From a virus (Duplodnaviria; Heunggongvirae; Uroviricota; Caudoviricetes): a stretch of 64,000 nt of DNA. Shown piece by piece: positions 1 to 64,000 of this stretch (position 1 is the first letter of the stretch; the number at the start of each line of letters is the position of its first letter). The DNA is taken from the IMG/VR virus record IMGVR_UViG_2875703104_000004; one strand, given 5' to 3'. The notes beneath the pieces are model-generated. The model saw only the letters and a list, made by a program, of their open reading frames with translations. It had not been told where the DNA came from and did not search any database. A program made the translations under genes and the position numbers.

Positions 1-1119
1 TCAAATAACCAACTTAACCCATTCCTGACCTCGAGTATCGTTATAGCGATCGGTGGTTGCCTGGACTTTATGTCCTAGTAATGTTTTTGTATCGATACCC
101 TGTGCACGGTACAGCCGTTCTGATAGAGAGCGTTGTTCATGAAATGTTGGCGAAGTTTTTCCTGCTGGTGGAATTATCCCAGCCAGATCCCGTGCTTTGG
201 CAAAGTAGTCGCTCAGGTTGTCTTTACTCATCGGCTTCGGTTGTTTCTGGTGCCGACTATGGATTAGATATGGACTTAATATTCTGTCTCGGCACCCATC
301 AATAACTTCTTTTAACGTTATCCCAATGGCATCACAGCGTAGTGTAAGCGGTAACGCCAGACGCATTCCGGTTTTTCCCTGGGTGATATGCAAGTGTTCG
401 TTCCACACATCTGAAAAACGCATGTGGCAAATGTCATCACGGCGCTGACCAGTAACAATCGCAAGAAGCATTGCGTTACGGATAAAGTGTTTTTCAGGCG
501 TTGCATTGTAAATTTTTTGCCAGTCTTCCATGGTGAGCCTGGCTCTGGTTACTTTAGGGATCGGTTTACGGGTAGCCTCCGGAGGATTCCATCCAGGAGG
601 AACTTCCCCTGCATGCTGTGCTTCTTTATAAATATCAACCCATAATCCACGATTTACTCTCGCTGTGCTGACCATGTCTTTATCCAGCCACTCATCCAGT
701 ATTAATGCAAAGTCTCTTACTTCCAGTTCTTTCAATGGGTGGTTTCCCAGACGGGAAACCAGGTATGCAGCCATTCGAGTTTTTTCTTTGTGAGTTGTAG
801 CTGCAATATCTCCATTTTTCAGTCGCGTGTCCTGTATTTTCAGATATCGATCAACCCATGCCTTTAATCTGATACCCCGACGTTTTGTTGCTGACGGACT
901 TTCATCAATTTTGCGCATGAAATATTCAGCTTCTGCTGCAGCTATTCGCTGATTGGCTGTGGAAGCGATTTTTTCTGCCTTACCTTTGTCTGTTCCGAGT
1001 CCGTGAAATTTTCCAGTCACAGGATTTTTATACTGGTAGTAAACTCTGCCAGTTCTGCGATCAAACTTTTCGTAAAGACCGGCTACGTCAGTGCTGTTTT
1101 TTCGTGGCCTCGGTGACAT
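1..1119 (-). CDS. int: Prophage integrase, lambda-Int-like tyrosine recombinase (372 aa); its stop codon is bases 1-3 of the window
   Basis: ORF-track ORF; C-terminal catalytic region with ...HEQRSLSERLY...LLGHK...DRY... resembles lambda Int by recall; followed by overlapping xis-like ORF. Confidence 0.9.
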   Translation of the reverse strand: MSPRPRKNSTDVAGLYEKFDRRTGRVYYQYKNPVTGKFHGLGTDKGKAEKIASTANQRIAAAEAEYFMRKIDESPSATKRRGIRLKAWVDRYLKIQDTRLKNGDIAATTHKEKTRMAAYLVSRLGNHPLKELEVRDFALILDEWLDKDMVSTARVNRGLWVDIYKEAQHAGEVPPGWNPPEATRKPIPKVTRARLTMEDWQKIYNATPEKHFIRNAMLLAIVTGQRRDDICHMRFSDVWNEHLHITQGKTGMRLALPLTLRCDAIGITLKEVIDGCRDRILSPYLIHSRHQKQPKPMSKDNLSDYFAKARDLAGIIPPAGKTSPTFHEQRSLSERLYRAQGIDTKTLLGHKVQATTDRYNDTRGQEWVKLVI

Positions 1120-1366
1120 GAGTTAAAATCTCCTTCAGTGCATCATCATCGCCAGTATGAATTTCCGGCGCAATTCCCGTTTCACCAGGCCCAACAAATA
1201 CTGCTCGGCGATCTATCAGCCAACGCCCACGAATTTTTTGTGGCCTTGGAACGATGTATCCTAGTTTTCCGTATTTCACCAGGGTAGTGTTTGTTATTGG
1301 GAGACTGAACCGTTTTGGTTTCCACTCGTCGAGCGTTATCAGGTACTGTTCGCTCATGGCTATCAC
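1088..1366 (-). CDS. xis: Excisionase-like small protein (Xis position, overlaps int start)
   Basis: 92-aa ORF overlapping the 5' end of int, the typical int-xis arrangement; assignment by position and size only. Confidence 0.55.
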   Translation of the reverse strand: MIAMSEQYLITLDEWKPKRFSLPITNTTLVKYGKLGYIVPRPQKIRGRWLIDRRAVFVGPGETGIAPEIHTGDDDALKEILTHVTEATKKQH

Positions 1367-1409
1367 TCCGGAACGCGCCAGTTGCAGAATATCAACGACA
1401 ACTGGCGAC

Positions 1410-1585
1410 GGTTGAACATTAAAAATCAGCCTGACTCGGGATCAGTTTTTGCCAGATAACTGAAACGTATTTTGCCTGGTAACGGGCGTCATCAAGTGCA
1501 TTATGGCGCTCACCTTCGAATGGAATAGCCGTTCTGGCATCGAAGTCTATGGCTTTCCCCAGCTCAACGATTGTGCGTACATCGC
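1410..1585. repeat. Displaced copy (about 176 bp, 1 mismatch) of the 3' end of the exonuclease gene; second copy at 1783-1958
   Basis: Near-identical direct repeat read in the sequence; the second copy encodes the C-terminus of the 863-aa ORF. Confidence 0.8.
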
Positions 1586-1789
1586 CACTCGCCAGCGTCT
1601 TCCAACTTTTTTGGGGAGAGGAAATATCATTCCGGCTTAGCGTATTTACTTAACGTACTCGGAGTTGGGACCGGTTCACTGAATTCCTCTTTTGCCCACT
1701 CAGTGAGCAGAATAAGTCTTGCCATGAGCGTCGTTCGCTAATCATGGTCGCCGCCACTATAGCTGGTGGGCAACGACCGGGGTTGAACA

Positions 1790-4381
1790 TTAAAAATCAG
1801 CCTGATTCGGGATCAGTTTTTGCCAGATAACTGAAACGTATTTTGCCTGGTAACGGGCGTCATCAAGTGCATTATGGCGCTCACCTTCGAATGGAATAGC
1901 CGTTCTGGCATCGAAGTCTATGGCTTTCCCCAGCTCAACGATTGTGCGTACATCGCGATCGTTGTAGTAACGCCACGGGCAGGGGATCCCCTGCCGTTCG
2001 TATGAACGGCGCAAAATCGTGTTGTCGAAGTTGGCTCCATTTCCCCAGACCTGAACAAAAAATTCACCGGAGTTTTCGTCGATAAATTCCCGCAATTGTA
2101 ACAGTGCATCATCTAACGGGATTTCATCGGTCATAATGGCAGATTGCGCTTCGCGTGATTGCTTAAGCCACCATTTAATGGTGTCCCGATCAATGACNCC
2201 GCCAGCAGTTTCCAGATCGATAGTCTTACTAAATTCCGGTCCCATATCTCCGGTTTGCGGATCGAAAAATATTGCACCTATTGAGATGATCGGGGCATCA
2301 GGATTTTTTCCCATGGTTTCAAGGTCGATCATTAGATGGTCACACGTCCTGCTGGTGGATGTGATTTCTTGATGACCGTTCACCTTAATTGAGTGATCTG
2401 CCGTCTCGCCAGTTTCATTATCGCTATCGTGATGCTGATTGCCGNCAGTGTTCTCCTTGTGTGGATGTTCAGCGCCTTCCATTTCCTCCGGATCATCTTC
2501 CTGAACTTCAACCTGATACTCTTCATCGAATGTTTCCTGGTATGTTGCGTCGCCCATCACCGCGCCACAATCAGGGCAGTTGCCGCCGCCGGTCTGACCG
2601 CAGGCGGTGCAGACTTTTTCCACTTCCTGTTGCGNNNNNNNNNNNNNNNNNNNNNCTTCAACCTGATACTCTTCATCGAATGTTTCCTGGTATGTTGCGT
2701 CGCCCATCACCGCGCCACAATCAGGGCAGTTGCCGCCGCCGGTCTGACCGCAGGCGGTGCAGACTTTTTCCACTTCCTGTTGCGCCACTGGTTCGGATTG
2801 TTTCGTTTCTGGCTCGTTTTGTAACGCATTTGGGCTGTTTTGTTCCGCTTTTTGGTCGTTCCGTTCCGATTCATGCTGGTTCTGGTTCACAGAATCGCGA
2901 GTCTGGATCCCTTTGACCCATTTCGGATCATTAGGGTCGCTAATCCCCTCAACAAATTCACCACGCGATACAGCAAGTAACTTATCGGCGTCAGGCTGGC
3001 TGATATTGGCTGCCTGCATAATTTTGTTTACTTCGTCAGCGGTGACTTTTACTTGGTTAGCGGAACTCACCTGCGACTGAGCATCCAGCGACTGCGCGTT
3101 CTGGCCATGTTCAGTTGTATCCGGTTCCATTGTTTCAGTTGTTGCCTGTTCACCTGCCATTGCGTCAGATGGTTGTGGTTTTTCTTCTTCTGTTTCACGC
3201 TCAGTAACCACCTCGCGGTTAATTTCTTCCAGGATATCTTTTTCCGGCGTATGCCGGGCAGCTGTGAGAGTTTCCTTGCTGGGGTTCTCGTGATCAGTTT
3301 CCGTCAAATAGGCGTTGATATACCCCTGAAGGCGTCCCGGGTAGTGATAAAATTCAGGGTGTGCGCTTCGGATAAGTGCAAAAATAGCGGCGCGGGAATA
3401 GTCCAGAATACCCGGGGTTGCACGAAGTGCTGCGGACCATTCTTTGAACGGACTTTCTTTGTTCAGGACTACTTCTTTTGCGCGACGATAAACGCTGCCC
3501 GGAATTTCATAAATATTAAAATCCATCGGAAGTGTGGCTGCTGCAATCTCCACATCCAGTGTGTCGAGGGTGTGTACTAAATTCGGATTGCGATCGGTTT
3601 TGTTCCCACCGCCAGCATTAGCACCGGAAGCCGTGCGGGTGATGCGTGAAACACGATTTCCTTTCATCCACTCTTTTGTCAGCAAACCCCGATCAGTGTA
3701 GTCAGCGTCTAGGTATGCTTCGAAAAAAGCAGTTATTAGTCCCAGGTCTGAATTACCAGGATTAGGGAAAACTTTGTCAGTGTCACGAACCAGTTTGTGG
3801 AGGTCGCGAATCTCCAGCGAGTCGAGCAGACTGGTTTTATGCGAAATAGCCAGGGCAGTAACAGCCGGTAGTTCTTCAGCCCGTGCAATGTGTAATGCCT
3901 GGAGTTCGTCGCGTGAAACGTGCGTTACTGGTTTTTCGCTGCCGTGTTGAGCAAGCCAACGAATGGGCAGTTCCTGACCGGAGACAGGCAGAAGCATGCT
4001 CTCCTCAATCTCAGTCATGGCTTCGCCGTTGATGTTGGTATTGTCAGTGCTGGCTGGTTTGTCCTGAACAGAGGGGGAAGGGCCGATAAATGTCATTGTG
4101 ATGCCATCTTTCCCGCCTTTTTCATAGCGGTTGCAGAATTCAGTATCAAACACGCCTTCTGGCGGAAGGTCGTCAACAACGGGCAAATTGACGCGGACGG
4201 GTTTTTTAAAGTCGTCTTCATCATAATCGTTGTCATCCATTGCGGTAATGCAGCGGGAGATTGCAACAGATAATTTTTTTGCTGTAGTCCAGTAAAAACC
4301 ACCTTTAATTCCTAGGCGTTTTCTTACTTTGTCATTTTTTGCTTCGCAATATAGTGCAAATTCTTCTTTATCAGTGCTCAT
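1790..4381 (-). CDS. RecE-family exonuclease: N-terminal region RecE-like, C-terminal DEDDh (DnaQ-like) 3'-5' exonuclease domain; interrupted by an N-run and carries single Ns
   Basis: 863-aa ORF; N-terminal stretch ([22 protein letters not shown]...) matches E. coli RecE as I recall it; C-terminus has DLETMG ... HNALDDARY motifs typical of DnaQ-like exonucleases. Confidence 0.8.
2506..2784. other. Assembly gap (21 N at 2635-2655) flanked by identical 129-bp copies (2506-2634 and 2656-2784) inside the exonuclease gene
   Basis: Seen directly; produces a duplicated 42-aa peptide block either side of the X run in the ORF translation. Confidence 0.85.
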
Positions 4382-4474
4382 TATTGGTAAACCTCATCAC
4401 AGATTTAAGGGTGAACAAATCTCTGCCATTGCTGACATATAAGAATGAAACTGGATATTTATTACGGTGCTGTT

Positions 4475-4666
4475 TTAAAATCCTGCCGGGATTTCGTTAT
4501 TATCCTGGTGAATAACTTTATCGACCGGATAACAGTTGCCTGGAATTTTCTGTTCGGTTGCTGCTGCCATACATTCCTGCATTGTTCTGTGAACACTGAC
4601 TGCAATATCAACTGACTCTCCGGAAACAAGAAAAACCGTCAGAATAAGTGCAAATACTGGATTCAT
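4475..4666 (-). CDS. Small hypothetical protein with hydrophobic N-terminus (63 aa)
   Basis: Internal start MNPVFALILTVFLVSG (signal-peptide-like) translationally coupled to the upstream ORF. Confidence 0.4.
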   Translation of the reverse strand: MNPVFALILTVFLVSGESVDIAVSVHRTMQECMAAATEQKIPGNCYPVDKVIHQDNNEIPAGF

Positions 4667-4851
4667 TGTGCACATCCTTTTGGCATCAGACGTAAACGGG
4701 CCAGCATTGAAACAATGCATACTTTATTTAATAACTCCCGTTCGTGTTTTCTTTTGTTAATGGCATCTTCAGTAAATACAGGATTACTGATAGTGACACC
4801 AATTTCAAAACAACCTTCAGACGTATTAACGTTTGGTAATAACGTTTTCAT
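4663..4851 (-). CDS. Small hypothetical prophage protein (62 aa)
   Basis: Internal ATG of ORF 4663-4956 preceded by GAGGG at suitable spacing; ATGA overlap with the next small ORF. Confidence 0.4.
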   Translation of the reverse strand: MKTLLPNVNTSEGCFEIGVTISNPVFTEDAINKRKHERELLNKVCIVSMLARLRLMPKGCAQ

Positions 4852-5120
4852 TATCGCGCCCTCAACAATGAGTTTTGTGATGCGGTGCCTGGTGCCTCCA
4901 GGTGACGTTAACCAGTTAACAATTAACGCCGGATACAGAGAATCCACCCATAACACTGTTTTTGGTTTTAACTGTTCCGCGTGCGCTTAGCCGCATTCAC
5001 CGCATCACAAAATTCACTTTAAAAAGGGCGGCAGAGCAGTCACGGAGTAAAACTGATACCGCCAAACGTCACCAGAAAATTGATAACAGAGGGCGTTGCA
5101 GTGGGGTTGTCACTTAAGCG

Positions 5121-5384
5121 TATGGTCAACCTGACAACCCGGTGTCCTCAACGGGGGAAGGAATAACCCCGCCATACTTACCGCCGCGCCATTTCGCGGA
5201 TTGCCACAACCGGAAGCGCACGGTCGACGAAAATTTAACGACAGGCTATCTATGGTCAACCTGACAACCCGGTGTCCTCAACGGGGGAAGGAATAACCCC
5301 GCCATACTTACCGCCGCGCCATTTCGCGGATTGCCACAACCGGAAGCGCACGGTCGACGAAAATTTAACGACAGGCTATCTATG
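5121..5384. repeat. Perfect tandem duplication of a 132-bp unit (5121-5252, 5253-5384)
   Basis: Seen directly; non-coding context; probably an assembly artefact. Confidence 0.8.
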
Positions 5385-5549
5385 AACCAGCTACCTCGCC
5401 GTGCGCTTTCGCGTTATGGTCTGACTTTTCAGGGAAATATCCTTTCAGTAAACTGTCAGTGCCGGATGCTCACCCGTGTCCGGCGCACGCACTCCACCTC
5501 ACCCGTGGAGAACTCCTTAATTACCAACCTTAGCTTCGTTGGTTATCTA

Positions 5550-5768
5550 TTAACGCGGGTATGTAATCATTCTGGCAATGCTTAATGCCGCTGCTTTTTC
5601 CAGCCTGGTGATATCCTGCTCCAGAGCGGACAGATTTTCAGCCTGCTTAGCTCTGGCTTCATTAGCCCATTTCAGATCCTGCGCTGCATTAATTTTCTGG
5701 CGCATCCACTCATAAAGTTCATCATCGGTATAGTCTGGCGCGATGATGACGGGTTCTCGTTTCTGCAT
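5550..5768 (-). CDS. Hypothetical prophage early-region protein (72 aa)
   Basis: ORF-track ORF in the same orientation as neighbouring early genes; no motif recognised. Confidence 0.4.
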   Translation of the reverse strand: MQKREPVIIAPDYTDDELYEWMRQKINAAQDLKWANEARAKQAENLSALEQDITRLEKAAALSIARMITYPR

Positions 5769-5794
5769 ACTGATTCCTCGCGGTGCTGTTTCGC

Positions 5795-5926
5795 TTATCA
5801 GCCGTTAGATTTTGCCGAACTGGAAAGCGCCTGTTTAAATTCGTTGAAGCTGTGAGCTTCTTCGCCTTCGGCAAGGCCTTCGAAGTATTCTTCGTAAGCC
5901 TTTTCCATGATTGTGTCAAAATCCAT
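5795..5926 (-). CDS. Small acidic hypothetical protein (43 aa; MDFDTIMEKAYEEYFEGLAEGEE...)
   Basis: My own translation; ATG lies 1 nt after the stop of the upstream 78-aa ORF; preferred over the overlapping basic 69-aa GTG-start ORF. Confidence 0.3.
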
Positions 5927-5927
5927 A

Positions 5928-6164
5928 TCACTCACCTGAGTTTCTTTCCAGCCAGCGACGGGCACCATTTTCGGTTTTAAACGTTTTGCTTTTTGTATAC
6001 GTCATTGCGGTGAAGGTGCCGTCCTGGTTTGGAAACACGCCGTACACCAGAGATTCGTTGTTGCCAAGATCGATAGTATCCATGCTGACCTCATTTCCCC
6101 TTAACGCCGGGGTAGCGGAACAAAAACCTGCTGCATAGTTATTAAAGTTGAACCCTGCCGTCAT
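5928..6164 (-). CDS. Hypothetical prophage protein (78 aa)
   Basis: ORF-track ORF; no motif recognised. Confidence 0.45.
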   Translation of the reverse strand: MTAGFNFNNYAAGFCSATPALRGNEVSMDTIDLGNNESLVYGVFPNQDGTFTAMTYTKSKTFKTENGARRWLERNSGE

Positions 6165-6375
6165 GTTCTTACGCCTCGGGCTGGCTACTTAACCCCTGAC
6201 CACTGCCTGGTAACTCGAAGTATTGCCCTGCATTCTGTAGGATGGGGTGAGGGAATGAATGAAGTTTAGAAAAACGAACTTTTCAGGTCAATGTTTTTTT
6301 ATCAAAACATTTTAAGCAGGCAGCTGTTAAGCCATCACCACGATGGCATACAGTTAATCAAATAGATGAGGTTGG

Positions 6376-7014
6376 TTAAATATCTTGTTGAATTTTAAAG
6401 CATACGCCCAATATGCAAGATAGATCATCCAGCATAATTGAAGGGTAGCGAGGATTCGTGGGGACTAAAAGAATATCCGGCCCTTCTATCTCCAGTTTAC
6501 GAATGACAGGTGTTGTGGTCCCTTTGGGTAAGGCAAGGACAATATTTCCTGGTTGTACGGTTCGATCGGGATCAACAAAAACTGTTGAACCATTTGGGAT
6601 GGAAACTCCCCCACCAGATGTTGACATACTGTCACTCTCTAGAACAACTGCAAAGGTATTGACCGGGATTTCTCCGACAAGCTGCACACAAGAGGTTATT
6701 GAGGAATTTTTCATATAATCACTCCAGCTTGCTGCCTGCTGAAGTGATAGTAGCGGAACCGTTTTTATCGGCGGTAAAGATAGATCAAGCGAATCACCTG
6801 TATTTAACTCTCCTCCATTAAGAAGCCAATTTTCGTTTACTTTCAATATTTTTGCCAGTGAACTTATGTAACGCGAGGACGGCGCTCCTCCACCGTTCAT
6901 CCATTGACTTACGGAGCCTTTTGATGCGCCAGTGCCATTGACAAGGTCTTTGCCTTTCAGGTTTAGCGCATGCATACGTTGGGTTATGCGTTCAGATATA
7001 GTTTGCTTGCTCAT
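6376..7014 (-). CDS. cI: CI-like prophage repressor (N-terminal HTH, C-terminal LexA/S24 peptidase-like domain)
   Basis: 212-aa ORF with HTH-like LKGKDLVNGTGASKGSVSQWMNG and a C-terminal Ser/Lys peptidase-like region; divergent from a cro-like gene. Confidence 0.8.
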   Translation of the reverse strand: MSKQTISERITQRMHALNLKGKDLVNGTGASKGSVSQWMNGGGAPSSRYISSLAKILKVNENWLLNGGELNTGDSLDLSLPPIKTVPLLSLQQAASWSDYMKNSSITSCVQLVGEIPVNTFAVVLESDSMSTSGGGVSIPNGSTVFVDPDRTVQPGNIVLALPKGTTTPVIRKLEIEGPDILLVPTNPRYPSIMLDDLSCILGVCFKIQQDI

Positions 7015-7105
7015 GTTTTGATTTTAAAACACAGATGGTTTTGTTTCTTGACTTTCTTTGGTTTTGATTATTAAACTTTTGACGTTCAGTTTTATGGAGC
7101 GACTC
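7015..7105. promoter_or_regulatory. Divergent cI/cro intergenic region with repeated TTTTGA(T/C)-type motifs (candidate operators and promoters)
   Basis: 91-bp AT-rich spacer between divergent repressor genes containing gttttgattt, ggttttgatt and cttttgacg; inferred by analogy to lambdoid OR. Confidence 0.4.
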
Positions 7106-7348
7106 ATGAAAAAATCAGAAGTATTAGGCTATTTTGGCGGAGTTGTTAAAACAGCCGCAGCTCTAGGAACGTCAAAAACCACAGTCAGCATGTGGGGGGA
7201 AGAGGTTCCGTGGAAATGGGCGTTGCTAATTCAGGCAGTCACTGCCGGGGCGCTCAAATATGAGTTACACATACCGACGGTTGTCATTCCCGGTTCTGAT
7301 CATAATCCGCCTTCTAACCAAGGGGGGATTCATGAAAATCAAGCATGA
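7106..7348 (+). CDS. cro: Cro-like HTH regulator (80 aa)
   Basis: GGAG 7 nt upstream of the ATG; HTH-like AALGTSKTTVSMW; divergent from the repressor. Confidence 0.6.
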   Translation: MKKSEVLGYFGGVVKTAAALGTSKTTVSMWGEEVPWKWALLIQAVTAGALKYELHIPTVVIPGSDHNPPSNQGGIHENQA

Positions 7349-7757
7349 ACACATCCGCATGGCGATGAATGCCTGGGCGCATCCGGACGGCGAAAAAGTA
7401 CCGGCTGCGAAAATTACCAAAGCGTATTTCGAGCTGGGAATGACGTTCCCGGAACTGTATGACGACAGCCATCCGGAAGCCCTGGCTCGCAATACCCAGA
7501 AAATTTTCCGCTGGGTAGAGAAAGACACCCCTGATGCAGTTGAAAAAATTCAGGCGTTGTTACCAGCGATCGAAAAGGCAATGCCACCTTTGCTGGTGGC
7601 CAGAATGCGCAGCCACAGTTCAGCTTATTTTCGGGAGCTGGTGGAGACGCGGGAGCGACTGGTGAGAGACGCTGATGATTTTGTCGCAGTGGCAATCGCC
7701 GGTTTCAATCAGATGAACCGTGGTGGCCCGGCAGGAAATGCTGTGGCAGTACATTGA
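7333..7757 (+). CDS. Hypothetical early protein in the cII position (141 aa)
   Basis: Internal ATG at 7333 with AAGGGGGG upstream; begins MKIKHEHIRMAMNAW; position downstream of cro. Confidence 0.5.
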
Positions 7758-7788
7758 CTGACAATAGCCATATCGAATCGCTTCCGGC

Positions 7789-8115
7789 AACTCGTGAGTA
7801 AAAAGATTCGGTATCAGAAGAGGTGAGTATGGCTAACGCCTGGCTCAGATTATGGCATGACATGCCAAATGACCCTAAGTGGCGAACAATTGCCAGGGTG
7901 TCAGGGCAGCCAATTGCAACAGTGATGGCAGTGTATATCCACCTCCTGGTGNAACTCGTGAGTAAAAAGATTCGGTATCAGAAGAGGTGAGTATGGCTAA
8001 CGCCTGGCTCAGATTATGGCATGACATGCCAAATGACCCTAAGTGGCGAACAATTGCCAGGGTGTCAGGGCAGCCAATTGCAACAGTGATGGCAGTGTAT
8101 ATCCACCTCCTGGTG
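7789..8115. repeat. Tandem duplication of about 163 bp (7789-7951 and 7953-8115) joined by an N at 7952
   Basis: Seen directly; duplicates the RBS and first 41 codons of the next gene; likely a contig-join artefact. Confidence 0.8.
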
Positions 8116-9063
8116 AGCGCGTCACGAAATGTCACGCGAGGTCACATTGATGTCACGACAGAAGATTTGGCAAGTGCGCTCGACGTGACAGAAGAGGTAA
8201 TTGATTCAATTTTGCAGACGATGCAGGGGCGGGTACTTGATGGTGATTTAATCACTGGATGGGAAAAACGCCAGGTGCTGAAAGAGGACAACGGCAATAT
8301 TTCGCAAACCGCAAAATCTCCGGCAGAGCGCAAGAGGGCGCAGCGAGAGAGGGAAAGAAAGCGGGAACAAAATGGCGATTGTCACGGCGAGTCACGAAAT
8401 GTCACGCACATGTCACGACGAGTCACGACAGATAAAGATACAGATAAAGATACAGATCAAGAAGATCAAAACACTATGGTCCATGGCGTAAAAAACGCCA
8501 CGAACCAGGCAGGGGATGTTCAGACCGTCACTCCTGGCCAGCCCGCAGGCACGACACCGGAAGCCGATTCAGCGTATGCGCTGAAAGCCGATTCGGGCGC
8601 TGTGCAGCAGGTGATGACCGCAAGGCAGGAGCAATCACACCAACTTCAGCAGCCTGAAGCCGATTCCGCCATTCAGCGGGAAGCCGATCGGGTAGTCCCG
8701 GAAAACACCGGGCAGCCTGTGGGACGAGTGGATTATCCTGATGTGTTCGAACAGGTCTGGCGGGAATACCCGTTGCGTGCCGGGGCAAACCCGAAGAAAT
8801 CCGCTTTCAGTGCCTGGAAAGCCAGATTACGCGAGGGGGTGCCACCAGAGGCCATGCTGGATGGCGTGAGGCGTTACGCAAGATACCTTGCGGCTACCGG
8901 GAAAACGGGAACGGAATTTGTTCAGCGAGCGACGACGTTTTTTGGACCGGACCGGAATTTTGAAAACCCCTGGCTGCTCCCGGTAAGCGGCACGAACAAC
9001 CAGCGTTGTGTGAATCATATTTCTGAACCGGATAACGAAATTCCGCCGGGCTTCAGGGGGTAA
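7993..9063 (+). CDS. Putative prophage replication / replisome-organiser protein (356 aa)
   Basis: ATG at 7993 with GAGGTG upstream; conserved-looking N-terminus MANAWLRLWHDMPNDPKWRTIA (YdaU/DUF1376-like by recall); low-complexity acidic/basic middle. Confidence 0.6.
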   Translation: MANAWLRLWHDMPNDPKWRTIARVSGQPIATVMAVYIHLLVSASRNVTRGHIDVTTEDLASALDVTEEVIDSILQTMQGRVLDGDLITGWEKRQVLKEDNGNISQTAKSPAERKRAQRERERKREQNGDCHGESRNVTHMSRRVTTDKDTDKDTDQEDQNTMVHGVKNATNQAGDVQTVTPGQPAGTTPEADSAYALKADSGAVQQVMTARQEQSHQLQQPEADSAIQREADRVVPENTGQPVGRVDYPDVFEQVWREYPLRAGANPKKSAFSAWKARLREGVPPEAMLDGVRRYARYLAATGKTGTEFVQRATTFFGPDRNFENPWLLPVSGTNNQRCVNHISEPDNEIPPGFRG

Positions 9064-9103
9064 GTGTTAATTTCTGGTCATGAGGTAATTTTCAGGAGGG
9101 CTT

Positions 9104-9526
9104 GTGGCAAAAGTTTTTACACAAGAAGAGCGGGAAAAAATTAAAGGACAGGTTCTTGAACTCGTACGCCAGAGTGGGCGCGAGACGTTACGACAACTGG
9201 AAGCTAAAACTGGGGCAACAAGATATCTGATGAGCGTTCTGGCCAGAGAGCTGGTTGCCAGTGGCGATGTATACAATTCTGGCTACGGGTTATTCCCGTC
9301 TGAACAGGCTCGTAAAGACTGGCAAAATGCCCGCAAAAAATTATCGAGGGCAAAGCTGAAGAAACCGGTTGTGGTTGATCCGGACCTTATCTGGTCGTTA
9401 CCTGACGGAGAAATACGTCGCTACGACAGTCGCCTAAACATAATCTGTCGCGAGTGCCGGAAGAGTGAAGCTATGCAGCGTGTACTGGCTTTCTATCAGG
9501 GTAATTTTCAGGAGGCGGTACTGTGA
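9104..9526 (+). CDS. Hypothetical prophage protein (140 aa)
   Basis: ORF-track ORF; GGAGGG upstream; no motif recognised. Confidence 0.5.
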   Translation: MAKVFTQEEREKIKGQVLELVRQSGRETLRQLEAKTGATRYLMSVLARELVASGDVYNSGYGLFPSEQARKDWQNARKKLSRAKLKKPVVVDPDLIWSLPDGEIRRYDSRLNIICRECRKSEAMQRVLAFYQGNFQEAVL

Positions 9527-9562
9527 GTGAATTTAGCTATCAGGCTTCAATTACCGCTGGCA

Positions 9563-9846
9563 TTCGCATCAAAGGAGAGGAGCATGGAAATAAAACCAGA
9601 GGATGAGTTAAGCAATATCGTTTTATTTCCGGTAAAAGAGGATGACCCTCGTAATCAGGTTAATTTTCTTTATGAGCCATCGGAAAGACCATATTGTCAT
9701 CACGTTCGCATCAAAGGAGAGGAGCATGGAAATAAAACCAGAGGATGAGTTAAGCAATATCGTTTTATTTCCGGTAAAAGAGGATGACCCTCGTAATCAG
9801 GTTAATTTTCTTTATGAGCCATCGGAAAGACCATATTGTCATCACG
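9563..9846. repeat. Tandem duplication of a 142-bp unit (9563-9704, 9705-9846) covering the start of a small gene
   Basis: Seen directly; first copy yields a truncated ORF, second copy the full ORF. Confidence 0.8.
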
Positions 9847-10082
9847 CCTCTGTCCGGGTTGACGAAAAAGAGCGTCAGGTCCGCTGTAAAATCTGCGGTG
9901 CAGTTGTGGAGCCATTTGACTGGATGCTCTCTGTGGCGAAAAGAGAAACCAGACTGGCAGATGATGTAAGGCTCTTGCGTCAGGAGGAGCGGGAAAGGCG
10001 AAAAAATATAGAAAAGCTAATTCAGATTGAGCGTAACGCGAAAGCGCGGATACGCAGGGCGACAAAATCCAGAACTGAATAA
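9726..10082 (+). CDS. Hypothetical protein with Cys/His cluster (CHH...CKICG; zinc-ribbon-like), 118 aa
   Basis: ORF starting MEIKPEDEL in the second repeat copy; basic C-terminus. Confidence 0.5.
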   Translation: MEIKPEDELSNIVLFPVKEDDPRNQVNFLYEPSERPYCHHASVRVDEKERQVRCKICGAVVEPFDWMLSVAKRETRLADDVRLLRQEERERRKNIEKLIQIERNAKARIRRATKSRTE

Positions 10083-10175
10083 TTAAATTTAGCTCTGTTA
10101 AAAATTTAATCCTTAACCGGAGGGATTTCTGCACCCTCAGAACATCAGGAGGCCGCCCGAAAGGGCGGTAGTTAA

Positions 10176-10358
10176 ATGCGAAAGTTTAAAATAATTATTG
10201 AAACGGGAATAGCCGGTGGAGATTTCGAGGATGAATTCGAAGTGGATGATGATGCGACGCCTGATGAAATACATGACGAAGCAAAAGATATTTTCTTTAA
10301 CTACTGCAATTACTCATATCACGAAATAAAAGACAAAGAGGAAGAACAAAATGGCTGA
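10176..10358 (+). CDS. Small acidic hypothetical protein (60 aa)
   Basis: ORF-track ORF; overlaps the start of the next small ORF. Confidence 0.4.
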   Translation: MRKFKIIIETGIAGGDFEDEFEVDDDATPDEIHDEAKDIFFNYCNYSYHEIKDKEEEQNG

Positions 10359-10527
10359 TTTTGGTTCAACTAAATACAACGTCAGTTTTGAAGAATGGCA
10401 TGAACTGTTAATGGACTATGCAGAGTTACGTGGTGGCAGTGCTGCTGATGCTGAAGCATGGCGTGATGATTATGAAGCAGGAAAAACTCCGGTCGAAGCA
10501 TATTGTGATGAGTGGGGCGATGAATGA
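10351..10527 (+). CDS. Small acidic hypothetical protein (58 aa; MADFGSTKYNVSFEEWHELLMDYAEL...)
   Basis: My own translation; stop overlaps the next ATG. Confidence 0.4.
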   Translation: MADFGSTKYNVSFEEWHELLMDYAELRGGSAADAEAWRDDYEAGKTPVEAYCDEWGDE

Positions 10528-10781
10528 GCGAGGTTAATTATCAGGAAGGGCATGAAACGGCGGGGCAAGCAAAAACAGTGGCATGGCGATATCGCTACGT
10601 GAAAAAAAAGGCGTTACGGACTTTCAGGGGAAGTAGTGGTCTGGTGACTGGAAATATGTACCGAAAAAAGAGGATTGTAACGACAGGCCGAACTATGAAA
10701 TTCAGGCCTTATTCACTGCCCCGCCAGTCCCGGTTACATCAGAAGAACTGGTTAAAGCTGTGCACTTTTATGAACAACTAA
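10524..10781 (+). CDS. Hypothetical basic protein (85 aa)
   Basis: ORF-track ORF, translationally coupled to the previous one; composition unusual. Confidence 0.3.
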   Translation: MSEVNYQEGHETAGQAKTVAWRYRYVKKKALRTFRGSSGLVTGNMYRKKRIVTTGRTMKFRPYSLPRQSRLHQKNWLKLCTFMNN

Positions 10782-11010
10782 AACGCGAAAATCCACCAGC
10801 ATCCGGAAACCTGATTACAGATTCCCAGATAAGGCAATGAGCTACCTGGCGCAGAACGGGCTGATAAGTATGGGGAATGTTTTACGATGAATATTTAGAC
10901 TAAAGAGTTTGTAACGCTATGTAAGTGATTTTTTCTGGTTTAGATATTTATATGTCCGGCCAAACTGAGGTGTGTTTAAATGTAATTGCACATTGATTGT
11001 AGGAGGAATA

Positions 11011-11190
11011 ATGAAAAACGCATTGCAGTTTTTGTTTGTTGCGTTCTGGTTGTTCGTATCATGTATGCCCATCATCTTCACAGCAAGGTATATGGAAAAA
11101 GTTGATGTTTTGATATTAATATTTGGATATATAAATGCCCTTTTTTTAGGGGTGTTCATGGCGGTCATGTGCATTGAATACTGGCGGTAA
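11011..11190 (+). CDS. Small two-helix membrane protein (59 aa; MKNALQFLFVAFWLFVSCMPIIF...)
   Basis: Strong AGGAGG RBS 5 nt upstream; two hydrophobic segments; AT-rich. Confidence 0.55.
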   Translation: MKNALQFLFVAFWLFVSCMPIIFTARYMEKVDVLILIFGYINALFLGVFMAVMCIEYWR

Positions 11191-11339
11191 ATACAGCGAA
11201 CGCCATTGGTTTAGTTGGATATTTACTGTGCCGGACAAAAACGGTTTGCGGGGAAATCTTAGTTAAGTAGAATGACTGCGGGTGCTTGAGGCTATCTGTC
11301 TCAGGCATGAACACCAAAAGGCAGATAGAGAAAAGCCCC

Positions 11340-11450
11340 AGTTAACATTACGCGTCCTGCAAGACGCTTAACATTAATCTGAGGCCATATCTATGCGACA
11401 CATAGAGATTAGCCTCTTACGGACCGAAAGGTCAAGGAGAAGCAGGCTAT
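11340..11450 (-). ncRNA. sok: Expected position of Sok-like antisense RNA / mok leader for the hok locus
   Basis: Inferred from the known organisation of hok/sok loci; boundaries not determined from sequence. Confidence 0.25.
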
Positions 11451-11604
11451 GAAGCAGCAAAAGGCGATGTTAATCGCCCTGATCGTCATCTGTTTAACCG
11501 TCATAGTGACGGCACTGGTAACGAGGAAAGACCTCTGCGAGGTACGAATCCGAACCGGCCAGACGGAGGTCGCTGTCTTCACAGCTTACGAACCTGAGGA
11601 GTAA
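11449..11604 (+). CDS. hok: Hok/Gef-family type I toxin (51 aa; MKQQKAMLIALIVICLTVIVTALVTRKDLCEVRIRTGQTEVAVFTAYEPEE)
   Basis: My own translation (below ORF-track size cut-off); matches the Hok family pattern and, by recall, HokD/RelF. Confidence 0.8.
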   Translation: MKQQKAMLIALIVICLTVIVTALVTRKDLCEVRIRTGQTEVAVFTAYEPEE

Positions 11605-11771
11605 GAGACCTGGCGGGGGAGAAATCCCTCGCCACCTCTGATGTGTCAGGCATCCTCAACGCACCCGCACTTAACCCGCTTCGGCGGGTTTTGTTTTTTC
11701 CTGGCATTCTGGTTTACAATTCGCACGTCAGCCTGAACACCTGACACCTGCTGCGCCAGCAGAGAAAACAG

Positions 11772-12044
11772 ATGGCGCACAAAACCAAATTTCACAATTC
11801 TGATACCGACCTTGCCATCCGGCATGAGCGGCGTTCACACGCATTTAAAACCGACTGGTACCAACACCCACCATGTACTGAAGAACAGGCCGAATGGCTG
11901 ATTCATTCTTACCGCAGGCGCGGGTTCGAGGTTAAGAAAGCTCTCAGTCTCGACTATCGGCACTGGATAATCTCTGTCAGGCTGCCTTATTCCGAACGCC
12001 CACCACGTCCGTCCCGCACTTTCCAGCAACGGATCTGGAGGTAA
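11772..12044 (+). CDS. Hypothetical prophage protein (90 aa)
   Basis: ORF-track ORF directly upstream of the DUF968-like gene. Confidence 0.45.
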   Translation: MAHKTKFHNSDTDLAIRHERRSHAFKTDWYQHPPCTEEQAEWLIHSYRRRGFEVKKALSLDYRHWIISVRLPYSERPPRPSRTFQQRIWR

Positions 12045-12045
12045 C

Positions 12046-13104
12046 GTGCGGGTATTACTTAGACCTGTTCTGGTGCCTGAGCTTGGGCTGGTGGTCCTTA
12101 AGCCGGGCCGTGAATCCATACAGATATTTCATAATCCTCGAGTGCTGGTGGAGCCGGAACCGAAAAGCATGTGCGGCCTGCCATCCGGAGTCGTCCCTGC
12201 CGTTCGCCAGCCGCTGGCGGAGGATAAATCATTACTGCCATTTTTCAGCAATGAGCGTGTGATTCGTGCTGCTGGCGGCGCTGGTGCACTGTCTGACTGG
12301 CTGTTGCGCCATATTAAATCCTGCCAGTGGCCACACGGTGATTATCACCACAGTGAAACCGTCATTCACCGTTATGGTACCGGCGCAATGGTGTTGTGCT
12401 GGCACTGCGACAACCAGTTGTGTGACCAGACCTCAGAATCACTTGAGCAACTTGCTCACCAAAACTTGTCAGCATGGATGATTGACGTCATCCGTCACGC
12501 AATCAGCGGTACGCAGGAGAGGGAGTTATCGCTGGCCGAATTATCCTGGTGGGCGGTCTGCAATCAGGTGGCTGATGCGCTTCCGGAGTCTGTATTGTGT
12601 CGTTCACTGGGATTACCGGTGGAAAAAATCCGCTCCGTATACCGTGAGAGTGACATCGTACCGGGAGAACAGACTGCCACCAGCATACTGAAGCAGCGCA
12701 CAAAAAATATTGCGCTGCCACTTCACGTCCACCAGCAACAGCCCCCACTCCAGGAAAAGACGTTAGTAAGCATCGCCGTTGATCCGGAGTCTCCGGCTCA
12801 GTATCTCCAGCGCCAGAAACCACAACGGGAAGAGATGCCTGTATACACGCGCTGGGTAAAAACGCAGAAATGCATGACGTGCGGTAATCAGGCAGATGAT
12901 CCGCATCACATCATTGATCATGGCCTGGGAGGTATGGGAACAAAGGCTGATGATTTGTTTGTTATTCCGCTGTGCCGTAAATGTCATAACGAACTGCACG
13001 CCGGGGTAAAAGATTTTGAAGAAAAACACGGCAGCCAGCTGTTGTTGCTGATTCGTTTTTTAATGCACGCGAGAAATTCGGGTGTCCTGAAGTGGAAAGC
13101 ATGA
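12046..13104 (+). CDS. YdfU/DUF968-like prophage protein with C-terminal HNH-type Cys/His motif
   Basis: 352-aa ORF; C-terminus CMTCGN...DPHHIIDHG...CRKCHNELH; placed before rusA as in Qin-type prophages (recall). Confidence 0.6.
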   Translation: MRVLLRPVLVPELGLVVLKPGRESIQIFHNPRVLVEPEPKSMCGLPSGVVPAVRQPLAEDKSLLPFFSNERVIRAAGGAGALSDWLLRHIKSCQWPHGDYHHSETVIHRYGTGAMVLCWHCDNQLCDQTSESLEQLAHQNLSAWMIDVIRHAISGTQERELSLAELSWWAVCNQVADALPESVLCRSLGLPVEKIRSVYRESDIVPGEQTATSILKQRTKNIALPLHVHQQQPPLQEKTLVSIAVDPESPAQYLQRQKPQREEMPVYTRWVKTQKCMTCGNQADDPHHIIDHGLGGMGTKADDLFVIPLCRKCHNELHAGVKDFEEKHGSQLLLLIRFLMHARNSGVLKWKA

Positions 13105-13485
13105 ATGACTGAACGCATAGAATTTGTTTTGCCTTACCCGCCGACGGTGAATACCTACTGGCGACGTCATGGCAATACGTATTTCATCTCGGAGGCCGGA
13201 AAGCGTTATCGCCGTGATGTGGCGCTAATTGTTCGCCAGCAGCGGCTGAAATTAAACCTGTCCGGAAGGCTGGCGATAAAGGTGATTGCAGAGCCACCGG
13301 ATAAGCGTCGTCGCGACCTGGACAATATCCTGAAAGCACCGCTGGATGCGCTGACGCATGCGGGAGTGTTAATGGACGATGAGCAGTTTGATGAAATCAA
13401 TATCGTTCGTGGTCAGCCAGTATCTGGTGGACGTATGGGGGTGAAGATTTACCCCATAATGCATGAAGAGCAGGTCAAAAAATGA
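13105..13485 (+). CDS. rusA: RusA-family Holliday junction resolvase (126 aa)
   Basis: LPYPPTVNTYWRRHGNTYFISEAGKRYRRDV...RRRDLDNILKAPLDALTHAGVLMDDEQ parallels E. coli RusA, which also occurs at 33441-33803 in this window. Confidence 0.85.
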   Translation: MTERIEFVLPYPPTVNTYWRRHGNTYFISEAGKRYRRDVALIVRQQRLKLNLSGRLAIKVIAEPPDKRRRDLDNILKAPLDALTHAGVLMDDEQFDEINIVRGQPVSGGRMGVKIYPIMHEEQVKK

Positions 13486-14037
13486 AACTGGAAGATTTAC
13501 CGAAATACTACTCCCCAAAATCCCCTGGCCTGACCGATGCATCGGCCTCAACGTCAAAAGATGCGCTGAGTATCACTGATGTGATGGCCGCGCAGGGCAT
13601 GACACAGAATCGGGCTGNGAAAGCGTTATCGCCGTGATGTGGCGCTTATTGTTCGCCAGCAGCGGCTGAAATTAAGCCTGTCCGGAAGGCTGGCGATAAA
13701 GGTGATTGCAGAGCCACCGGATAAGCGTCGTCGCGACCTGGACAATATCCTGAAAGCACCGCTGGATGCGCTGACGCATGCGGGAGTGTTAATGGACGAT
13801 GAGCAGTTTGATGAAATCAATATCGTTCGTGGTCAGCCAGTATCTGGTGGACGTNTGGGGGTGAAGATTTACCCCATAATGCATNAAGAGCAGGTCAAAA
13901 AATGAAACTGGAAGATTTACCGAAATACTACTCCCCAAAATCCCCTGGCCTGACCGATGCATCGGCCTCAACGTCAAAAGATGCGCTGAGTATCACTGAT
14001 GTGATGGCCGCGCAGGGCATGACACAGAATCGGGCTG
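13199..14037. repeat. Tandem duplication of about 419 bp (13199-13617, 13619-14037) joined by an N at 13618
   Basis: Seen directly; second copy carries extra Ns; duplicates the rusA 3' end and Q 5' end; likely a join artefact. Confidence 0.85.
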
Positions 14038-14365
14038 AGATGGGNTTTTCTGCGTTCCTGGGGAAAATGGGCATCAGTATGAATGACAGGGCGCGGGCAA
14101 CAGAATTACTGGCAGATTATGCACTCAGTCGGTGCGATCGTGTGGCGGCGTTGAGAAAACTTCCGGCAGAAATAAAACCGGTAGTGATGCGCATTATGGC
14201 TTCGTACGCTTTTGAGGATTATGCCCGCAGCGCAGCGAGTAAAAAGCAGTGCCCTTGTTGCTATGGGGAAAAATTTATTGAAAGCGTAGTTTTTACAAAC
14301 AAGGTCCAGTATCCGGATGGTAAGCCGCCGGTATGGGCAAAGTGTACGAAAGGTGTGTATTCGTC
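13903..14365 (+). CDS. Q: Lambda-Q-like late antiterminator, 3' end cut off at the N at 14366 (an N-terminal copy also at 13483-13617)
   Basis: KYYSPKSPGLTD...LSITDVMAAQGMTQNRA...CPCCYG resembles lambda Q (FHSPKSP...DVMAAMGM...) by recall. Confidence 0.6.
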
Positions 14366-14366
14366 N
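14366..14366. other. Probable contig junction (single N) between the phage Q gene and a truncated chromosomal/island gene
   Basis: Coding frame of Q and of the opposing SitA-like gene both terminate at this N. Confidence 0.7.
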
Positions 14367-14917
14367 AGTTCCGTAATCTGCTTACGCAGGGGGGCAAGGG
14401 TTTGGGTAATCTTGGCTTTATAAGTATCGGCATTGCGTTGGTAGGTTTGTGCATTTGCCGGATCGTATTTTATCAACGCATCACGAATATTATCGACGTA
14501 AATCAGAGCATTATCTGGCGACATCCATGCATGGGGGTTAGGTTTGCCCTCATAGGGTCCTTCGGTGATCCCTACAGGCGTCACACCCGAAGAGACAATT
14601 ACTTCTGGAACCCCATTGAGATGCTGGTAAAAGCGTTGGAACCACAATTCCAGATTCATACCATTGGCGAGAATCAGTTGTGCCCCCTGCGCACGTTTAA
14701 TATCGCCAGGGGTAGGCTGATACTCATGAATTTCTGCACCAGGCTTGGTTATGGATGAGACTTCTGCAGCATCTCCCGCCACGTTTTTGGCCATATCCGC
14801 GATGATGGTAAATGTTGTAATGACCTTGAATTTTTCAGTTGCACTTGCCTGAAATGCGATCGAGCAGGTGAGTGCGAGGCCCCCCAAGAGCATGGTTACT
14901 TTTTTTATCGAGTGCAT
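14367..14917 (-). CDS. N-terminal 183 aa of a SitA/YfeA/MntC-family Mn/Fe ABC-transporter periplasmic binding protein (truncated at the junction)
   Basis: Signal peptide MHSIKKVTMLLGGLALTCSIAFQASA then TroA-like region EKFKVITTFTIIADMAK...EIHEYQPTPGDIKRA...NPHAWMSP. Confidence 0.7.
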
Positions 14918-15603
14918 AATTTAGTACCTATAGTGAGCAAAATTAGAACAAACATAGCAACGGCTATGTTTTATAGCACAACCTATACAAAATGAAAATG
15001 ATTATCATTAGCGGTTTTGAGGCCCAAAACAGGGATTAGGTTGTTTCCGGCTGGCGACGCGTTATTGAGGAAAAAAGTAAGGCAGCTAGTAGGCTTTGAA
15101 ATAACGTTTTGCGGTTGGCTGATGCAATTTCGAGAGTGCATGTATTGAATGATTTCTAGCCGTTACTGATTTTCGTATTTTTTGTATGGGAGGATTTGCA
15201 CCTCTCCCCACCGAGCCTCCATGACTTTACTCCACTGTCTCTAGGGCTGCTGTGTGCCAGGAGCGGAAGCAGGGGGGCCAGAGACTCCTTAAAAGTTGAT
15301 AGCTCGTTTTGCAGGGAGACTTACACGGTAAGCGTTATTCCGAAGAGCTTAAAATTGAAGCAGTCAAACGGGTTGTTGAGCGTGTTTATGCGCTGCCATC
15401 TGATTAATCGACGGAAGCAGTTCCGTTTGGTCTATGATGCAGTTGTCCGGCAGGCGCTCTGTGACGCAAAAGAACGATAGGAGTAGCATTGAAGTGAACG
15501 AGGTTATGCTTGTCTTATATTATCCTCTATTTTAAAAACATCAGCTGGTTGTGTAAGAGTTTTTATTGTTTTATCTTGTTGACTTTGCTTTTATGAAAAC
15601 AGA

Positions 15604-16374
15604 GTGATTGATACAATGAAAACCTTAAGTGGGAAAGAGTTTAGGAAATTATTTAATCGTTATGAGACAGGATTCTATCTAAGTGAGTTTGAATACTTAA
15701 AGGACTTTGATCCTTTGTTTCCTGAATGCGTAGGGAAAGAATTAAAGTTGGGTTATAAACGAAAAGTTGATGTATGGTGCGAAGAGGATGCTGCGCTATA
15801 TGCAGAATTTATAGCTACAAAAGAAAGGCTGAAAAGAGGCCGGTTAATCCTAAAAATAAACCAAGTGTGGTCGCGTGTATATCCTGCTTATATTTATGCA
15901 ATTGAAGAAAGAATAAATGTCAGGGCAAAGGGGAGAGAGTCATTTAAGTATGAAACTGTGCAAGAAAAACAATGTAAACTTTCCATAATGTTAGATGGTC
16001 TGAAAGACCTTGAATGTGAAATAGCTATGATTTCAAGTGAGTTTGAAATTGAAAAACACTCTATGCACTATTTTTATATGATTTTTGATATTGAACGCTA
16101 TATAAATGACTGCAGTTACTTTGTTTTTTCTGCTGCTAAAGTTGTTAAAGGCGTGATTCAATGCATTGGTTACATTGACAAAAATAACAAAGCAAGTTGC
16201 GATGAATTTTATTCAGGCAGCTATGAATGCTTGGATGATGATCAGGAAACACTGAACTATTTAAATGAATCATGCGCAGAGGGTATAGACGCTGATAAAG
16301 ATCTCATCAGGAAGAATGAGTTATTAGCCTTATCCCTGAAGGAATTGTATCAACTTCTCGTTTCAAAAAAATAA
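15604..16374 (+). CDS. Hypothetical protein (256 aa), AT-rich, function unknown
   Basis: ORF-track ORF, low GC relative to prophage DNA; no motif recognised. Confidence 0.5.
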   Translation: MIDTMKTLSGKEFRKLFNRYETGFYLSEFEYLKDFDPLFPECVGKELKLGYKRKVDVWCEEDAALYAEFIATKERLKRGRLILKINQVWSRVYPAYIYAIEERINVRAKGRESFKYETVQEKQCKLSIMLDGLKDLECEIAMISSEFEIEKHSMHYFYMIFDIERYINDCSYFVFSAAKVVKGVIQCIGYIDKNNKASCDEFYSGSYECLDDDQETLNYLNESCAEGIDADKDLIRKNELLALSLKELYQLLVSKK

Positions 16375-16832
16375 CAAGTAATACGGCGAGCGATATGACG
16401 TGCCATGGGATATCCGCACCCAGCAGCATGTTGTCTCCACGATGTCCGCAGTTCGCTCATAATAGACATTCACTACAGTTATAGTAGAAGGTATGCATGC
16501 TGCTGAGTGGGGAAAGTGTGAAAGAAAAGAAGACAGCTGCTTTGTTTGTCGTCACGTTTATCTTCATTGGCTATGCAAGTCGTAATACAAGGCGGGACAA
16601 AACTGAGACACATAAGGCCTCGCAATGGCTTGCAAGGCCACACATGTATTGAGATGTTAATAAAATGTAGACTTGTAATTTTGATATAAATGGTAGAGAA
16701 AATCTTTCCCCAAAATAAAAACGAACGTCAATGAAATCAAACGGTTGAATAAAGTTGATTTTGGCTAATACAAAGACAAGAAAATAATATTTATGATTAA
16801 ATATCAGCGAGTTGAATACATAATTTTTATAT

Positions 16833-16998
16833 ACTGCTGCGCCACATGGGTTGGACCGAAGCGGCTGATTTAATTGTTAAAGGTATGGAAGGCGCAATCA
16901 ATGCGAAGACCGTAACCTATGACTTCGAACGTCTGATGGAAGGCGCTAAACTGTTGAAATGTTCAGAGTTTGGTGACGCGATCATCAAGAATATGTAA
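16833..16998 (+). pseudogene. icd: Displaced 3' fragment of icd (isocitrate dehydrogenase), last about 54 codons
   Basis: Translation [55 protein letters not shown] matches the Icd C-terminus by recall; no icd sequence upstream of 16833. Confidence 0.85.
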
Positions 16999-17021
16999 TC
17001 ACTACATGTGTTAAATATTAT

Positions 17022-17052
17022 AACGGGCGTATAACACGCCCGTTGTTTTTTG
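17022..17052 (+). terminator. Rho-independent terminator (icd terminator)
   Basis: Hairpin acgggcgt-ataa-cacgcccgt followed by TTTTTTGTT immediately after the icd stop. Confidence 0.7.
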
Positions 17053-17434
17053 TTAGCCTGCTAACGGTTATCAAAATTTTATCAAAATAAGTTATCAAAA
17101 CCCCTTGGTTGTTGGGGGGCTGCCAGATGGCAGTTCTCCTGCTAGGTTCCCTCGGGGCATTCCTCAGCTTTTTATTATTGCTGGTGGATGGCCGTTAATA
17201 TTTAAGATCTGTTATGCGCCAGACGCTGTGCTTACTAGAATATTGTTGTGTCAAATGGTTTGGTATACTCTGATTGTGGCTAATATGTAAATCATTTTAA
17301 CTAATAATTAAAATTTCTGAGGGTACTCGAGTTTTCTTATATATTTAACTTTCTCGCAATATACATTTACGTTTCTGTTGTTGTTTTTGATATAATTCAA
17401 TGAGTCTCAACAAAACAAGATTTTCGGAAATTAT

Positions 17435-18952
17435 ATGGATATCATTATTGTACCCCGAGACCAACGTATTCCTGCCTCAGGCATTAGTACGGCTTACTTG
17501 CATGTGGATCATTGGAATGACTTTTCATTCATTACAATGTTTTACATGTATCTGTTTGATCAGAAAGGTGAACGCCATGAAATTGGGAATGTCAAGATTG
17601 GTTTTCAAGGACAAACAACTCAACAATCAACTTACTCCACATTAGGGGACAGGTTTAAAATTCTCCCAGAAGGATATTTTTCCGTTGGTCAGGATGTCGA
17701 CTATTATCAGAGGATTTCAAATTTACCAGAATCCGTCAAAGTTTCGTTACTTGAGGCGCTCAAAGATATTGCTTATACGCCAGAACTTATAGATTTCGTT
17801 AAGAATGAAGCGGTCTTTAAAACGTCTTTGCTTCGGTATGTTAGCCTGTCTGTTATTAAAGGACAGTTTGCGCGAGTGCTTGAGGGAAAGGGTCCACTGA
17901 CTAATTTTGAGTTTAAGTTCATTCGCCCTGCACAAGACAAAATTTCCGATATTGAATTATCATTTAAGGTAAAAGTAGGAGAAAAACCAAGTACCAATAT
18001 TCATGCGATCATAGGTCGTAATGGTGTGGGGAAAACGACGATTCTAAATGGAATGATTGAAGCTGTTACCAGTAAAGGTACGTCGAACGCAAAATTTTAT
18101 GATCTGGAGGGGTGGAGAGAAGACCCGATTGATAATGATTACTTTAGTAGTTTAGTCTCTGTGTCATTTAGCGCATTCGATCCATTCGAGCCACCAAGTG
18201 AACAACCTGATCCATCAAAGGGAACTTGCTACTTCTATATAGGTTTGAAAAAAAAAGGAGAGTCGCTGAAAGGGCTAAATGATATTCATGAAGACTTTCT
18301 AGAAGCTTTGACGCTATGCTTTAGCCAGCATCCTAAGCGTGAAAGATGGCTGAAGGCCATTGATACTTTGGAGTCTGATGAAAATTTTGCAAGCATGGAG
18401 CTGAAAAATCTAGCGGAATACAATGATGAGATGCTCGTTAGTAATGCACGGAAATGTATAAAAAGGATGAGTTCCGGTCATGCGGTTGTGTTATTAACAC
18501 TCACACGTTTAGTCGCAACGGTAGAAGAAAAAACGTTAGTGCTAATTGATGAACCAGAGAGCCATCTTCATCCTCCGTTGCTGTCTGCTTTTATTCGTGC
18601 GCTGTCTGATTTGCTACTTGACAGAAATGGTCTTTCTATTATTGCTACTCACTCACCTGTGGTACTTCAAGAGGTCCCTAAACGATGTGTTTGGAAAATT
18701 AATCGTTCTAGATTATCTACCGAATCTCGCAGGCCAGACATTGAAACATTTGGTGAGAATGTAGGAATCTTAACAAGAGAGGTGTTTGGTCTTGAAGTTG
18801 TCAAATCTGGTTTTCACGATTTATTAGTCCAATCAGTTAAGTCAGGTGGAACATATGAGGAGATAGTTGATGAGTATCGTAACCAGCTTGGTGTTGAAGC
18901 TCGAGCTCTATTAAAAGCGCTTGTCACACACAGAGATCGGAGTGTTAAGTAA
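17435..18952 (+). CDS. ABC-type (AAA_15/AAA_21-like) ATPase with a 190-aa N-terminal domain of unknown function; first gene of a candidate defence pair
   Basis: 505-aa ORF; Walker A IIGRNGVGKTT, Walker B/D-loop LVLIDEPESHLHPPL, H-loop ATHSP; stop overlaps the start of the next gene (TAATG). Confidence 0.8.
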   Translation: MDIIIVPRDQRIPASGISTAYLHVDHWNDFSFITMFYMYLFDQKGERHEIGNVKIGFQGQTTQQSTYSTLGDRFKILPEGYFSVGQDVDYYQRISNLPESVKVSLLEALKDIAYTPELIDFVKNEAVFKTSLLRYVSLSVIKGQFARVLEGKGPLTNFEFKFIRPAQDKISDIELSFKVKVGEKPSTNIHAIIGRNGVGKTTILNGMIEAVTSKGTSNAKFYDLEGWREDPIDNDYFSSLVSVSFSAFDPFEPPSEQPDPSKGTCYFYIGLKKKGESLKGLNDIHEDFLEALTLCFSQHPKRERWLKAIDTLESDENFASMELKNLAEYNDEMLVSNARKCIKRMSSGHAVVLLTLTRLVATVEEKTLVLIDEPESHLHPPLLSAFIRALSDLLLDRNGLSIIATHSPVVLQEVPKRCVWKINRSRLSTESRRPDIETFGENVGILTREVFGLEVVKSGFHDLLVQSVKSGGTYEEIVDEYRNQLGVEARALLKALVTHRDRSVK

Positions 18953-19809
18953 TGTTGAAACTTAAACAACCTGCTTACACATATGCCGATATGCTGACTA
19001 GTTGCCGCGAAGGCATAACCGGTAATCCGGGCTTGTTGCTGAAAGTAAATGAAGCAATAACTGATTTGCAAACACTGGCAGCTTCATATAGCGCATCGGC
19101 ATCAACTGGTGAGCTTTATACAATACAACCATTGAAAAACAAAGATAAGGAAGACCCTATTGTTGTCGGTCGGTTAAAGAAATCTGACTTTGTTAAGCTT
19201 TATGGCAATTATGTTGTTGGGAAGAAAAAGCCTGCTCGAGCTATTTATGATTCCCTGATTACTGCTGCTAATGAAAAATGTCCATATTGTGGTGGAATTG
19301 GGCGCCCTCGAAATTTAGATCATTATTTGCCTAAAGCTTACTATCCTCAGTTTTCTATATTGCCAGTTAATCTGGTGCCTGCTTGTCGAGACTGTAATAT
19401 GGATGGCAAAGGGGAAGTTTTTGCAAGAAATGAAGCAGAACAGATCATACATCCCTATTTAGACGATAGCCGTTATTATGATGAACAGTGGATATCGGCT
19501 AGATACTTGGCTGGCAAAAATGATGAGCCAGGAGTTATTGAGTATTTTGTTTCTCCACCGGCTGATTGGGATGAAGCACACAAACAAAGAGTGGAAAAAC
19601 ATTTTAACGATTTTGATTTGTCTTTAAGATATTCGAAAGAGGCTAGTGCGAGATTAGTTGTACTTTTAGCTCTATATAACTCAGTGCTACCACTCTCCAG
19701 AGATAAAAATGCTGCTAAACACCTTATATTTCAAACAATAATTAATAAATCGCCTTTTGTGAATCATTGGGAACGGGTTATGTGTTTGGCTCTTATGTCA
19801 GACTTGTAG
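18952..19809 (+). CDS. HNH endonuclease-motif protein (285 aa); second gene of the candidate defence pair
   Basis: CPYCGG...LDHYLPKAYYP...N...PACRDCN, a zinc-finger HNH signature; translationally coupled to the ATPase gene. Confidence 0.8.
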   Translation: MLKLKQPAYTYADMLTSCREGITGNPGLLLKVNEAITDLQTLAASYSASASTGELYTIQPLKNKDKEDPIVVGRLKKSDFVKLYGNYVVGKKKPARAIYDSLITAANEKCPYCGGIGRPRNLDHYLPKAYYPQFSILPVNLVPACRDCNMDGKGEVFARNEAEQIIHPYLDDSRYYDEQWISARYLAGKNDEPGVIEYFVSPPADWDEAHKQRVEKHFNDFDLSLRYSKEASARLVVLLALYNSVLPLSRDKNAAKHLIFQTIINKSPFVNHWERVMCLALMSDL

Positions 19810-19864
19810 TAATGCTTGAAGTTTTTATTTCTGTTCTAATTTCGTAGTTCCATTTTATTAAATA

Positions 19865-19897
19865 GATACCAAGCTCTATGCATAAGAGCTTGGTATC
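19865..19897. terminator. Perfect 13-bp-stem hairpin (gataccaagctct / agagcttggtatc), candidate bidirectional terminator after the HNH gene
   Basis: Seen directly; flanking sequence only moderately T-rich. Confidence 0.4.
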
Positions 19898-20077
19898 TAT
19901 TGAAATTAAGCTCAATAACTGATCTGCTCTCCATTGATTAACACGTCACAATATTAGTAATGTAACTATTAGGTTTCGAGATTAACTGCGAACTTCTGCT
20001 TTTTGCTCAAAGTGGACTGTTTGGTTCTTTTTCAAGTGTAGTTCGAAATTCAAGGTGGCGTTAAGGCACTTAATGCT

Positions 20078-21204
20078 TTACAACGCTACTTTACTCCATC
20101 CTTTACCTCGATCATCATGATAACGATCGGTTTGCTGTTGCGTTTTATGACCAAGTAGTTTTTGTGTATTTAAACCCTGTTCTTTATACAAACGTTCTGA
20201 TAAAGACCTTTGTTCATGAAATGTTGCGGGAGAACCTTCACCCCAGTTAATTCCTGCTAAATCCCTCGCTTTACTGAAATTCATCGTCAATGTATTGGCT
20301 TTAACCTGCGCGCCGCGTTCAGCCTGTGAGGTAGTACGAAAAAAATGTACAAGGTATGGGCTGACAGCATAGTCACGGCAGCGGGCTACTACATCGCGCA
20401 AACTCCATTTAATCGCATTGAGACGCAGGGAAAGCGGGATGGCGATTTTGCTCCCGGTTTTTTCCTGGATGACATGGAGATGATCATCCCAAATATCGCT
20501 AAATTTCATACGCGAGATATCACCTAACCTCTGGCCGGTAACCAGTGCTAACAGCATGGCATTCCCCATATAACGATGACTGGCATCAGCGATATCAAAG
20601 ATTTTTTGCCACTCTTCAAGACTTAACCGTTGTCGGGTAATTTTTCTTCTGGGCTGTTTGGTGGCTAATGCCGGGTTATAGCCAGGGGGACTTCTCCGTA
20701 GTGTTGCGCCTCTTTGAAAACATCAATCAGTACGGAACGAACTACTTGCGCCATTCTCGGCTGTCCGGCGGCGATATACTCGTCAAGCAACTGGGCTATA
20801 TCCCTGACATCAACGGCTGAAATTAACTTCAGTCCTGCTCGTTCCCTGAGCAAGGATACTGGTTTGGCTTTCTGTTTATAGGTGTTGAGCTTTATATCGC
20901 CACTTTTCAGTCTGTCTTCCTGGATTGCTTGATAGCGATCTAACCAGGTTGACGTTGTGATTGCTTTTCCTTTGCTGGTTGCGATCCTGTCACTGATAGC
21001 TAGAATCTGCCGGGTTCTTTGCTCAGCTAGGCGTGTATTGGCCTCAGTGGCAATAGCAATGGCTTCAGCTTCGTTTGTGCCCAAAGAATGAAACTTCCCG
21101 GTCACTGGATGCTTATATCGCCAATAAACTTTATTTACTTTTCTGCTATAGAGCGGATACAAGTTCGGGACTGAAACATTATTCTTACGTGGTCTGGCTG
21201 CCAT
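20078..21204 (-). pseudogene. int: Lambda-Int-like integrase split by a -1 frameshift in a C5 homopolymer (G run on the + strand at 20685-20689)
   Basis: N-terminal ORF 20665-21204 and C-terminal ORF 20078-20569 are co-linear with the integrase at 1-1119; adding one C restores ...GEVPPGYNPALATKQPRRKITRQRL... Confidence 0.8.
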
Positions 21205-21317
21205 TACTTAAAATCCTTTGTAGAATAATAGAATCACTTTTCTTAATGACAGGAGTAACTAATTCTCCAACTAACTCTGCGTCCTCACGTACTCGCCATA
21301 GTCGACCTTGTTTCATT
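21185..21317 (-). CDS. Small ORF in the xis position (43 aa), just left of the IS911 end
   Basis: ATG at 21317, overlaps the int start; assignment by position only. Confidence 0.3.
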
Positions 21318-21396
21318 GCCGGTGTGTAGTGGCACACTGAATTTGGCCACCTGAACAGAGGTGATATGCTCACCTCAGAACAACACAGGTGCTCCA

Positions 21397-21657
21397 ATGA
21401 AAAAAAGAAATTTCAGCGCAGAGTTTAAACGCGAATCCGCTCAACTGGTTGTTGACCAGAACTACACGGTGGCAGATGCCGCCAAAGCTATGGATATCGG
21501 CCTTTCCACAATGACAAGATGGGTCAAACAACTGCGTGATGAGCGTCAGGGCAAAACACCAAAAGCCTCTCCGATAACACCAGAACAAATCGAAATACGT
21601 GAGCTGAGGAAAAAGCTACAACGCATTGAAATGGAGAATGAAATATTAAAAAANGCN
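21397..21657 (+). pseudogene. IS911 orfA, 5' part, interrupted by the IS30 left end
   Basis: Reading frame ends at the junction with TGTAGATTCAATTGG; Ns at 21654 and 21657. Confidence 0.7.
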
Positions 21658-21723
21658 ACTGTAGATTCAATTGGTCAACGCAACAGTTATGTGAAAACAT
21701 GGGGTTGCGGAGGTTTTTTGAAT

Positions 21724-23332
21724 GAGACGAACATTTACAGCAGAGGAAAAAGCCTCTGTTTTTGAACTATGGAAGAACGGAACAGGCTTCAGTGAAATAG
21801 CGAATATCCTGGGTTCAAAACCCGGAACGATCTTCACTATGTTAAGGGATACTGGCGGCATAAAACCCCATGAGCGTAAGCGGGCTGTAGCTCACCTGAC
21901 ACTGTCTGAGCGCGAGGAGATACGAGCTGGTTTGTCAGCCAAAATGAGCATTCGTGCGATAGCTACTGCGCTGAATCGCAGTCCTTCGACGATCTCACGT
22001 GAAGTTCAGCGTAATCGGGGCAGACGCTATTACAAAGCTGTTGATGCTAATAACCGAGCCAACAGAATGGCGAAAAGGCCAAAACCGTGCTTACTGGATC
22101 AAAATTTACCATTGCGAAAGCTTGTTCTGGAAAAGCTGGAGATGAAATGGTCTCCAGAGCAAATATCAGGATGGTTAAGGCGAACAAAACCACGTCAAAA
22201 AACGCTGCGAATATCACCTGAGACAATTTATAAAACGCTGTACTTTCGTAGCCGTGAAGCGCTACACCACCTGAATATACAGCATCTGCGACGGTCGCAT
22301 AGCCTTCGCCATGGCAGGCGTCATACCCGCAAAGGCGAAAGAGGTATGAACCGCCCCGGGAATCCTGGAGACTAAACTTCCTGAGAAAGAGGTAAACAGG
22401 ATGACTAAAAATACTCGTTTTTCCCCCGAAGTCCGTCAACGGGCAGTCCGTATGGTTCTGGAAAGTCAGAGCGAATATGACTCACAATGGGCGACAATTT
22501 GTTCCATTGCTCCAAAGATTGGCTGTACGCCGGAGACTCTGCGTGTCTGGGTTCGCCAGCATGAGCGGGATACCGGGGGCGGTGATGGAGGGCTCACCAC
22601 CGCTGAACGTCAGCGTCTGAAAGAGCTGGAACGTGAAAATCGTGAACTGCGCCGCAGTAACGATATCCTTCGCCAGGCTTCCGCTTATTTTGCGAAGGCG
22701 GAGTTCGACCGCCTCTGGAAAAAATNCGAATATCACCTGAGACAATTTATAAAACGCTGTACTTTCGTAGCCGTGAAGCGCTACACCACCTGAATATACA
22801 GCATCTGCGACGGTCGCATAGCCTTCGCCATGGCAGGCGTCATACCCGCAAAGGCGAAAGAGGTACGATTAACATAGTGAACGGAACACCAATTCACGAA
22901 CGTTCCCGAAATATCGATAACAGACGCTCTCTGGGACATTGGGAGGGCGATTTAGTCTCAGGTACAAAAAACTCTCATATAGCCACACTTGTAGACCGAA
23001 AATCACGTTATACGATCATCCTTAGACTCAGGGGCAAAGATTCTGTCTCAGTAAATCAGGCTCTTACCGACAAATTCCTGAGTTTACCGTCAGAACTCAG
23101 AAAATCACTGACATGGGACAGAGGAATGGAACTGGCCAGACATCTAGAATTTACTGTCAGCACCGGCGTTAAAGTTTACTTCTGCGATCCTCAGAGTCCT
23201 TGGCAGCGGGGAACAAATGAGAACACAAATGGGCTAATTCGGCAGTACTTTCCTAAAAAGACATGTCTTGCCCAATATACTCAACATGAACTAGATCTGG
23301 TTGCTGCTCAGCTAAACAACAGAACCGCGCTC
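21724..23332 (+). pseudogene. IS30 transposase gene, split by the IS629-like insertion/duplication and missing its last about 25 codons
   Basis: N-part 21724-22370 and C-part 22862-23332 (HWEGDL...GTNENTNGLIRQYFPK); the ORF ends in IS911-derived sequence. Confidence 0.7.
22376..22725 (+). mobile_element. IS629/IS1203-like (IS3 family) left end with orfA, cut off at an N join
   Basis: Terminal TGAACCGCCCCGGG and Orf[42 protein letters not shown]... (recall); sequence returns to IS30 after the N at 22726. Confidence 0.65.
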
Positions 23333-25600
<2,268 letters not shown>

Positions 25601-25636
25601 CCACTACAAAACACTGCTGAGATATTCAATTTTCCA

Positions 25637-26509
25637 GTGCCGGATGTGGCACAAAAGGAGCGGCGCGTGGCAGATCTCGACGATGGTTATACGCGCATTG
25701 CAAATGAGTTGCTGGAAGCTGTGATGCTGGCCGGATTAACACAGCACCAGTTTCTGGTCTTCCTGGCTGTCATGCGCAAAACATATGGCTTTAATAAAAG
25801 ACTGGATTGGGTGAGCAACGAGCAACTTTCCGAATTGACCGGGATATTGCCGCACAAGTGTTCTGCTGCAAAAAGCGTTCTGGTAAAGCGTGGGATTTTT
25901 ATTCAGAGCGGGCGGAATATCGGCATTAATAATGTGGTCAGTGAATGGTCAACATTACCCGAATCAGGTAAGAAAAATAAAGTTTACCTGAAAGAGGTAA
26001 ATTTACCTGAATCAGGTAAGAAAAGTTTACCCAAATCAGGTAAACACAAAAGACAAACTAACAAAAGACAATATAAAACCTTTTTCGTCCGAGAATTCTG
26101 ACGAATCCTCTGACCAGCCAGAAAACGATCTTCCTGTGGTGAAACCGGATGCTGCAATTCAGAGCGGCAGCAAGTGGGGGACAGCAGAAGACCTGATCGC
26201 CGCAGAGTGGATGTTTGACATGGTGAAGACCATCGCGCCATCAGCCAGAAAACCGAATTTGCAGGGTGGGCTAACGATATCCGCCTGATGCGTGAACGTG
26301 ACGGACGTAACCACCGCGACATGTGTGTACTGTTCCGCTGGGCATGCCAGGACAACTTTTGGTCTGGTAACGTGCTGAGCCCGGCCAAACTTCGCGACAA
26401 GTGGACCCAACTCGAAATCAACCGTAACAAACAACAGGCTGGCGTGACAGCCGGAAAACCAAAACTCGACCTGACAAACACTGACTGGATTTACGGGGTG
26501 GATTTATGA
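25637..26509 (+). pseudogene. O: Lambda O-like replication initiator, 5'-truncated by the IS nest and broken by two frameshifts at homopolymer runs (near 26060-26100 and near 26270)
   Basis: VADLDDGYTRIANELLEA...QFLVFLAVMRKTYGFNK and C-terminal ...LSPAKLRDKWTQLEINRNKQ...TDWIYGVDL resemble lambda O by recall; three frames needed to read through. Confidence 0.7.
25955..26043 (+). repeat. Four iteron-like repeats (TTTACCYGAATCAGGTAA-type) followed by an A-rich stretch: candidate ori-lambda-type origin inside O
   Basis: Seen directly; iterons embedded in the O gene are an established lambda feature. Confidence 0.6.
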
Positions 26510-27207
26510 AAAACATCGCCGCACAGATGGTTAACTTTGACCGTGAGCAGATGCGTCGGATCGCCAACAATATGCCGGAACAGTACGACGAAAAGCCGCA
26601 GGTACAACAGGTAGCGCAGATCATCAATGGTGTGTTCAGCCAGTTACTGGCAACTTTCCCGGCGAGCCTGGCTAACCGGGACCAGAACGAACTGAACGAA
26701 ATTCGCCGCCAGTGGGTGCTGGCTTTCCGGGAAAACGGGATCACCACAATGGAACAGGTTAACGCAGGAATGCGCGTAGCCCGTCGGCAGAATCGACCAT
26801 TCCTGCCATCACCCGGGCAGTTTGTTGCATGGTGCCGTGAAGAAGCATCCGTTATTGCCGGACTGCCAAACGCCAGCGAGCTGGTTGATATGGTTTACGA
26901 GTATTGCCGGAAGCGTGGCCTGTATCCGGATGCAGAGTCTTATCCGTGGAAATCAAACGCGCACTACTGGCTGGTTACTAGCCTGTACCAGAATATGCGG
27001 GCCAATGCGCTTACTGATACGGAATTACGGCGCAAGGCTGCCGATGAACTGACTTGTATGACCGCGCGAATTAACCGTGGTGAGGCGATACCTGAACCAG
27101 TAAAACAACTTCCTGTCATGGGCGGTAGACCTCTAAATCGTGTTCAGGCGCTGGCGAAGATCGCAGAAATCAAAGCTAAGTTCGGGCTGAAAGGAGTGAT
27201 GAAATAG
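26506..27207 (+). CDS. P: Lambda P replication protein (DnaB helicase loader), 233 aa
   Basis: MKNIAAQMVNFDREQMRRIANNMPEQYDEKPQVQQVAQIINGVF... near-identical to lambda P by recall. Confidence 0.9.
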   Translation: MKNIAAQMVNFDREQMRRIANNMPEQYDEKPQVQQVAQIINGVFSQLLATFPASLANRDQNELNEIRRQWVLAFRENGITTMEQVNAGMRVARRQNRPFLPSPGQFVAWCREEASVIAGLPNASELVDMVYEYCRKRGLYPDAESYPWKSNAHYWLVTSLYQNMRANALTDTELRRKAADELTCMTARINRGEAIPEPVKQLPVMGGRPLNRVQALAKIAEIKAKFGLKGVMK

Positions 27208-27456
27208 AGCTAAAGTATTAGCTTAAAAATAAAGTATACCTAGCGAATATAATCTAGGACTAGTTGTTATGCCCGAAATGATTGATTGCGTGAGTAACAA
27301 AGTGTCTCTTCCATTGTTGTGAAATCATTTAGCCATAAAGTTTATGCAGAGATTTTATTTTATTTTTGAGTTGATTTTTTTGTAACGATCTGTATATTTC
27401 GCGCCTCTTGTCATACCAGTTATTTTTTTCATTATATTCATAACGTTGATTGAACT

Positions 27457-30400
27457 ATGACCACTGTGAATAAAAAGTTAAAAAAAACTGCATCTGGCGC
27501 GATTACATGGTCGGTAATTGTTACCCAGATATTATCTCCAGTTTCTCTTTCTTTGATCCCAGCAAACAGTTTTGCATCATCTGGTAATAAAGATGTTACG
27601 CAAACTTATGCCAGCGATGAGCATGCAAATAAAGTGGCCTCATTTGCAGCAAGTGCAGGTCAGAGCCTGGCGAATAATAATGCAAGTAGTTTTGCTGTAA
27701 ATACTTTATCAACTCAGGCGACAAAAGAGGTCGTCGACTGGTTGCAACAATATGGCAATGCGCGCATCAAGCTTAATGTCGATGATTCTTTTTCCTTGAA
27801 GGATTCATCATTCGACTTTTTATATCCATGGCTGGATACTCAGGATTATGTGTTATTCAGTCAGACATCACTACATCGTACTGATGACCGAAATCAGACC
27901 AATATTGGTTTGGGGATTCGTCATTTCACTCCTGATAACGCAATGTTGGGTGCGAATGTTTTTTATGATTACGATTTAAGTCGCAGTCACTCTCGTGCAG
28001 GTTTTGGGGTTGAGTACTGGAGGGATTATTTCAGGCTTGGTGTAAATACCTATTTTGGTCTATCTGACTGGAAGAACAGTCGGGATATTGATGATTATCT
28101 GGAAAGACCTGCAAATGGCTGGGATTTTTCTGCTGAAGGATGGCTACCTGCTTATCCGCAATTAGGGGCATCTATTCAGTTTGAAAAATATTATGGTAAA
28201 AATGTCGGGTTATTTGGAAGCGATAACCTTCAGGAAAACCCTTACGCAGTTACTGGGGGAATTTCTTATACACCAGTTCCTCTGATTAAGTTTTCTGCAC
28301 AGCATAAGCAAGGACAGAGCAACGTTCACGATACAACCTTCGGTGTTGAGTTTAATTATCGCCCGGGCGTTTCCCTGGCTGAACAGCTTAGCAGCGATAA
28401 TGTTGCAGTTATGCGAGAAGTCCAGAATCGGCGTTATGATTTTGTTGAACGAAATAACAACATTGTTCTGGAGTACAAGAAGAAGCATGCACTGAAAATC
28501 AGTTTGCCAGAGTCTGTTCAGGGGGAGGGGGAATCAATCATCCCTGTAACACTGACAATCAACAATGCTAGTGGTGGTATCAAGTCTGTACAGTGGAATG
28601 ATAGTGCATTCACTGCGGCTGGCGGCAAGATCAGTGGAAATGGCACATCATGGCAGATCACTTTACCGGCTTATAAAAGCGAAGGTGTAAATTCGTGGAA
28701 TGTTGGAGCCACAGTCCAGGATAACAGAGGCAATGTTTCCAACTATGCCGTTATGAATATCAGCGTTAATAATAGTGGTGTCTCGACAGCGGATTCATCT
28801 TTTACGCTGGATGGGGATTCGTCTCCGACGATCTCTGCTGATGGTCAATCCACTTATCCAATAGTATTAAGCCTGAAAGACAGTAACGGTAAGGCATTAA
28901 CCGGACTGGCTGATGACATTGAAATGTCTGTGGAATTTACTGCGGATAGCAATAGTGCTCGACAGCGTGAAACGGTAACTGCTCCGTCATTAGGCGCGGT
29001 AGAGGAAATCTCTGCTGGTGTATATCGCTCTGTTCTGGCTGCTGGTTCGCAGGCTGGGACGGTACGTGTAACTGCAAAAGTTCAGGGAAAAACATTTACT
29101 CTCAGTATTAAGCAAACAGCAGCAACAGAACCTGATTCTGAGGTCAGTGCTGTTTTAACCGCTGCACCAGCAGAACAGGTAGTTGGTTACAATATCAATC
29201 TACAACTGGCAGTGAAGGATTCACAAGGAAATGCAATCACTGGTGATAACACTCTGAGCTTTTATGCTCTTAACCAGGCAGAAGGAGTCGAGTTTGGGAC
29301 TGTAACGGAAAAAGACGGTGTCTATAGCGCGACAGTAACTTCAAAACGAGCTGGTAAGATTACTATCGGTGTTAAATCTGATAGTCATGATTTCTCAGGT
29401 GTTAAGAAAGAAATCACCTTTATTGAGGACCGGCAGCAGGTTACATTCTCTCAGTTTGAAGCCAGCCAAAATAATGCATTGGCTGATGGAAAACAGAGAA
29501 ATATGGTAACTGTAAGCCTTGCGGACCGTTTCGGCAATGTTGTTCCTGGTTATGCTGTCACATTGTCTTTACCAGCAGGGATAACTCAAGTTGGTGGTGA
29601 ACATGCTGTTTCAACTGACGAAAATGGTAATGCTATTTTTGCGTTAATAAGCTCCACTCCGGGGTCTTACGTGATTACAGCTCATGCTGGTTCTCAGATG
29701 TCTACTGAGTTAACAGTGACCTTTGCATCAAATATGACCGGAGCTTCACTGTCACTGACGCCTGAAAGCAGTAGTTTAATTTCCAATATTCCTGCTAATG
29801 GTAAGGATGCAGCGGTATTAGATGTGCAGCTGACAAATACGAATGCGTCGGTCAATGGGCAAAAGATTCAGCTCATCACCTCATCTGAAGGATTATCTGT
29901 ACCAACAAATATCGTGACTGATTCAACAGGGCATGTTTCTGTTCCGCTTACAACGGTGAAAGCTGGTGAGTACACGGTGACTGCACGGGTGACTGACGGT
30001 TCCCATAGCGTGGAATCTGGCAGCGTTAAGTTAACTTTTGTGCCCGATGTTGCTTCTGCAGAACTTACTATGAGTGTATCAAAACAGGAGATTGTGGCCG
30101 ATGGCAGTGAAAACGCAACAGTAAACATTCAGTTGGTTGATGCGAATAACAATGCGTTTACAGGTGAGGTGGATTTAACGATTACACCATCGACGGGAGC
30201 ATCATTGACCAGTAGTAATCTGCAACTGGATGCTCATGGACAGGCAACAACGCAGTTCACTGCATCGAAATCAGGCCAGTACACAATTCAGGCCGAGTAT
30301 GTTCTGGATGGGAAACGCATAACCGCAAGCCAGAATATTGATGCCGTGACGGATGTGAAGGGGGCTGTGTTGGAGATCACATCATCTGCATCTTCGGCTG

Positions 30401-31008
30401 TAGTGAGCGATACCAACAATCTGGTATTTACGTTACTGTTGAAAAGTAAGTCAGGCGAAGCATTAAGTGGTCGAGCATTGAATGTTAAGACATCTGGGCC
30501 GTCTAAATATGGTGCGTTGGTGGTTGATAAAACCACAGTAACGACTGATGAGAACGGTCAGGCTACGGTAAGCGTACATGGTCGAACGGTTGGTTCGTAT
30601 AAATTAACGGCGACCTTAAACGAACTTGGCAGTGATGTTAGCGCGGTGAAATCATTCTCCCTGTACGCTGATGACGCAAATGGAGTATTGACTCTAACAA
30701 AAGATCCTGGTTATGAGACAAACGATGGCTCTCCAGTAGGTATTTATGCTCGATTTGTCGATCATTTTGGAAACCCATTATCTGGTACGGTTGAGTTTTC
30801 TGCTGGTAGTGAAGATAGTCCAGACTCTCAACGGGTCAAAATGGAGCCTGCTACAGTAACGTTACACTGGACAGGTAATGCAGCTTCGGAATTCAGCACC
30901 TATGAAAGTGGTTATCACTGGATTAAGGCCAAAATAACGAATAGCAAAAATACATATGAGAAAACAATAAGGACTTATGTTGTAAAACTACCTGAAAAGG
31001 ATAGTTAA
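27457..31008 (+). CDS. Inverse autotransporter (intimin/invasin-family) outer-membrane adhesin with repeated Ig-like (Big) domains, 1183 aa
   Basis: Signal peptide, N-terminal beta-barrel-like region (YPWLDTQDYVLFSQTSLHRTDDRNQTNIGLGIRHF...) then repeated about 100-aa segments; AT-rich gene. Confidence 0.75.
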   Translation: MTTVNKKLKKTASGAITWSVIVTQILSPVSLSLIPANSFASSGNKDVTQTYASDEHANKVASFAASAGQSLANNNASSFAVNTLSTQATKEVVDWLQQYGNARIKLNVDDSFSLKDSSFDFLYPWLDTQDYVLFSQTSLHRTDDRNQTNIGLGIRHFTPDNAMLGANVFYDYDLSRSHSRAGFGVEYWRDYFRLGVNTYFGLSDWKNSRDIDDYLERPANGWDFSAEGWLPAYPQLGASIQFEKYYGKNVGLFGSDNLQENPYAVTGGISYTPVPLIKFSAQHKQGQSNVHDTTFGVEFNYRPGVSLAEQLSSDNVAVMREVQNRRYDFVERNNNIVLEYKKKHALKISLPESVQGEGESIIPVTLTINNASGGIKSVQWNDSAFTAAGGKISGNGTSWQITLPAYKSEGVNSWNVGATVQDNRGNVSNYAVMNISVNNSGVSTADSSFTLDGDSSPTISADGQSTYPIVLSLKDSNGKALTGLADDIEMSVEFTADSNSARQRETVTAPSLGAVEEISAGVYRSVLAAGSQAGTVRVTAKVQGKTFTLSIKQTAATEPDSEVSAVLTAAPAEQVVGYNINLQLAVKDSQGNAITGDNTLSFYALNQAEGVEFGTVTEKDGVYSATVTSKRAGKITIGVKSDSHDFSGVKKEITFIEDRQQVTFSQFEASQNNALADGKQRNMVTVSLADRFGNVVPGYAVTLSLPAGITQVGGEHAVSTDENGNAIFALISSTPGSYVITAHAGSQMSTELTVTFASNMTGASLSLTPESSSLISNIPANGKDAAVLDVQLTNTNASVNGQKIQLITSSEGLSVPTNIVTDSTGHVSVPLTTVKAGEYTVTARVTDGSHSVESGSVKLTFVPDVASAELTMSVSKQEIVADGSENATVNIQLVDANNNAFTGEVDLTITPSTGASLTSSNLQLDAHGQATTQFTASKSGQYTIQAEYVLDGKRITASQNIDAVTDVKGAVLEITSSASSAVVSDTNNLVFTLLLKSKSGEALSGRALNVKTSGPSKYGALVVDKTTVTTDENGQATVSVHGRTVGSYKLTATLNELGSDVSAVKSFSLYADDANGVLTLTKDPGYETNDGSPVGIYARFVDHFGNPLSGTVEFSAGSEDSPDSQRVKMEPATVTLHWTGNAASEFSTYESGYHWIKAKITNSKNTYEKTIRTYVVKLPEKDS

Positions 31009-31018
31009 CAAAATTGAA

Positions 31019-31047
31019 TGGGGAGGGCTTAGCCCTCCCTCTTTTTA
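31019..31047. terminator. Bidirectional rho-independent terminator between the convergent adhesin and esterase genes
   Basis: GGGGAGGGC-TTA-GCCCTCCC hairpin with a T-run on the + strand and an A-run (T-run on the - strand) upstream. Confidence 0.6.
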
Positions 31048-32088
31048 CAGGTTAGCGTTTGGGTTTTGTTGTTGGGGAGCTGTTTTTATAGGCGCTCCCA
31101 GGTTTTTAGTAAACCACTCAACGACTCTGTTTATAATAATTGGCTGATACCATGTCTTATCGCCATGCTCGGCCCCTTCTACCAGCACGTACTCAGCGTT
31201 ATCGCCGTTCTTCTTCAACATCCTGAATAGTTTGGCGCTTTGCTCAGGTGAAACCAGAGTGTCTTTGCTACCATGCATAATAAGAAATGGGGGTTTTACT
31301 CCTTTCATATGTCCGATTGGACTGGCGTTTAGCGCTTTTTCTTTTGACGCTGTGATGGGGGCTCCCGCAAAATTTCTGAATGCAGGGCCATTGATCATTA
31401 AGGCTTCGGTTACGGCAGGAGAGCGATGAACCTCCTGCACTGATTCAGGGAACCCCTCGCCAATATTCAACAAGTCAGAAATCCCATAAAGTGTGGCAAC
31501 TGCCTGAACATCTGAGGATTGCTGAAGAAAGTCACCTTTATCAAAGGTTTTGTCACCATTTGTAGTTCCCATCATCTGAGCAAGCCATCCACCGGCAGAG
31601 TCACCCAGAACTCCGATTCTTTGAGGATCAATCCCATAATTGCTGGCATGCTCTCTCAGGTAACGTATTGCAGCTTTTCCATCCTCAACTGGTGCTGGAA
31701 ATGTATCAGGAATTGTTCTGTATTCTACAGCGGCCACAACAAAACCAGCTTCTGCCAGAGCCATTCTCATTTCAATAAATTTGTCATGTTCAGAAGACAT
31801 GAATCCGCCGCCGGGATAATAAATAATGGCTGGTTTTAAATCATTTGTTCGCGGGACAAGAACTGACATGTGAAGCTGTCTGACAGAACGAGTTCCTTTT
31901 ATCTGGGAATAAACAACATCACCAATGAGATCGACTTGGTTTCTGGTCGGTGAAACACTAATGATATCTGCACCCGGGGTGTAACCAGGAAGATTAGTCT
32001 GGACAGGTGTTGCACAACTCCCGACCGACATGGCCATTGACATACCATACAATAGTGTTGCAGATGATAATATCTTGTTAATTTTCAT
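31045..32088 (-). CDS. Secreted/lipoprotein alpha/beta-hydrolase (esterase/lipase), 347 aa
   Basis: Signal peptide with possible lipobox (MSVGSC); oxyanion-hole YPGGGF and nucleophile-elbow GDSAGG motifs. Confidence 0.75.
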   Translation of the reverse strand: MKINKILSSATLLYGMSMAMSVGSCATPVQTNLPGYTPGADIISVSPTRNQVDLIGDVVYSQIKGTRSVRQLHMSVLVPRTNDLKPAIIYYPGGGFMSSEHDKFIEMRMALAEAGFVVAAVEYRTIPDTFPAPVEDGKAAIRYLREHASNYGIDPQRIGVLGDSAGGWLAQMMGTTNGDKTFDKGDFLQQSSDVQAVATLYGISDLLNIGEGFPESVQEVHRSPAVTEALMINGPAFRNFAGAPITASKEKALNASPIGHMKGVKPPFLIMHGSKDTLVSPEQSAKLFRMLKKNGDNAEYVLVEGAEHGDKTWYQPIIINRVVEWFTKNLGAPIKTAPQQQNPNANL

Positions 32089-32535
32089 GTTTTACATGCC
32101 TTGACTTATCGGATGAAATTCTCTTACTGAATTTAACGGCAGTTTAATAGCCGTACAACTCGTGGTAGCCAGGGAAATATCCCAGTCGTGGTTAAGGTTG
32201 TACTTGACGGCTATTATTTCAACAATGCTTAAAGTGAGAGCTTAAGGTTATGCGTATGTTTTACAGTCCGAGTAGATTCTGACCAATAGCTTCTTTGTAT
32301 AATTCTGTCAGAAATAAATCTTGGCTTGCATGAAGTTTGAGACCTTATCTTGTTTGATTATGAATAATCAATTCGCCATAATTGTATCACCGGAGCCTGA
32401 ACAACTCCGGTGACTTCTGCGCTAAACGGGGACGTTTATGCGCACACACAATCCAAACTCTCTTCTCCCTTCACAGATGCAGAAATGCACCTGCGTTTTT
32501 TTGCATCCAGCGTCTGACCTCTGTGGAGGTGAAGC

Positions 32536-32991
32536 GTGAACCTACCACAAGATGGCATCAAACTGCATCGCGGTAACTTCATCGCTATCGGCCAGCAGAT
32601 CCAGCCTTATCTGGAGGACGGAAAATGCTTTCGCATGGTGCTTAAACCGTGGCGTGAGAAACGCAGTCTTTCCCAGAATGCACTCAGCCATATGTGGTAC
32701 AGCGAAATCAGTGAATACCTCATCAGCAGGGGGAAATCGTTCGCTACCGCAGCATGGGTAAAAGATGCTCTCAAACACACATACCTCGGTTATGAAACCA
32801 AGGACCTGGTTGATGTCGTAACCGGCGAAATCACTACTATCCAGTCGTTACGCCATACCTCCGATCTTGATACCGGAGAGATGTATGTCTTCCTGTGTAA
32901 GGTTGAAGCCTGGGCGATGAATATTGGCTGCCACCTGACTATTCCGCAGAGCTGCGAGTTCCAGCTGCTGCGCGACAAGCAGGAGGCGTAA
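32536..32991 (+). CDS. ybcN: YbcN-like nin-region protein (151 aa), GTG start
   Basis: [15 protein letters not shown]... matches DLP12 YbcN by recall. Confidence 0.7.
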
Positions 32992-33161
32992 TGGCTACAC
33001 CGCTTATTCGTGTCATGAACGGACACATCTACAAAGTACCAAATCGTCGTAAGTGTAAACCTGAGCTGAAGCCATCCGAAATACCAACACTGCTCGGGTA
33101 TACCGCCAGCCTGGTTGATAAAAAATGGTTGCGACTGGCAGCAAGGAGGAATCATGGCTGA
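32991..33161 (+). CDS. ninE: NinE-like protein (56 aa)
   Basis: My own translation [56 protein letters not shown]; TAATG coupling to ybcN. Confidence 0.7.
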   Translation: MATPLIRVMNGHIYKVPNRRKCKPELKPSEIPTLLGYTASLVDKKWLRLAARRNHG

Positions 33162-33444
33162 TTTAAGAAAAGCAGCGCGTGGTCGGGAATGCCAGGTAAG
33201 AATCCCTGGCGTATGTAATGGCAATCCTGAAACGTCAGTACTGGCACATATCCGGCTGGCTGGATTGTGCGGTACCGGTATCAAACCGCCAGACCTGATT
33301 GCCACCATTGCATGTTCTGCCTGCCACGACGAAATCGACCGTCGCACGCATTTTGTTGACGCTGGATATGCAAAAGAATGCGCGCTGGAAGGTATGGCGA
33401 GAACACAGGTTATCTGGTTGAAAGAGGGGGTTATTGAGGCGTGA
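33154..33444 (+). CDS. ybcO: YbcO-like nin-region protein with Cys-rich motif (96 aa)
   Basis: [26 protein letters not shown]...; RBS AGGAGG upstream. Confidence 0.7.
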
Positions 33445-33803
33445 ATACCTACAGCATCACATTACCCTGGCCTCCGAGCAATAATCGCTATTACCGCCAT
33501 AATCGTGGGCGCACGCACGTCAGCGCAGAGGGGCAGGCATACTGCGATAACGTCGCCCGAATCATTAAAAACGCAATGCTGGATATCGGCTTGGCTATGC
33601 CAGTGAAAATCAGCATTGAGTGCCACATGCCGGATCGCCGTCGCCGTGACCTTGATAATCTGCAAAAGGCCGCTTTTGACGCACTCACCAAAGCAGGTTT
33701 CTGGCTGGATGATGCTCAGGTCGTTGATTACCGCGTTGTGAAGATGCCCGTTACCAAAGGTGGGAAGCTGGAGCTGACTATCACTGAACTGGGAGATGAA
33801 TGA
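33441..33803 (+). CDS. rusA: RusA Holliday junction resolvase (120 aa)
   Basis: [34 protein letters not shown]...[34 protein letters not shown]... matches E. coli RusA by recall. Confidence 0.9.
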
Positions 33804-33940
33804 TGTTTGAGTCTTATATGGCAGAGCGTCTTCGCCGCCGCTGGGTGCGCCTGCGCTTATATCGTTTTCCTGGTTCTGTTTTGACCGATTACCGAATACT
33901 GAAGAATTACGCCAAAACCCTGACAGGAGCAGGAGTATGA
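33803..33940 (+). CDS. ylcG: YlcG-like small protein (45 aa)
   Basis: My own translation [45 protein letters not shown]. Confidence 0.55.
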   Translation: MFESYMAERLRRRWVRLRLYRFPGSVLTDYRILKNYAKTLTGAGV

Positions 33941-34025
33941 AGTCAGAGATAACAATCAACTAATACTGTTTTGTTGATTTTTGCTTGTAATTGGCGTTCT
34001 GGTCTGATTTTTGTGGAGTAAGTTG

Positions 34026-34268
34026 ATGCGTGATATTCAGATGGTTCTTGAGCGTTGGGGAGCGTGGGCGGCTAATAATCATGAAGATGTGACCTGGTCG
34101 TCCGTTGCCGCCGGTTTTAAGGGATTAATTCCTTCAAAAGTAAAATCTCGCCCGCAATGTTGTGACGATGACGCGATGATCATTTGCGGGTGCATGGCCC
34201 GTCTGAAAAAGAACAACAGCGATTTACACGATTTATTAGTAGATTATTATGTAAGTGCTTGGCATTAA
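34026..34268 (+). pseudogene. quuD: DLP12-type Q antiterminator (quuD-like), 3'-truncated at a deletion junction near 34255
   Basis: [26 protein letters not shown]...[26 protein letters not shown] then out-of-family residues and stop. Confidence 0.7.
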
Positions 34269-34386
34269 CTTTCCCGTATAGATCCAGCTTGTTACTGTCT
34301 TTATTATAAATTTCAGCTGCCTGAGCAGACATCGCCATCAGTACTGATGCAGCTACAGCAGAAATTGCCACTGTTAATTTTTTCAT
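34255..34386 (-). pseudogene. nmpC: 5' remnant of an NmpC/OmpC-type porin gene (signal peptide plus about 20 mature residues)
   Basis: [44 protein letters not shown] then divergence at the same junction that truncates quuD. Confidence 0.6.
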
Positions 34387-34813
34387 TGTACGCCCTTTTT
34401 TTGAACTTTTATTAAAAAATGATGTCACTGCACTACAAATATTCATCTAATCAATGAGATTATTTCAAGATGTAAGTTTTAGTTTCTCATTTAATTTGTG
34501 AAGTAGATCTCTATTTTTATCTGAACCTTTTCTATCTAATCCTATTCATGGCTCTTGTCTGAACAAAAATAAATCTATTAGCTAATTTATATTAATGGCA
34601 CTTATTTATAAGTGCTCTATAATTCTTTAGCTTAATTTAAACAAACTAAAAATAACATCGGAAATTATTAACTGGTTATTTGTTGAAGTTTTCTTATGCA
34701 TTTGTGGTGGTGTTTTGAACACTCGGTGGCATTCTCACAAATATCATTTAGTAGTTTACGTACGTAAAAAATTGGTTATGCTGTTAAGAGTGGTTACTTC
34801 GTCACACAGCTTA

Positions 34814-34845
34814 AACCCGCCGTCGAGCGGGTTTTTCCATTTTTT
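34814..34845 (+). terminator. Rho-independent terminator upstream of the lysis genes (tR'-like)
   Basis: aaacccgc-cgtcga-gcgggttt hairpin plus T-run; position between Q and the holin, analogous to lambda tR'. Confidence 0.55.
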
Positions 34846-34974
34846 GAGTCTCGATATTAGCTGATAACCCAATACCTGAGTTATTCACTGACTCCGAATC
34901 TGTTACGTTTCTGCCTTTATTGCGATACGTAGTATCCCCTTAATTTACACCCGCTTTGTCTGCGAGGTGGGGTT

Positions 34975-35190
34975 ATGAAATCCATGGATAAGTTAACAAC
35001 GGGTGTCGCCTATGGTACCTCAGCAGGTAGTGCCGGGTACTGGTTTTTACAGTTGCTCGATAAAGTCACGCCCTCACAGTGGGCGGCAATAGGTGTGCTG
35101 GGTAGCCTGGTATTTGGCCTGCTGACGTACCTGACAAACCTTTATTTCAAGATTAAAGAAGATAAGCGCAAGGCTGCGAGAGGTGAATAA
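34975..35190 (+). CDS. essD: Holin (71 aa)
   Basis: [53 protein letters not shown]...; first gene of the lysis cassette. Confidence 0.85.
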
Positions 35191-35687
35191 TGCCTCCATC
35201 ATTACGAAAAGCCGTTGCTGCTGCTATTGGTGGCGGAGCAATTGCTATAGCATCAGTGTTAATCACTGGCCCAAGTGGTAACGATGGTCTGGAAGGTGTC
35301 AGCTACATACCATACAAAGATATTGTTGGTGTATGGACTGTATGTCACGGGCATACAGGAAAAGACATCATGCTCGGTAAAACGTATACCAAAGCAGAAT
35401 GCAAAGCCCTCCTGAATAAAGACCTTGCCACGGTCGCCAGACAAATTAACCCGTACATCAAAGTCGATATACCGGAAACAATGCGCGGCGCTCTTTACTC
35501 ATTCGTTTACAACGTGGGTGCTGGCAATTTCAGAACATCGACGCTTCTTCGCAAAATAAACCAGGGCGATATCAAAGGCGCATGTGATCAGCTACGTCGC
35601 TGGACATATGCTGGCGGTAAGCAATGGAAAGGTCTCATGACTCGTCGTGAGATTGAGCGTGAAATCTGTTTGTGGGGTCAGCAATGA
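35190..35687 (+). CDS. rrrD: Phage lysozyme (endolysin), 165 aa
   Basis: T4-lysozyme-like; position between holin and Rz; matches DLP12 RrrD by recall. Confidence 0.9.
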
Positions 35688-36145
35688 ACAGAGTAACCGC
35701 GATTATCTCCGCTCTGGTTATCTGCATCATCGTCTGCCTGTCATGGGCTGTTAATCATTACCGTGATAACGCCATTACCTACAAAGCCCAGCGCGACAAA
35801 AATGCCAGAGAACTGACGCTGGCGAACGCGGCAATTACTGACATACAGATGCGTCAGCGTGATGTTGCTGCGCTCGATGCAAAATACACGAAGGAGTTAG
35901 CTGATGCGAAAGCTGAAAATGATGCTCTGCGTGATGATGTTGCCGCTGGTCGTCGTCGGTTGCACATCAAAGCAGTCTGTCAGTCAGTGCGTGAAGCCAC
36001 CACCGCCTCCGGCGTGGATAATGCAGCCTCCCCCCGACTGGCAGACACCGCTGAACGGGATTATTTCACCCTCAGAGAGAGGCTGATCACTATGCAAAAA
36101 CAACTGGAAGGAACCCAGAAGTATATTAATGAGCAGTGCAGATAG
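35684..36145 (+). CDS. rzpD: Rz-like i-spanin
   Basis: N-terminal TM helix then coiled-coil region; overlaps the lysozyme stop. Confidence 0.8.
35904..36086 (+). CDS. rzoD: Rz1-like o-spanin lipoprotein embedded in the +1 frame of Rz (60 aa)
   Basis: Lipobox LPLVVVGC and proline-rich [19 protein letters not shown]; ORF entirely inside Rz. Confidence 0.75.
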
Positions 36146-36176
36146 AGCTGCCCATATCGATGGGCAACTCATGCAA

Positions 36177-36470
36177 TTATTGTGAGCAATACACACGCGC
36201 TTCCAGCGGAGTATAAATGCCTAAAGTAATAAAACCGAGCAATCCATTTACGAATGTTTGCTGGGTTTCTGTTTTAACAACATTTTCTGCACCACCACAA
36301 ATTTTTGCTGCATCGACAGTTTTCTTCTGCCCAATTCCCGAAACGAAGAAATGATGGGTGATGGTTTCCTTTGGTGTTACTGCTGTAGGTTTGTTTCCAA
36401 CAGTAAACGTCTGTTGAGCACATCCTGTAATAAGCATTGCCAGAGCGGCAGAAAACAACATTTTTTTCAT
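36177..36470 (-). CDS. borD: Bor lipoprotein (97 aa)
   Basis: MKKMLFSAALAMLITGCAQQTFTV...ETITHHFFVSGIGQKKTVDAAKICGGAENVVKTETQQTFVNGLLGFITLGIYTPLEARVYCSQ, near-identical to lambda Bor by recall. Confidence 0.85.
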   Translation of the reverse strand: MKKMLFSAALAMLITGCAQQTFTVGNKPTAVTPKETITHHFFVSGIGQKKTVDAAKICGGAENVVKTETQQTFVNGLLGFITLGIYTPLEARVYCSQ

Positions 36471-36730
36471 CTTATTATCCTGCATTGTTAAAAACGGCAG
36501 AATCCTATGTGACAACAATTAAACGATAGTTAAATGGATTGATGAAAATTAAAACTACACAGGTGGGCTCAGACTATTGGAGGAAGTTGGGGACACTCAG
36601 AATCCTGTGGAATGAAATAAACCGGTCTATCCGTCCATTACCCTTTTAGCTGCGCTGTATCGTCGCCGTATTCCCGCATTAACCATGACCGTAGCCCGAC
36701 GGGGAATTCCTTCTGCGTGAGTGTGCGGGA

Positions 36731-37360
36731 ATAATTAAAAACGATGCACACCGGGTTTTTACCGCGTTAATGATTCGCGGGTTTATCCCGGTGCGATGGT
36801 GGAAGAAACAGGAAGCTGTATTACAGAAAGTGCTACTACTGTATCCCGATGCGATGTATGTAATGTGAGTCAGATAATGGCACAGGATGTGGTGATGTGG
36901 CAGTCTGGAACACAGGATATATTGTCAGAATAAGACCCGTAGGAATAAAAATGAAAAGACGCCTTTTACTACTTTTTCTGTTATCTGTCCTGGCAGTGGG
37001 ATGCTCGCAGCAAAAAGCTGATGAGCCCCGGCAATTAGTGACGGTGTATCCACGATATCCGGAATATGCTGCAGCAAATTATATCAAGGGGCTGGTTGAG
37101 GTTAAGTTCGATATTGGTGCTGATGGGACTGTGACACGGATCGTTTTTCTCCGCTCAGAGCCTCATAATTTGTTTCGTGATGAAGTGGTGAAGGCCATGG
37201 CGAAATGGCGATTTGAAAAGAATCGCCCCTGTCAGGGAGTGAAGAGACAATTTATCTTTACGCCGTCACGTCCTTGATGCTTCCAGGTAGAGAGGGGCTG
37301 GAAGCAGGAGAAAAATGAAAGAGCCAGCGGTTATATTTTTGTCATGGCTGACGAGGAATG
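36731..37360. repeat. 630-bp segment repeated at 57433-58062 (carries the 3' end of the truncated tail-fibre ORF and a lipoprotein gene); followed by an N at 37361
   Basis: Seen directly; copies near-identical. Confidence 0.85.
36951..37277 (+). CDS. Lipoprotein with TonB-C-terminal-like domain (108 aa); copy 1
   Basis: MKRRLLLLFLLSVLAVGCSQ lipobox; ...YPRYPEYAAANYIKGLVEVKFDIGADGTVTRIVFLRSEPHNLFRDEVVKAMAKWRFE resembles the TonB C-terminal fold motif. Confidence 0.6.
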   Translation: MKRRLLLLFLLSVLAVGCSQQKADEPRQLVTVYPRYPEYAAANYIKGLVEVKFDIGADGTVTRIVFLRSEPHNLFRDEVVKAMAKWRFEKNRPCQGVKRQFIFTPSRP

Positions 37361-37483
37361 NGGTAAACGACGCACTTGTGCCGGCACATAATAGCAAGCA
37401 CCATAATAGATCAGATTCGATTCTTGCTGTAAGTGATAATTATTCTCGTTTTCGGGTCCTTTCCGTCGATCCAACAGGTTACG

Positions 37484-37495
37484 GGGCGGCGACCT
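37484..37495 (+). promoter_or_regulatory. cos: cosN (12-nt cohesive-end sequence GGGCGGCGACCT) with cosB-like sequence downstream; cos site 1
   Basis: Exact match to the lambda cohesive end by recall, followed by CGCGG(T)TTTTC(A/G)CTATTTATGAAAATTTT, about 188 bp upstream of the Nu1-like gene. Confidence 0.75.
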
Positions 37496-37671
37496 CGCGG
37501 TTTTTCACTATTTATGAAAATTTTTCAGGGAAAATCGTGTCGGTACTTCTCGAATATAACTTTTTGTTTTTTTTAATATTGCATCCGTAAAGGTCCGACA
37601 TGAAAGTGTCCGAAAATGCCTTTTTCTGGCGTTTTCATGTCGGGCCTTGTATTTGATAATGGGTTGTTTTC

Positions 37672-38220
37672 ATGAAGGTTAATAAAAAGAGGCTTGCCGA
37701 AATTTTCAACGTGGACCCGCGGACGATTGAACGCTGGCAGTCTCAGGGACTCCCTTGCGCCTCCAAAGGTAGTAAGGGCATTGAATCTGTATTTGATACT
37801 GCCATGGCAATTCAGTGGTATGCGCAGAGGGAAACTGATATCGAAAACGAAAAGCTCCGCAAAGAACTGGACGATTTGCGTGCGGCAGCGGAGTCAGATT
37901 TACAACCCGGCACCATTGACTATGAACGCTACCGGCTCACAAAAGCGCAGGCAGATGCGCAGGAACTGAAAAATGCCCGTGAAGACGGAGTAGTGCTGGA
38001 AACTGAACTGTTTACCTTCATTCTGCAACGTGTGGCACAGGAGATTTCGGGGATACTTGTGCGTGTGCCGTTGACATTACAGCGTAAATATCCGGACATT
38101 TCACCATCACACCTTGATGTGGTGAAAACTGAAATCGCGAAAGCCTCCAATGTTGCAGCTAAGGCCGGTGAAAACGTGGGCGGGTGGATCGATGATTTCA
38201 GACGCGCAGAAGGCAGCTAA
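37672..38220 (+). CDS. nu1: Terminase small subunit (Nu1-like), 182 aa
   Basis: Winged-HTH N-terminus ...[12 protein letters not shown]...; conserved ...[18 protein letters not shown]...[27 protein letters not shown]... as in lambda Nu1 (recall). Confidence 0.85.
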
Positions 38221-40120
38221 TGCAGCCGGTGCGATAGCTACAGGGCTTTTATCTCTCATTATTCCTGTTCCACTGACGACAGTTCAGTGGGCCAATAAAC
38301 ATTATTACCTTCCTAAAGAGTCGTCTTATACCCCGGGGCGATGGGAAACACTGCCGTTTCAGGTTGGCATCATGAACTGTATGGGCAACGATCTGATTCG
38401 CACGGTTAACCTGATTAAATCTGCCCGTGTTGGTTATACAAAGATGTTGCTGGGAGTGGAGGCTTATTTTATTGAGCATAAATCACGCAACAGCCTTCTT
38501 TTTCAGCCCACGGACTCAGCTGCTGAAGATTTTATGAAATCTCATGTTGAGCCAACGATAAGGGATGTTCCTGCATTGCTGGAGCTGGCTCCATGGTTCG
38601 GAAGAAAACACCGCGATAATACGCTCACCCTGAAGCGTTTTTCCTCCGGTGTGGGGTTCTGGTGTCTGGGTGGTGCGGCAGCAAAAAACTACCGTGAAAA
38701 ATCCGTGGATGTGGTCTGTTATGACGAGCTTTCCTCGTTCGAACCGGATGTTGAAAAAGAGGGTTCGCCAACCCTGCTGGGGGATAAACGTATTGAGGGC
38801 TCTGTATGGCCAAAATCCATTCGCGGCTCGACGCCTAAAATCAAAGGCTCCTGCCAGATCGAAAAAGCCGCTAACGAGTCGGCACACTTCATGCGTTTTT
38901 ATGTGCCCTGTCCGCACTGTGGGGAGGAGCAGTATCTGAAATTTGGCGATGATGCCTCGCCTTTCGGTCTTAAGTGGGAGAAGAATAAGCCAGAAAGTGT
39001 TTTCTACCTTTGTGAGCATCATGGCTGTGTGATCCATCAGTCTGAGCTTGACCAGAGTAACGGGCGGTGGATCTGTGAAAACACGGGCATGTGGACCCGT
39101 GACGGCCTGATGTTTTTCAGCGCCCGGGGTGATGAAATTCCGCCGCCGCGCTCCATCACTTTCCATATCTGGACGGCGTACAGTCCGTTCACCACCTGGG
39201 TACAGATTGTCTATGACTGGCTGGATGCACTGAAAGATCCCAACGGCCTGAAAACCTTTGTGAACACCACGCTGGGCGAGACCTGGGAAGAGGCTGTGGG
39301 CGAAAAACTCGATCACCAGGTGCTGATGGATAAGGTTGTGCGTTACACGGCGGCGGTGCCTGCCCGGGTGGTTTATCTGACGGCGGGCATTGACTCGCAG
39401 CGAAACCGTTTTGAGATGTATGTCTGGGGATGGGCTCCGGGAGAGGAAGCCTTTCTGGTGGATAAAATCATCATTATGGGGCGTCCCGATGAGGAAGAGA
39501 CGCTGTTACGTGTGGATGCGGCGATCAACAAAAAATACCGCCATGCAGACGGAACCGAAATGACCATTTCCCGTGTCTGCTGGGACATCGGGGGGATCGA
39601 TGGCGAAATCGTTTATCAGAGGTCAAAAAAACACGGTGTTTTCCGGGTGCTGCCGGTAAAAGGCGCGTCTGTCTATGGCAAGCCGGTGATCACCATGCCG
39701 AAAACCCGCAATCAGCGGGGCGTTTATCTGTGTGAAGTGGGGACGGACACCGCAAAAGAAATTCTCTATGCCCGTATGAAAGCCGAGCCCACGCCTGCGG
39801 ATGAAGCCACGTCGTATGCCATCCGTTTTCCTGATGATCCGGAGATTTTTTCGCAGACAGAGGCGCAGCAACTGGTCGCGGAAGAGCTTGTGGAGAAGTG
39901 GGAAAAAGGAAAGATGCGTCTGCTGTGGGATAACAAAAAGCGGCGTAACGAAGCGCTGGACTGCCTGGTGTATGCCTACGCGGCATTACGTGTGTCCGTG
40001 CAACGCTGGCAGCTTGATCTGGCTGTACTGGCAAAATCCCGGGAAGAAGAGACGACCCGGCCAACCCTTAAAGAACTGGCAGCGAAGCTGTCCGGAGGAG
40101 TGAATGGTTACAGTCGCTGA
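38192..40120 (+). CDS. A: Terminase large subunit (gpA-like)
   Basis: Co-linear with lambda gpA (…RWETLPFQ…[13 protein letters not shown]…[21 protein letters not shown]…) by recall; ATG 38192 overlaps the Nu1 end. Confidence 0.9.
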
Positions 40121-40310
40121 ACTGCAGGCGCTGCGTCAGGCGCGCCTTGATTTATTAACCGGTAAACGGGTGGTGTCTGTCCAGAAAGATGGTCGCAGAA
40201 TTGAATATACGGCGGCTTCTCTGGATGAGCTTAACCGGGCGATCAATGATGCGGAGTCGGTACTGGGGACAACCCGGTGTCGCCGTCGTCCGCTGGGAGT
40301 GAGGTTATGA
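40104..40310 (+). CDS. W: Head-tail joining protein W (68 aa)
   Basis: ...LMTGKRVATVQKDGRR.EFTA-type sequence as in lambda W (recall). Confidence 0.8.
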   Translation: MVTVAELQALRQARLDLLTGKRVVSVQKDGRRIEYTAASLDELNRAINDAESVLGTTRCRRRPLGVRL

Positions 40311-42015
40311 AACGAACGCCTGTCCTGATTGATGTGAACGGCGTTCCGCTTCGTGAGAGTCTCAGCTACAACGGGGGCGGTGCAGGATTTGGCGGGCAAA
40401 TGGCTGAGTGGTTGCCACCGGCGCAGAGTGCCGATGCGGCCCTGCTGCCCGCGTTGCGTCTGGGGAATGCCCGGGCAGATGATCTGGTGCGCAATAACGG
40501 AATAGCGGCTAATGCGGTGGCTCTGCATAAGGATCACATTGTCGGGCATATGTTTCTGATCAGCTACCGTCCGAACTGGCGCTGGCTGGGGATGCGGGAG
40601 ACCGCAGCAAAAAGCTTTGTCGATGAGGTGGAGGCGGCCTGGTCGGAATACGCCGAAGGGATGTTTGGCGAGATCGACGTGGAAGGAAAACGCACGTTCA
40701 CGGAATTTATCCGTGAAGGTGTGGGCGTTCATGCGTTTAACGGCGAAATCTTTGTGCAGCCGGTCTGGGATACGGAAACCACGCAGTTATTCCGTACGCG
40801 TTTTAAAGCCGTGAGTCCGAAACGGGTGGACACGCCTGGACACGGTATGGGGAACCGTTTTCTGCGGGCCGGTGTGGAGGTCGATCGATATGGCCGTGCC
40901 GTCGCGTACCATATCTGTGAGGATGATTTTCCGTTCTCTGGTAGTGGACGATGGGAACGGATCCCGCGTGAACTTCCCACCGGGCGTCCGGCCATGCTGC
41001 ATATTTTCGAGCCGGTGGAGGACGGGCAGACCCGTGGGGCTAATCAGTTTTACAGCGTCATGGAACGGCTGAAGATGCTCGATTCCCTGCAGGCAACACA
41101 GCTTCAGTCGGCCATAGTGAAGGCGATGTATGCAGCGACGATTGAAAGTGAACTTGATACCGAAAAGGCCTTTGAATATATCGCCGGCGCGCCACAGGAG
41201 CAGAAGGATAATCCGCTTATTAATATTCTGGAGAAGTTCTCCAGCTGGTATGACACGAATAACGTGACACTGGGCGGTGTCAAAATTCCGCACCTTTTCC
41301 CTGGTGATGATCTGAAACTACAGACTGCGCAGGATTCAGACAATGGATTTTCTGCGCTTGAACAGGCGCTGCTGCGGTATATCGCCGCCGGTCTTGGCGT
41401 TTCCTACGAACAGTTGTCCCGTGATTACTCGAAGGTCAGTTACTCAAGTGCCCGCGCCTCCGCCAATGAGTCGTGGAACAGGCGCTGCTGCGGTATATCG
41501 CCGCCGGTCTTGGCGTTTCCTACGAACAGTTGTCCCGTGATTACTCGAAGGTCAGTTACTCAAGTGCCCGCGCCTCCGCCAATGAGTCGTGGCGCTATTT
41601 TATGGGGCGGCGAAAATTTATTGCGGCCCGGCTGGCCACGCAGATGTTTTCCTGCTGGCTGGAAGAGGCACTTCTTCGGGGGATTATTCGTCCGCCACGG
41701 GCACGTTTTGATTTTTATCAGGCGCGATCAGCCTGGTCACGGGCAGAGTGGATTGGTGCCGGAAGAATGGCCATTGACGGGCTCAAGGAAGTCCAGGAAT
41801 CAGTGATGCGCATTGAGGCCGGACTGAGCACGTATGAGAAAGAGCTGGCGCTGATGGGCGAGGATTATCAGGACATTTTCCGCCAGCAGGTCAGGGAATC
41901 TGCTGAGCGGCAAAAAGCCGGACTCTCACGTCCGGTGTGGATAGAGCAGGCGTATCAGCAGCAGATAGCGGAGAGTCGTAGGCCGGAAGAGGAGACAACA
42001 CCACGTGAGACGTAA
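40307..42015 (+). CDS. B: Portal protein (gpB-like), disrupted in this assembly by a 116-bp tandem duplication (41361-41476, 41477-41592)
   Basis: N-part ORF 40277-41806 and C-part ORF 41473-42015 are co-linear with lambda B; removing one duplicate unit restores the frame. Confidence 0.8.
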
Positions 42016-43510
42016 TCTTTCACACATTATTGCCGCAGCATTCAATGAACCGCTGCTTCTGGAGCCCGCCTATGCGCGGGTTTTCTTTTGCGCGCTCGGG
42101 CGCGAGATGGGGGCAGCAAGTCTTTCGGTACCACAACAGCAGGTACAGTTTGATGCTCCCGGAATGCTGGCTGAAACGGACGAGTACATGGCCGGAGGTA
42201 AACGACCGGCCCGTGTTTACCGGGTGGTGAACGGTATTGCTGTACTGCCGGTGACCGGCACGCTGGTGCACCGGCTGGGTGGTATGCGGCCATTTTCCGG
42301 AATGACAGGCTATGACGGCATTGTCGCCTGTCTTCAGCAGGCAATGGCGGATAGCCAGGTGCGGGGCGTACTGCTGGACATTGACAGTCCGGGCGGGCAG
42401 GCCGCCGGCGCGTTTGACTGCGCTGACATGATTTACCGCCTCCGTCAGCAGAAGCCGGTCTGGGCACTGTGCAATGACACGGCCTGTTCTGCAGCCATGC
42501 TGCTGGCGTCGGCCTGCTCCCGACGGCTGGTTACCCAGACATCCCGTATCGGCTCCATTGGCGTGATGATGAGCCATGTCAGCTATGCCGGTCATCTGGC
42601 GCAGGCCGGTGTGGATATCACGCTGATTTACTCAGGGGCGCACAAGGTGGATGGCAATCAGTTTGAAGCGTTGCCGGCAGAGGTTCGCCAGGACATGCAG
42701 CAGCGGATTGATGCGGCGCGCCGGATGTTTGCCGAAAAAGTGGCGATGTATACCGGTCTGTCTGTTGATGCCGTCACGGGAACAGAGGCTGCCGTTTTTG
42801 AAGGTCAGTCCGGCATTGAGGCCGGGCTGGCGGATGAATTAATCAATGCGTCGGATGCCATCAGTGTGATGGCCACGGCGCTGAACAGTAATGTCAGAGG
42901 AGGCACTATGCCGCAATTAACTGCAACGGAAGCCGCCGCGCAGGAGAACCAGCGAGTGATGGGGATCCTGACATGCCAGGAAGCGAAAGGACGTGAACAG
43001 CTTGCCACGATGCTGGCAGGACAACAGGGCATGAGCGTTGAACAGGCCCGGGCGATTCTGGCCGCGGCGGCACCGCAGCAGCCGGTGGCATCCACGCAGA
43101 GTGAAGCCGATCGCATTATGGCGTGTGAAGAAGCGAACGGTCGTGAACAACTGGCGGCAACGCTGGCGGCGATGCCGGAGATGACGGTGGAAAAAGCCCG
43201 CCCGATCCTGGCTGCTTCACCGCAGGCGGATGCCGGACCATCACTCCGTGATCAGATCATGGCACTGGATGAGGCAAAAGGGGCTGAGGCGCAGGCTGAA
43301 CAGCTGGCTGCCTGCCCGGGAATGACAGTGGAGAGCGCCCGGGCTGTGCTGGCTGCGGGATCAGGTAAGGCAGAACCGGTCTCTGCATCCACAACCGCCA
43401 TGTTTGAACATTTCATGGCGAACCATTCACCGGCAGCGGTACAGGGTGGCGTGGCACAGACGTCAGCAGACGGTGATGCGGACGTGAAAATGCTCATGGC
43501 CATGCCATGA
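42005..43510 (+). CDS. C: Capsid maturation protease / scaffold (gpC with nested Nu3-like region), GTG start
   Basis: ...IAAAFNEPLLLEPAYARVFFCAL...SGMTGYDGIVACLQQA...DSPGG...LCNDTACSAA... parallels lambda C (S49 peptidase family) by recall. Confidence 0.85.
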   Translation: MRRNLSHIIAAAFNEPLLLEPAYARVFFCALGREMGAASLSVPQQQVQFDAPGMLAETDEYMAGGKRPARVYRVVNGIAVLPVTGTLVHRLGGMRPFSGMTGYDGIVACLQQAMADSQVRGVLLDIDSPGGQAAGAFDCADMIYRLRQQKPVWALCNDTACSAAMLLASACSRRLVTQTSRIGSIGVMMSHVSYAGHLAQAGVDITLIYSGAHKVDGNQFEALPAEVRQDMQQRIDAARRMFAEKVAMYTGLSVDAVTGTEAAVFEGQSGIEAGLADELINASDAISVMATALNSNVRGGTMPQLTATEAAAQENQRVMGILTCQEAKGREQLATMLAGQQGMSVEQARAILAAAAPQQPVASTQSEADRIMACEEANGREQLAATLAAMPEMTVEKARPILAASPQADAGPSLRDQIMALDEAKGAEAQAEQLAACPGMTVESARAVLAAGSGKAEPVSASTTAMFEHFMANHSPAAVQGGVAQTSADGDADVKMLMAMP

Positions 43511-43546
43511 AGTCAGTGCTGACCATCAATAGGAGGTTTTTACAAT

Positions 43547-43894
43547 ATGGTGACGAAAACCATCACTGAACAGCGTGCGGAAGTACGTATTTTTGCCGGT
43601 AATGATCCGGCTCATACCGCCACAGGCAGCAGCGGGATTTCCTCGCCAACACCGGCACTGACGCCCCTGATGCTGGATGAAGCCACCGGGAAACTGGTGG
43701 TCTGGGACGGACAGAAAGCCGGTAGTGCGGTTGGCATACTGGTACTGCCGCTTGAAGGCACAGAGACGGCGCTGACGTATTACAAGTCGGGAACCTTTGC
43801 GACGGAGGCAATCCACTGGCCTGAAAGTGTGGATGAACACAAAAAGGCCAACGCCTTTGCTGGCAGTGCCCTGAGTCACGCGGCGCTGCCGTAA
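43547..43894 (+). CDS. D: Head decoration protein D (115 aa)
   Basis: ...DPAHTATGSSG...TPLMLD...KLVVWDG...LTYYKSGTF... as lambda gpD (recall). Confidence 0.85.
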   Translation: MVTKTITEQRAEVRIFAGNDPAHTATGSSGISSPTPALTPLMLDEATGKLVVWDGQKAGSAVGILVLPLEGTETALTYYKSGTFATEAIHWPESVDEHKKANAFAGSALSHAALP

Positions 43895-43951
43895 CACGTT
43901 ATCAGGCCACCGCGGTGGCCTGACTGATTTCTGAATGAAAGGAACTGATTT

Positions 43952-44980
43952 ATGGGATTGTTTACGACCCGCCAGTTACTCGGTTATACCGAACAAAAAG
44001 TTAAATTTCGTGCGCTGTTTCTGGAGCTGTTTTTCCGCCGTACGGTGAATTTCCATACCGAAGAGGTGATGCTGGACAAAATTACCGGAAAAACGCCGGT
44101 GGCGGCCTATGTCTCCCCGGTTGTTGAAGGAAAAGTGCTGCGTCATCGTGGTGGTGAAACCCGCGTGTTGCGTCCGGGCTACGTCAAGCCGAAACACGAA
44201 TTTAATTACCAGCAGGCGGTTGAGCGCCTTCCTGGTGAAGATCCATCTCAACTGAATGATCCGGCTTACCGCCGTCTGCGTATCATTACCGATAACCTCA
44301 AACAGGAAGAGCACGCGATTGTCCAGGTGGAAGAAATGCAGGCGGTAAATGCTGTGTTGTATGGCAAATACACCATGGAAGGAGACCAGTTCGAGAAAAT
44401 TGAGGTCGATTTTGGCAGGTCGACGAAGAATAACATCACTCAGGGTAGTGGTAAGGAGTGGTCAAAACAGGATCGTGACACGTTCGATCCTACACATGAT
44501 ATTGACCTCTACTGCGACCTGGCCAGCGGTCTTGTGAATATTGCCATTATGGACGGTACCGTCTGGCGTCTTCTGAATGGTTTTAAGCTGTTCCGCGAAA
44601 AACTGGATACCCGTCGCGGTTCAAATTCTCAACTCGAAACGGCAGTGAAAGATCTGGGCGCAGTGGTGTCCTTCAAGGGGTATTACGGCGATCTGGCCAT
44701 TGTGGTGGCGAAAACGTCTTATATAGCAGAAGACGGTATCGAAAAACGTTATCTTCCAGATGGCATGCTGGTTCTGGGGAATACTGCTGCAGATGGGATC
44801 CGTTGTTACGGTGCCATTCAGGATGCTCAGGCGTTGTCCGAAGGTGTGGTGGCCTCTTCCCGTTATCCGAAACACTGGCTGACGGTAGGGGATCCCGCCC
44901 GTGAATTTACCATGACGCAGTCCGCGCCGCTGATGGTGTTGCCGGACCCGGATGAGTTTGTGGTGGTACAGGTGAAATAA
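43952..44980 (+). CDS. E: Major capsid protein E (342 aa)
   Basis: Co-linear with lambda gpE (…PGYVKPKHE…DPAYRRLRII…ETAVKDLG…ARYPKHWLTVGDPAREFTM…) by recall. Confidence 0.9.
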   Translation: MGLFTTRQLLGYTEQKVKFRALFLELFFRRTVNFHTEEVMLDKITGKTPVAAYVSPVVEGKVLRHRGGETRVLRPGYVKPKHEFNYQQAVERLPGEDPSQLNDPAYRRLRIITDNLKQEEHAIVQVEEMQAVNAVLYGKYTMEGDQFEKIEVDFGRSTKNNITQGSGKEWSKQDRDTFDPTHDIDLYCDLASGLVNIAIMDGTVWRLLNGFKLFREKLDTRRGSNSQLETAVKDLGAVVSFKGYYGDLAIVVAKTSYIAEDGIEKRYLPDGMLVLGNTAADGIRCYGAIQDAQALSEGVVASSRYPKHWLTVGDPAREFTMTQSAPLMVLPDPDEFVVVQVK

Positions 44981-45031
44981 TCCGTGAGCGGGGGCGAAAT
45001 GCCCCCGTGTCTTTTTTCACAGGGGGCTGAT

Positions 45032-45406
45032 ATGGCAACGAAAGAGCAAAATCTGAAACGGCTTGATGAACTGGCCCTGATTCTGGGGCGTGAGCCGGAT
45101 ATATCCGGGAGTGCCGCAGAGATAGCGCAGCGGGTGGCAGAATGGGAAGAGGAAATGCAGTCATCCGGCGATGATGTACAGGTTATGAATATGGATATCC
45201 GGGAGCGGGAAACCGCGGCTCATGATGTTCGTGAGGAAACATCCGGCGCGTTAACGCGCATCAGAGTTCTGACCTGCCTCCATCTCTGTGGCGTTGATGG
45301 TGAAACGGGGGAATCCGTTGAGCTTGCGGATGTTGGTCGGGTGATTCTGATTATGTCCTCAGATGCAAAAACACACGTTGATGGTGGAATGGCTGTTTAT
45401 GCGTGA
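45032..45406 (+). CDS. FI: FI-like DNA packaging protein
   Basis: Position after E; RBS AGGGGG; internal start of ORF 44984-45406. Confidence 0.6.
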   Translation: MATKEQNLKRLDELALILGREPDISGSAAEIAQRVAEWEEEMQSSGDDVQVMNMDIRERETAAHDVREETSGALTRIRVLTCLHLCGVDGETGESVELADVGRVILIMSSDAKTHVDGGMAVYA

Positions 45407-45752
45407 TTTTCAGAATGCCTTTGATGCCGCCCTTGCCGGGGTGGACAGTACGATTGTTGAAGTGATGGGCATCAGTGCGCAGTTCACCTCCGGTGCACAG
45501 CGTGGCGGCGAGGTTCATGGCGTTTTTGACGATCCGGAGTCGCTGGGTTTTGCCAGTAGTGGGATCCGTATTGAAGGAAGTAACCCGTCATTATTTGTGC
45601 TTACGGATACGGTTTGTGCTGTACGGCGTGGTGACACGCTGACCATTAACGGCGAGATGTTCTGGGTGGACCGTGTTTCTCCGGATGACGGAGGGAGTTG
45701 TTATCTCTGGCTCAACCGGGGGCAACCACCTGCCGCCAGCCGTCGCCGCTGA
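45399..45752 (+). CDS. FII: FII-like head-tail connector protein
   Basis: ...FDAALAGVDSTIVEVMG...GVFDDPE...EGSNPSLFV...RRGDTLTI...FWVDRVSPDDGGSCYLWL... parallels lambda FII (recall). Confidence 0.7.
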   Translation: MRDFQNAFDAALAGVDSTIVEVMGISAQFTSGAQRGGEVHGVFDDPESLGFASSGIRIEGSNPSLFVLTDTVCAVRRGDTLTINGEMFWVDRVSPDDGGSCYLWLNRGQPPAASRRR

Positions 45753-45763
45753 AAGGGGGATGT

Positions 45764-46342
45764 ATGGCCATAAAAGGTCTTGAGCAGGCCGTTGAAAACC
45801 TCAGCCGTATCAGCAAAACGGCAGTGCCTGGTGCCGCCGCAATGGCCATTAACCGCGTTGCTTCATCCGCGATATCGCAGTCGGCGTCACTGGTTGCCCG
45901 TGAGACAAAGGTACGCCGGAAACTGGTAAAGGAAAGGGCCAGGCTGAAAAGGGCCACGGTCAAAAATCCGCAGGCCAGAATCAAAGTTAACCGGGGGGAT
46001 TTGCCCGTAATCAGGCTGGGTAATGCGCGGGTTGTCCTTTCGCGCCGCAGGCGTCGTAAAAAGGGGCAGCGTTCATCCCTGAAAGGTGGCGGCAGCGTGC
46101 TTGTGGTGGGTAACCGTCGTATTCCCGGCGCGTTTATTCAGCAACTGAAAAATGGCCGCTGGCATGTCATGCAGCGTGTGGCCGGGAAAAACCGTTACCC
46201 CATTGATGTGGTGAAAATTCCGATGGCGGTGCCGCTGACCACGGCGTTTAAACAGAATATTGAGCGGATACGGCGTGAGCGTCTTCCGAAAGAGCTGGGC
46301 TATGCGCTGCAGCATCAACTGAGGATGGTAATAAAGCGATGA
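45764..46342 (+). CDS. Z: Tail completion protein Z
   Basis: MAIKGLEQAVENLSRISKTAVPGAAAMAINRVASSA... near-identical to lambda Z by recall. Confidence 0.8.
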   Translation: MAIKGLEQAVENLSRISKTAVPGAAAMAINRVASSAISQSASLVARETKVRRKLVKERARLKRATVKNPQARIKVNRGDLPVIRLGNARVVLSRRRRRKKGQRSSLKGGGSVLVVGNRRIPGAFIQQLKNGRWHVMQRVAGKNRYPIDVVKIPMAVPLTTAFKQNIERIRRERLPKELGYALQHQLRMVIKR

Positions 46343-46734
46343 AACATACTGAATTCCGTGCAGCCGTACTGGATGCACTGGAAAAACATGACACCGGGGC
46401 GACGCTTTTTGATGGTCGCCCCGCTGTTTTTGATGAGGCGGATTTTCCGGCAATTGCCGTTTATCTCACCGGCGCTGAATACACGGGCGAAGAGCTGGAC
46501 AGCGATACCTGGCAGGCGGAGCTGCATATTGAAGTTTTCCTGCCTGCTCAGGTGCCGGATTCAGAGCTGGATTCGTGGATGGAAAGCCGGATTTATCCGG
46601 CGATGAGCGATATCCCGGCACTGTCAGATTTGATCACCAGTATGGTGGCCAGTGGCTATGACTACCGGCGCGACGATGATGCGGGCCTGTGGAGTTCAGC
46701 CGATCTGACTTATGTCATTACCTATGAAATGTGA
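46339..46734 (+). CDS. U: Tail terminator protein U (131 aa)
   Basis: Position and size as lambda U; overlapping stop/start with Z. Confidence 0.8.
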
Positions 46735-46741
46735 GGACGAT

Positions 46742-47482
46742 ATGCCAACACCAAATCCTCTGGCACCGGTGAAAGGGGCCGGAACCACACTGTGGGTTTA
46801 TAACGGGAGCGGCGACCCTTATGCAAACCCGCTTTCAGACAATGACTGGTCGCGTCTGGCAAAAATTAAAGACCTGACGCCCGGCGAACTGACCGCTGAG
46901 TCCTATGACGACAGTTATCTCGATGATGAAGATGCGGACTGGACCGCGACCGGGCAGGGGCAGAAATCCGCCGGAGATACCAGCTTCACGCTGGCGTGGA
47001 TGCCCGGAGAGCAGGGGCAGCAGGCGCTGCTGGCGTGGTTTAATGAAGGTGATACCCGTGCCTATAAAATCCGCTTCCCGAACGGCACGGTCGATGTGTT
47101 CCGTGGCTGGGTCAGCAGTATCGGTAAGGCGGTGACGGCGAAGGAAGTGATCACCCGTACGGTGAAGGTCACCAATGTGGGCCGTCCGTCAATGGCAGAA
47201 GATCGCAGTACGGTGACGGCGGCAACCGGTATGACCGTGACGCCTGCCAGCTCCTCGGTGGTGAAAGGGCAGAGCACCACGCTGACCGTGGCCTTCCAGC
47301 CGGAGGGCGCAACTGACAAGAGCTTCCGTGCGGTGTCAGCGGATAAAACAAAAGCCACCGTGTCGGTCAGTGGTATGACCATCACCGTGAACGGCGTTGC
47401 TGCAGGCAAGGTCAACATTCCGGTTGTATCCGGTAATGGTGAACTTGCTGCGGTTGCAGAAATCACTGTCACCGACAGTTAA
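46742..47482 (+). CDS. V: Major tail protein V
   Basis: ...[68 protein letters not shown]... near-identical to lambda V by recall. Confidence 0.9.
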
Positions 47483-47497
47483 TCCGGAGAGTCAGCG

Positions 47498-47920
47498 ATG
47501 TTCCTGAAAACCGAATCATTTGAACATAACGGCGTGACCGTCACGCTTTCTGAACTGTCAGCCCTGCAGCGTATTGAGCATCTCGCCCTGATGAAACAGC
47601 AGGCAGAACAGGCGGAGTCAGACAGCAACCGGCAGGTTACTGTGGAAGACGCCATCAGAACCGGTGCTTTTGTGGTGGCGATGTCCCTGTGGCATAACCA
47701 TCCGCAGAAGACAAAGCAGCCTTCCATGAATGAAGCCGTTAAACAGATTGAGCAGGAAGTGCTTACCACCTGGCCCGCGGAGGCAATTTCTCATGCTGAA
47801 AACGTGGTGTACCGGCTGTCCGGTATGTATGGGTTTGTGGTGAATGATGCCCCTGACCAGGCAGAGGACTCCGGGCCTGCAGAGCCTGTTTCTGCGGGAA
47901 AGTGTTCGACGGTGAGCTGA
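47498..47920 (+). CDS. G: Tail assembly chaperone G
   Basis: Position between V and H; contains the slippery site near its 3' end. Confidence 0.8.
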   Translation: MFLKTESFEHNGVTVTLSELSALQRIEHLALMKQQAEQAESDSNRQVTVEDAIRTGAFVVAMSLWHNHPQKTKQPSMNEAVKQIEQEVLTTWPAEAISHAENVVYRLSGMYGFVVNDAPDQAEDSGPAEPVSAGKCSTVS

Positions 47921-48336
47921 GTTTTGCCCTGAAACTGGCGCGAGAGATGGGGCGACCTGACTGGCGCGCCATGCTTGCCGGGATGTCATCCACGGAGTAT
48001 GCCGACTGGCACCGCTTTTACAGTACCCATTATTTTCATGATGTTCTGCTGGATATGCACTTTTCCGGGCTGACGTACACTGTGCTCAGCCTGTTTTTCA
48101 GCGATCCGGATATGCATCCGCTGGATTTCAGTTTGCTGAACCGGCGTGAGGATGACGAAGAGCCTGAAGATGATGTGCTGATGCAGAAAGCGGCAGGGCT
48201 TACCGGAGGCGTCCGCTTTGACCCGGACGGAAATGAAGTTATCCCCGCTTCCCCGGATATGGCGGGCATGACGGAGGATGACGTAATGCTGATGACAGTA
48301 TCAGAAGGGATCGCAGGAGGAGTCCGGTATGGCTGA
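47498..48336 (+). CDS. GT: G-T tail assembly chaperone fusion (via -1 frameshift at 47896-47902)
   Basis: ORF 47902-48336 in the -1 frame with no independent RBS; co-linear with lambda T. Confidence 0.7.
47896..47902 (+). promoter_or_regulatory. G GGA AAG slippery heptamer for the programmed -1 frameshift giving the G-T fusion
   Basis: Heptamer read directly; T frame open from here to 48336; established lambda G/T mechanism. Confidence 0.7.
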
Positions 48337-50825
48337 ACCGGTAGGCGATCTGGTCGTTGATTTAAGTCTGGATGCGGCCAGATTTGACGAGCAGATGGCC
48401 AGAGTCAGGCGTCATTTTTCCGGTACGGAAAGTGATGCGAAAAAAACAGCGGCAGTCGTTGAACAGTCGCTGAGCCGACAGGCGCTGGCTGCACAGAAAG
48501 CGGGGATTTCCGTCGGGCAGTATAAAGCCGCCATGCGTATGCTGCCTGCACAGTTCACCGACGTGGCCACGCAGCTTGCAGGCGGGCAAAGCCCGTGGCT
48601 GATCCTGCTGCAACAGGGTGGTCAGGTTAAGGACTCCTTCGGCGGGATGATCCCCATGTTCCGGGGGCTTGCCGGTGCGATCACCCTGCCGATGGTCGGG
48701 GCCACCTCGCTGGCGGTGGCGACCGGTGCGCTGGCGTATGCCTGGTATCAGGGTAACTCAACCCTGTCCGATTTCAACAAAACGCTGGTCCTTTCCGGCA
48801 ATCAGTCGGGTCTGACGGCAGATCGTATGCTGGTCCTGTCCAGAGCCGGGCAGGCGGCAGGGCTGACGTTTAACCAGACCAGCGAGTCACTCAGCGCACT
48901 GGTTAAGGCGGGAGTAAGCGGTGAGGCTCAGATTGCATCCATCAGCCAGAGTGTGGCGCGTTTCTCCTCTGCATCCGGCGTGGAGGTGGACAAGGTCGCT
49001 GAAGCCTTCGGGAAGCTGACCACTGACCCGACGTCGGGGCTGACGGCGATGGCGCGCCAGTTCCATAACGTAACGGCGGAGCAGATTGCGTATGTTGCTC
49101 AGTTGCAGCGTTCCGGCGATGAATCCGGGGCATTGCAGGCGGCGAACGAGGCCGCAACGAAAGGGTTTGATGACCAGACCCGACGCCTGAAAGAGAACAT
49201 GGGCACGCTGGAAACCTGGGCAGACAGGACAGCACGGGCATTCAAATCCATGTGGGATGCGGTGCTGGATATTGGTCGTCCTGATACCGCTCAGGAGATG
49301 CTGATTAAGGCAGAGGCTGCGTTTAAGAAAGCGGACGACATCTGGAATCTGCGCAAGGATGATTATTTTGTTAACGATGAAGCGCGGGCGCGTTACTGGG
49401 ATGATCGTGAAAAGGCCCGTCTTGCGCTTGAAGCCGCCCGAAAGAAGGCTGAACAGCAGAGTCAACAGGACAAAAATGCGCAGCAGCAGAGCGATACCGA
49501 AGCATCACGGCTGAAATATACCGAAGAGGCGCAGAAGGCTTACGAACGGCTGCAGACACCGCTGGAGAAATATACCGCCCGTCAGGAAGAACTGAACAAG
49601 GCACTGAAAGACGGGAAAATCCTGCAGGCAGATTACAACACGCTGATGGCGGCGGCGAAAAAGGATTATGAAGCGACGCTGAAAAAGCCGAAACAGTCCG
49701 GCGTGAAGGTGTCTGCGGGCGATCGTCAGGAAGACAGTGCTCATGCTGCCCTGCTGACGCTTCAGGCTGAACTCCGGACGCTGGAGAAGCATGCCGGAGC
49801 AAATGAGAAAATCAGCCAGCAGCGCCGGGATTTGTGGAAAATCCCTGCTGGCGCATAAAGATGAGACGCTGGAGTACAAACGCCAGCTGGCTGCACTTGG
49901 CGACAAGGTTACGTATCAGGAGCGCCTGAACGCGCTGGCGCAGCAGGCGGATAAATTCGCACAGCAGCAACGGGCAAAACGGGCCGCTATTGATGCGAAA
50001 AGCCGGGGGCTGACTGACCGGCAGGCAGAACGGGAAGCCACGGAACAGCGCCTGAAGGAACAGTATGGCGATAATCCTCTGGCGCTGAATAACGTCATGT
50101 CAGAGCAGAAAAAGACCTGGGCGGCTGAAGACCTGCTTCGCGGGAACTGGATGGCAGGCCTGAAGTCCGGCTGGAGTGAGTGGGAAGAGAGTGCCACGGA
50201 CAGTATGTCGCAGGTTAAAAGTGCTGCCACGCAGACCTTTGATGGTATTGCGCAGAATATGGCGGCGATGCTGACCGGCAGTGAACAGAACTGGCGCAGC
50301 TTCACCCGTTCCGTGCTGTCCATGATGACAGAAATTCTGCTTAAGCAGGCAATGGTGGGGATTGTCGGGAGTATCGGCAGCGCTATTGGCGGGGCTGTTG
50401 GTGGCGGCGCATCCGCGTCAGGCGGTACAGCCATTCAGGCCGCTGCGGCGAAACTCCATTTTGCAACCGGAGGATTTACGGGAACCGGCGGCAAATATGA
50501 GCCAGCGGGGATTGTTCACCGTGGTGAATTTGTCTTCACGAAGGAGGCAACCAGCCGGATTGGCGTGGGAAATCTCTACCGGCTGATGCGCGGCTATGCC
50601 ACCGGCGGTTATGTCGGTGGCACCGGAAGTCCGGCGCAAATGCGGCGTTCAGAGGGTATCAGGTTTGAGCAGAACAACAACGTGGTGATTCAGAACGACG
50701 GTACGAATGGTCTGCCAGGTCCACAGATGATGAAGGCGGTGTATGACATGGCCCGCAAGGGTGCCCGTGATGAAATCCAGGCACAGATGCGCGATGGTGG
50801 TCTGTTCTCCGGAGGTGGACGATGA
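48329..50825 (+). pseudogene. H: Tape measure protein H, broken by a frame-shifting deletion near 49840
   Basis: ORFs 48329-49858 and 49791-50825 are both co-linear with lambda H; about 21 codons present in lambda (recall) are absent at the junction ...DLWK | KSLLAHKDETLEYKR. Confidence 0.8.
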
Positions 50826-51151
50826 AAACCTTCCGCTGGAAAGTGAAACCCGGGATGGATGTGACATCGGCTCCTTCCGTCAGGGAGGTGCGCTTTGGTG
50901 ATGGCTATTCCCAGCGTGCGCCTGCCGGGCTGAACGCTGACCTGAAAACGTACAGCGTGACGCTGTCTGTCTCCCGTGAGGAGGCCACGGCGCTGGAGTC
51001 GTTTCTGGCTGAGCACGGGGGCTGGAAGGCCTTTCTGTGGACGCCGCCTTATGGTTACAGGCAGATAAAGGTGACCTGCGCAAAATGGTCGTCGCGGGTC
51101 AGTATGCTGCGTGTTGAGTTCAGCGCAGAGTTTGAACAGGTGGTGAACTGA
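50822..51151 (+). CDS. M: Minor tail protein M (109 aa)
   Basis: Size and position as lambda M; overlapping start/stop. Confidence 0.85.
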   Translation: MKTFRWKVKPGMDVTSAPSVREVRFGDGYSQRAPAGLNADLKTYSVTLSVSREEATALESFLAEHGGWKAFLWTPPYGYRQIKVTCAKWSSRVSMLRVEFSAEFEQVVN

Positions 51152-51849
51152 TGCAGGATATCCGGCAGGAAACATTGAATGAATGCACCCGTGCGGAGCA
51201 GTCGGCCAGCGTGGTGCTCTGGGAAATCGATCTGACAGAGGTCGGTGGAGAACGTTATTTTTTCTGTAATGAGCAGAACGAAAAAGGTGAGCCGGTCACC
51301 TGGCAGGGGCGACAGTATCAGCCGTATCCCATTCAGGGGAGTAGTTTTGAACTGAATGGCAAAGGCACCAGTACGCGCCCCACGCTGACGGTTTCTAACC
51401 TGTACGGTATGGTCACCGGGATGGTGGAAGATCTGCAGAGTCTGGTCGGCGGAACGGTGGTCAGGCGTAAGGTTTACGCCCGTTTTCTGGATGCGGTGAA
51501 CTTCGTCAACGGAAACAGCGACGCCGATCCGGAGCAGGAGGTGATCAGCCGCTGGCGCATCGAGCAGTGCAGCGAACTGAGTGCGGTCAGTGCCTCCTTT
51601 GTACTGTCCACACCGACGGAAACGGATGGTGCCGTTTTTCCGGGGCGCATCATGCTGGCTAATACCTGCACCTGGACCTATCGCGGTGATGAGTGCGGTT
51701 ATCACGGTCCGGCGGTCGCGGATGAATATGATCAGCCGACTTCCGATATCACGAAGGATAAATGCAGCAAATGCCTGAGCGGCTGTAAGTTTCGCAATAA
51801 CGTCGGCAACTTTGGCGGCTTCCTTTCCATTAACAAACTTTCGCAGTAA
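51151..51849 (+). CDS. L: Minor tail protein L (232 aa)
   Basis: Size and position as lambda L; C-terminal Cys cluster. Confidence 0.85.
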   Translation: MQDIRQETLNECTRAEQSASVVLWEIDLTEVGGERYFFCNEQNEKGEPVTWQGRQYQPYPIQGSSFELNGKGTSTRPTLTVSNLYGMVTGMVEDLQSLVGGTVVRRKVYARFLDAVNFVNGNSDADPEQEVISRWRIEQCSELSAVSASFVLSTPTETDGAVFPGRIMLANTCTWTYRGDECGYHGPAVADEYDQPTSDITKDKCSKCLSGCKFRNNVGNFGGFLSINKLSQ

Positions 51850-51854
51850 ATCCC

Positions 51855-52598
51855 ATGACAGAGACAGAATCAGCGATTCTGGCGCATGCCCGGCGATGTG
51901 CGCCAGCGGAGTCGTGCGGCTTCGTGGTGAGAGCGCCGGAGGGGGAAAGATATTTTCCCTGCGTGAATATCTCCGGTGAGCCGGAGGCGTATTTCCGGAT
52001 GGCTCCGGAGGACTGGCTGCAGGCAGAGATGCAGGGTGAGATTGTGGCGCTGGTCCACAGTCATCCCGGTGGTCTGCCCTGGCTGAGTGAGGCCGACCGG
52101 CGGCTGCAGGTGCAGAGTGATTTGCCGTGGTGGCTGGTCTGCCGGGGGGCGATTCATAAGTTCCGCTGTGTGCCGCATCTCACCGGGCGGCGCTTTGAGC
52201 ACGGGGTGACGGACTGTTACACGCTGTTCCGGGACGCTTACCATCTGGCGGGGATTGAGATGCCGGACTTTCATCGTGAGGATGACTGGTGGCGTAACGG
52301 CCAGAATCTCTATCTTGATAATCTGGAGGCCACAGGGCTGTATCAGGTGCCGTTGTCAGCGGCGCAGCCGGGCGATGTGCTGCTGTGCTGCTTTGGTTCA
52401 TCGGTGCCGAATCATGCCGCTATTTACTGTGGTGACGGCGAGCTGCTGCACCATATTCCTGAACAACTGAGTAAACGAGAGAGGTATACCGACAAATGGC
52501 AGCGACGCACACACTCCCTCTGGCGTCACCGGGCATGGCGCGCATCTGCCTTTACGGGGATTTACAACGATTTGGCCGCCGCATCGACCTTCGTGTGA
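51855..52598 (+). CDS. K: Tail assembly protein K (JAB/MPN and NlpC/P60-like), ORF as assembled
   Basis: ...VALVHSHPGG... (JAB/MPN-like) and ...CYTLF... motifs; 3' end overlaps I more than expected, so the stop position is uncertain. Confidence 0.75.
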   Translation: MTETESAILAHARRCAPAESCGFVVRAPEGERYFPCVNISGEPEAYFRMAPEDWLQAEMQGEIVALVHSHPGGLPWLSEADRRLQVQSDLPWWLVCRGAIHKFRCVPHLTGRRFEHGVTDCYTLFRDAYHLAGIEMPDFHREDDWWRNGQNLYLDNLEATGLYQVPLSAAQPGDVLLCCFGSSVPNHAAIYCGDGELLHHIPEQLSKRERYTDKWQRRTHSLWRHRAWRASAFTGIYNDLAAASTFV

Positions 52599-53167
52599 AA
52601 ACGGGGGCTGAAGCCATCCGCGCACTGGCCACACAGCTCCCGGTGTTTCGTCAGAAACTGAGCGACGGCTGGTATCAGGTACGGATTGCCGGGCGGGACG
52701 TCAGCACGTCCGGGTTAACGGCGCAGTTACATGAGACTCTGCCTGATGGCGCTGTGATTCATATTGTTCCCAGAGTCGCCGGGGCCAAGTCAGGTGGCGT
52801 ATTCCAGATTGTCCTGGGGGCTGCCGCCATTGCCGGATCATTCTTTACCGCCGGAGCCACCCTTGCAGCATGGGGGGCAGCCATTGGGGCCGGTGGTATG
52901 ACCGGCATCCTGTTTTCTCTCGGTGCCAGTATGGTGCTCGGTGGTGTGGCGCAGATGCTGGCACCGAAAGCCAGAACTCCCCGTACACAGACAACGGATA
53001 ACGGCAAACAGAACACCTATTTCTCCTCACTGGATAACATGGTTGCCCAGGGCAATGTTCTGCCGGTTCTGTACGGTGAAATGCGCGTGGGGTCACGCGT
53101 GGTTTCTCAGGAGATCAGCACGGCAGACGAAGGGGATGGTGGTCAGGTTGTGGTGATTGGTCGCTGA
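52496..53167 (+). CDS. I: Tail assembly protein I (223 aa)
   Basis: MAATHTLPLASPGMARICLYGDLQRFGRRIDLRVKTGAEAIRALATQLP... near-identical to lambda I by recall. Confidence 0.85.
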   Translation: MAATHTLPLASPGMARICLYGDLQRFGRRIDLRVKTGAEAIRALATQLPVFRQKLSDGWYQVRIAGRDVSTSGLTAQLHETLPDGAVIHIVPRVAGAKSGGVFQIVLGAAAIAGSFFTAGATLAAWGAAIGAGGMTGILFSLGASMVLGGVAQMLAPKARTPRTQTTDNGKQNTYFSSLDNMVAQGNVLPVLYGEMRVGSRVVSQEISTADEGDGGQVVVIGR

Positions 53168-53227
53168 TGCAAAATGTTTTATGTGAAACCGCCTCCGGGC
53201 GGTTTTATCGTTTATGGAGCATGAGGA

Positions 53228-56200
53228 ATGGGTAAAGGCAGCAGTAAGGGGCATACCCCGCGCGAAGCGAAGGACAACCTGAAATCATCCCAGATGCTGA
53301 GCGTGATAGACGCCATCAGCGAAGGGCCGGTTGAAGGTCCGGTGGATGGATTAAAAAGCGTGCTGCTGAACAGTACGCCGGTGCTGGACAGTGAGGGGAA
53401 TACCAATATATTCGGCGTCACGGTGGTGTTCCGGGCCGGTGAGCAGGAGCAGACACCGCCGGAGGGATTTGAATCCTCCGGCTCCGAGACGGTGCTCGGT
53501 ACAGAAGTGAAATATGACACGCCGATCACCCGGACCATCACGTCGGCAAACATTGACCGTCTGCGTTTTACTTTCGGCGTGCAGGCACTGGTGGAAACCA
53601 CCTCAAAGGGGGACAGGAATCCATCGGAAGTCCGCCTGCTGGTTCAGATTCAACGTAACGGTGGCTGGGTGACGGAAAAAGACATCACCATTAAGGGCAA
53701 AACCACGTCGCAGTATCTGGCCTCGGTGGTGGTGGATAACCTGCCGCCGCGCCCGTTTAATATCCGGATGCGCAGGATGACGCCGGACAGCACCACAGAC
53801 CAGTTGCAGAACAAAACGCTCTGGTCGTCATACACCGAAATCATCGATGTGAAACAGTGCTACCCGAACACGGCACTGGTCGGCGTACAGGTGGACTCGG
53901 AGCAGTTCGGCAGCCAGCAGGTGAGCCGTAATTATCATCTTCGCGGGCGCATTCTGCAGGTGCCGTCGAACTATAACCCGCAGACGCGGCAATACAGCGG
54001 TATCTGGGACGGAACGTTTAAGCCAGCATACAGCAACAACATGGCCTGGTGTCTGTGGGATATGCTGACCCATCCGCGCTACGGCATGGGGAAACGTCTT
54101 GGTGCGGCAGATGTGGATAAATGGGCGCTGTATGTCATCGGCCAGAATTGCGACCAGTCAGTGCCGGACGGCTTTGGCGGCACGGAGCCGCGCATCACCT
54201 GTAATGCGTACCTGACCACACAGCGCAAGGCGTGGGATGTGCTCAGTGATTTTTGCTCGGCGATGCGCTGTATGCCGGTATGGAACGGGCAGACGCTGAC
54301 ATTCGTGCAGGACCGACCGTCGGATAAGGTGTGGACCTATAACCGCAGTAATGTGGTGATGCCGGATGATGGCGCGCCGTTCCGCTACAGCTTCAGCGCC
54401 CTGAAAGACCGCCATAATGCCGTTGAGGTGAACTGGATTGACCCGGATAACGGCTGGGAGACGGCGACAGAGCTTGTGGAGGACACGCAGGCCATTGCCC
54501 GTTACGGTCGTAACGTCACGAAGATGGATGCCTTTGGCTGTACCAGCCGGGGGCAGGCACACCGCGCCGGGCTGTGGCTGATTAAAACGGAGCTGCTGGA
54601 AACGCAGACCGTGGACTTCAGCGTGGGTGCAGAAGGGCTTCGCCATGTACCGGGCGATGTCATTGAAATCTGTGATGATGACTATGCGGGGATCAGCATC
54701 GGCGGGCGCGTGCTGGCGGTGAACAACCAGACGCGGACACTGACGCTCGACCGTGAAATCACGCTGCCATCCTCCGGCACCACGCTGATAAGCCTGGCTG
54801 ACGGACAGGGGAATCCGGTCAGCGTGGAGGTCCAGTCCGTCACCGACGGCGTGAAGGTAAAAGTGAGCCGTGTTCCTGACGGCGTTGCAGAATACAGCGT
54901 GTGGGGGCTGAAGTTGCCAACGTTGCGCCAGCGCCTGTTCCGCTGTGTGAGTATCCGTGAGAACGATGACGGCACGTATGCCATCACTGCCGTGCAGCAT
55001 GTACCGGAAAAAGAGGCCATCGTGGATAACGGGGCGCACTTTGACGGCGACCAGAGCGGCACGGTGAATGGTGTCACGCCGCCAGCGGTGCAGCACCAGC
55101 GGGGAATATCAGGTGCTGGCGCGCTGGGACACGCCGAAGGTGGTGAAGGGGGTGAGCTTTATGCTTCGCCTGACCGTGGCAGCGGATGACGGCAGTGAGC
55201 GGCTGGTCAGCACGGCCCGGACGACGGAAACCACATACCGCTTCAGGCAACTGGCGCTGGGGAACTACAGGCTGACAGTCCGGGCGGTAAATGCGTGGGG
55301 GCAGCAGGGCGATCCGGCATCGGTATCGTTCCGGATTGCCGCACCGGCAGCGCCGTCGCAGATTGAGCTGACACCGGGGTATTTTCAGATAACCGCCACG
55401 CCGCATCTTGCGGTTTATGATCCGACGGTACAGTTTGAGTTCTGGTTCTCGGAAAAGCGGATTGCGGATATCAGGCAGGTTGAAACCACAGCACGCTATC
55501 TTGGCACGGCGCTGTACTGGATAGCCGCCAGTATCAATATCAAACCGGGCCATGATTATTATTTTTACATCCGCAGTGTGAACACCGTTGGCAAATCGGC
55601 ATTTGTGGAGGCTGTTGGCCAGCCGAGTGATGATGCATCCGGCTATCTGAATTTTTTCAAAGGAGAGATAGGGAAAACCCATCTGGCTCAGGAGTTGTGG
55701 ACGCAGATTGATAACGGTCAGCTTGCGCCTGACCTGGCTGAAATCAGGACGTCCATTACGGGTGTCAGCAATGAAATCACGCAGACCGTCAATAAGAAAC
55801 TGGAAGACCAGAGTGCAGCGATCCAGCAGATACAGAAGGTTCAGGTTGATACAAATAATAACCTGAACAGCATGTGGGCTGTGAAGCTGCAGCAGATGCA
55901 GGACGGACGCCTTTATATCGCGGGTATTGGTGCCGGTGTTGAGAATACTCCTGACGGTATGCAGAGTCAGGTGCTGCTGGCGGCGGACAGGATTGCGATG
56001 ATTAATCCTGCGAATGGCAACACAAAGCCGATGTTTGTTGGGCAGGGCGATCAGATATTCATGAACGAAGTGTTCCTGAAATATCTGACGGCTCCCACCA
56101 TTACCAGCGGTGGCAATCCCCCAACGTTTTCACTGACACCTGATGGTCGACTTTCTGCGAAAAATGCGGATATCAGCGGTAACGTGAACGCGAACTCCGG

Positions 56201-56687
56201 GACGCTCAACAACGTCACGATTAATCAGAACTGTCGGATTCTGGGAAAACTGTCAGCTAACCAGATTGAAGGTGATATTGTCAAAACGGTGGGAAAAGCC
56301 TTTCCGAGAAATGGCAGTTATGCCAGCGGTACAATAACGGTCACTGTGTACGATGACCAGGCTTTTGACCGTCAGATAGTAGTCCCCCCCGTTCTGTTTC
56401 GTGGGGGTAAGCATGAAAACTTCAACAGCAACAACCAACAGTCATACTGGTATTCAACCTGTAAGCTGCAGGTACTGAAGAACGGACAGGAAATCTTTCA
56501 GCAACCCGCGACGGATGTCAGCAGGGTATTTTCATCAGTCATTGATATGCCTGCCGGACACGGCCATGTCACCCTGACTTTCAATGTTTCTTCATATGGT
56601 GCTAATAACTGGACGCCAACGACCAGTATCAGCGACCTTCTTGTTGTTGTGATGAAGAAATCTACAGCCGGTATCAGTATCAGTTGA
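53228..56687 (+). pseudogene. J: Tail tip / host specificity protein J, broken by a roughly 23-bp frame-shifting deletion near 55096
   Basis: ORFs 53228-55189 and 55068-56687 are co-linear with lambda J; junction ...PPAVQH | (missing LTAEVTADS) | [17 protein letters not shown] by recall. Confidence 0.8.
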
Positions 56688-56739
56688 ATTTTATAACCCA
56701 GATACGGGCGCCAGAAATGGCGCCTTTTTTATTTGTGGA

Positions 56740-57570
56740 GTGAATATGGCAGTACAGATTTCAGGCGTGCTGAAAGACGGTGCAGGAAAACCGATACAGA
56801 ACTGCACCATTCAGCTCAAAGCAAAACGTAACAGCACCACGGTTGTGGTGAACACGGTGGCCTCAGAAAATCCGGATGAAGCCGGACGTTACAGCATGGA
56901 TGTCGAGTATGGCCAGTACAGCGTTATCCTGCTGGTTGAAGGTTTTCCGCCTTCACATGCCGGGGCCATCACCGTGTATGAGGATTCTAAGCCGGGGACA
57001 TTGAATGATTTTCTGGGCGCTGCAACAGAAGATGATGTTCGTCCGGAGGCACTGTATCGTTTTGAAAAGATGGTGGAAGAGGTGGCACGCAACGCTGAAG
57101 CCGCCTCTCAGAGCGCAGCGGCAGCAAAGAAATCAGAAACAGCAGCGGCATCGTCCAGGAATGCGGCGAAAACATCAGAGACGAATGCAGGTAACAGCGC
57201 GAAAGCGGCAGCTTCTTCAAAAACAGCCGCACAAAACGCAGCAACAGCGGCAGAACGTTCAGAGACAAATGCCCGTGCGTCAGAAGAAGCCTCCGCAGAC
57301 AGTGAAGAGGCTTCCCGCCGTAATGCAGAGTCAGCCGCTGAAAATGCCGGAGTCGCCACCACAAAAGCGCGGGAGGCCGCAGCAGACGCAACAAAGGCCG
57401 GGCAGAAAAAGGATGAGGCTCTGTCGGCAGCGATAATTAAAAACGATGCACACCGGGTTTTTACCGCGTTAATGATTCGCGGGTTTATCCCGGTGCGATG
57501 GTGGAAGAAACAGGAAGCTGTATTACAGAAAGTGCTACTACTGTATCCCGATGCGATGTATGTAATGTGA
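56740..57570 (+). CDS. stf: Side tail fibre protein Stf, N-terminal about 230 aa only, fused to an unrelated 3' tail
   Basis: MAVQISGVLKDGAGKPIQNCTIQLKAKRNSTTVVVNTVASENPDEAGRYSMDVEYGQYSVILLVEGFPPSHAG... matches the lambda Stf N-terminus by recall; C-terminal part not Stf-like. Confidence 0.7.
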   Translation: MNMAVQISGVLKDGAGKPIQNCTIQLKAKRNSTTVVVNTVASENPDEAGRYSMDVEYGQYSVILLVEGFPPSHAGAITVYEDSKPGTLNDFLGAATEDDVRPEALYRFEKMVEEVARNAEAASQSAAAAKKSETAAASSRNAAKTSETNAGNSAKAAASSKTAAQNAATAAERSETNARASEEASADSEEASRRNAESAAENAGVATTKAREAAADATKAGQKKDEALSAAIIKNDAHRVFTALMIRGFIPVRWWKKQEAVLQKVLLLYPDAMYVM

Positions 57571-58062
57571 GTCAGATAATGGCACAGGATGTGGTGATGT
57601 GGCAGTCTGGAACACAGGATATATTGTCAGAATAAGACCCGTAGGAATAAAAATGAAAAGACGCCTTTTACTACTTTTTCTGTTATCTGTCCTGGCAGTG
57701 GGATGCTCGCAGCAAAAAGCTGATGAGCCCCGGCAATTAGTGACGGTGTATCCACGATATCCGGAATATGCTGCAGCAAATTATATCAAGGGGCTGGTTG
57801 AGGTTAAGTTCGATATTGGTGCTGATGGGACTGTGACACGGATCGTTTTTCTCCGCTCAGAGCCTCATAATTTGTTTCGTGATGAAGTGGTGAAGGCCAT
57901 GGCGAAATGGCGATTTGAAAAGAATCGCCCCTGTCAGGGAGTGAAGAGACAATTTATCTTTACGCCGTCACGTCCTTGATGCTTCCAGGTAGAGAGGGGC
58001 TGGANGCAGGAGAAAAATGAAAGAGCCAGCGGTTATATTTTTGTCATGGCTGACGAGGAATG
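57433..58062. repeat. Second copy of the 630-bp segment also present at 36731-37360
   Basis: Seen directly; contains an N at 58005. Confidence 0.85.
57653..57979 (+). CDS. Lipoprotein with TonB-C-terminal-like domain; copy 2
   Basis: Identical protein to 36951-37277. Confidence 0.6.
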   Translation: MKRRLLLLFLLSVLAVGCSQQKADEPRQLVTVYPRYPEYAAANYIKGLVEVKFDIGADGTVTRIVFLRSEPHNLFRDEVVKAMAKWRFEKNRPCQGVKRQFIFTPSRP

Positions 58063-58342
58063 ATGGAAGAAGGCGTTGTATGCCACACAACGCCTCACTG
58101 TTCATTTCTTCTTTTTCTCTGGTGGAACCCGATGAATAAGAGTTGCACTGGTTTCCGATGAGATGGCGATATACTCGGGCAAAGTATGCTGGCAGTTTTC
58201 CAACTGGTCAAAAATACCTGCTCTCGTCTGTTGCAATGCCTGCAGCATGCGGCGGCAATGCGCCTTGCTTTTACTAACCATCTTTCCTTCCTCTATCAGT
58301 CGCTGCGTGAACTCATCATGNAATACCAGGTAAATGCGGATG

Positions 58343-58594
58343 TTATCGGTTTTGGCTACGCAGCATAGTACAAAACGGACAGGTGCATCCCGGGACGGGG
58401 GAGGCGTCACATGTCCCTGTGATGGTTGTTCCGGGTAATGNACTGTGTGGGGCATAAAAATGTCCGATAATTTTACTTTCTACCGCAGTTAGTTGATTCG
58501 TTGGTCCTGGTAGCACATTGGGCGAGGATTTAAATGCCAGGCAACTGAAGGATGATGTNGCAAGGGAGATAGCGAGAATATTTCTGATTTTCAT
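58343..58594 (-). CDS. Possible small secreted protein (MKIRNILAISL.TSSFSCLAF...), low-quality region with several Ns
   Basis: Internal start of ORF 58343-58663; signal-peptide-like N-terminus; sequence carries Ns. Confidence 0.25.
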   Translation of the reverse strand: MKIRNILAISLXTSSFSCLAFKSSPNVLPGPTNQLTAVESKIIGHFYAPHSXLPGTTITGTCDASPVPGCTCPFCTMLRSQNR

Positions 58595-58608
58595 TTGATG
58601 ATGCCTCT

Positions 58609-58908
58609 GTGTGAAATGACGGTAAACGACGCACTTGTGCCGGCACATAATAGCAAGCACCATAATAGATCAGATTCGATTCTTGCTGTAAGTGATAATT
58701 ATTCTCGTTTTCGGGTCCTTTCCGTCGATCCAACAGGTTACGGGGCGGCGACCTCGCGGTGTGAAATGACGGTAAACGACGCACTTGTGCCGGCACATAA
58801 TAGCAAGCACCATAATAGATCAGATTCGATTCTTGCTGTAAGTGATAATTATTCTCGTTTTCGGGTCCTTTCCGTCGATCCAACAGGTTACGGGGCGGCG
58901 ACCTCGCG
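58609..58908. repeat. Two tandem copies of a 150-bp cos-proximal unit (58609-58758, 58759-58908); one further copy at about 37362-37500
   Basis: Seen directly; each unit ends in the cosN sequence. Confidence 0.8.
58893..58904 (+). promoter_or_regulatory. cos: cosN (GGGCGGCGACCT) followed by cosB-like CGCGGGTTTTCGCTATTTATGAAAATTTT; cos site 2
   Basis: Exact match to the lambda left-end sequence by recall; 181 bp upstream of the second Nu1-like gene. Confidence 0.75.
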
Positions 58909-59073
58909 GGTTTTCGCTATTTATGAAAATTTTTAGGGAAAAATCAGATCCGTTTTTCTTCTTTTTAACTGATTGATTATCAATAGAATTTTAAAAATAT
59001 AAAAGGATCTAACAAAGGCTGTTTTTGTTAGAAAACGCCATTTTCAGATCCTTTCTGGTTCCCGGGGGAGTGT

Positions 59074-59622
59074 ATGAACGTCAATAAGAAAAAACTGGCC
59101 GATATTTTTGGCGTTGATGTCAGGACCATCACCGCCTGGCAGAGTCAGGGGTTACCACTAGTTTCTGGTGGAGGGAAAGGGACTGAATCAGTTTTTGATA
59201 CAACTGCTGCCATTCAGTGGTATGCGCAGAGGGAAGCTGATATTAAAAACGAAAAACTCCGTAAAGAGATCGAGGATTTGAGGGCTGCCAGCGAATCAGA
59301 CCTTCAGCCCGGCACCATTGATTACGAACGTTACCGACTGACGAAGGCACAGGCCGATGCACAGGAGCTGAAAAATGCTCGTGAGGAAGGCCTTGTCCTC
59401 GAGACGGAGTTATTTACCTACATCTTTCAGCGAGTGGCACAGAATATATCAGGGATCCTTGTCCGTGTCCCTCAGACACTGCAGCGTAAATACCCTGATA
59501 TATCACCCGTACATCTTGATGCTGTGAAAACTGAAATCGCGAAAGCATCCGATGTGGCTTCTGAAGCCGGTGAGAATGTGCGCAGGTGGATTGATGATTT
59601 CAGACGAACTGAGGGCGGCTAA
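59074..59622 (+). CDS. nu1: Terminase small subunit (Nu1-like), second divergent copy (182 aa)
   Basis: Same length as 37672-38220 with many substitutions ([36 protein letters not shown]...). Confidence 0.85.
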
Positions 59623-61522
59623 TTCTGCAGGAGCGATAGCAACCGGCCTCCTTGCGCTAAAAATTCCTGTCCCTCTGACGACAGTTCAGTGGGCAGATCG
59701 ACATTATTACCTTCCGAAAGAGTCATCTTACACCCCGGGGCGGTGGGAAACACTGCCGTTTCAGGTTGCCATCATGAACAGCATGGGGAATGACCGGATC
59801 CGCACTGTTAATCTGATTAAATCTGCCCGTGTTGGTTATACAAAGATGTTGCTGGGAGTGGAGGCTTATTTTATTGAGCATAAATCACGCAACAGCCTTC
59901 TTTTCCAGCCCACGGATTCTGCTGCTGAAGATTTTATGAAATCTCATGTGGAACCCACGATCAGGGATGTGCCGGTTTTACTCGATCTTGCACCGTGGTT
60001 TGGGCGTAAACATCGTGATAATACCCTCACGCTGAAACGTTTTTCATCGGGCGTGGGCTTCTGGTGCCTGGGCGGGGCTGCCGCTAAAAACTACCGTGAA
60101 AAATCCGTGGACGTGGTCTGCTATGACGAACTTTCCTCGTTCGAACCGGATGTCGAAAAAGAGGGTTCGCCAACCCTGCTTGGGGATAAACGTATTGAGG
60201 GCTCGGTATGGCCAAAATCCATTCGCGGCTCGACGCCTAAAATAAAAGGCTCCTGCCAGATCGAAAAAGCGGCCAACGAGTCGGCGCATTTCATGCGTTT
60301 TTATGTGCCCTGCCCACACTGTGGGGAGGAGCAGTATCTGAAATTTGGCGATGAATCCACGCCTTTTGGCCTTAAATGGGAGAAAGACAGCCCCGAAAGC
60401 GTTTTCTACCTCTGTGAACATCATGGCTGCGTGATCCATCAGTCTGAGCTTGACCAGAGCAACGGGCGGTGGATCTGTGAAAACACGGGGATGTGGACCC
60501 GTGACGGTCTGACGTTTTTCAGCGCCGCGGATAATGAAATTCCGCCGCCGCGCTCCATCACGTTCCATATCTGGACGGCGTACAGTCCGTTCACCACCTG
60601 GGTACAGATAGTCTATGACTGGCTGGATGCACTGAAAGATCCCAACGGCCTGAAAACCTTTGTGAACACCACGCTGGGCGAGACCTGGGAAGAGGCCGTG
60701 GGCGAAAAACTCGATCACCAGGTACTGATGGATAAGGTCGTGCATTACACGGCGGCGGTGCCAGCCCGGGTGGTTTATCTGACGGCGGGCATTGACTCGC
60801 AGCGAAACCGTTTTGAGATGTATGTCTGGGGATGGGCACCGGGAGAGGAAGCTTTTCTGGTGGATAAAATCATCATTATGGGCCGTCCCGATGAGGAAGA
60901 GACGCTGTTACGTGTGGATGCGGCGATCAACAAAAAATACTGCCATGCAGACGGAACCGAAATGACCATTTCCCGTGTCTGCTGGGACACCGGGGGGATC
61001 GATGGTGAAATTGTCTATCAGAGGTCAAAAAAACACGGTGTTTTCCGGGTGCTGCCGGTAAAAGGTGCATCTGTTTATGGCAAGCCGGTGATCACCATGC
61101 CAAAAACCCGCAATCAGCGGGGCGTGTATCTGTGCGAAGTGGGGACGGACACCGCAAAAGAAATTCTCTATGCCCGTATGAAAGCCGATCCCACGCCTGC
61201 GGATGAAGCCACGTCGTATGCCATCCGTTTTCCTGATGATCCGGAGATTTTTTCGCAGACAGAGGCGCAGCAACTGGTGGCGGAAGAGCTTGTGGAGAAG
61301 TGGGAAAAAGGAAAGATGCGTCTGCTGTGGGATAACAAAAAGCGGCGTAACGAAGCGCTGGACTGCCTGGTGTATGCCTATGCGGCATTACGTGTGTCCG
61401 TGCAACGCTGGCAGCTTGATCTGGCTGTACTGGCAAAATCCCGGGAAGAAGAGACGACCCGGCCAACCCTTAAAGAACTGGCAGCGAAGCTGTCCGGAGG
61501 AGTGAATGGTTACAGTCGCTGA
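59594..61522 (+). CDS. A: Terminase large subunit (gpA-like), second copy
   Basis: Near-identical to 38192-40120 with scattered substitutions. Confidence 0.9.
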
Positions 61523-61712
61523 ACTACAGGCGCTGCGTCAGGCGCGCCTTGATTTATTAACCGGTAAACGGGTGGTGTCTGTCCAGAAAGATGGTCGCAG
61601 AATTGAATATACGGCGGCCTCTCTGGATGAGCTTAACCGTGCGATCAATGATGCTGAGTTGGTACTGGGGACAACCCGCCGTCGCCGTCGTCCGCTGGGA
61701 GTGAGGTTATGA
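61506..61712 (+). CDS. W: Head-tail joining protein W, second copy
   Basis: Near-identical to 40104-40310. Confidence 0.8.
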   Translation: MVTVAELQALRQARLDLLTGKRVVSVQKDGRRIEYTAASLDELNRAINDAELVLGTTRRRRRPLGVRL

Positions 61713-63417
61713 AACGAACGCCTGTCCTGATTGATGTGAACGGCGTTCCGCTTCGGGAGAGCCTCAGCTACAACGGGGGCGGCGCAGGATTTGGCGGGCA
61801 AATGGCGGAGTGGTTGCCACCGGCGCAGAGTGCCGATGCGGCCCTGCTGCCCGCGTTGCGTCTGGGGAATGCCCGGGCAGATGATCTGGTGCGCAATAAC
61901 GGGATAGCGGCCAATGCGGTGGCCCTGCATAAGGATCACATTGTCGGGCATATGTTTCTTATCAGCTACCGCCCGAACTGGCGCTGGCTGGGGATGCGGG
62001 AGACCGCGACAAAAAGTTTTGTCGATGAGGTGGAGGCGGCCTGGTCAGAATACGCAGAAGGGATGTTTGGTGAGATCGACGTGGAAGGGAAACGCACGTT
62101 TACGGAATTTATCCGTGAAGGTGTGGGCGTTCATGCGTTTAACGGCGAAATCTTTGTGCAGCCGGTCTGGGATACGGAGAGCACGCAACTGTTTCGTACG
62201 CGTTTTAAAGCCGTGAGTCCGAAACGGGTGGACACGCCAGGACACGGTATCGGGAACCGTTTTCTGCGGGCCGGTGTGGAGGTTGATCGATATGGCCGTG
62301 CCGTTGCGTACCATATCTGTGAGGATGATTTTCCTCGCTCCGGGAGTGGACGATGGGAACGGATCCCGCGTGAACTTCCCACCGGGCGTCCGGCCATGCT
62401 GCATATTTTCGAGCCGGTGGAGGACGGGCAGACCCGTGGGGCCAACCAGTTTTACAGCGTCATGGAACGGCTGAAGATGCTCGATTCCCTGCAGGCAACA
62501 CAGCTTCAGTCGGCCATTGTCAAGGCGATGTATGCAGCGACAATTGAAAGTGAACTGGATACCGAAAAGGCCTTTGAATATATCGCCGGTGCGCCGCAGG
62601 GGCAGAAGGATAATCCGCTTATTAATATTCTGGAGAAGTTCTCCAGCTGGTATGACACGAATAACGTGACGCTGGGCGGTGTCAAAATTCCGCACCTTTT
62701 CCCTGGTGATGATCTGAAACTACAGACAGCGCAGGATTCAGACAATGGATTTTCTGCGCTTGAACAGGCGCTGCTGCGGTATATCGCCGCCGGTCTTGGC
62801 GTTTCCTACGAACAGTTGTCCCGTGATTACTCGAAGGTCAGTTACTCAAGTGCCCGCGCCTCCGCCAATGAGTCGTGGAACAGGCGCTGCTGCGGTATAT
62901 CGCCGCCGGTCTTGGCGTTTCCTACGAACAGTTGTCCCGTGATTACTCGAAGGTCAGTTACTCAAGTGCCCGCGCCTCCGCCAATGAGTCGTGGCGCTAT
63001 TTTATGGGGCGGCGAAAATTTATTGCGTCCCGGCTGGCCACGCAGATGTTTTCCTGCTGGCTGGAAGAGGCACTTCTGCGGGGGATTATCCGTCCGCCAC
63101 GGGCACGTTTTGATTTTTATCAGGCGCGTTCAGCCTGGTCACGGGCTGAGTGGATTGGTGCCGGAAGAATGGCCATTGACGGGCTCAAGGAGGTTCAGGA
63201 ATCGGTGATGCGTATTGATTCCGGACTGAGCACGTATGAGAAAGAGCTGGCGCTGATGGGCGAGGATTATCAGGACATTTTCCGCCAGCAGGTCAGGGAA
63301 TCTGCAGAGCGGGAAAAAGCCGGACTCTCACGTCCGGTGTGGATAGCGCAGGCGTATCAGCAGCAGATAGCGGAGAGTCGCAGGCCGGAAGAGGAGACAA
63401 CACCACGTGAGACGTAA
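61709..63417 (+). CDS. B: Portal protein (gpB-like), second copy, with the same 116-bp tandem duplication (62763-62878, 62879-62994)
   Basis: ORFs 61709-63208 and 62875-63417 are co-linear with lambda B once one duplicate unit is removed. Confidence 0.8.
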
Positions 63418-64000
63418 TCTTTCACACATTATTGCAGCAGCATTCAATGAACCGCTGCTTCTGGAGCCCGCCTATGCGCGGGTTTTCTTTTGCGCGCTCG
63501 GGCGCGAGATGGGGGCAGCAAGTCTTTCGGTACCGCAACAGCAGGTACAGCTTGATGCTCCCGGGATGCTGGCTGAAACGGACGAGTACATGGCCGGAGG
63601 TAAACGACCGGCCCGTGTTTACCGGGTGGTGAACGGTATTGCGGTACTGCCGGTGACCGGCACGCTGGTGCACCGGCTGGGGGGGATGCGGCCATTTTCC
63701 GGAATGACTGGCTATGACGGCATTGTCGCCTGTCTTCAGCAGGCAATGGCAGATAGCCAGGTGCGGGGCATACTGCTGGACATTGACAGTCCGGGCGGGC
63801 AGGCCGCCGGCGCGTTTGACTGCGTTGACATGATTTACCGCCTCCGGCAGCAGAAGCCGGTCTGGGCACTGTGCAATGACACGGCCTGTTCTGCAGCCAT
63901 GCTGCTGGCGTCGGCCTGCTCCCGACGGCTGGTTACCCAGACATCCCGTATCGGCTCCATTGGCGTGATGATGAGCCATGTCAGCTATGCCGGTCATCTG
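63407..64000 (+). CDS. C: Capsid protease/scaffold gpC, second copy, 5' part only (runs off the window end)
   Basis: GTG start as in copy 1; translation parallels 42005-43510; no stop before the window end. Confidence 0.8.
   Translation, partial: MRRNLSHIIAAAFNEPLLLEPAYARVFFCALGREMGAASLSVPQQQVQLDAPGMLAETDEYMAGGKRPARVYRVVNGIAVLPVTGTLVHRLGGMRPFSGMTGYDGIVACLQQAMADSQVRGILLDIDSPGGQAAGAFDCVDMIYRLRQQKPVWALCNDTACSAAMLLASACSRRLVTQTSRIGSIGVMMSHVSYAGHL

What the first reader, a model, noticed from the sequence alone, without database searches (positions are those of the whole stretch)
37362..59073. Two cos sites and two divergent lambda-like packaging modules in tandem, each preceded by the same lipoprotein gene
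cosN (GGGCGGCGACCT plus cosB-like sequence) occurs at 37484 and 58893, each about 185 bp before a Nu1-like gene. The two Nu1 proteins differ at many positions while the A, W and B genes are near-identical. A 630-bp block with a TonB-C-like lipoprotein gene precedes both cos sites. Either two related prophages lie head-to-tail with the second lacking its own int and lysis region, or contigs from different prophages were scaffolded together.
Basis: partly seen in the sequence, partly recalled or inferred. Interest (0 to 1): 0.5.

Follow-up and report, generated by a model that had tools for sequence, protein, structure and literature searches.

The report
Two prophages mis-joined by assembly
The apparent head-to-tail pair of lambda-like packaging modules is an assembly artefact: pieces of two separate, already known E. 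coli prophages were strung together across a repeat they share, so nothing unusual is there.

Summary
The listed sequence features exist, but cosN occurs three times (37484, 58743, 58893), not twice. The tandem arrangement is not real.

The window is a chain of draft contigs from two known lambdoid prophages:
- Y sits at icd. It is CFT073/Nissle-like, and its cos and small terminase are identical to phage 21.
- X sits next to potC in ST131-type genomes. Its integrase and early genes are at window 1-14365. Its late genes are the "second module" at 57432-64000.

Main evidence:
- X and Y references share a 1,328-nt TonB-cosQ-cosN block and differ in it at only four positions. The window has N at exactly those four (58005, 58321, 58441, 58559).
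- That block starts and ends exactly where X and Y diverge, so it is a collapsed consensus of two loci.
- The extra cosN and the 116-nt repeats that break both portal genes are unmerged overlapping contig ends. Removing the portal repeats restores intact portal ORFs.
- The 57432/57433 junction is absent from 5,426 complete E. coli genomes, a phage collection and three contig collections.

In complete genomes the second module has its own integrase and lysis genes. Interest is low.

The parts
1..14365 (.). Integrase-to-antiterminator region of prophage X, the potC-adjacent prophage of ST131-type genomes. The int gene is at 1-1119 on the minus strand. This is the 'missing' int and early region of the second packaging module. 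It contains six window-only duplications at contig joins.
   Evidence: 99.9-100% identical to NZ_CP115343 1861501-1874488 in 7 pieces. The 1,377 extra nt equal the sum of the six duplication periods.
14366..14366 (.). Single N marking a join between contigs that are not adjacent: the inside of the X antiterminator gene on one side, the sitA/attR end of prophage Y on the other.
14367..57432 (+). Prophage Y, the icd-integrated lambdoid prophage. The order is the attR-side piece (sitA, icd'), then the icd repeat, AAA ATPase, int, early genes, lysis genes, iss, TonB_C, cos, head and tail genes, and the N-terminal part of the tail-fibre gene.
   Evidence: 99.6-100% to Nissle 1917, CFT073 and EcPF40.
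36731..37360 (+). Y copy of the block shared by X and Y. It contains the TonB_C lipoprotein gene at 36951-37277 and carries the Y allele (A) at 37303.
37361..37361 (.). N replacing 558 nt (CFT073 locus L001 22362-22919). Those 558 nt are present only in the second copy, at 58063-58620.
37454..37649 (+). Complete phage 21-type cos. cosQ GGGTCCT is at 37454-37460, cosN at 37484-37495, cosB R3 at 37533-37548, I1 at 37557-37569, R2 at 37590-37605 and R1 at 37633-37649.
   Evidence: Identical to the annotated ends of phage 21, OL657228.
37672..42015 (+). Y packaging and portal genes. Small terminase is at 37672-38220 (100% identical to phage 21 gp1), large terminase at 38192-40120, W at 40104-40310 and portal from 40307. 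The portal gene is broken by an artefactual exact repeat, 41360-41476 = 41476-41592.
57432..58759 (+). Collapsed consensus contig of the X/Y shared block: TonB_C gene at 57653-57979, cosQ at 58713-58719, and cosN at 58743-58754 cut off five bases after it, at ..CTCGCGG. There is an N at each of the four positions where X and Y differ (58005, 58321, 58441, 58559). Its left edge is the false junction with the Y tail-fibre gene.
   Evidence: Alignment A2.
58759..58909 (+). The first ~150 nt of the X-specific contig. They repeat the last ~150 nt of the collapsed contig (an unmerged overlap) and so create the extra cosQ/cosN copy.
   Evidence: 58609-58759 = 58759-58909 at 100%. The contig starts 150 nt before the first X-specific base, 58910. 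The repeat junction string is absent from three contig collections.
58863..59073 (+). The real cos of prophage X. cosQ is at 58863-58869 and cosN at 58893-58904. Its cosB differs from phage 21, with AGATCC cores at 58946-58951 (direct), 59005-59010 (inverted) and 59046-59051 (direct).
   Evidence: 99.98% to NZ_CP115343.
59074..64000 (+). X packaging and portal genes. Small terminase is at 59074-59622, large terminase at 59594-61522, W at 61506-61712 and portal from 61709. The portal gene carries the same artefactual repeat, 62762-62878 = 62878-62994.

Best explanation
The window is not a continuous piece of one chromosome. It is a draft sequence made by concatenating short-read contigs from two different lambdoid prophages, X and Y.

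X and Y share a 1.33-kb stretch just upstream of their terminase genes: the TonB_C lipoprotein gene, two small ORFs, cosQ and cosN. The assembler collapsed the two copies into one consensus contig and wrote N where they differ. That contig, followed by the X-specific late-gene contig, was placed directly after the last Y contig, which ends in the tail-fibre gene. This produces an apparent Y structural module flanked by cos sites and followed by a second packaging module.

Where neighbouring contigs overlapped, the overlap was not merged and appears as an exact tandem repeat. This explains the extra cosN at 58743 and the 116-nt repeats in both portal genes. Where the repeat contig was needed a second time, inside Y, only an N was written (37361).

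The real biology underneath is ordinary. Y packages from a phage 21-type cos. X packages from a cos with the same cosQ/cosN but a different cosB and a matching variant small terminase.

Shown: the collapse, the contig boundaries, the identity of the two prophages and the absence of the junction elsewhere. Inferred: the assembler behaviour, and the reason the contigs were put in this order.
For: 1. In the 1,328-nt shared block, the X reference (NZ_CP115343) and the Y reference (CFT073) differ at exactly four positions. The window has N at exactly those four and matches both references everywhere else (N list).
2. The block 57432-58759 begins at the first base after the last X/Y mismatch and ends at the last base before the next one.
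3. The X-specific contig starts exactly 150 nt before the first X-specific base, which gives the 151-nt cos repeat.
4. The 117-nt portal repeat lies in the centre of the longest exact X/Y run in the part of the packaging and portal genes present in both copies (183 nt), 33 nt from each end. That is 2 x 150 - 183 = 117. Removing it restores intact 530-aa portal ORFs in both copies.
5. Several N sit exactly between exact duplicates: 2635-2655, 7952 and 13618. Window 1-14365 is 1,377 nt longer than the complete genomes, which is exactly the sum of its six duplication periods.
6. In complete genomes, window 1-14365 and 57432-64000 belong to one prophage. There they are separated by 7.6 kb of tRNA, esterase and lysis genes that are absent from the window. 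Prophage Y lies tens of kb away, at icd.
7. No place in 5,426 complete E. coli genomes or 50,697 phage records covers 80% of window 56000-59600, and in the best records listed the match starts or stops at 57433. The 47-nt junction string has no match in the IMG/VR, GTDB-representative and JGI metagenome contig collections.
8. As a positive control for the scans, 30 IMG/VR contigs carry the X-type cos. Each has a single cosN. Of the 28 with any match upstream, 27 show lysis-gene homology and none shows J or tail-fibre sequence within 4 kb upstream.
Against: - The 57432/57433 join has no N and no overlap, unlike most other joins.
- I could not show that the Y contig ends at a repeat boundary. 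The X tail-fibre gene is divergent at that point.
- The rule that a contig runs 150 nt into a repeat does not fit every duplication. The 163-nt and 422-nt overlaps do not fit, nor does the Y-left contig, which runs 630 nt into the shared block.
- The source record and its assembly method could not be identified, and no reads are available.
Confidence: 0.93

Rival explanations
1. The arrangement is real. An illegitimate recombination or nested insertion placed the late region of prophage X directly after the tail-fibre gene of prophage Y, leaving a 21.3-kb structural module flanked by cos sites.
For: The join at 57432/57433 is seamless, with no N. Tandem prophages with two cos sites are a known packageable configuration (PMC4669245, read).
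Against: - The breakpoint falls exactly on the edge of the X/Y shared block, and the block carries N at the four X/Y differences. It is therefore a consensus of two loci, not one locus.
- The structure would need a second illegitimate junction at 14366, and it would lose X's lysis genes and the host genes between potC and icd, including purB, phoPQ and mnmA.
- It is absent from every collection searched.
Confidence: 0.03
2. The same artefact, but the reads came from a mixture rather than from one genome carrying both prophages. The mixture could be two strains, or an induced lysate or virome containing phages X and Y. The contigs would then be a co-assembly.
For: - Y is laid out as a circular permutation, with its attR end joined to its attL end through the 216-nt icd repeat. 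An excised circular phage would give this layout.
- The window starts exactly at the end of the X int gene.
Against: - Many complete E. coli genomes carry both an X-type prophage and a Y-type prophage or its remnant, for example EcPF40, so one genome is sufficient.
- The att join can equally be a wrong turn at a repeat.
- These tools cannot separate the two cases. Either way the tandem cos structure is not real.
Confidence: 0.2
3. The second cos belongs to a cos-carrying satellite (a phage-inducible chromosomal island) inserted next to prophage Y, which hijacks the helper terminase.
For: E. coli PICIs carry lambda-like cos sites with an altered cosB (abstracts of PMC6739421 and PMC9026076, listed).
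Against: - The second cos is followed by full-length Nu1, A, W and portal genes that are 99.98-100% identical to a complete prophage.
- No match to PICI hallmark genes (int, alpA, rpp) turned up at the junction.
- Upstream of it lies the collapsed repeat contig.
Confidence: 0.01

Closest known systems
Collapsed-repeat and contig-concatenation artefacts in short-read drafts of E. coli genomes with several lambdoid prophages
   Same: - Ambiguous bases at positions where the copies differ.
- Contig ends at repeat boundaries.
- Unmerged overlapping ends that appear as exact tandem repeats.
- A junction found in no finished genome.
   Different: Nothing of biological substance. Only the assembler and the ordering method remain unknown.
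Phage 21 (OL657228) cos and terminase module
   Same: - Prophage Y matches phage 21 through cosQ, cosN, cosB (R3-I1-R2-R1), gene 1 and most of gene 2.
- It also carries the TonB_C gene at the right end.
   Different: Y is an icd-integrated prophage with different early genes and cargo: sitABCD, an inverse autotransporter and ompC.
potC-adjacent lambdoid prophage of ST131-type E. coli (for example NZ_CP115343 1861501-1906700)
   Same: Window 1-14365 and 57432-64000 match it at 99.9-100% once the artefactual duplications are removed.
   Different: The window lacks the 7.6 kb between the antiterminator gene and the TonB_C gene. In its place it has 43 kb of prophage Y.
Tandem dilysogens used for helper packaging (Feiss laboratory, PMC4669245)
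   Same: On paper the layout is similar: an upstream cos, a stretch of phage DNA, then a downstream cos sharing cosQ and cosN.
   Different: Those are complete prophages joined at attP and about one genome length apart. Here the spacing is 21.3 kb, there is no att junction, and the structure is not real.

Membership tests
lambda/21-type cos site | 12-nt cosN with cosQ (GGGTCCT) about 30 nt upstream | tested here: met
   All three copies have both. cosQ is at 37454, 58713 and 58863; cosN is at 37484, 58743 and 58893. Annotated reference.
lambda/21-type cos site | cosB with R3, an IHF site, inverted R2 and R1, lying between cosN and the small terminase gene | tested here: met
   - Copy at 37484: identical to the annotated phage 21 cosB.
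- Copy at 58893: the same layout with AGATCC cores at +54, +113 (inverted) and +154.
- Copy at 58743: not met. The sequence restarts 17 nt after the start of cosN, so this copy is a repeat of contig ends and not a cos site.
tandem (head-to-tail) prophages | An att junction or a homologous crossover point between the two elements | tested here: not met
   The join is blunt, running from the tail-fibre gene into the first base of the shared block, with at most one base of ambiguity.
tandem (head-to-tail) prophages | The arrangement is reproducible in independent or finished assemblies | tested here: not met
   No place in 5,426 complete genomes or 50,697 phage records covers 80% of the junction region. 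The junction string has 0 hits in the viral, genome and metagenome contig collections.
collapsed-repeat / concatenated-contig artefact | Ambiguous consensus calls exactly at the positions where the repeat copies differ | tested here: met
   Four of four X/Y differences are N in the window, and there is no other N in the block.
collapsed-repeat / concatenated-contig artefact | Segment boundaries at repeat boundaries, and exact duplicates at joins that are absent from finished genomes | tested here: met
   Exception: the end of the Y contig at 57432 was not shown to be a repeat boundary.
collapsed-repeat / concatenated-contig artefact | Double read depth over the collapsed block and no reads spanning the false join | not testable with these tools
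   No reads are available and the source record was not identified.
phage-inducible chromosomal island with cos | A small island with int, alpA and rpp that lacks terminase and structural genes | tested here: not met
   The second cos is followed by full Nu1, A, W and portal genes of a complete prophage.

The most novel reading that the evidence does not exclude
The source strain really carries a Y structural module bracketed by a phage 21-type cos and an X-type cos 21.3 kb apart. The N calls and duplications would then be unrelated sequencing noise. Such a unit would be a cos-to-cos cassette of head and tail genes that a helper terminase could cut out.
Probability: 0.02. Interest if true: 0.45.

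Novelty: not a real feature. Interest (0 to 1): 0.04.

Why it matters
It matters only as a caution. Draft E. coli sequences with several lambdoid prophages can show false tandem cos sites, false duplications and false frameshifts where shared modules collapse. Any scan for unusual prophage architecture should first check for N at positions where repeat copies differ, and for exact repeats at contig joins. Biologically, the two modules are ordinary members of the lambda/21 packaging family.

Tried and rejected
1. Finding the source record. I looked up two window-specific chimeric proteins, the tail-fibre fusion ORF and the duplicated portal ORF. Neither is on record.
2. Searching three contig collections for the exact junction string and the exact cos-repeat string. 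All six scans returned nothing. The positive control worked.
3. Hit H1 (strain ZY22049), which has TonB, terminase and tail-fibre genes close together. It is a deletion remnant in the opposite order, not this junction.
4. Testing whether the Y contig ends at an X/Y repeat boundary in the tail-fibre gene. It does not, because X is divergent there. This point remains unexplained.
5. Testing whether the 65-nt deletion in the tape-measure gene and the 23-nt deletion in J come from X/Y repeat collapse. X and Y are only 75-82% identical there, so they do not. Both deletions are nevertheless absent from every complete genome.
6. Asking whether the X small terminase is of the N15 or lambda type. It is not: 31% and 51% identity.
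7. An exact-string test of the block start in the IMG/VR loci was too strict. I replaced it with BLAST.
Full report
**Observation**

The motif GGGCGGCGACCT occurs three times, at 37484, 58743 and 58893. About 0.2 occurrences are expected by chance.
- The copies at 37484 and 58893 lie 188 and 181 nt upstream of two Phage_Nu1 genes.
- The 630-nt block 36731-37360 recurs at 57433-58062 with one mismatch, which is an N.
- The block encodes a 108-aa TonB_C protein. It has a signal peptide ending in LAVGC, which I read as a lipobox.
- From the Nu1 genes on, the two copies align over 4.8 kb at 93.6%. Protein identity is 81.3% for Nu1, 96.0% for A, 97.1% for W and 98.1% for the portal.

It missed the following:
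- the third cosN, which lies inside an exact 151-nt tandem repeat;
- the N at 37361;
- four N inside the second copy of the block;
- exact 116-nt tandem repeats that break both portal genes.

**What the two modules are**

The first module, with everything from 14367 to 57432, is the icd-integrated lambdoid prophage known from CFT073, Nissle 1917 and, for the early genes, EcPF40. I call it Y.
- Identity to these references is 99.6-100%.
- Its cosQ, cosN, cosB (R3-I1-R2-R1) and small terminase match the annotated ends of phage 21 exactly. Phage 21 also carries the same TonB_C gene at its right end.

The second module (57432-64000) is 99.98-100% identical to the late region of a different prophage, which I call X. 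X lies next to potC in ST131-type complete genomes.
- In those genomes X has its own integrase, early genes, tRNAs and lysis genes.
- The integrase-to-antiterminator part of that same prophage is in the window at 1-14365, at 99.9-100% identity.
- The 7.6 kb that joins the two parts of X in finished genomes is missing from the window. In its place stand 43 kb of prophage Y.
- In finished genomes X and Y are tens of kb apart, separated by host genes including phoPQ, purB, mnmA and icd.

**Why the arrangement is an artefact**

(a) Collapsed repeat.
- I aligned the window with an X reference and a Y reference across the shared 1,328 nt. The two references differ at exactly four positions: C/A, T/G, C/T and T/C.
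- The window has N at exactly those four (58005, 58321, 58441, 58559) and matches both references at every other position.
- The stretch is therefore a consensus of reads from two loci, not the sequence of either one.

(b) Boundaries.
- This stretch begins at the first base after the last X/Y mismatch (57432). It ends at the last base before the next one (58759..CTCGCGG followed by G in X and T in Y).
- A real recombination endpoint would have no reason to fall there. A repeat contig must.

(c) The extra cosN.
- The X-specific sequence that follows starts exactly 150 nt upstream of the first X-specific base. It therefore repeats the last 150 nt of the collapsed contig.
- This is the whole origin of the extra cosQ/cosN at 58713/58743.

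(d) The portal repeats.
- The 117-nt repeat in both portal genes sits in the middle of the longest exact X/Y run in the part of the packaging and portal genes present in both copies (183 nt), 33 nt from each end.
- Two contigs that each reach 150 nt into that run would overlap by 2 x 150 - 183 = 117 nt.
- Deleting one repeat unit restores an intact 530-aa portal ORF in both copies.

(e) Signs of concatenation across the whole window.
- There are 37 N in the window. Several lie exactly between exact duplicates, at 2635-2655, 7952 and 13618.
- The X early region is 1,377 nt longer than in finished genomes. This is exactly the sum of its six duplication periods.
- The N at 37361 replaces 558 nt that occur only in the collapsed contig.

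(f) The junction is unique to this window.
- No place in 5,426 complete E. coli genomes or 50,697 phage records covers 80% of the region across 57432/57433.
- The junction string is absent from the IMG/VR, GTDB-representative and JGI metagenome contig collections. So is the cos-repeat junction string.
- The scans do work. The X-type cos was found in 30 IMG/VR contigs, each with a single cosN.
- 27 of the 28 contigs with any upstream match show lysis-gene homology within 4 kb upstream. None shows J or tail-fibre sequence there.

**How it most likely arose**

This part is inferred. Short reads of about 150 nt came either from a genome carrying both X and Y or from a mixture containing both.
- The 1.33-kb block shared by the two prophages collapsed into one contig, and its isolated differences were called N.
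- The unique contigs each ran about one read length into the repeats.
- The contigs were then concatenated, sometimes with an N between them and sometimes without, and their overlaps were not merged.
- The collapsed contig was used once, in front of the X late contig. That pair was placed after the last Y contig.

I could not establish the following:
- which program did this, or why the order is X-early, Y, X-late;
- why the Y contig stops at 57432, since the X tail-fibre gene is divergent there;
- why some overlaps (163 nt, 422 nt) do not fit the 150-nt rule.

**The real biology underneath**

Both prophages use lambda-family cos packaging and share the same cosQ and cosN.
[quoted passage not shown] Their packaging specificity lies in the small terminase-cosB interaction at initiation.
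- The pattern here fits this. The differences between X and Y are concentrated in cosB, in the N-terminal 73 residues of Nu1 (19 of 34 differences) and in the first 68 residues of A (11 of 26).
- X has a tripartite cosB with AGATCC cores at +54, +113 (inverted) and +154. These are the positions and orientations of phage 21's R3, R2 and R1.
- The X Nu1 protein is 81% identical to phage 21 gp1, 51% to lambda Nu1, 31% to N15 gp1 and 62% to that of phage PhiR5_1. This is ordinary module mosaicism.

**Rival explanations**
- A real illegitimate junction is very unlikely, for reasons (a), (b) and (f). It would also need a second such junction at 14366 and the loss of host genes.
- A PICI-type cos satellite is excluded by the full terminase and portal genes downstream of the second cos.
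- I cannot tell whether the reads came from one genome or from a mixture or lysate. The circularly permuted layout of Y, with attR joined to attL through the 216-nt icd repeat, fits either an excised phage circle or a wrong turn at the repeat. Neither case changes the verdict.

**Verdict**

The sequence features are present but the tandem architecture is not a real feature. Interest is low.

Noticed in passing
window 58905-59622: The X-type cosB (AGATCC cores in an R3/R2/R1 layout) and its small terminase differ from phage 21 and lambda. The recognition-helix region reads [10 protein letters not shown], against [10 protein letters not shown] in phage 21 and IRTIQNWQEQ in lambda. No phage in the INPHARED collection carries this type; the best hit is a partial 86.6% match. 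This stretch of X recurs at 99% identity or more in over a thousand complete E. coli records. It may be an untested packaging specificity within the lambda/21 family.
   Followed up: partly
window 14367-17118: The attR end of prophage Y (5' part of sitA, a hypothetical gene, the icd' remnant) is joined through the 216-nt icd 3' repeat to the attL end (AAA ATPase, HNH, int). This gives a circular permutation of Y that no complete genome shows. It is either an excised-circle (attP) read-through or another misjoin at a repeat.
   Followed up: partly
window about 49839 and 55097: The tape-measure gene has a 65-nt deletion and the J gene a 23-nt deletion relative to CFT073 and Nissle. Both cause frameshifts and both are absent from every complete E. 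coli genome searched. X and Y are too divergent here for X/Y collapse to explain them. They are probably further contig-join artefacts involving a third prophage copy.
   Followed up: partly
window 1586-1780: 195 nt lying between two exact 176-nt duplicates inside the X exonuclease gene match none of the fetched CFT073, ST131-type or phage 21 reference loci. Their origin is unknown.
   Followed up: partly
window 36951-37277 and 57653-57979: The TonB_C lipoprotein gene lies between the lysis genes and cos in phage 21, in Y and in X. It is present upstream of only 3 of 30 X-type cos sites in IMG/VR contigs, so it behaves as an optional cargo cassette (a moron).
   Followed up: partly
L001 32300-32550 (CFT073 NC_004431): The CFT073 reference itself carries an N and several single-base indels in the major tail gene V, which is annotated as frameshifted. 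The window's V gene (46712-47482) is intact. These differences look like errors in the old reference, not in the window.
   Followed up: no
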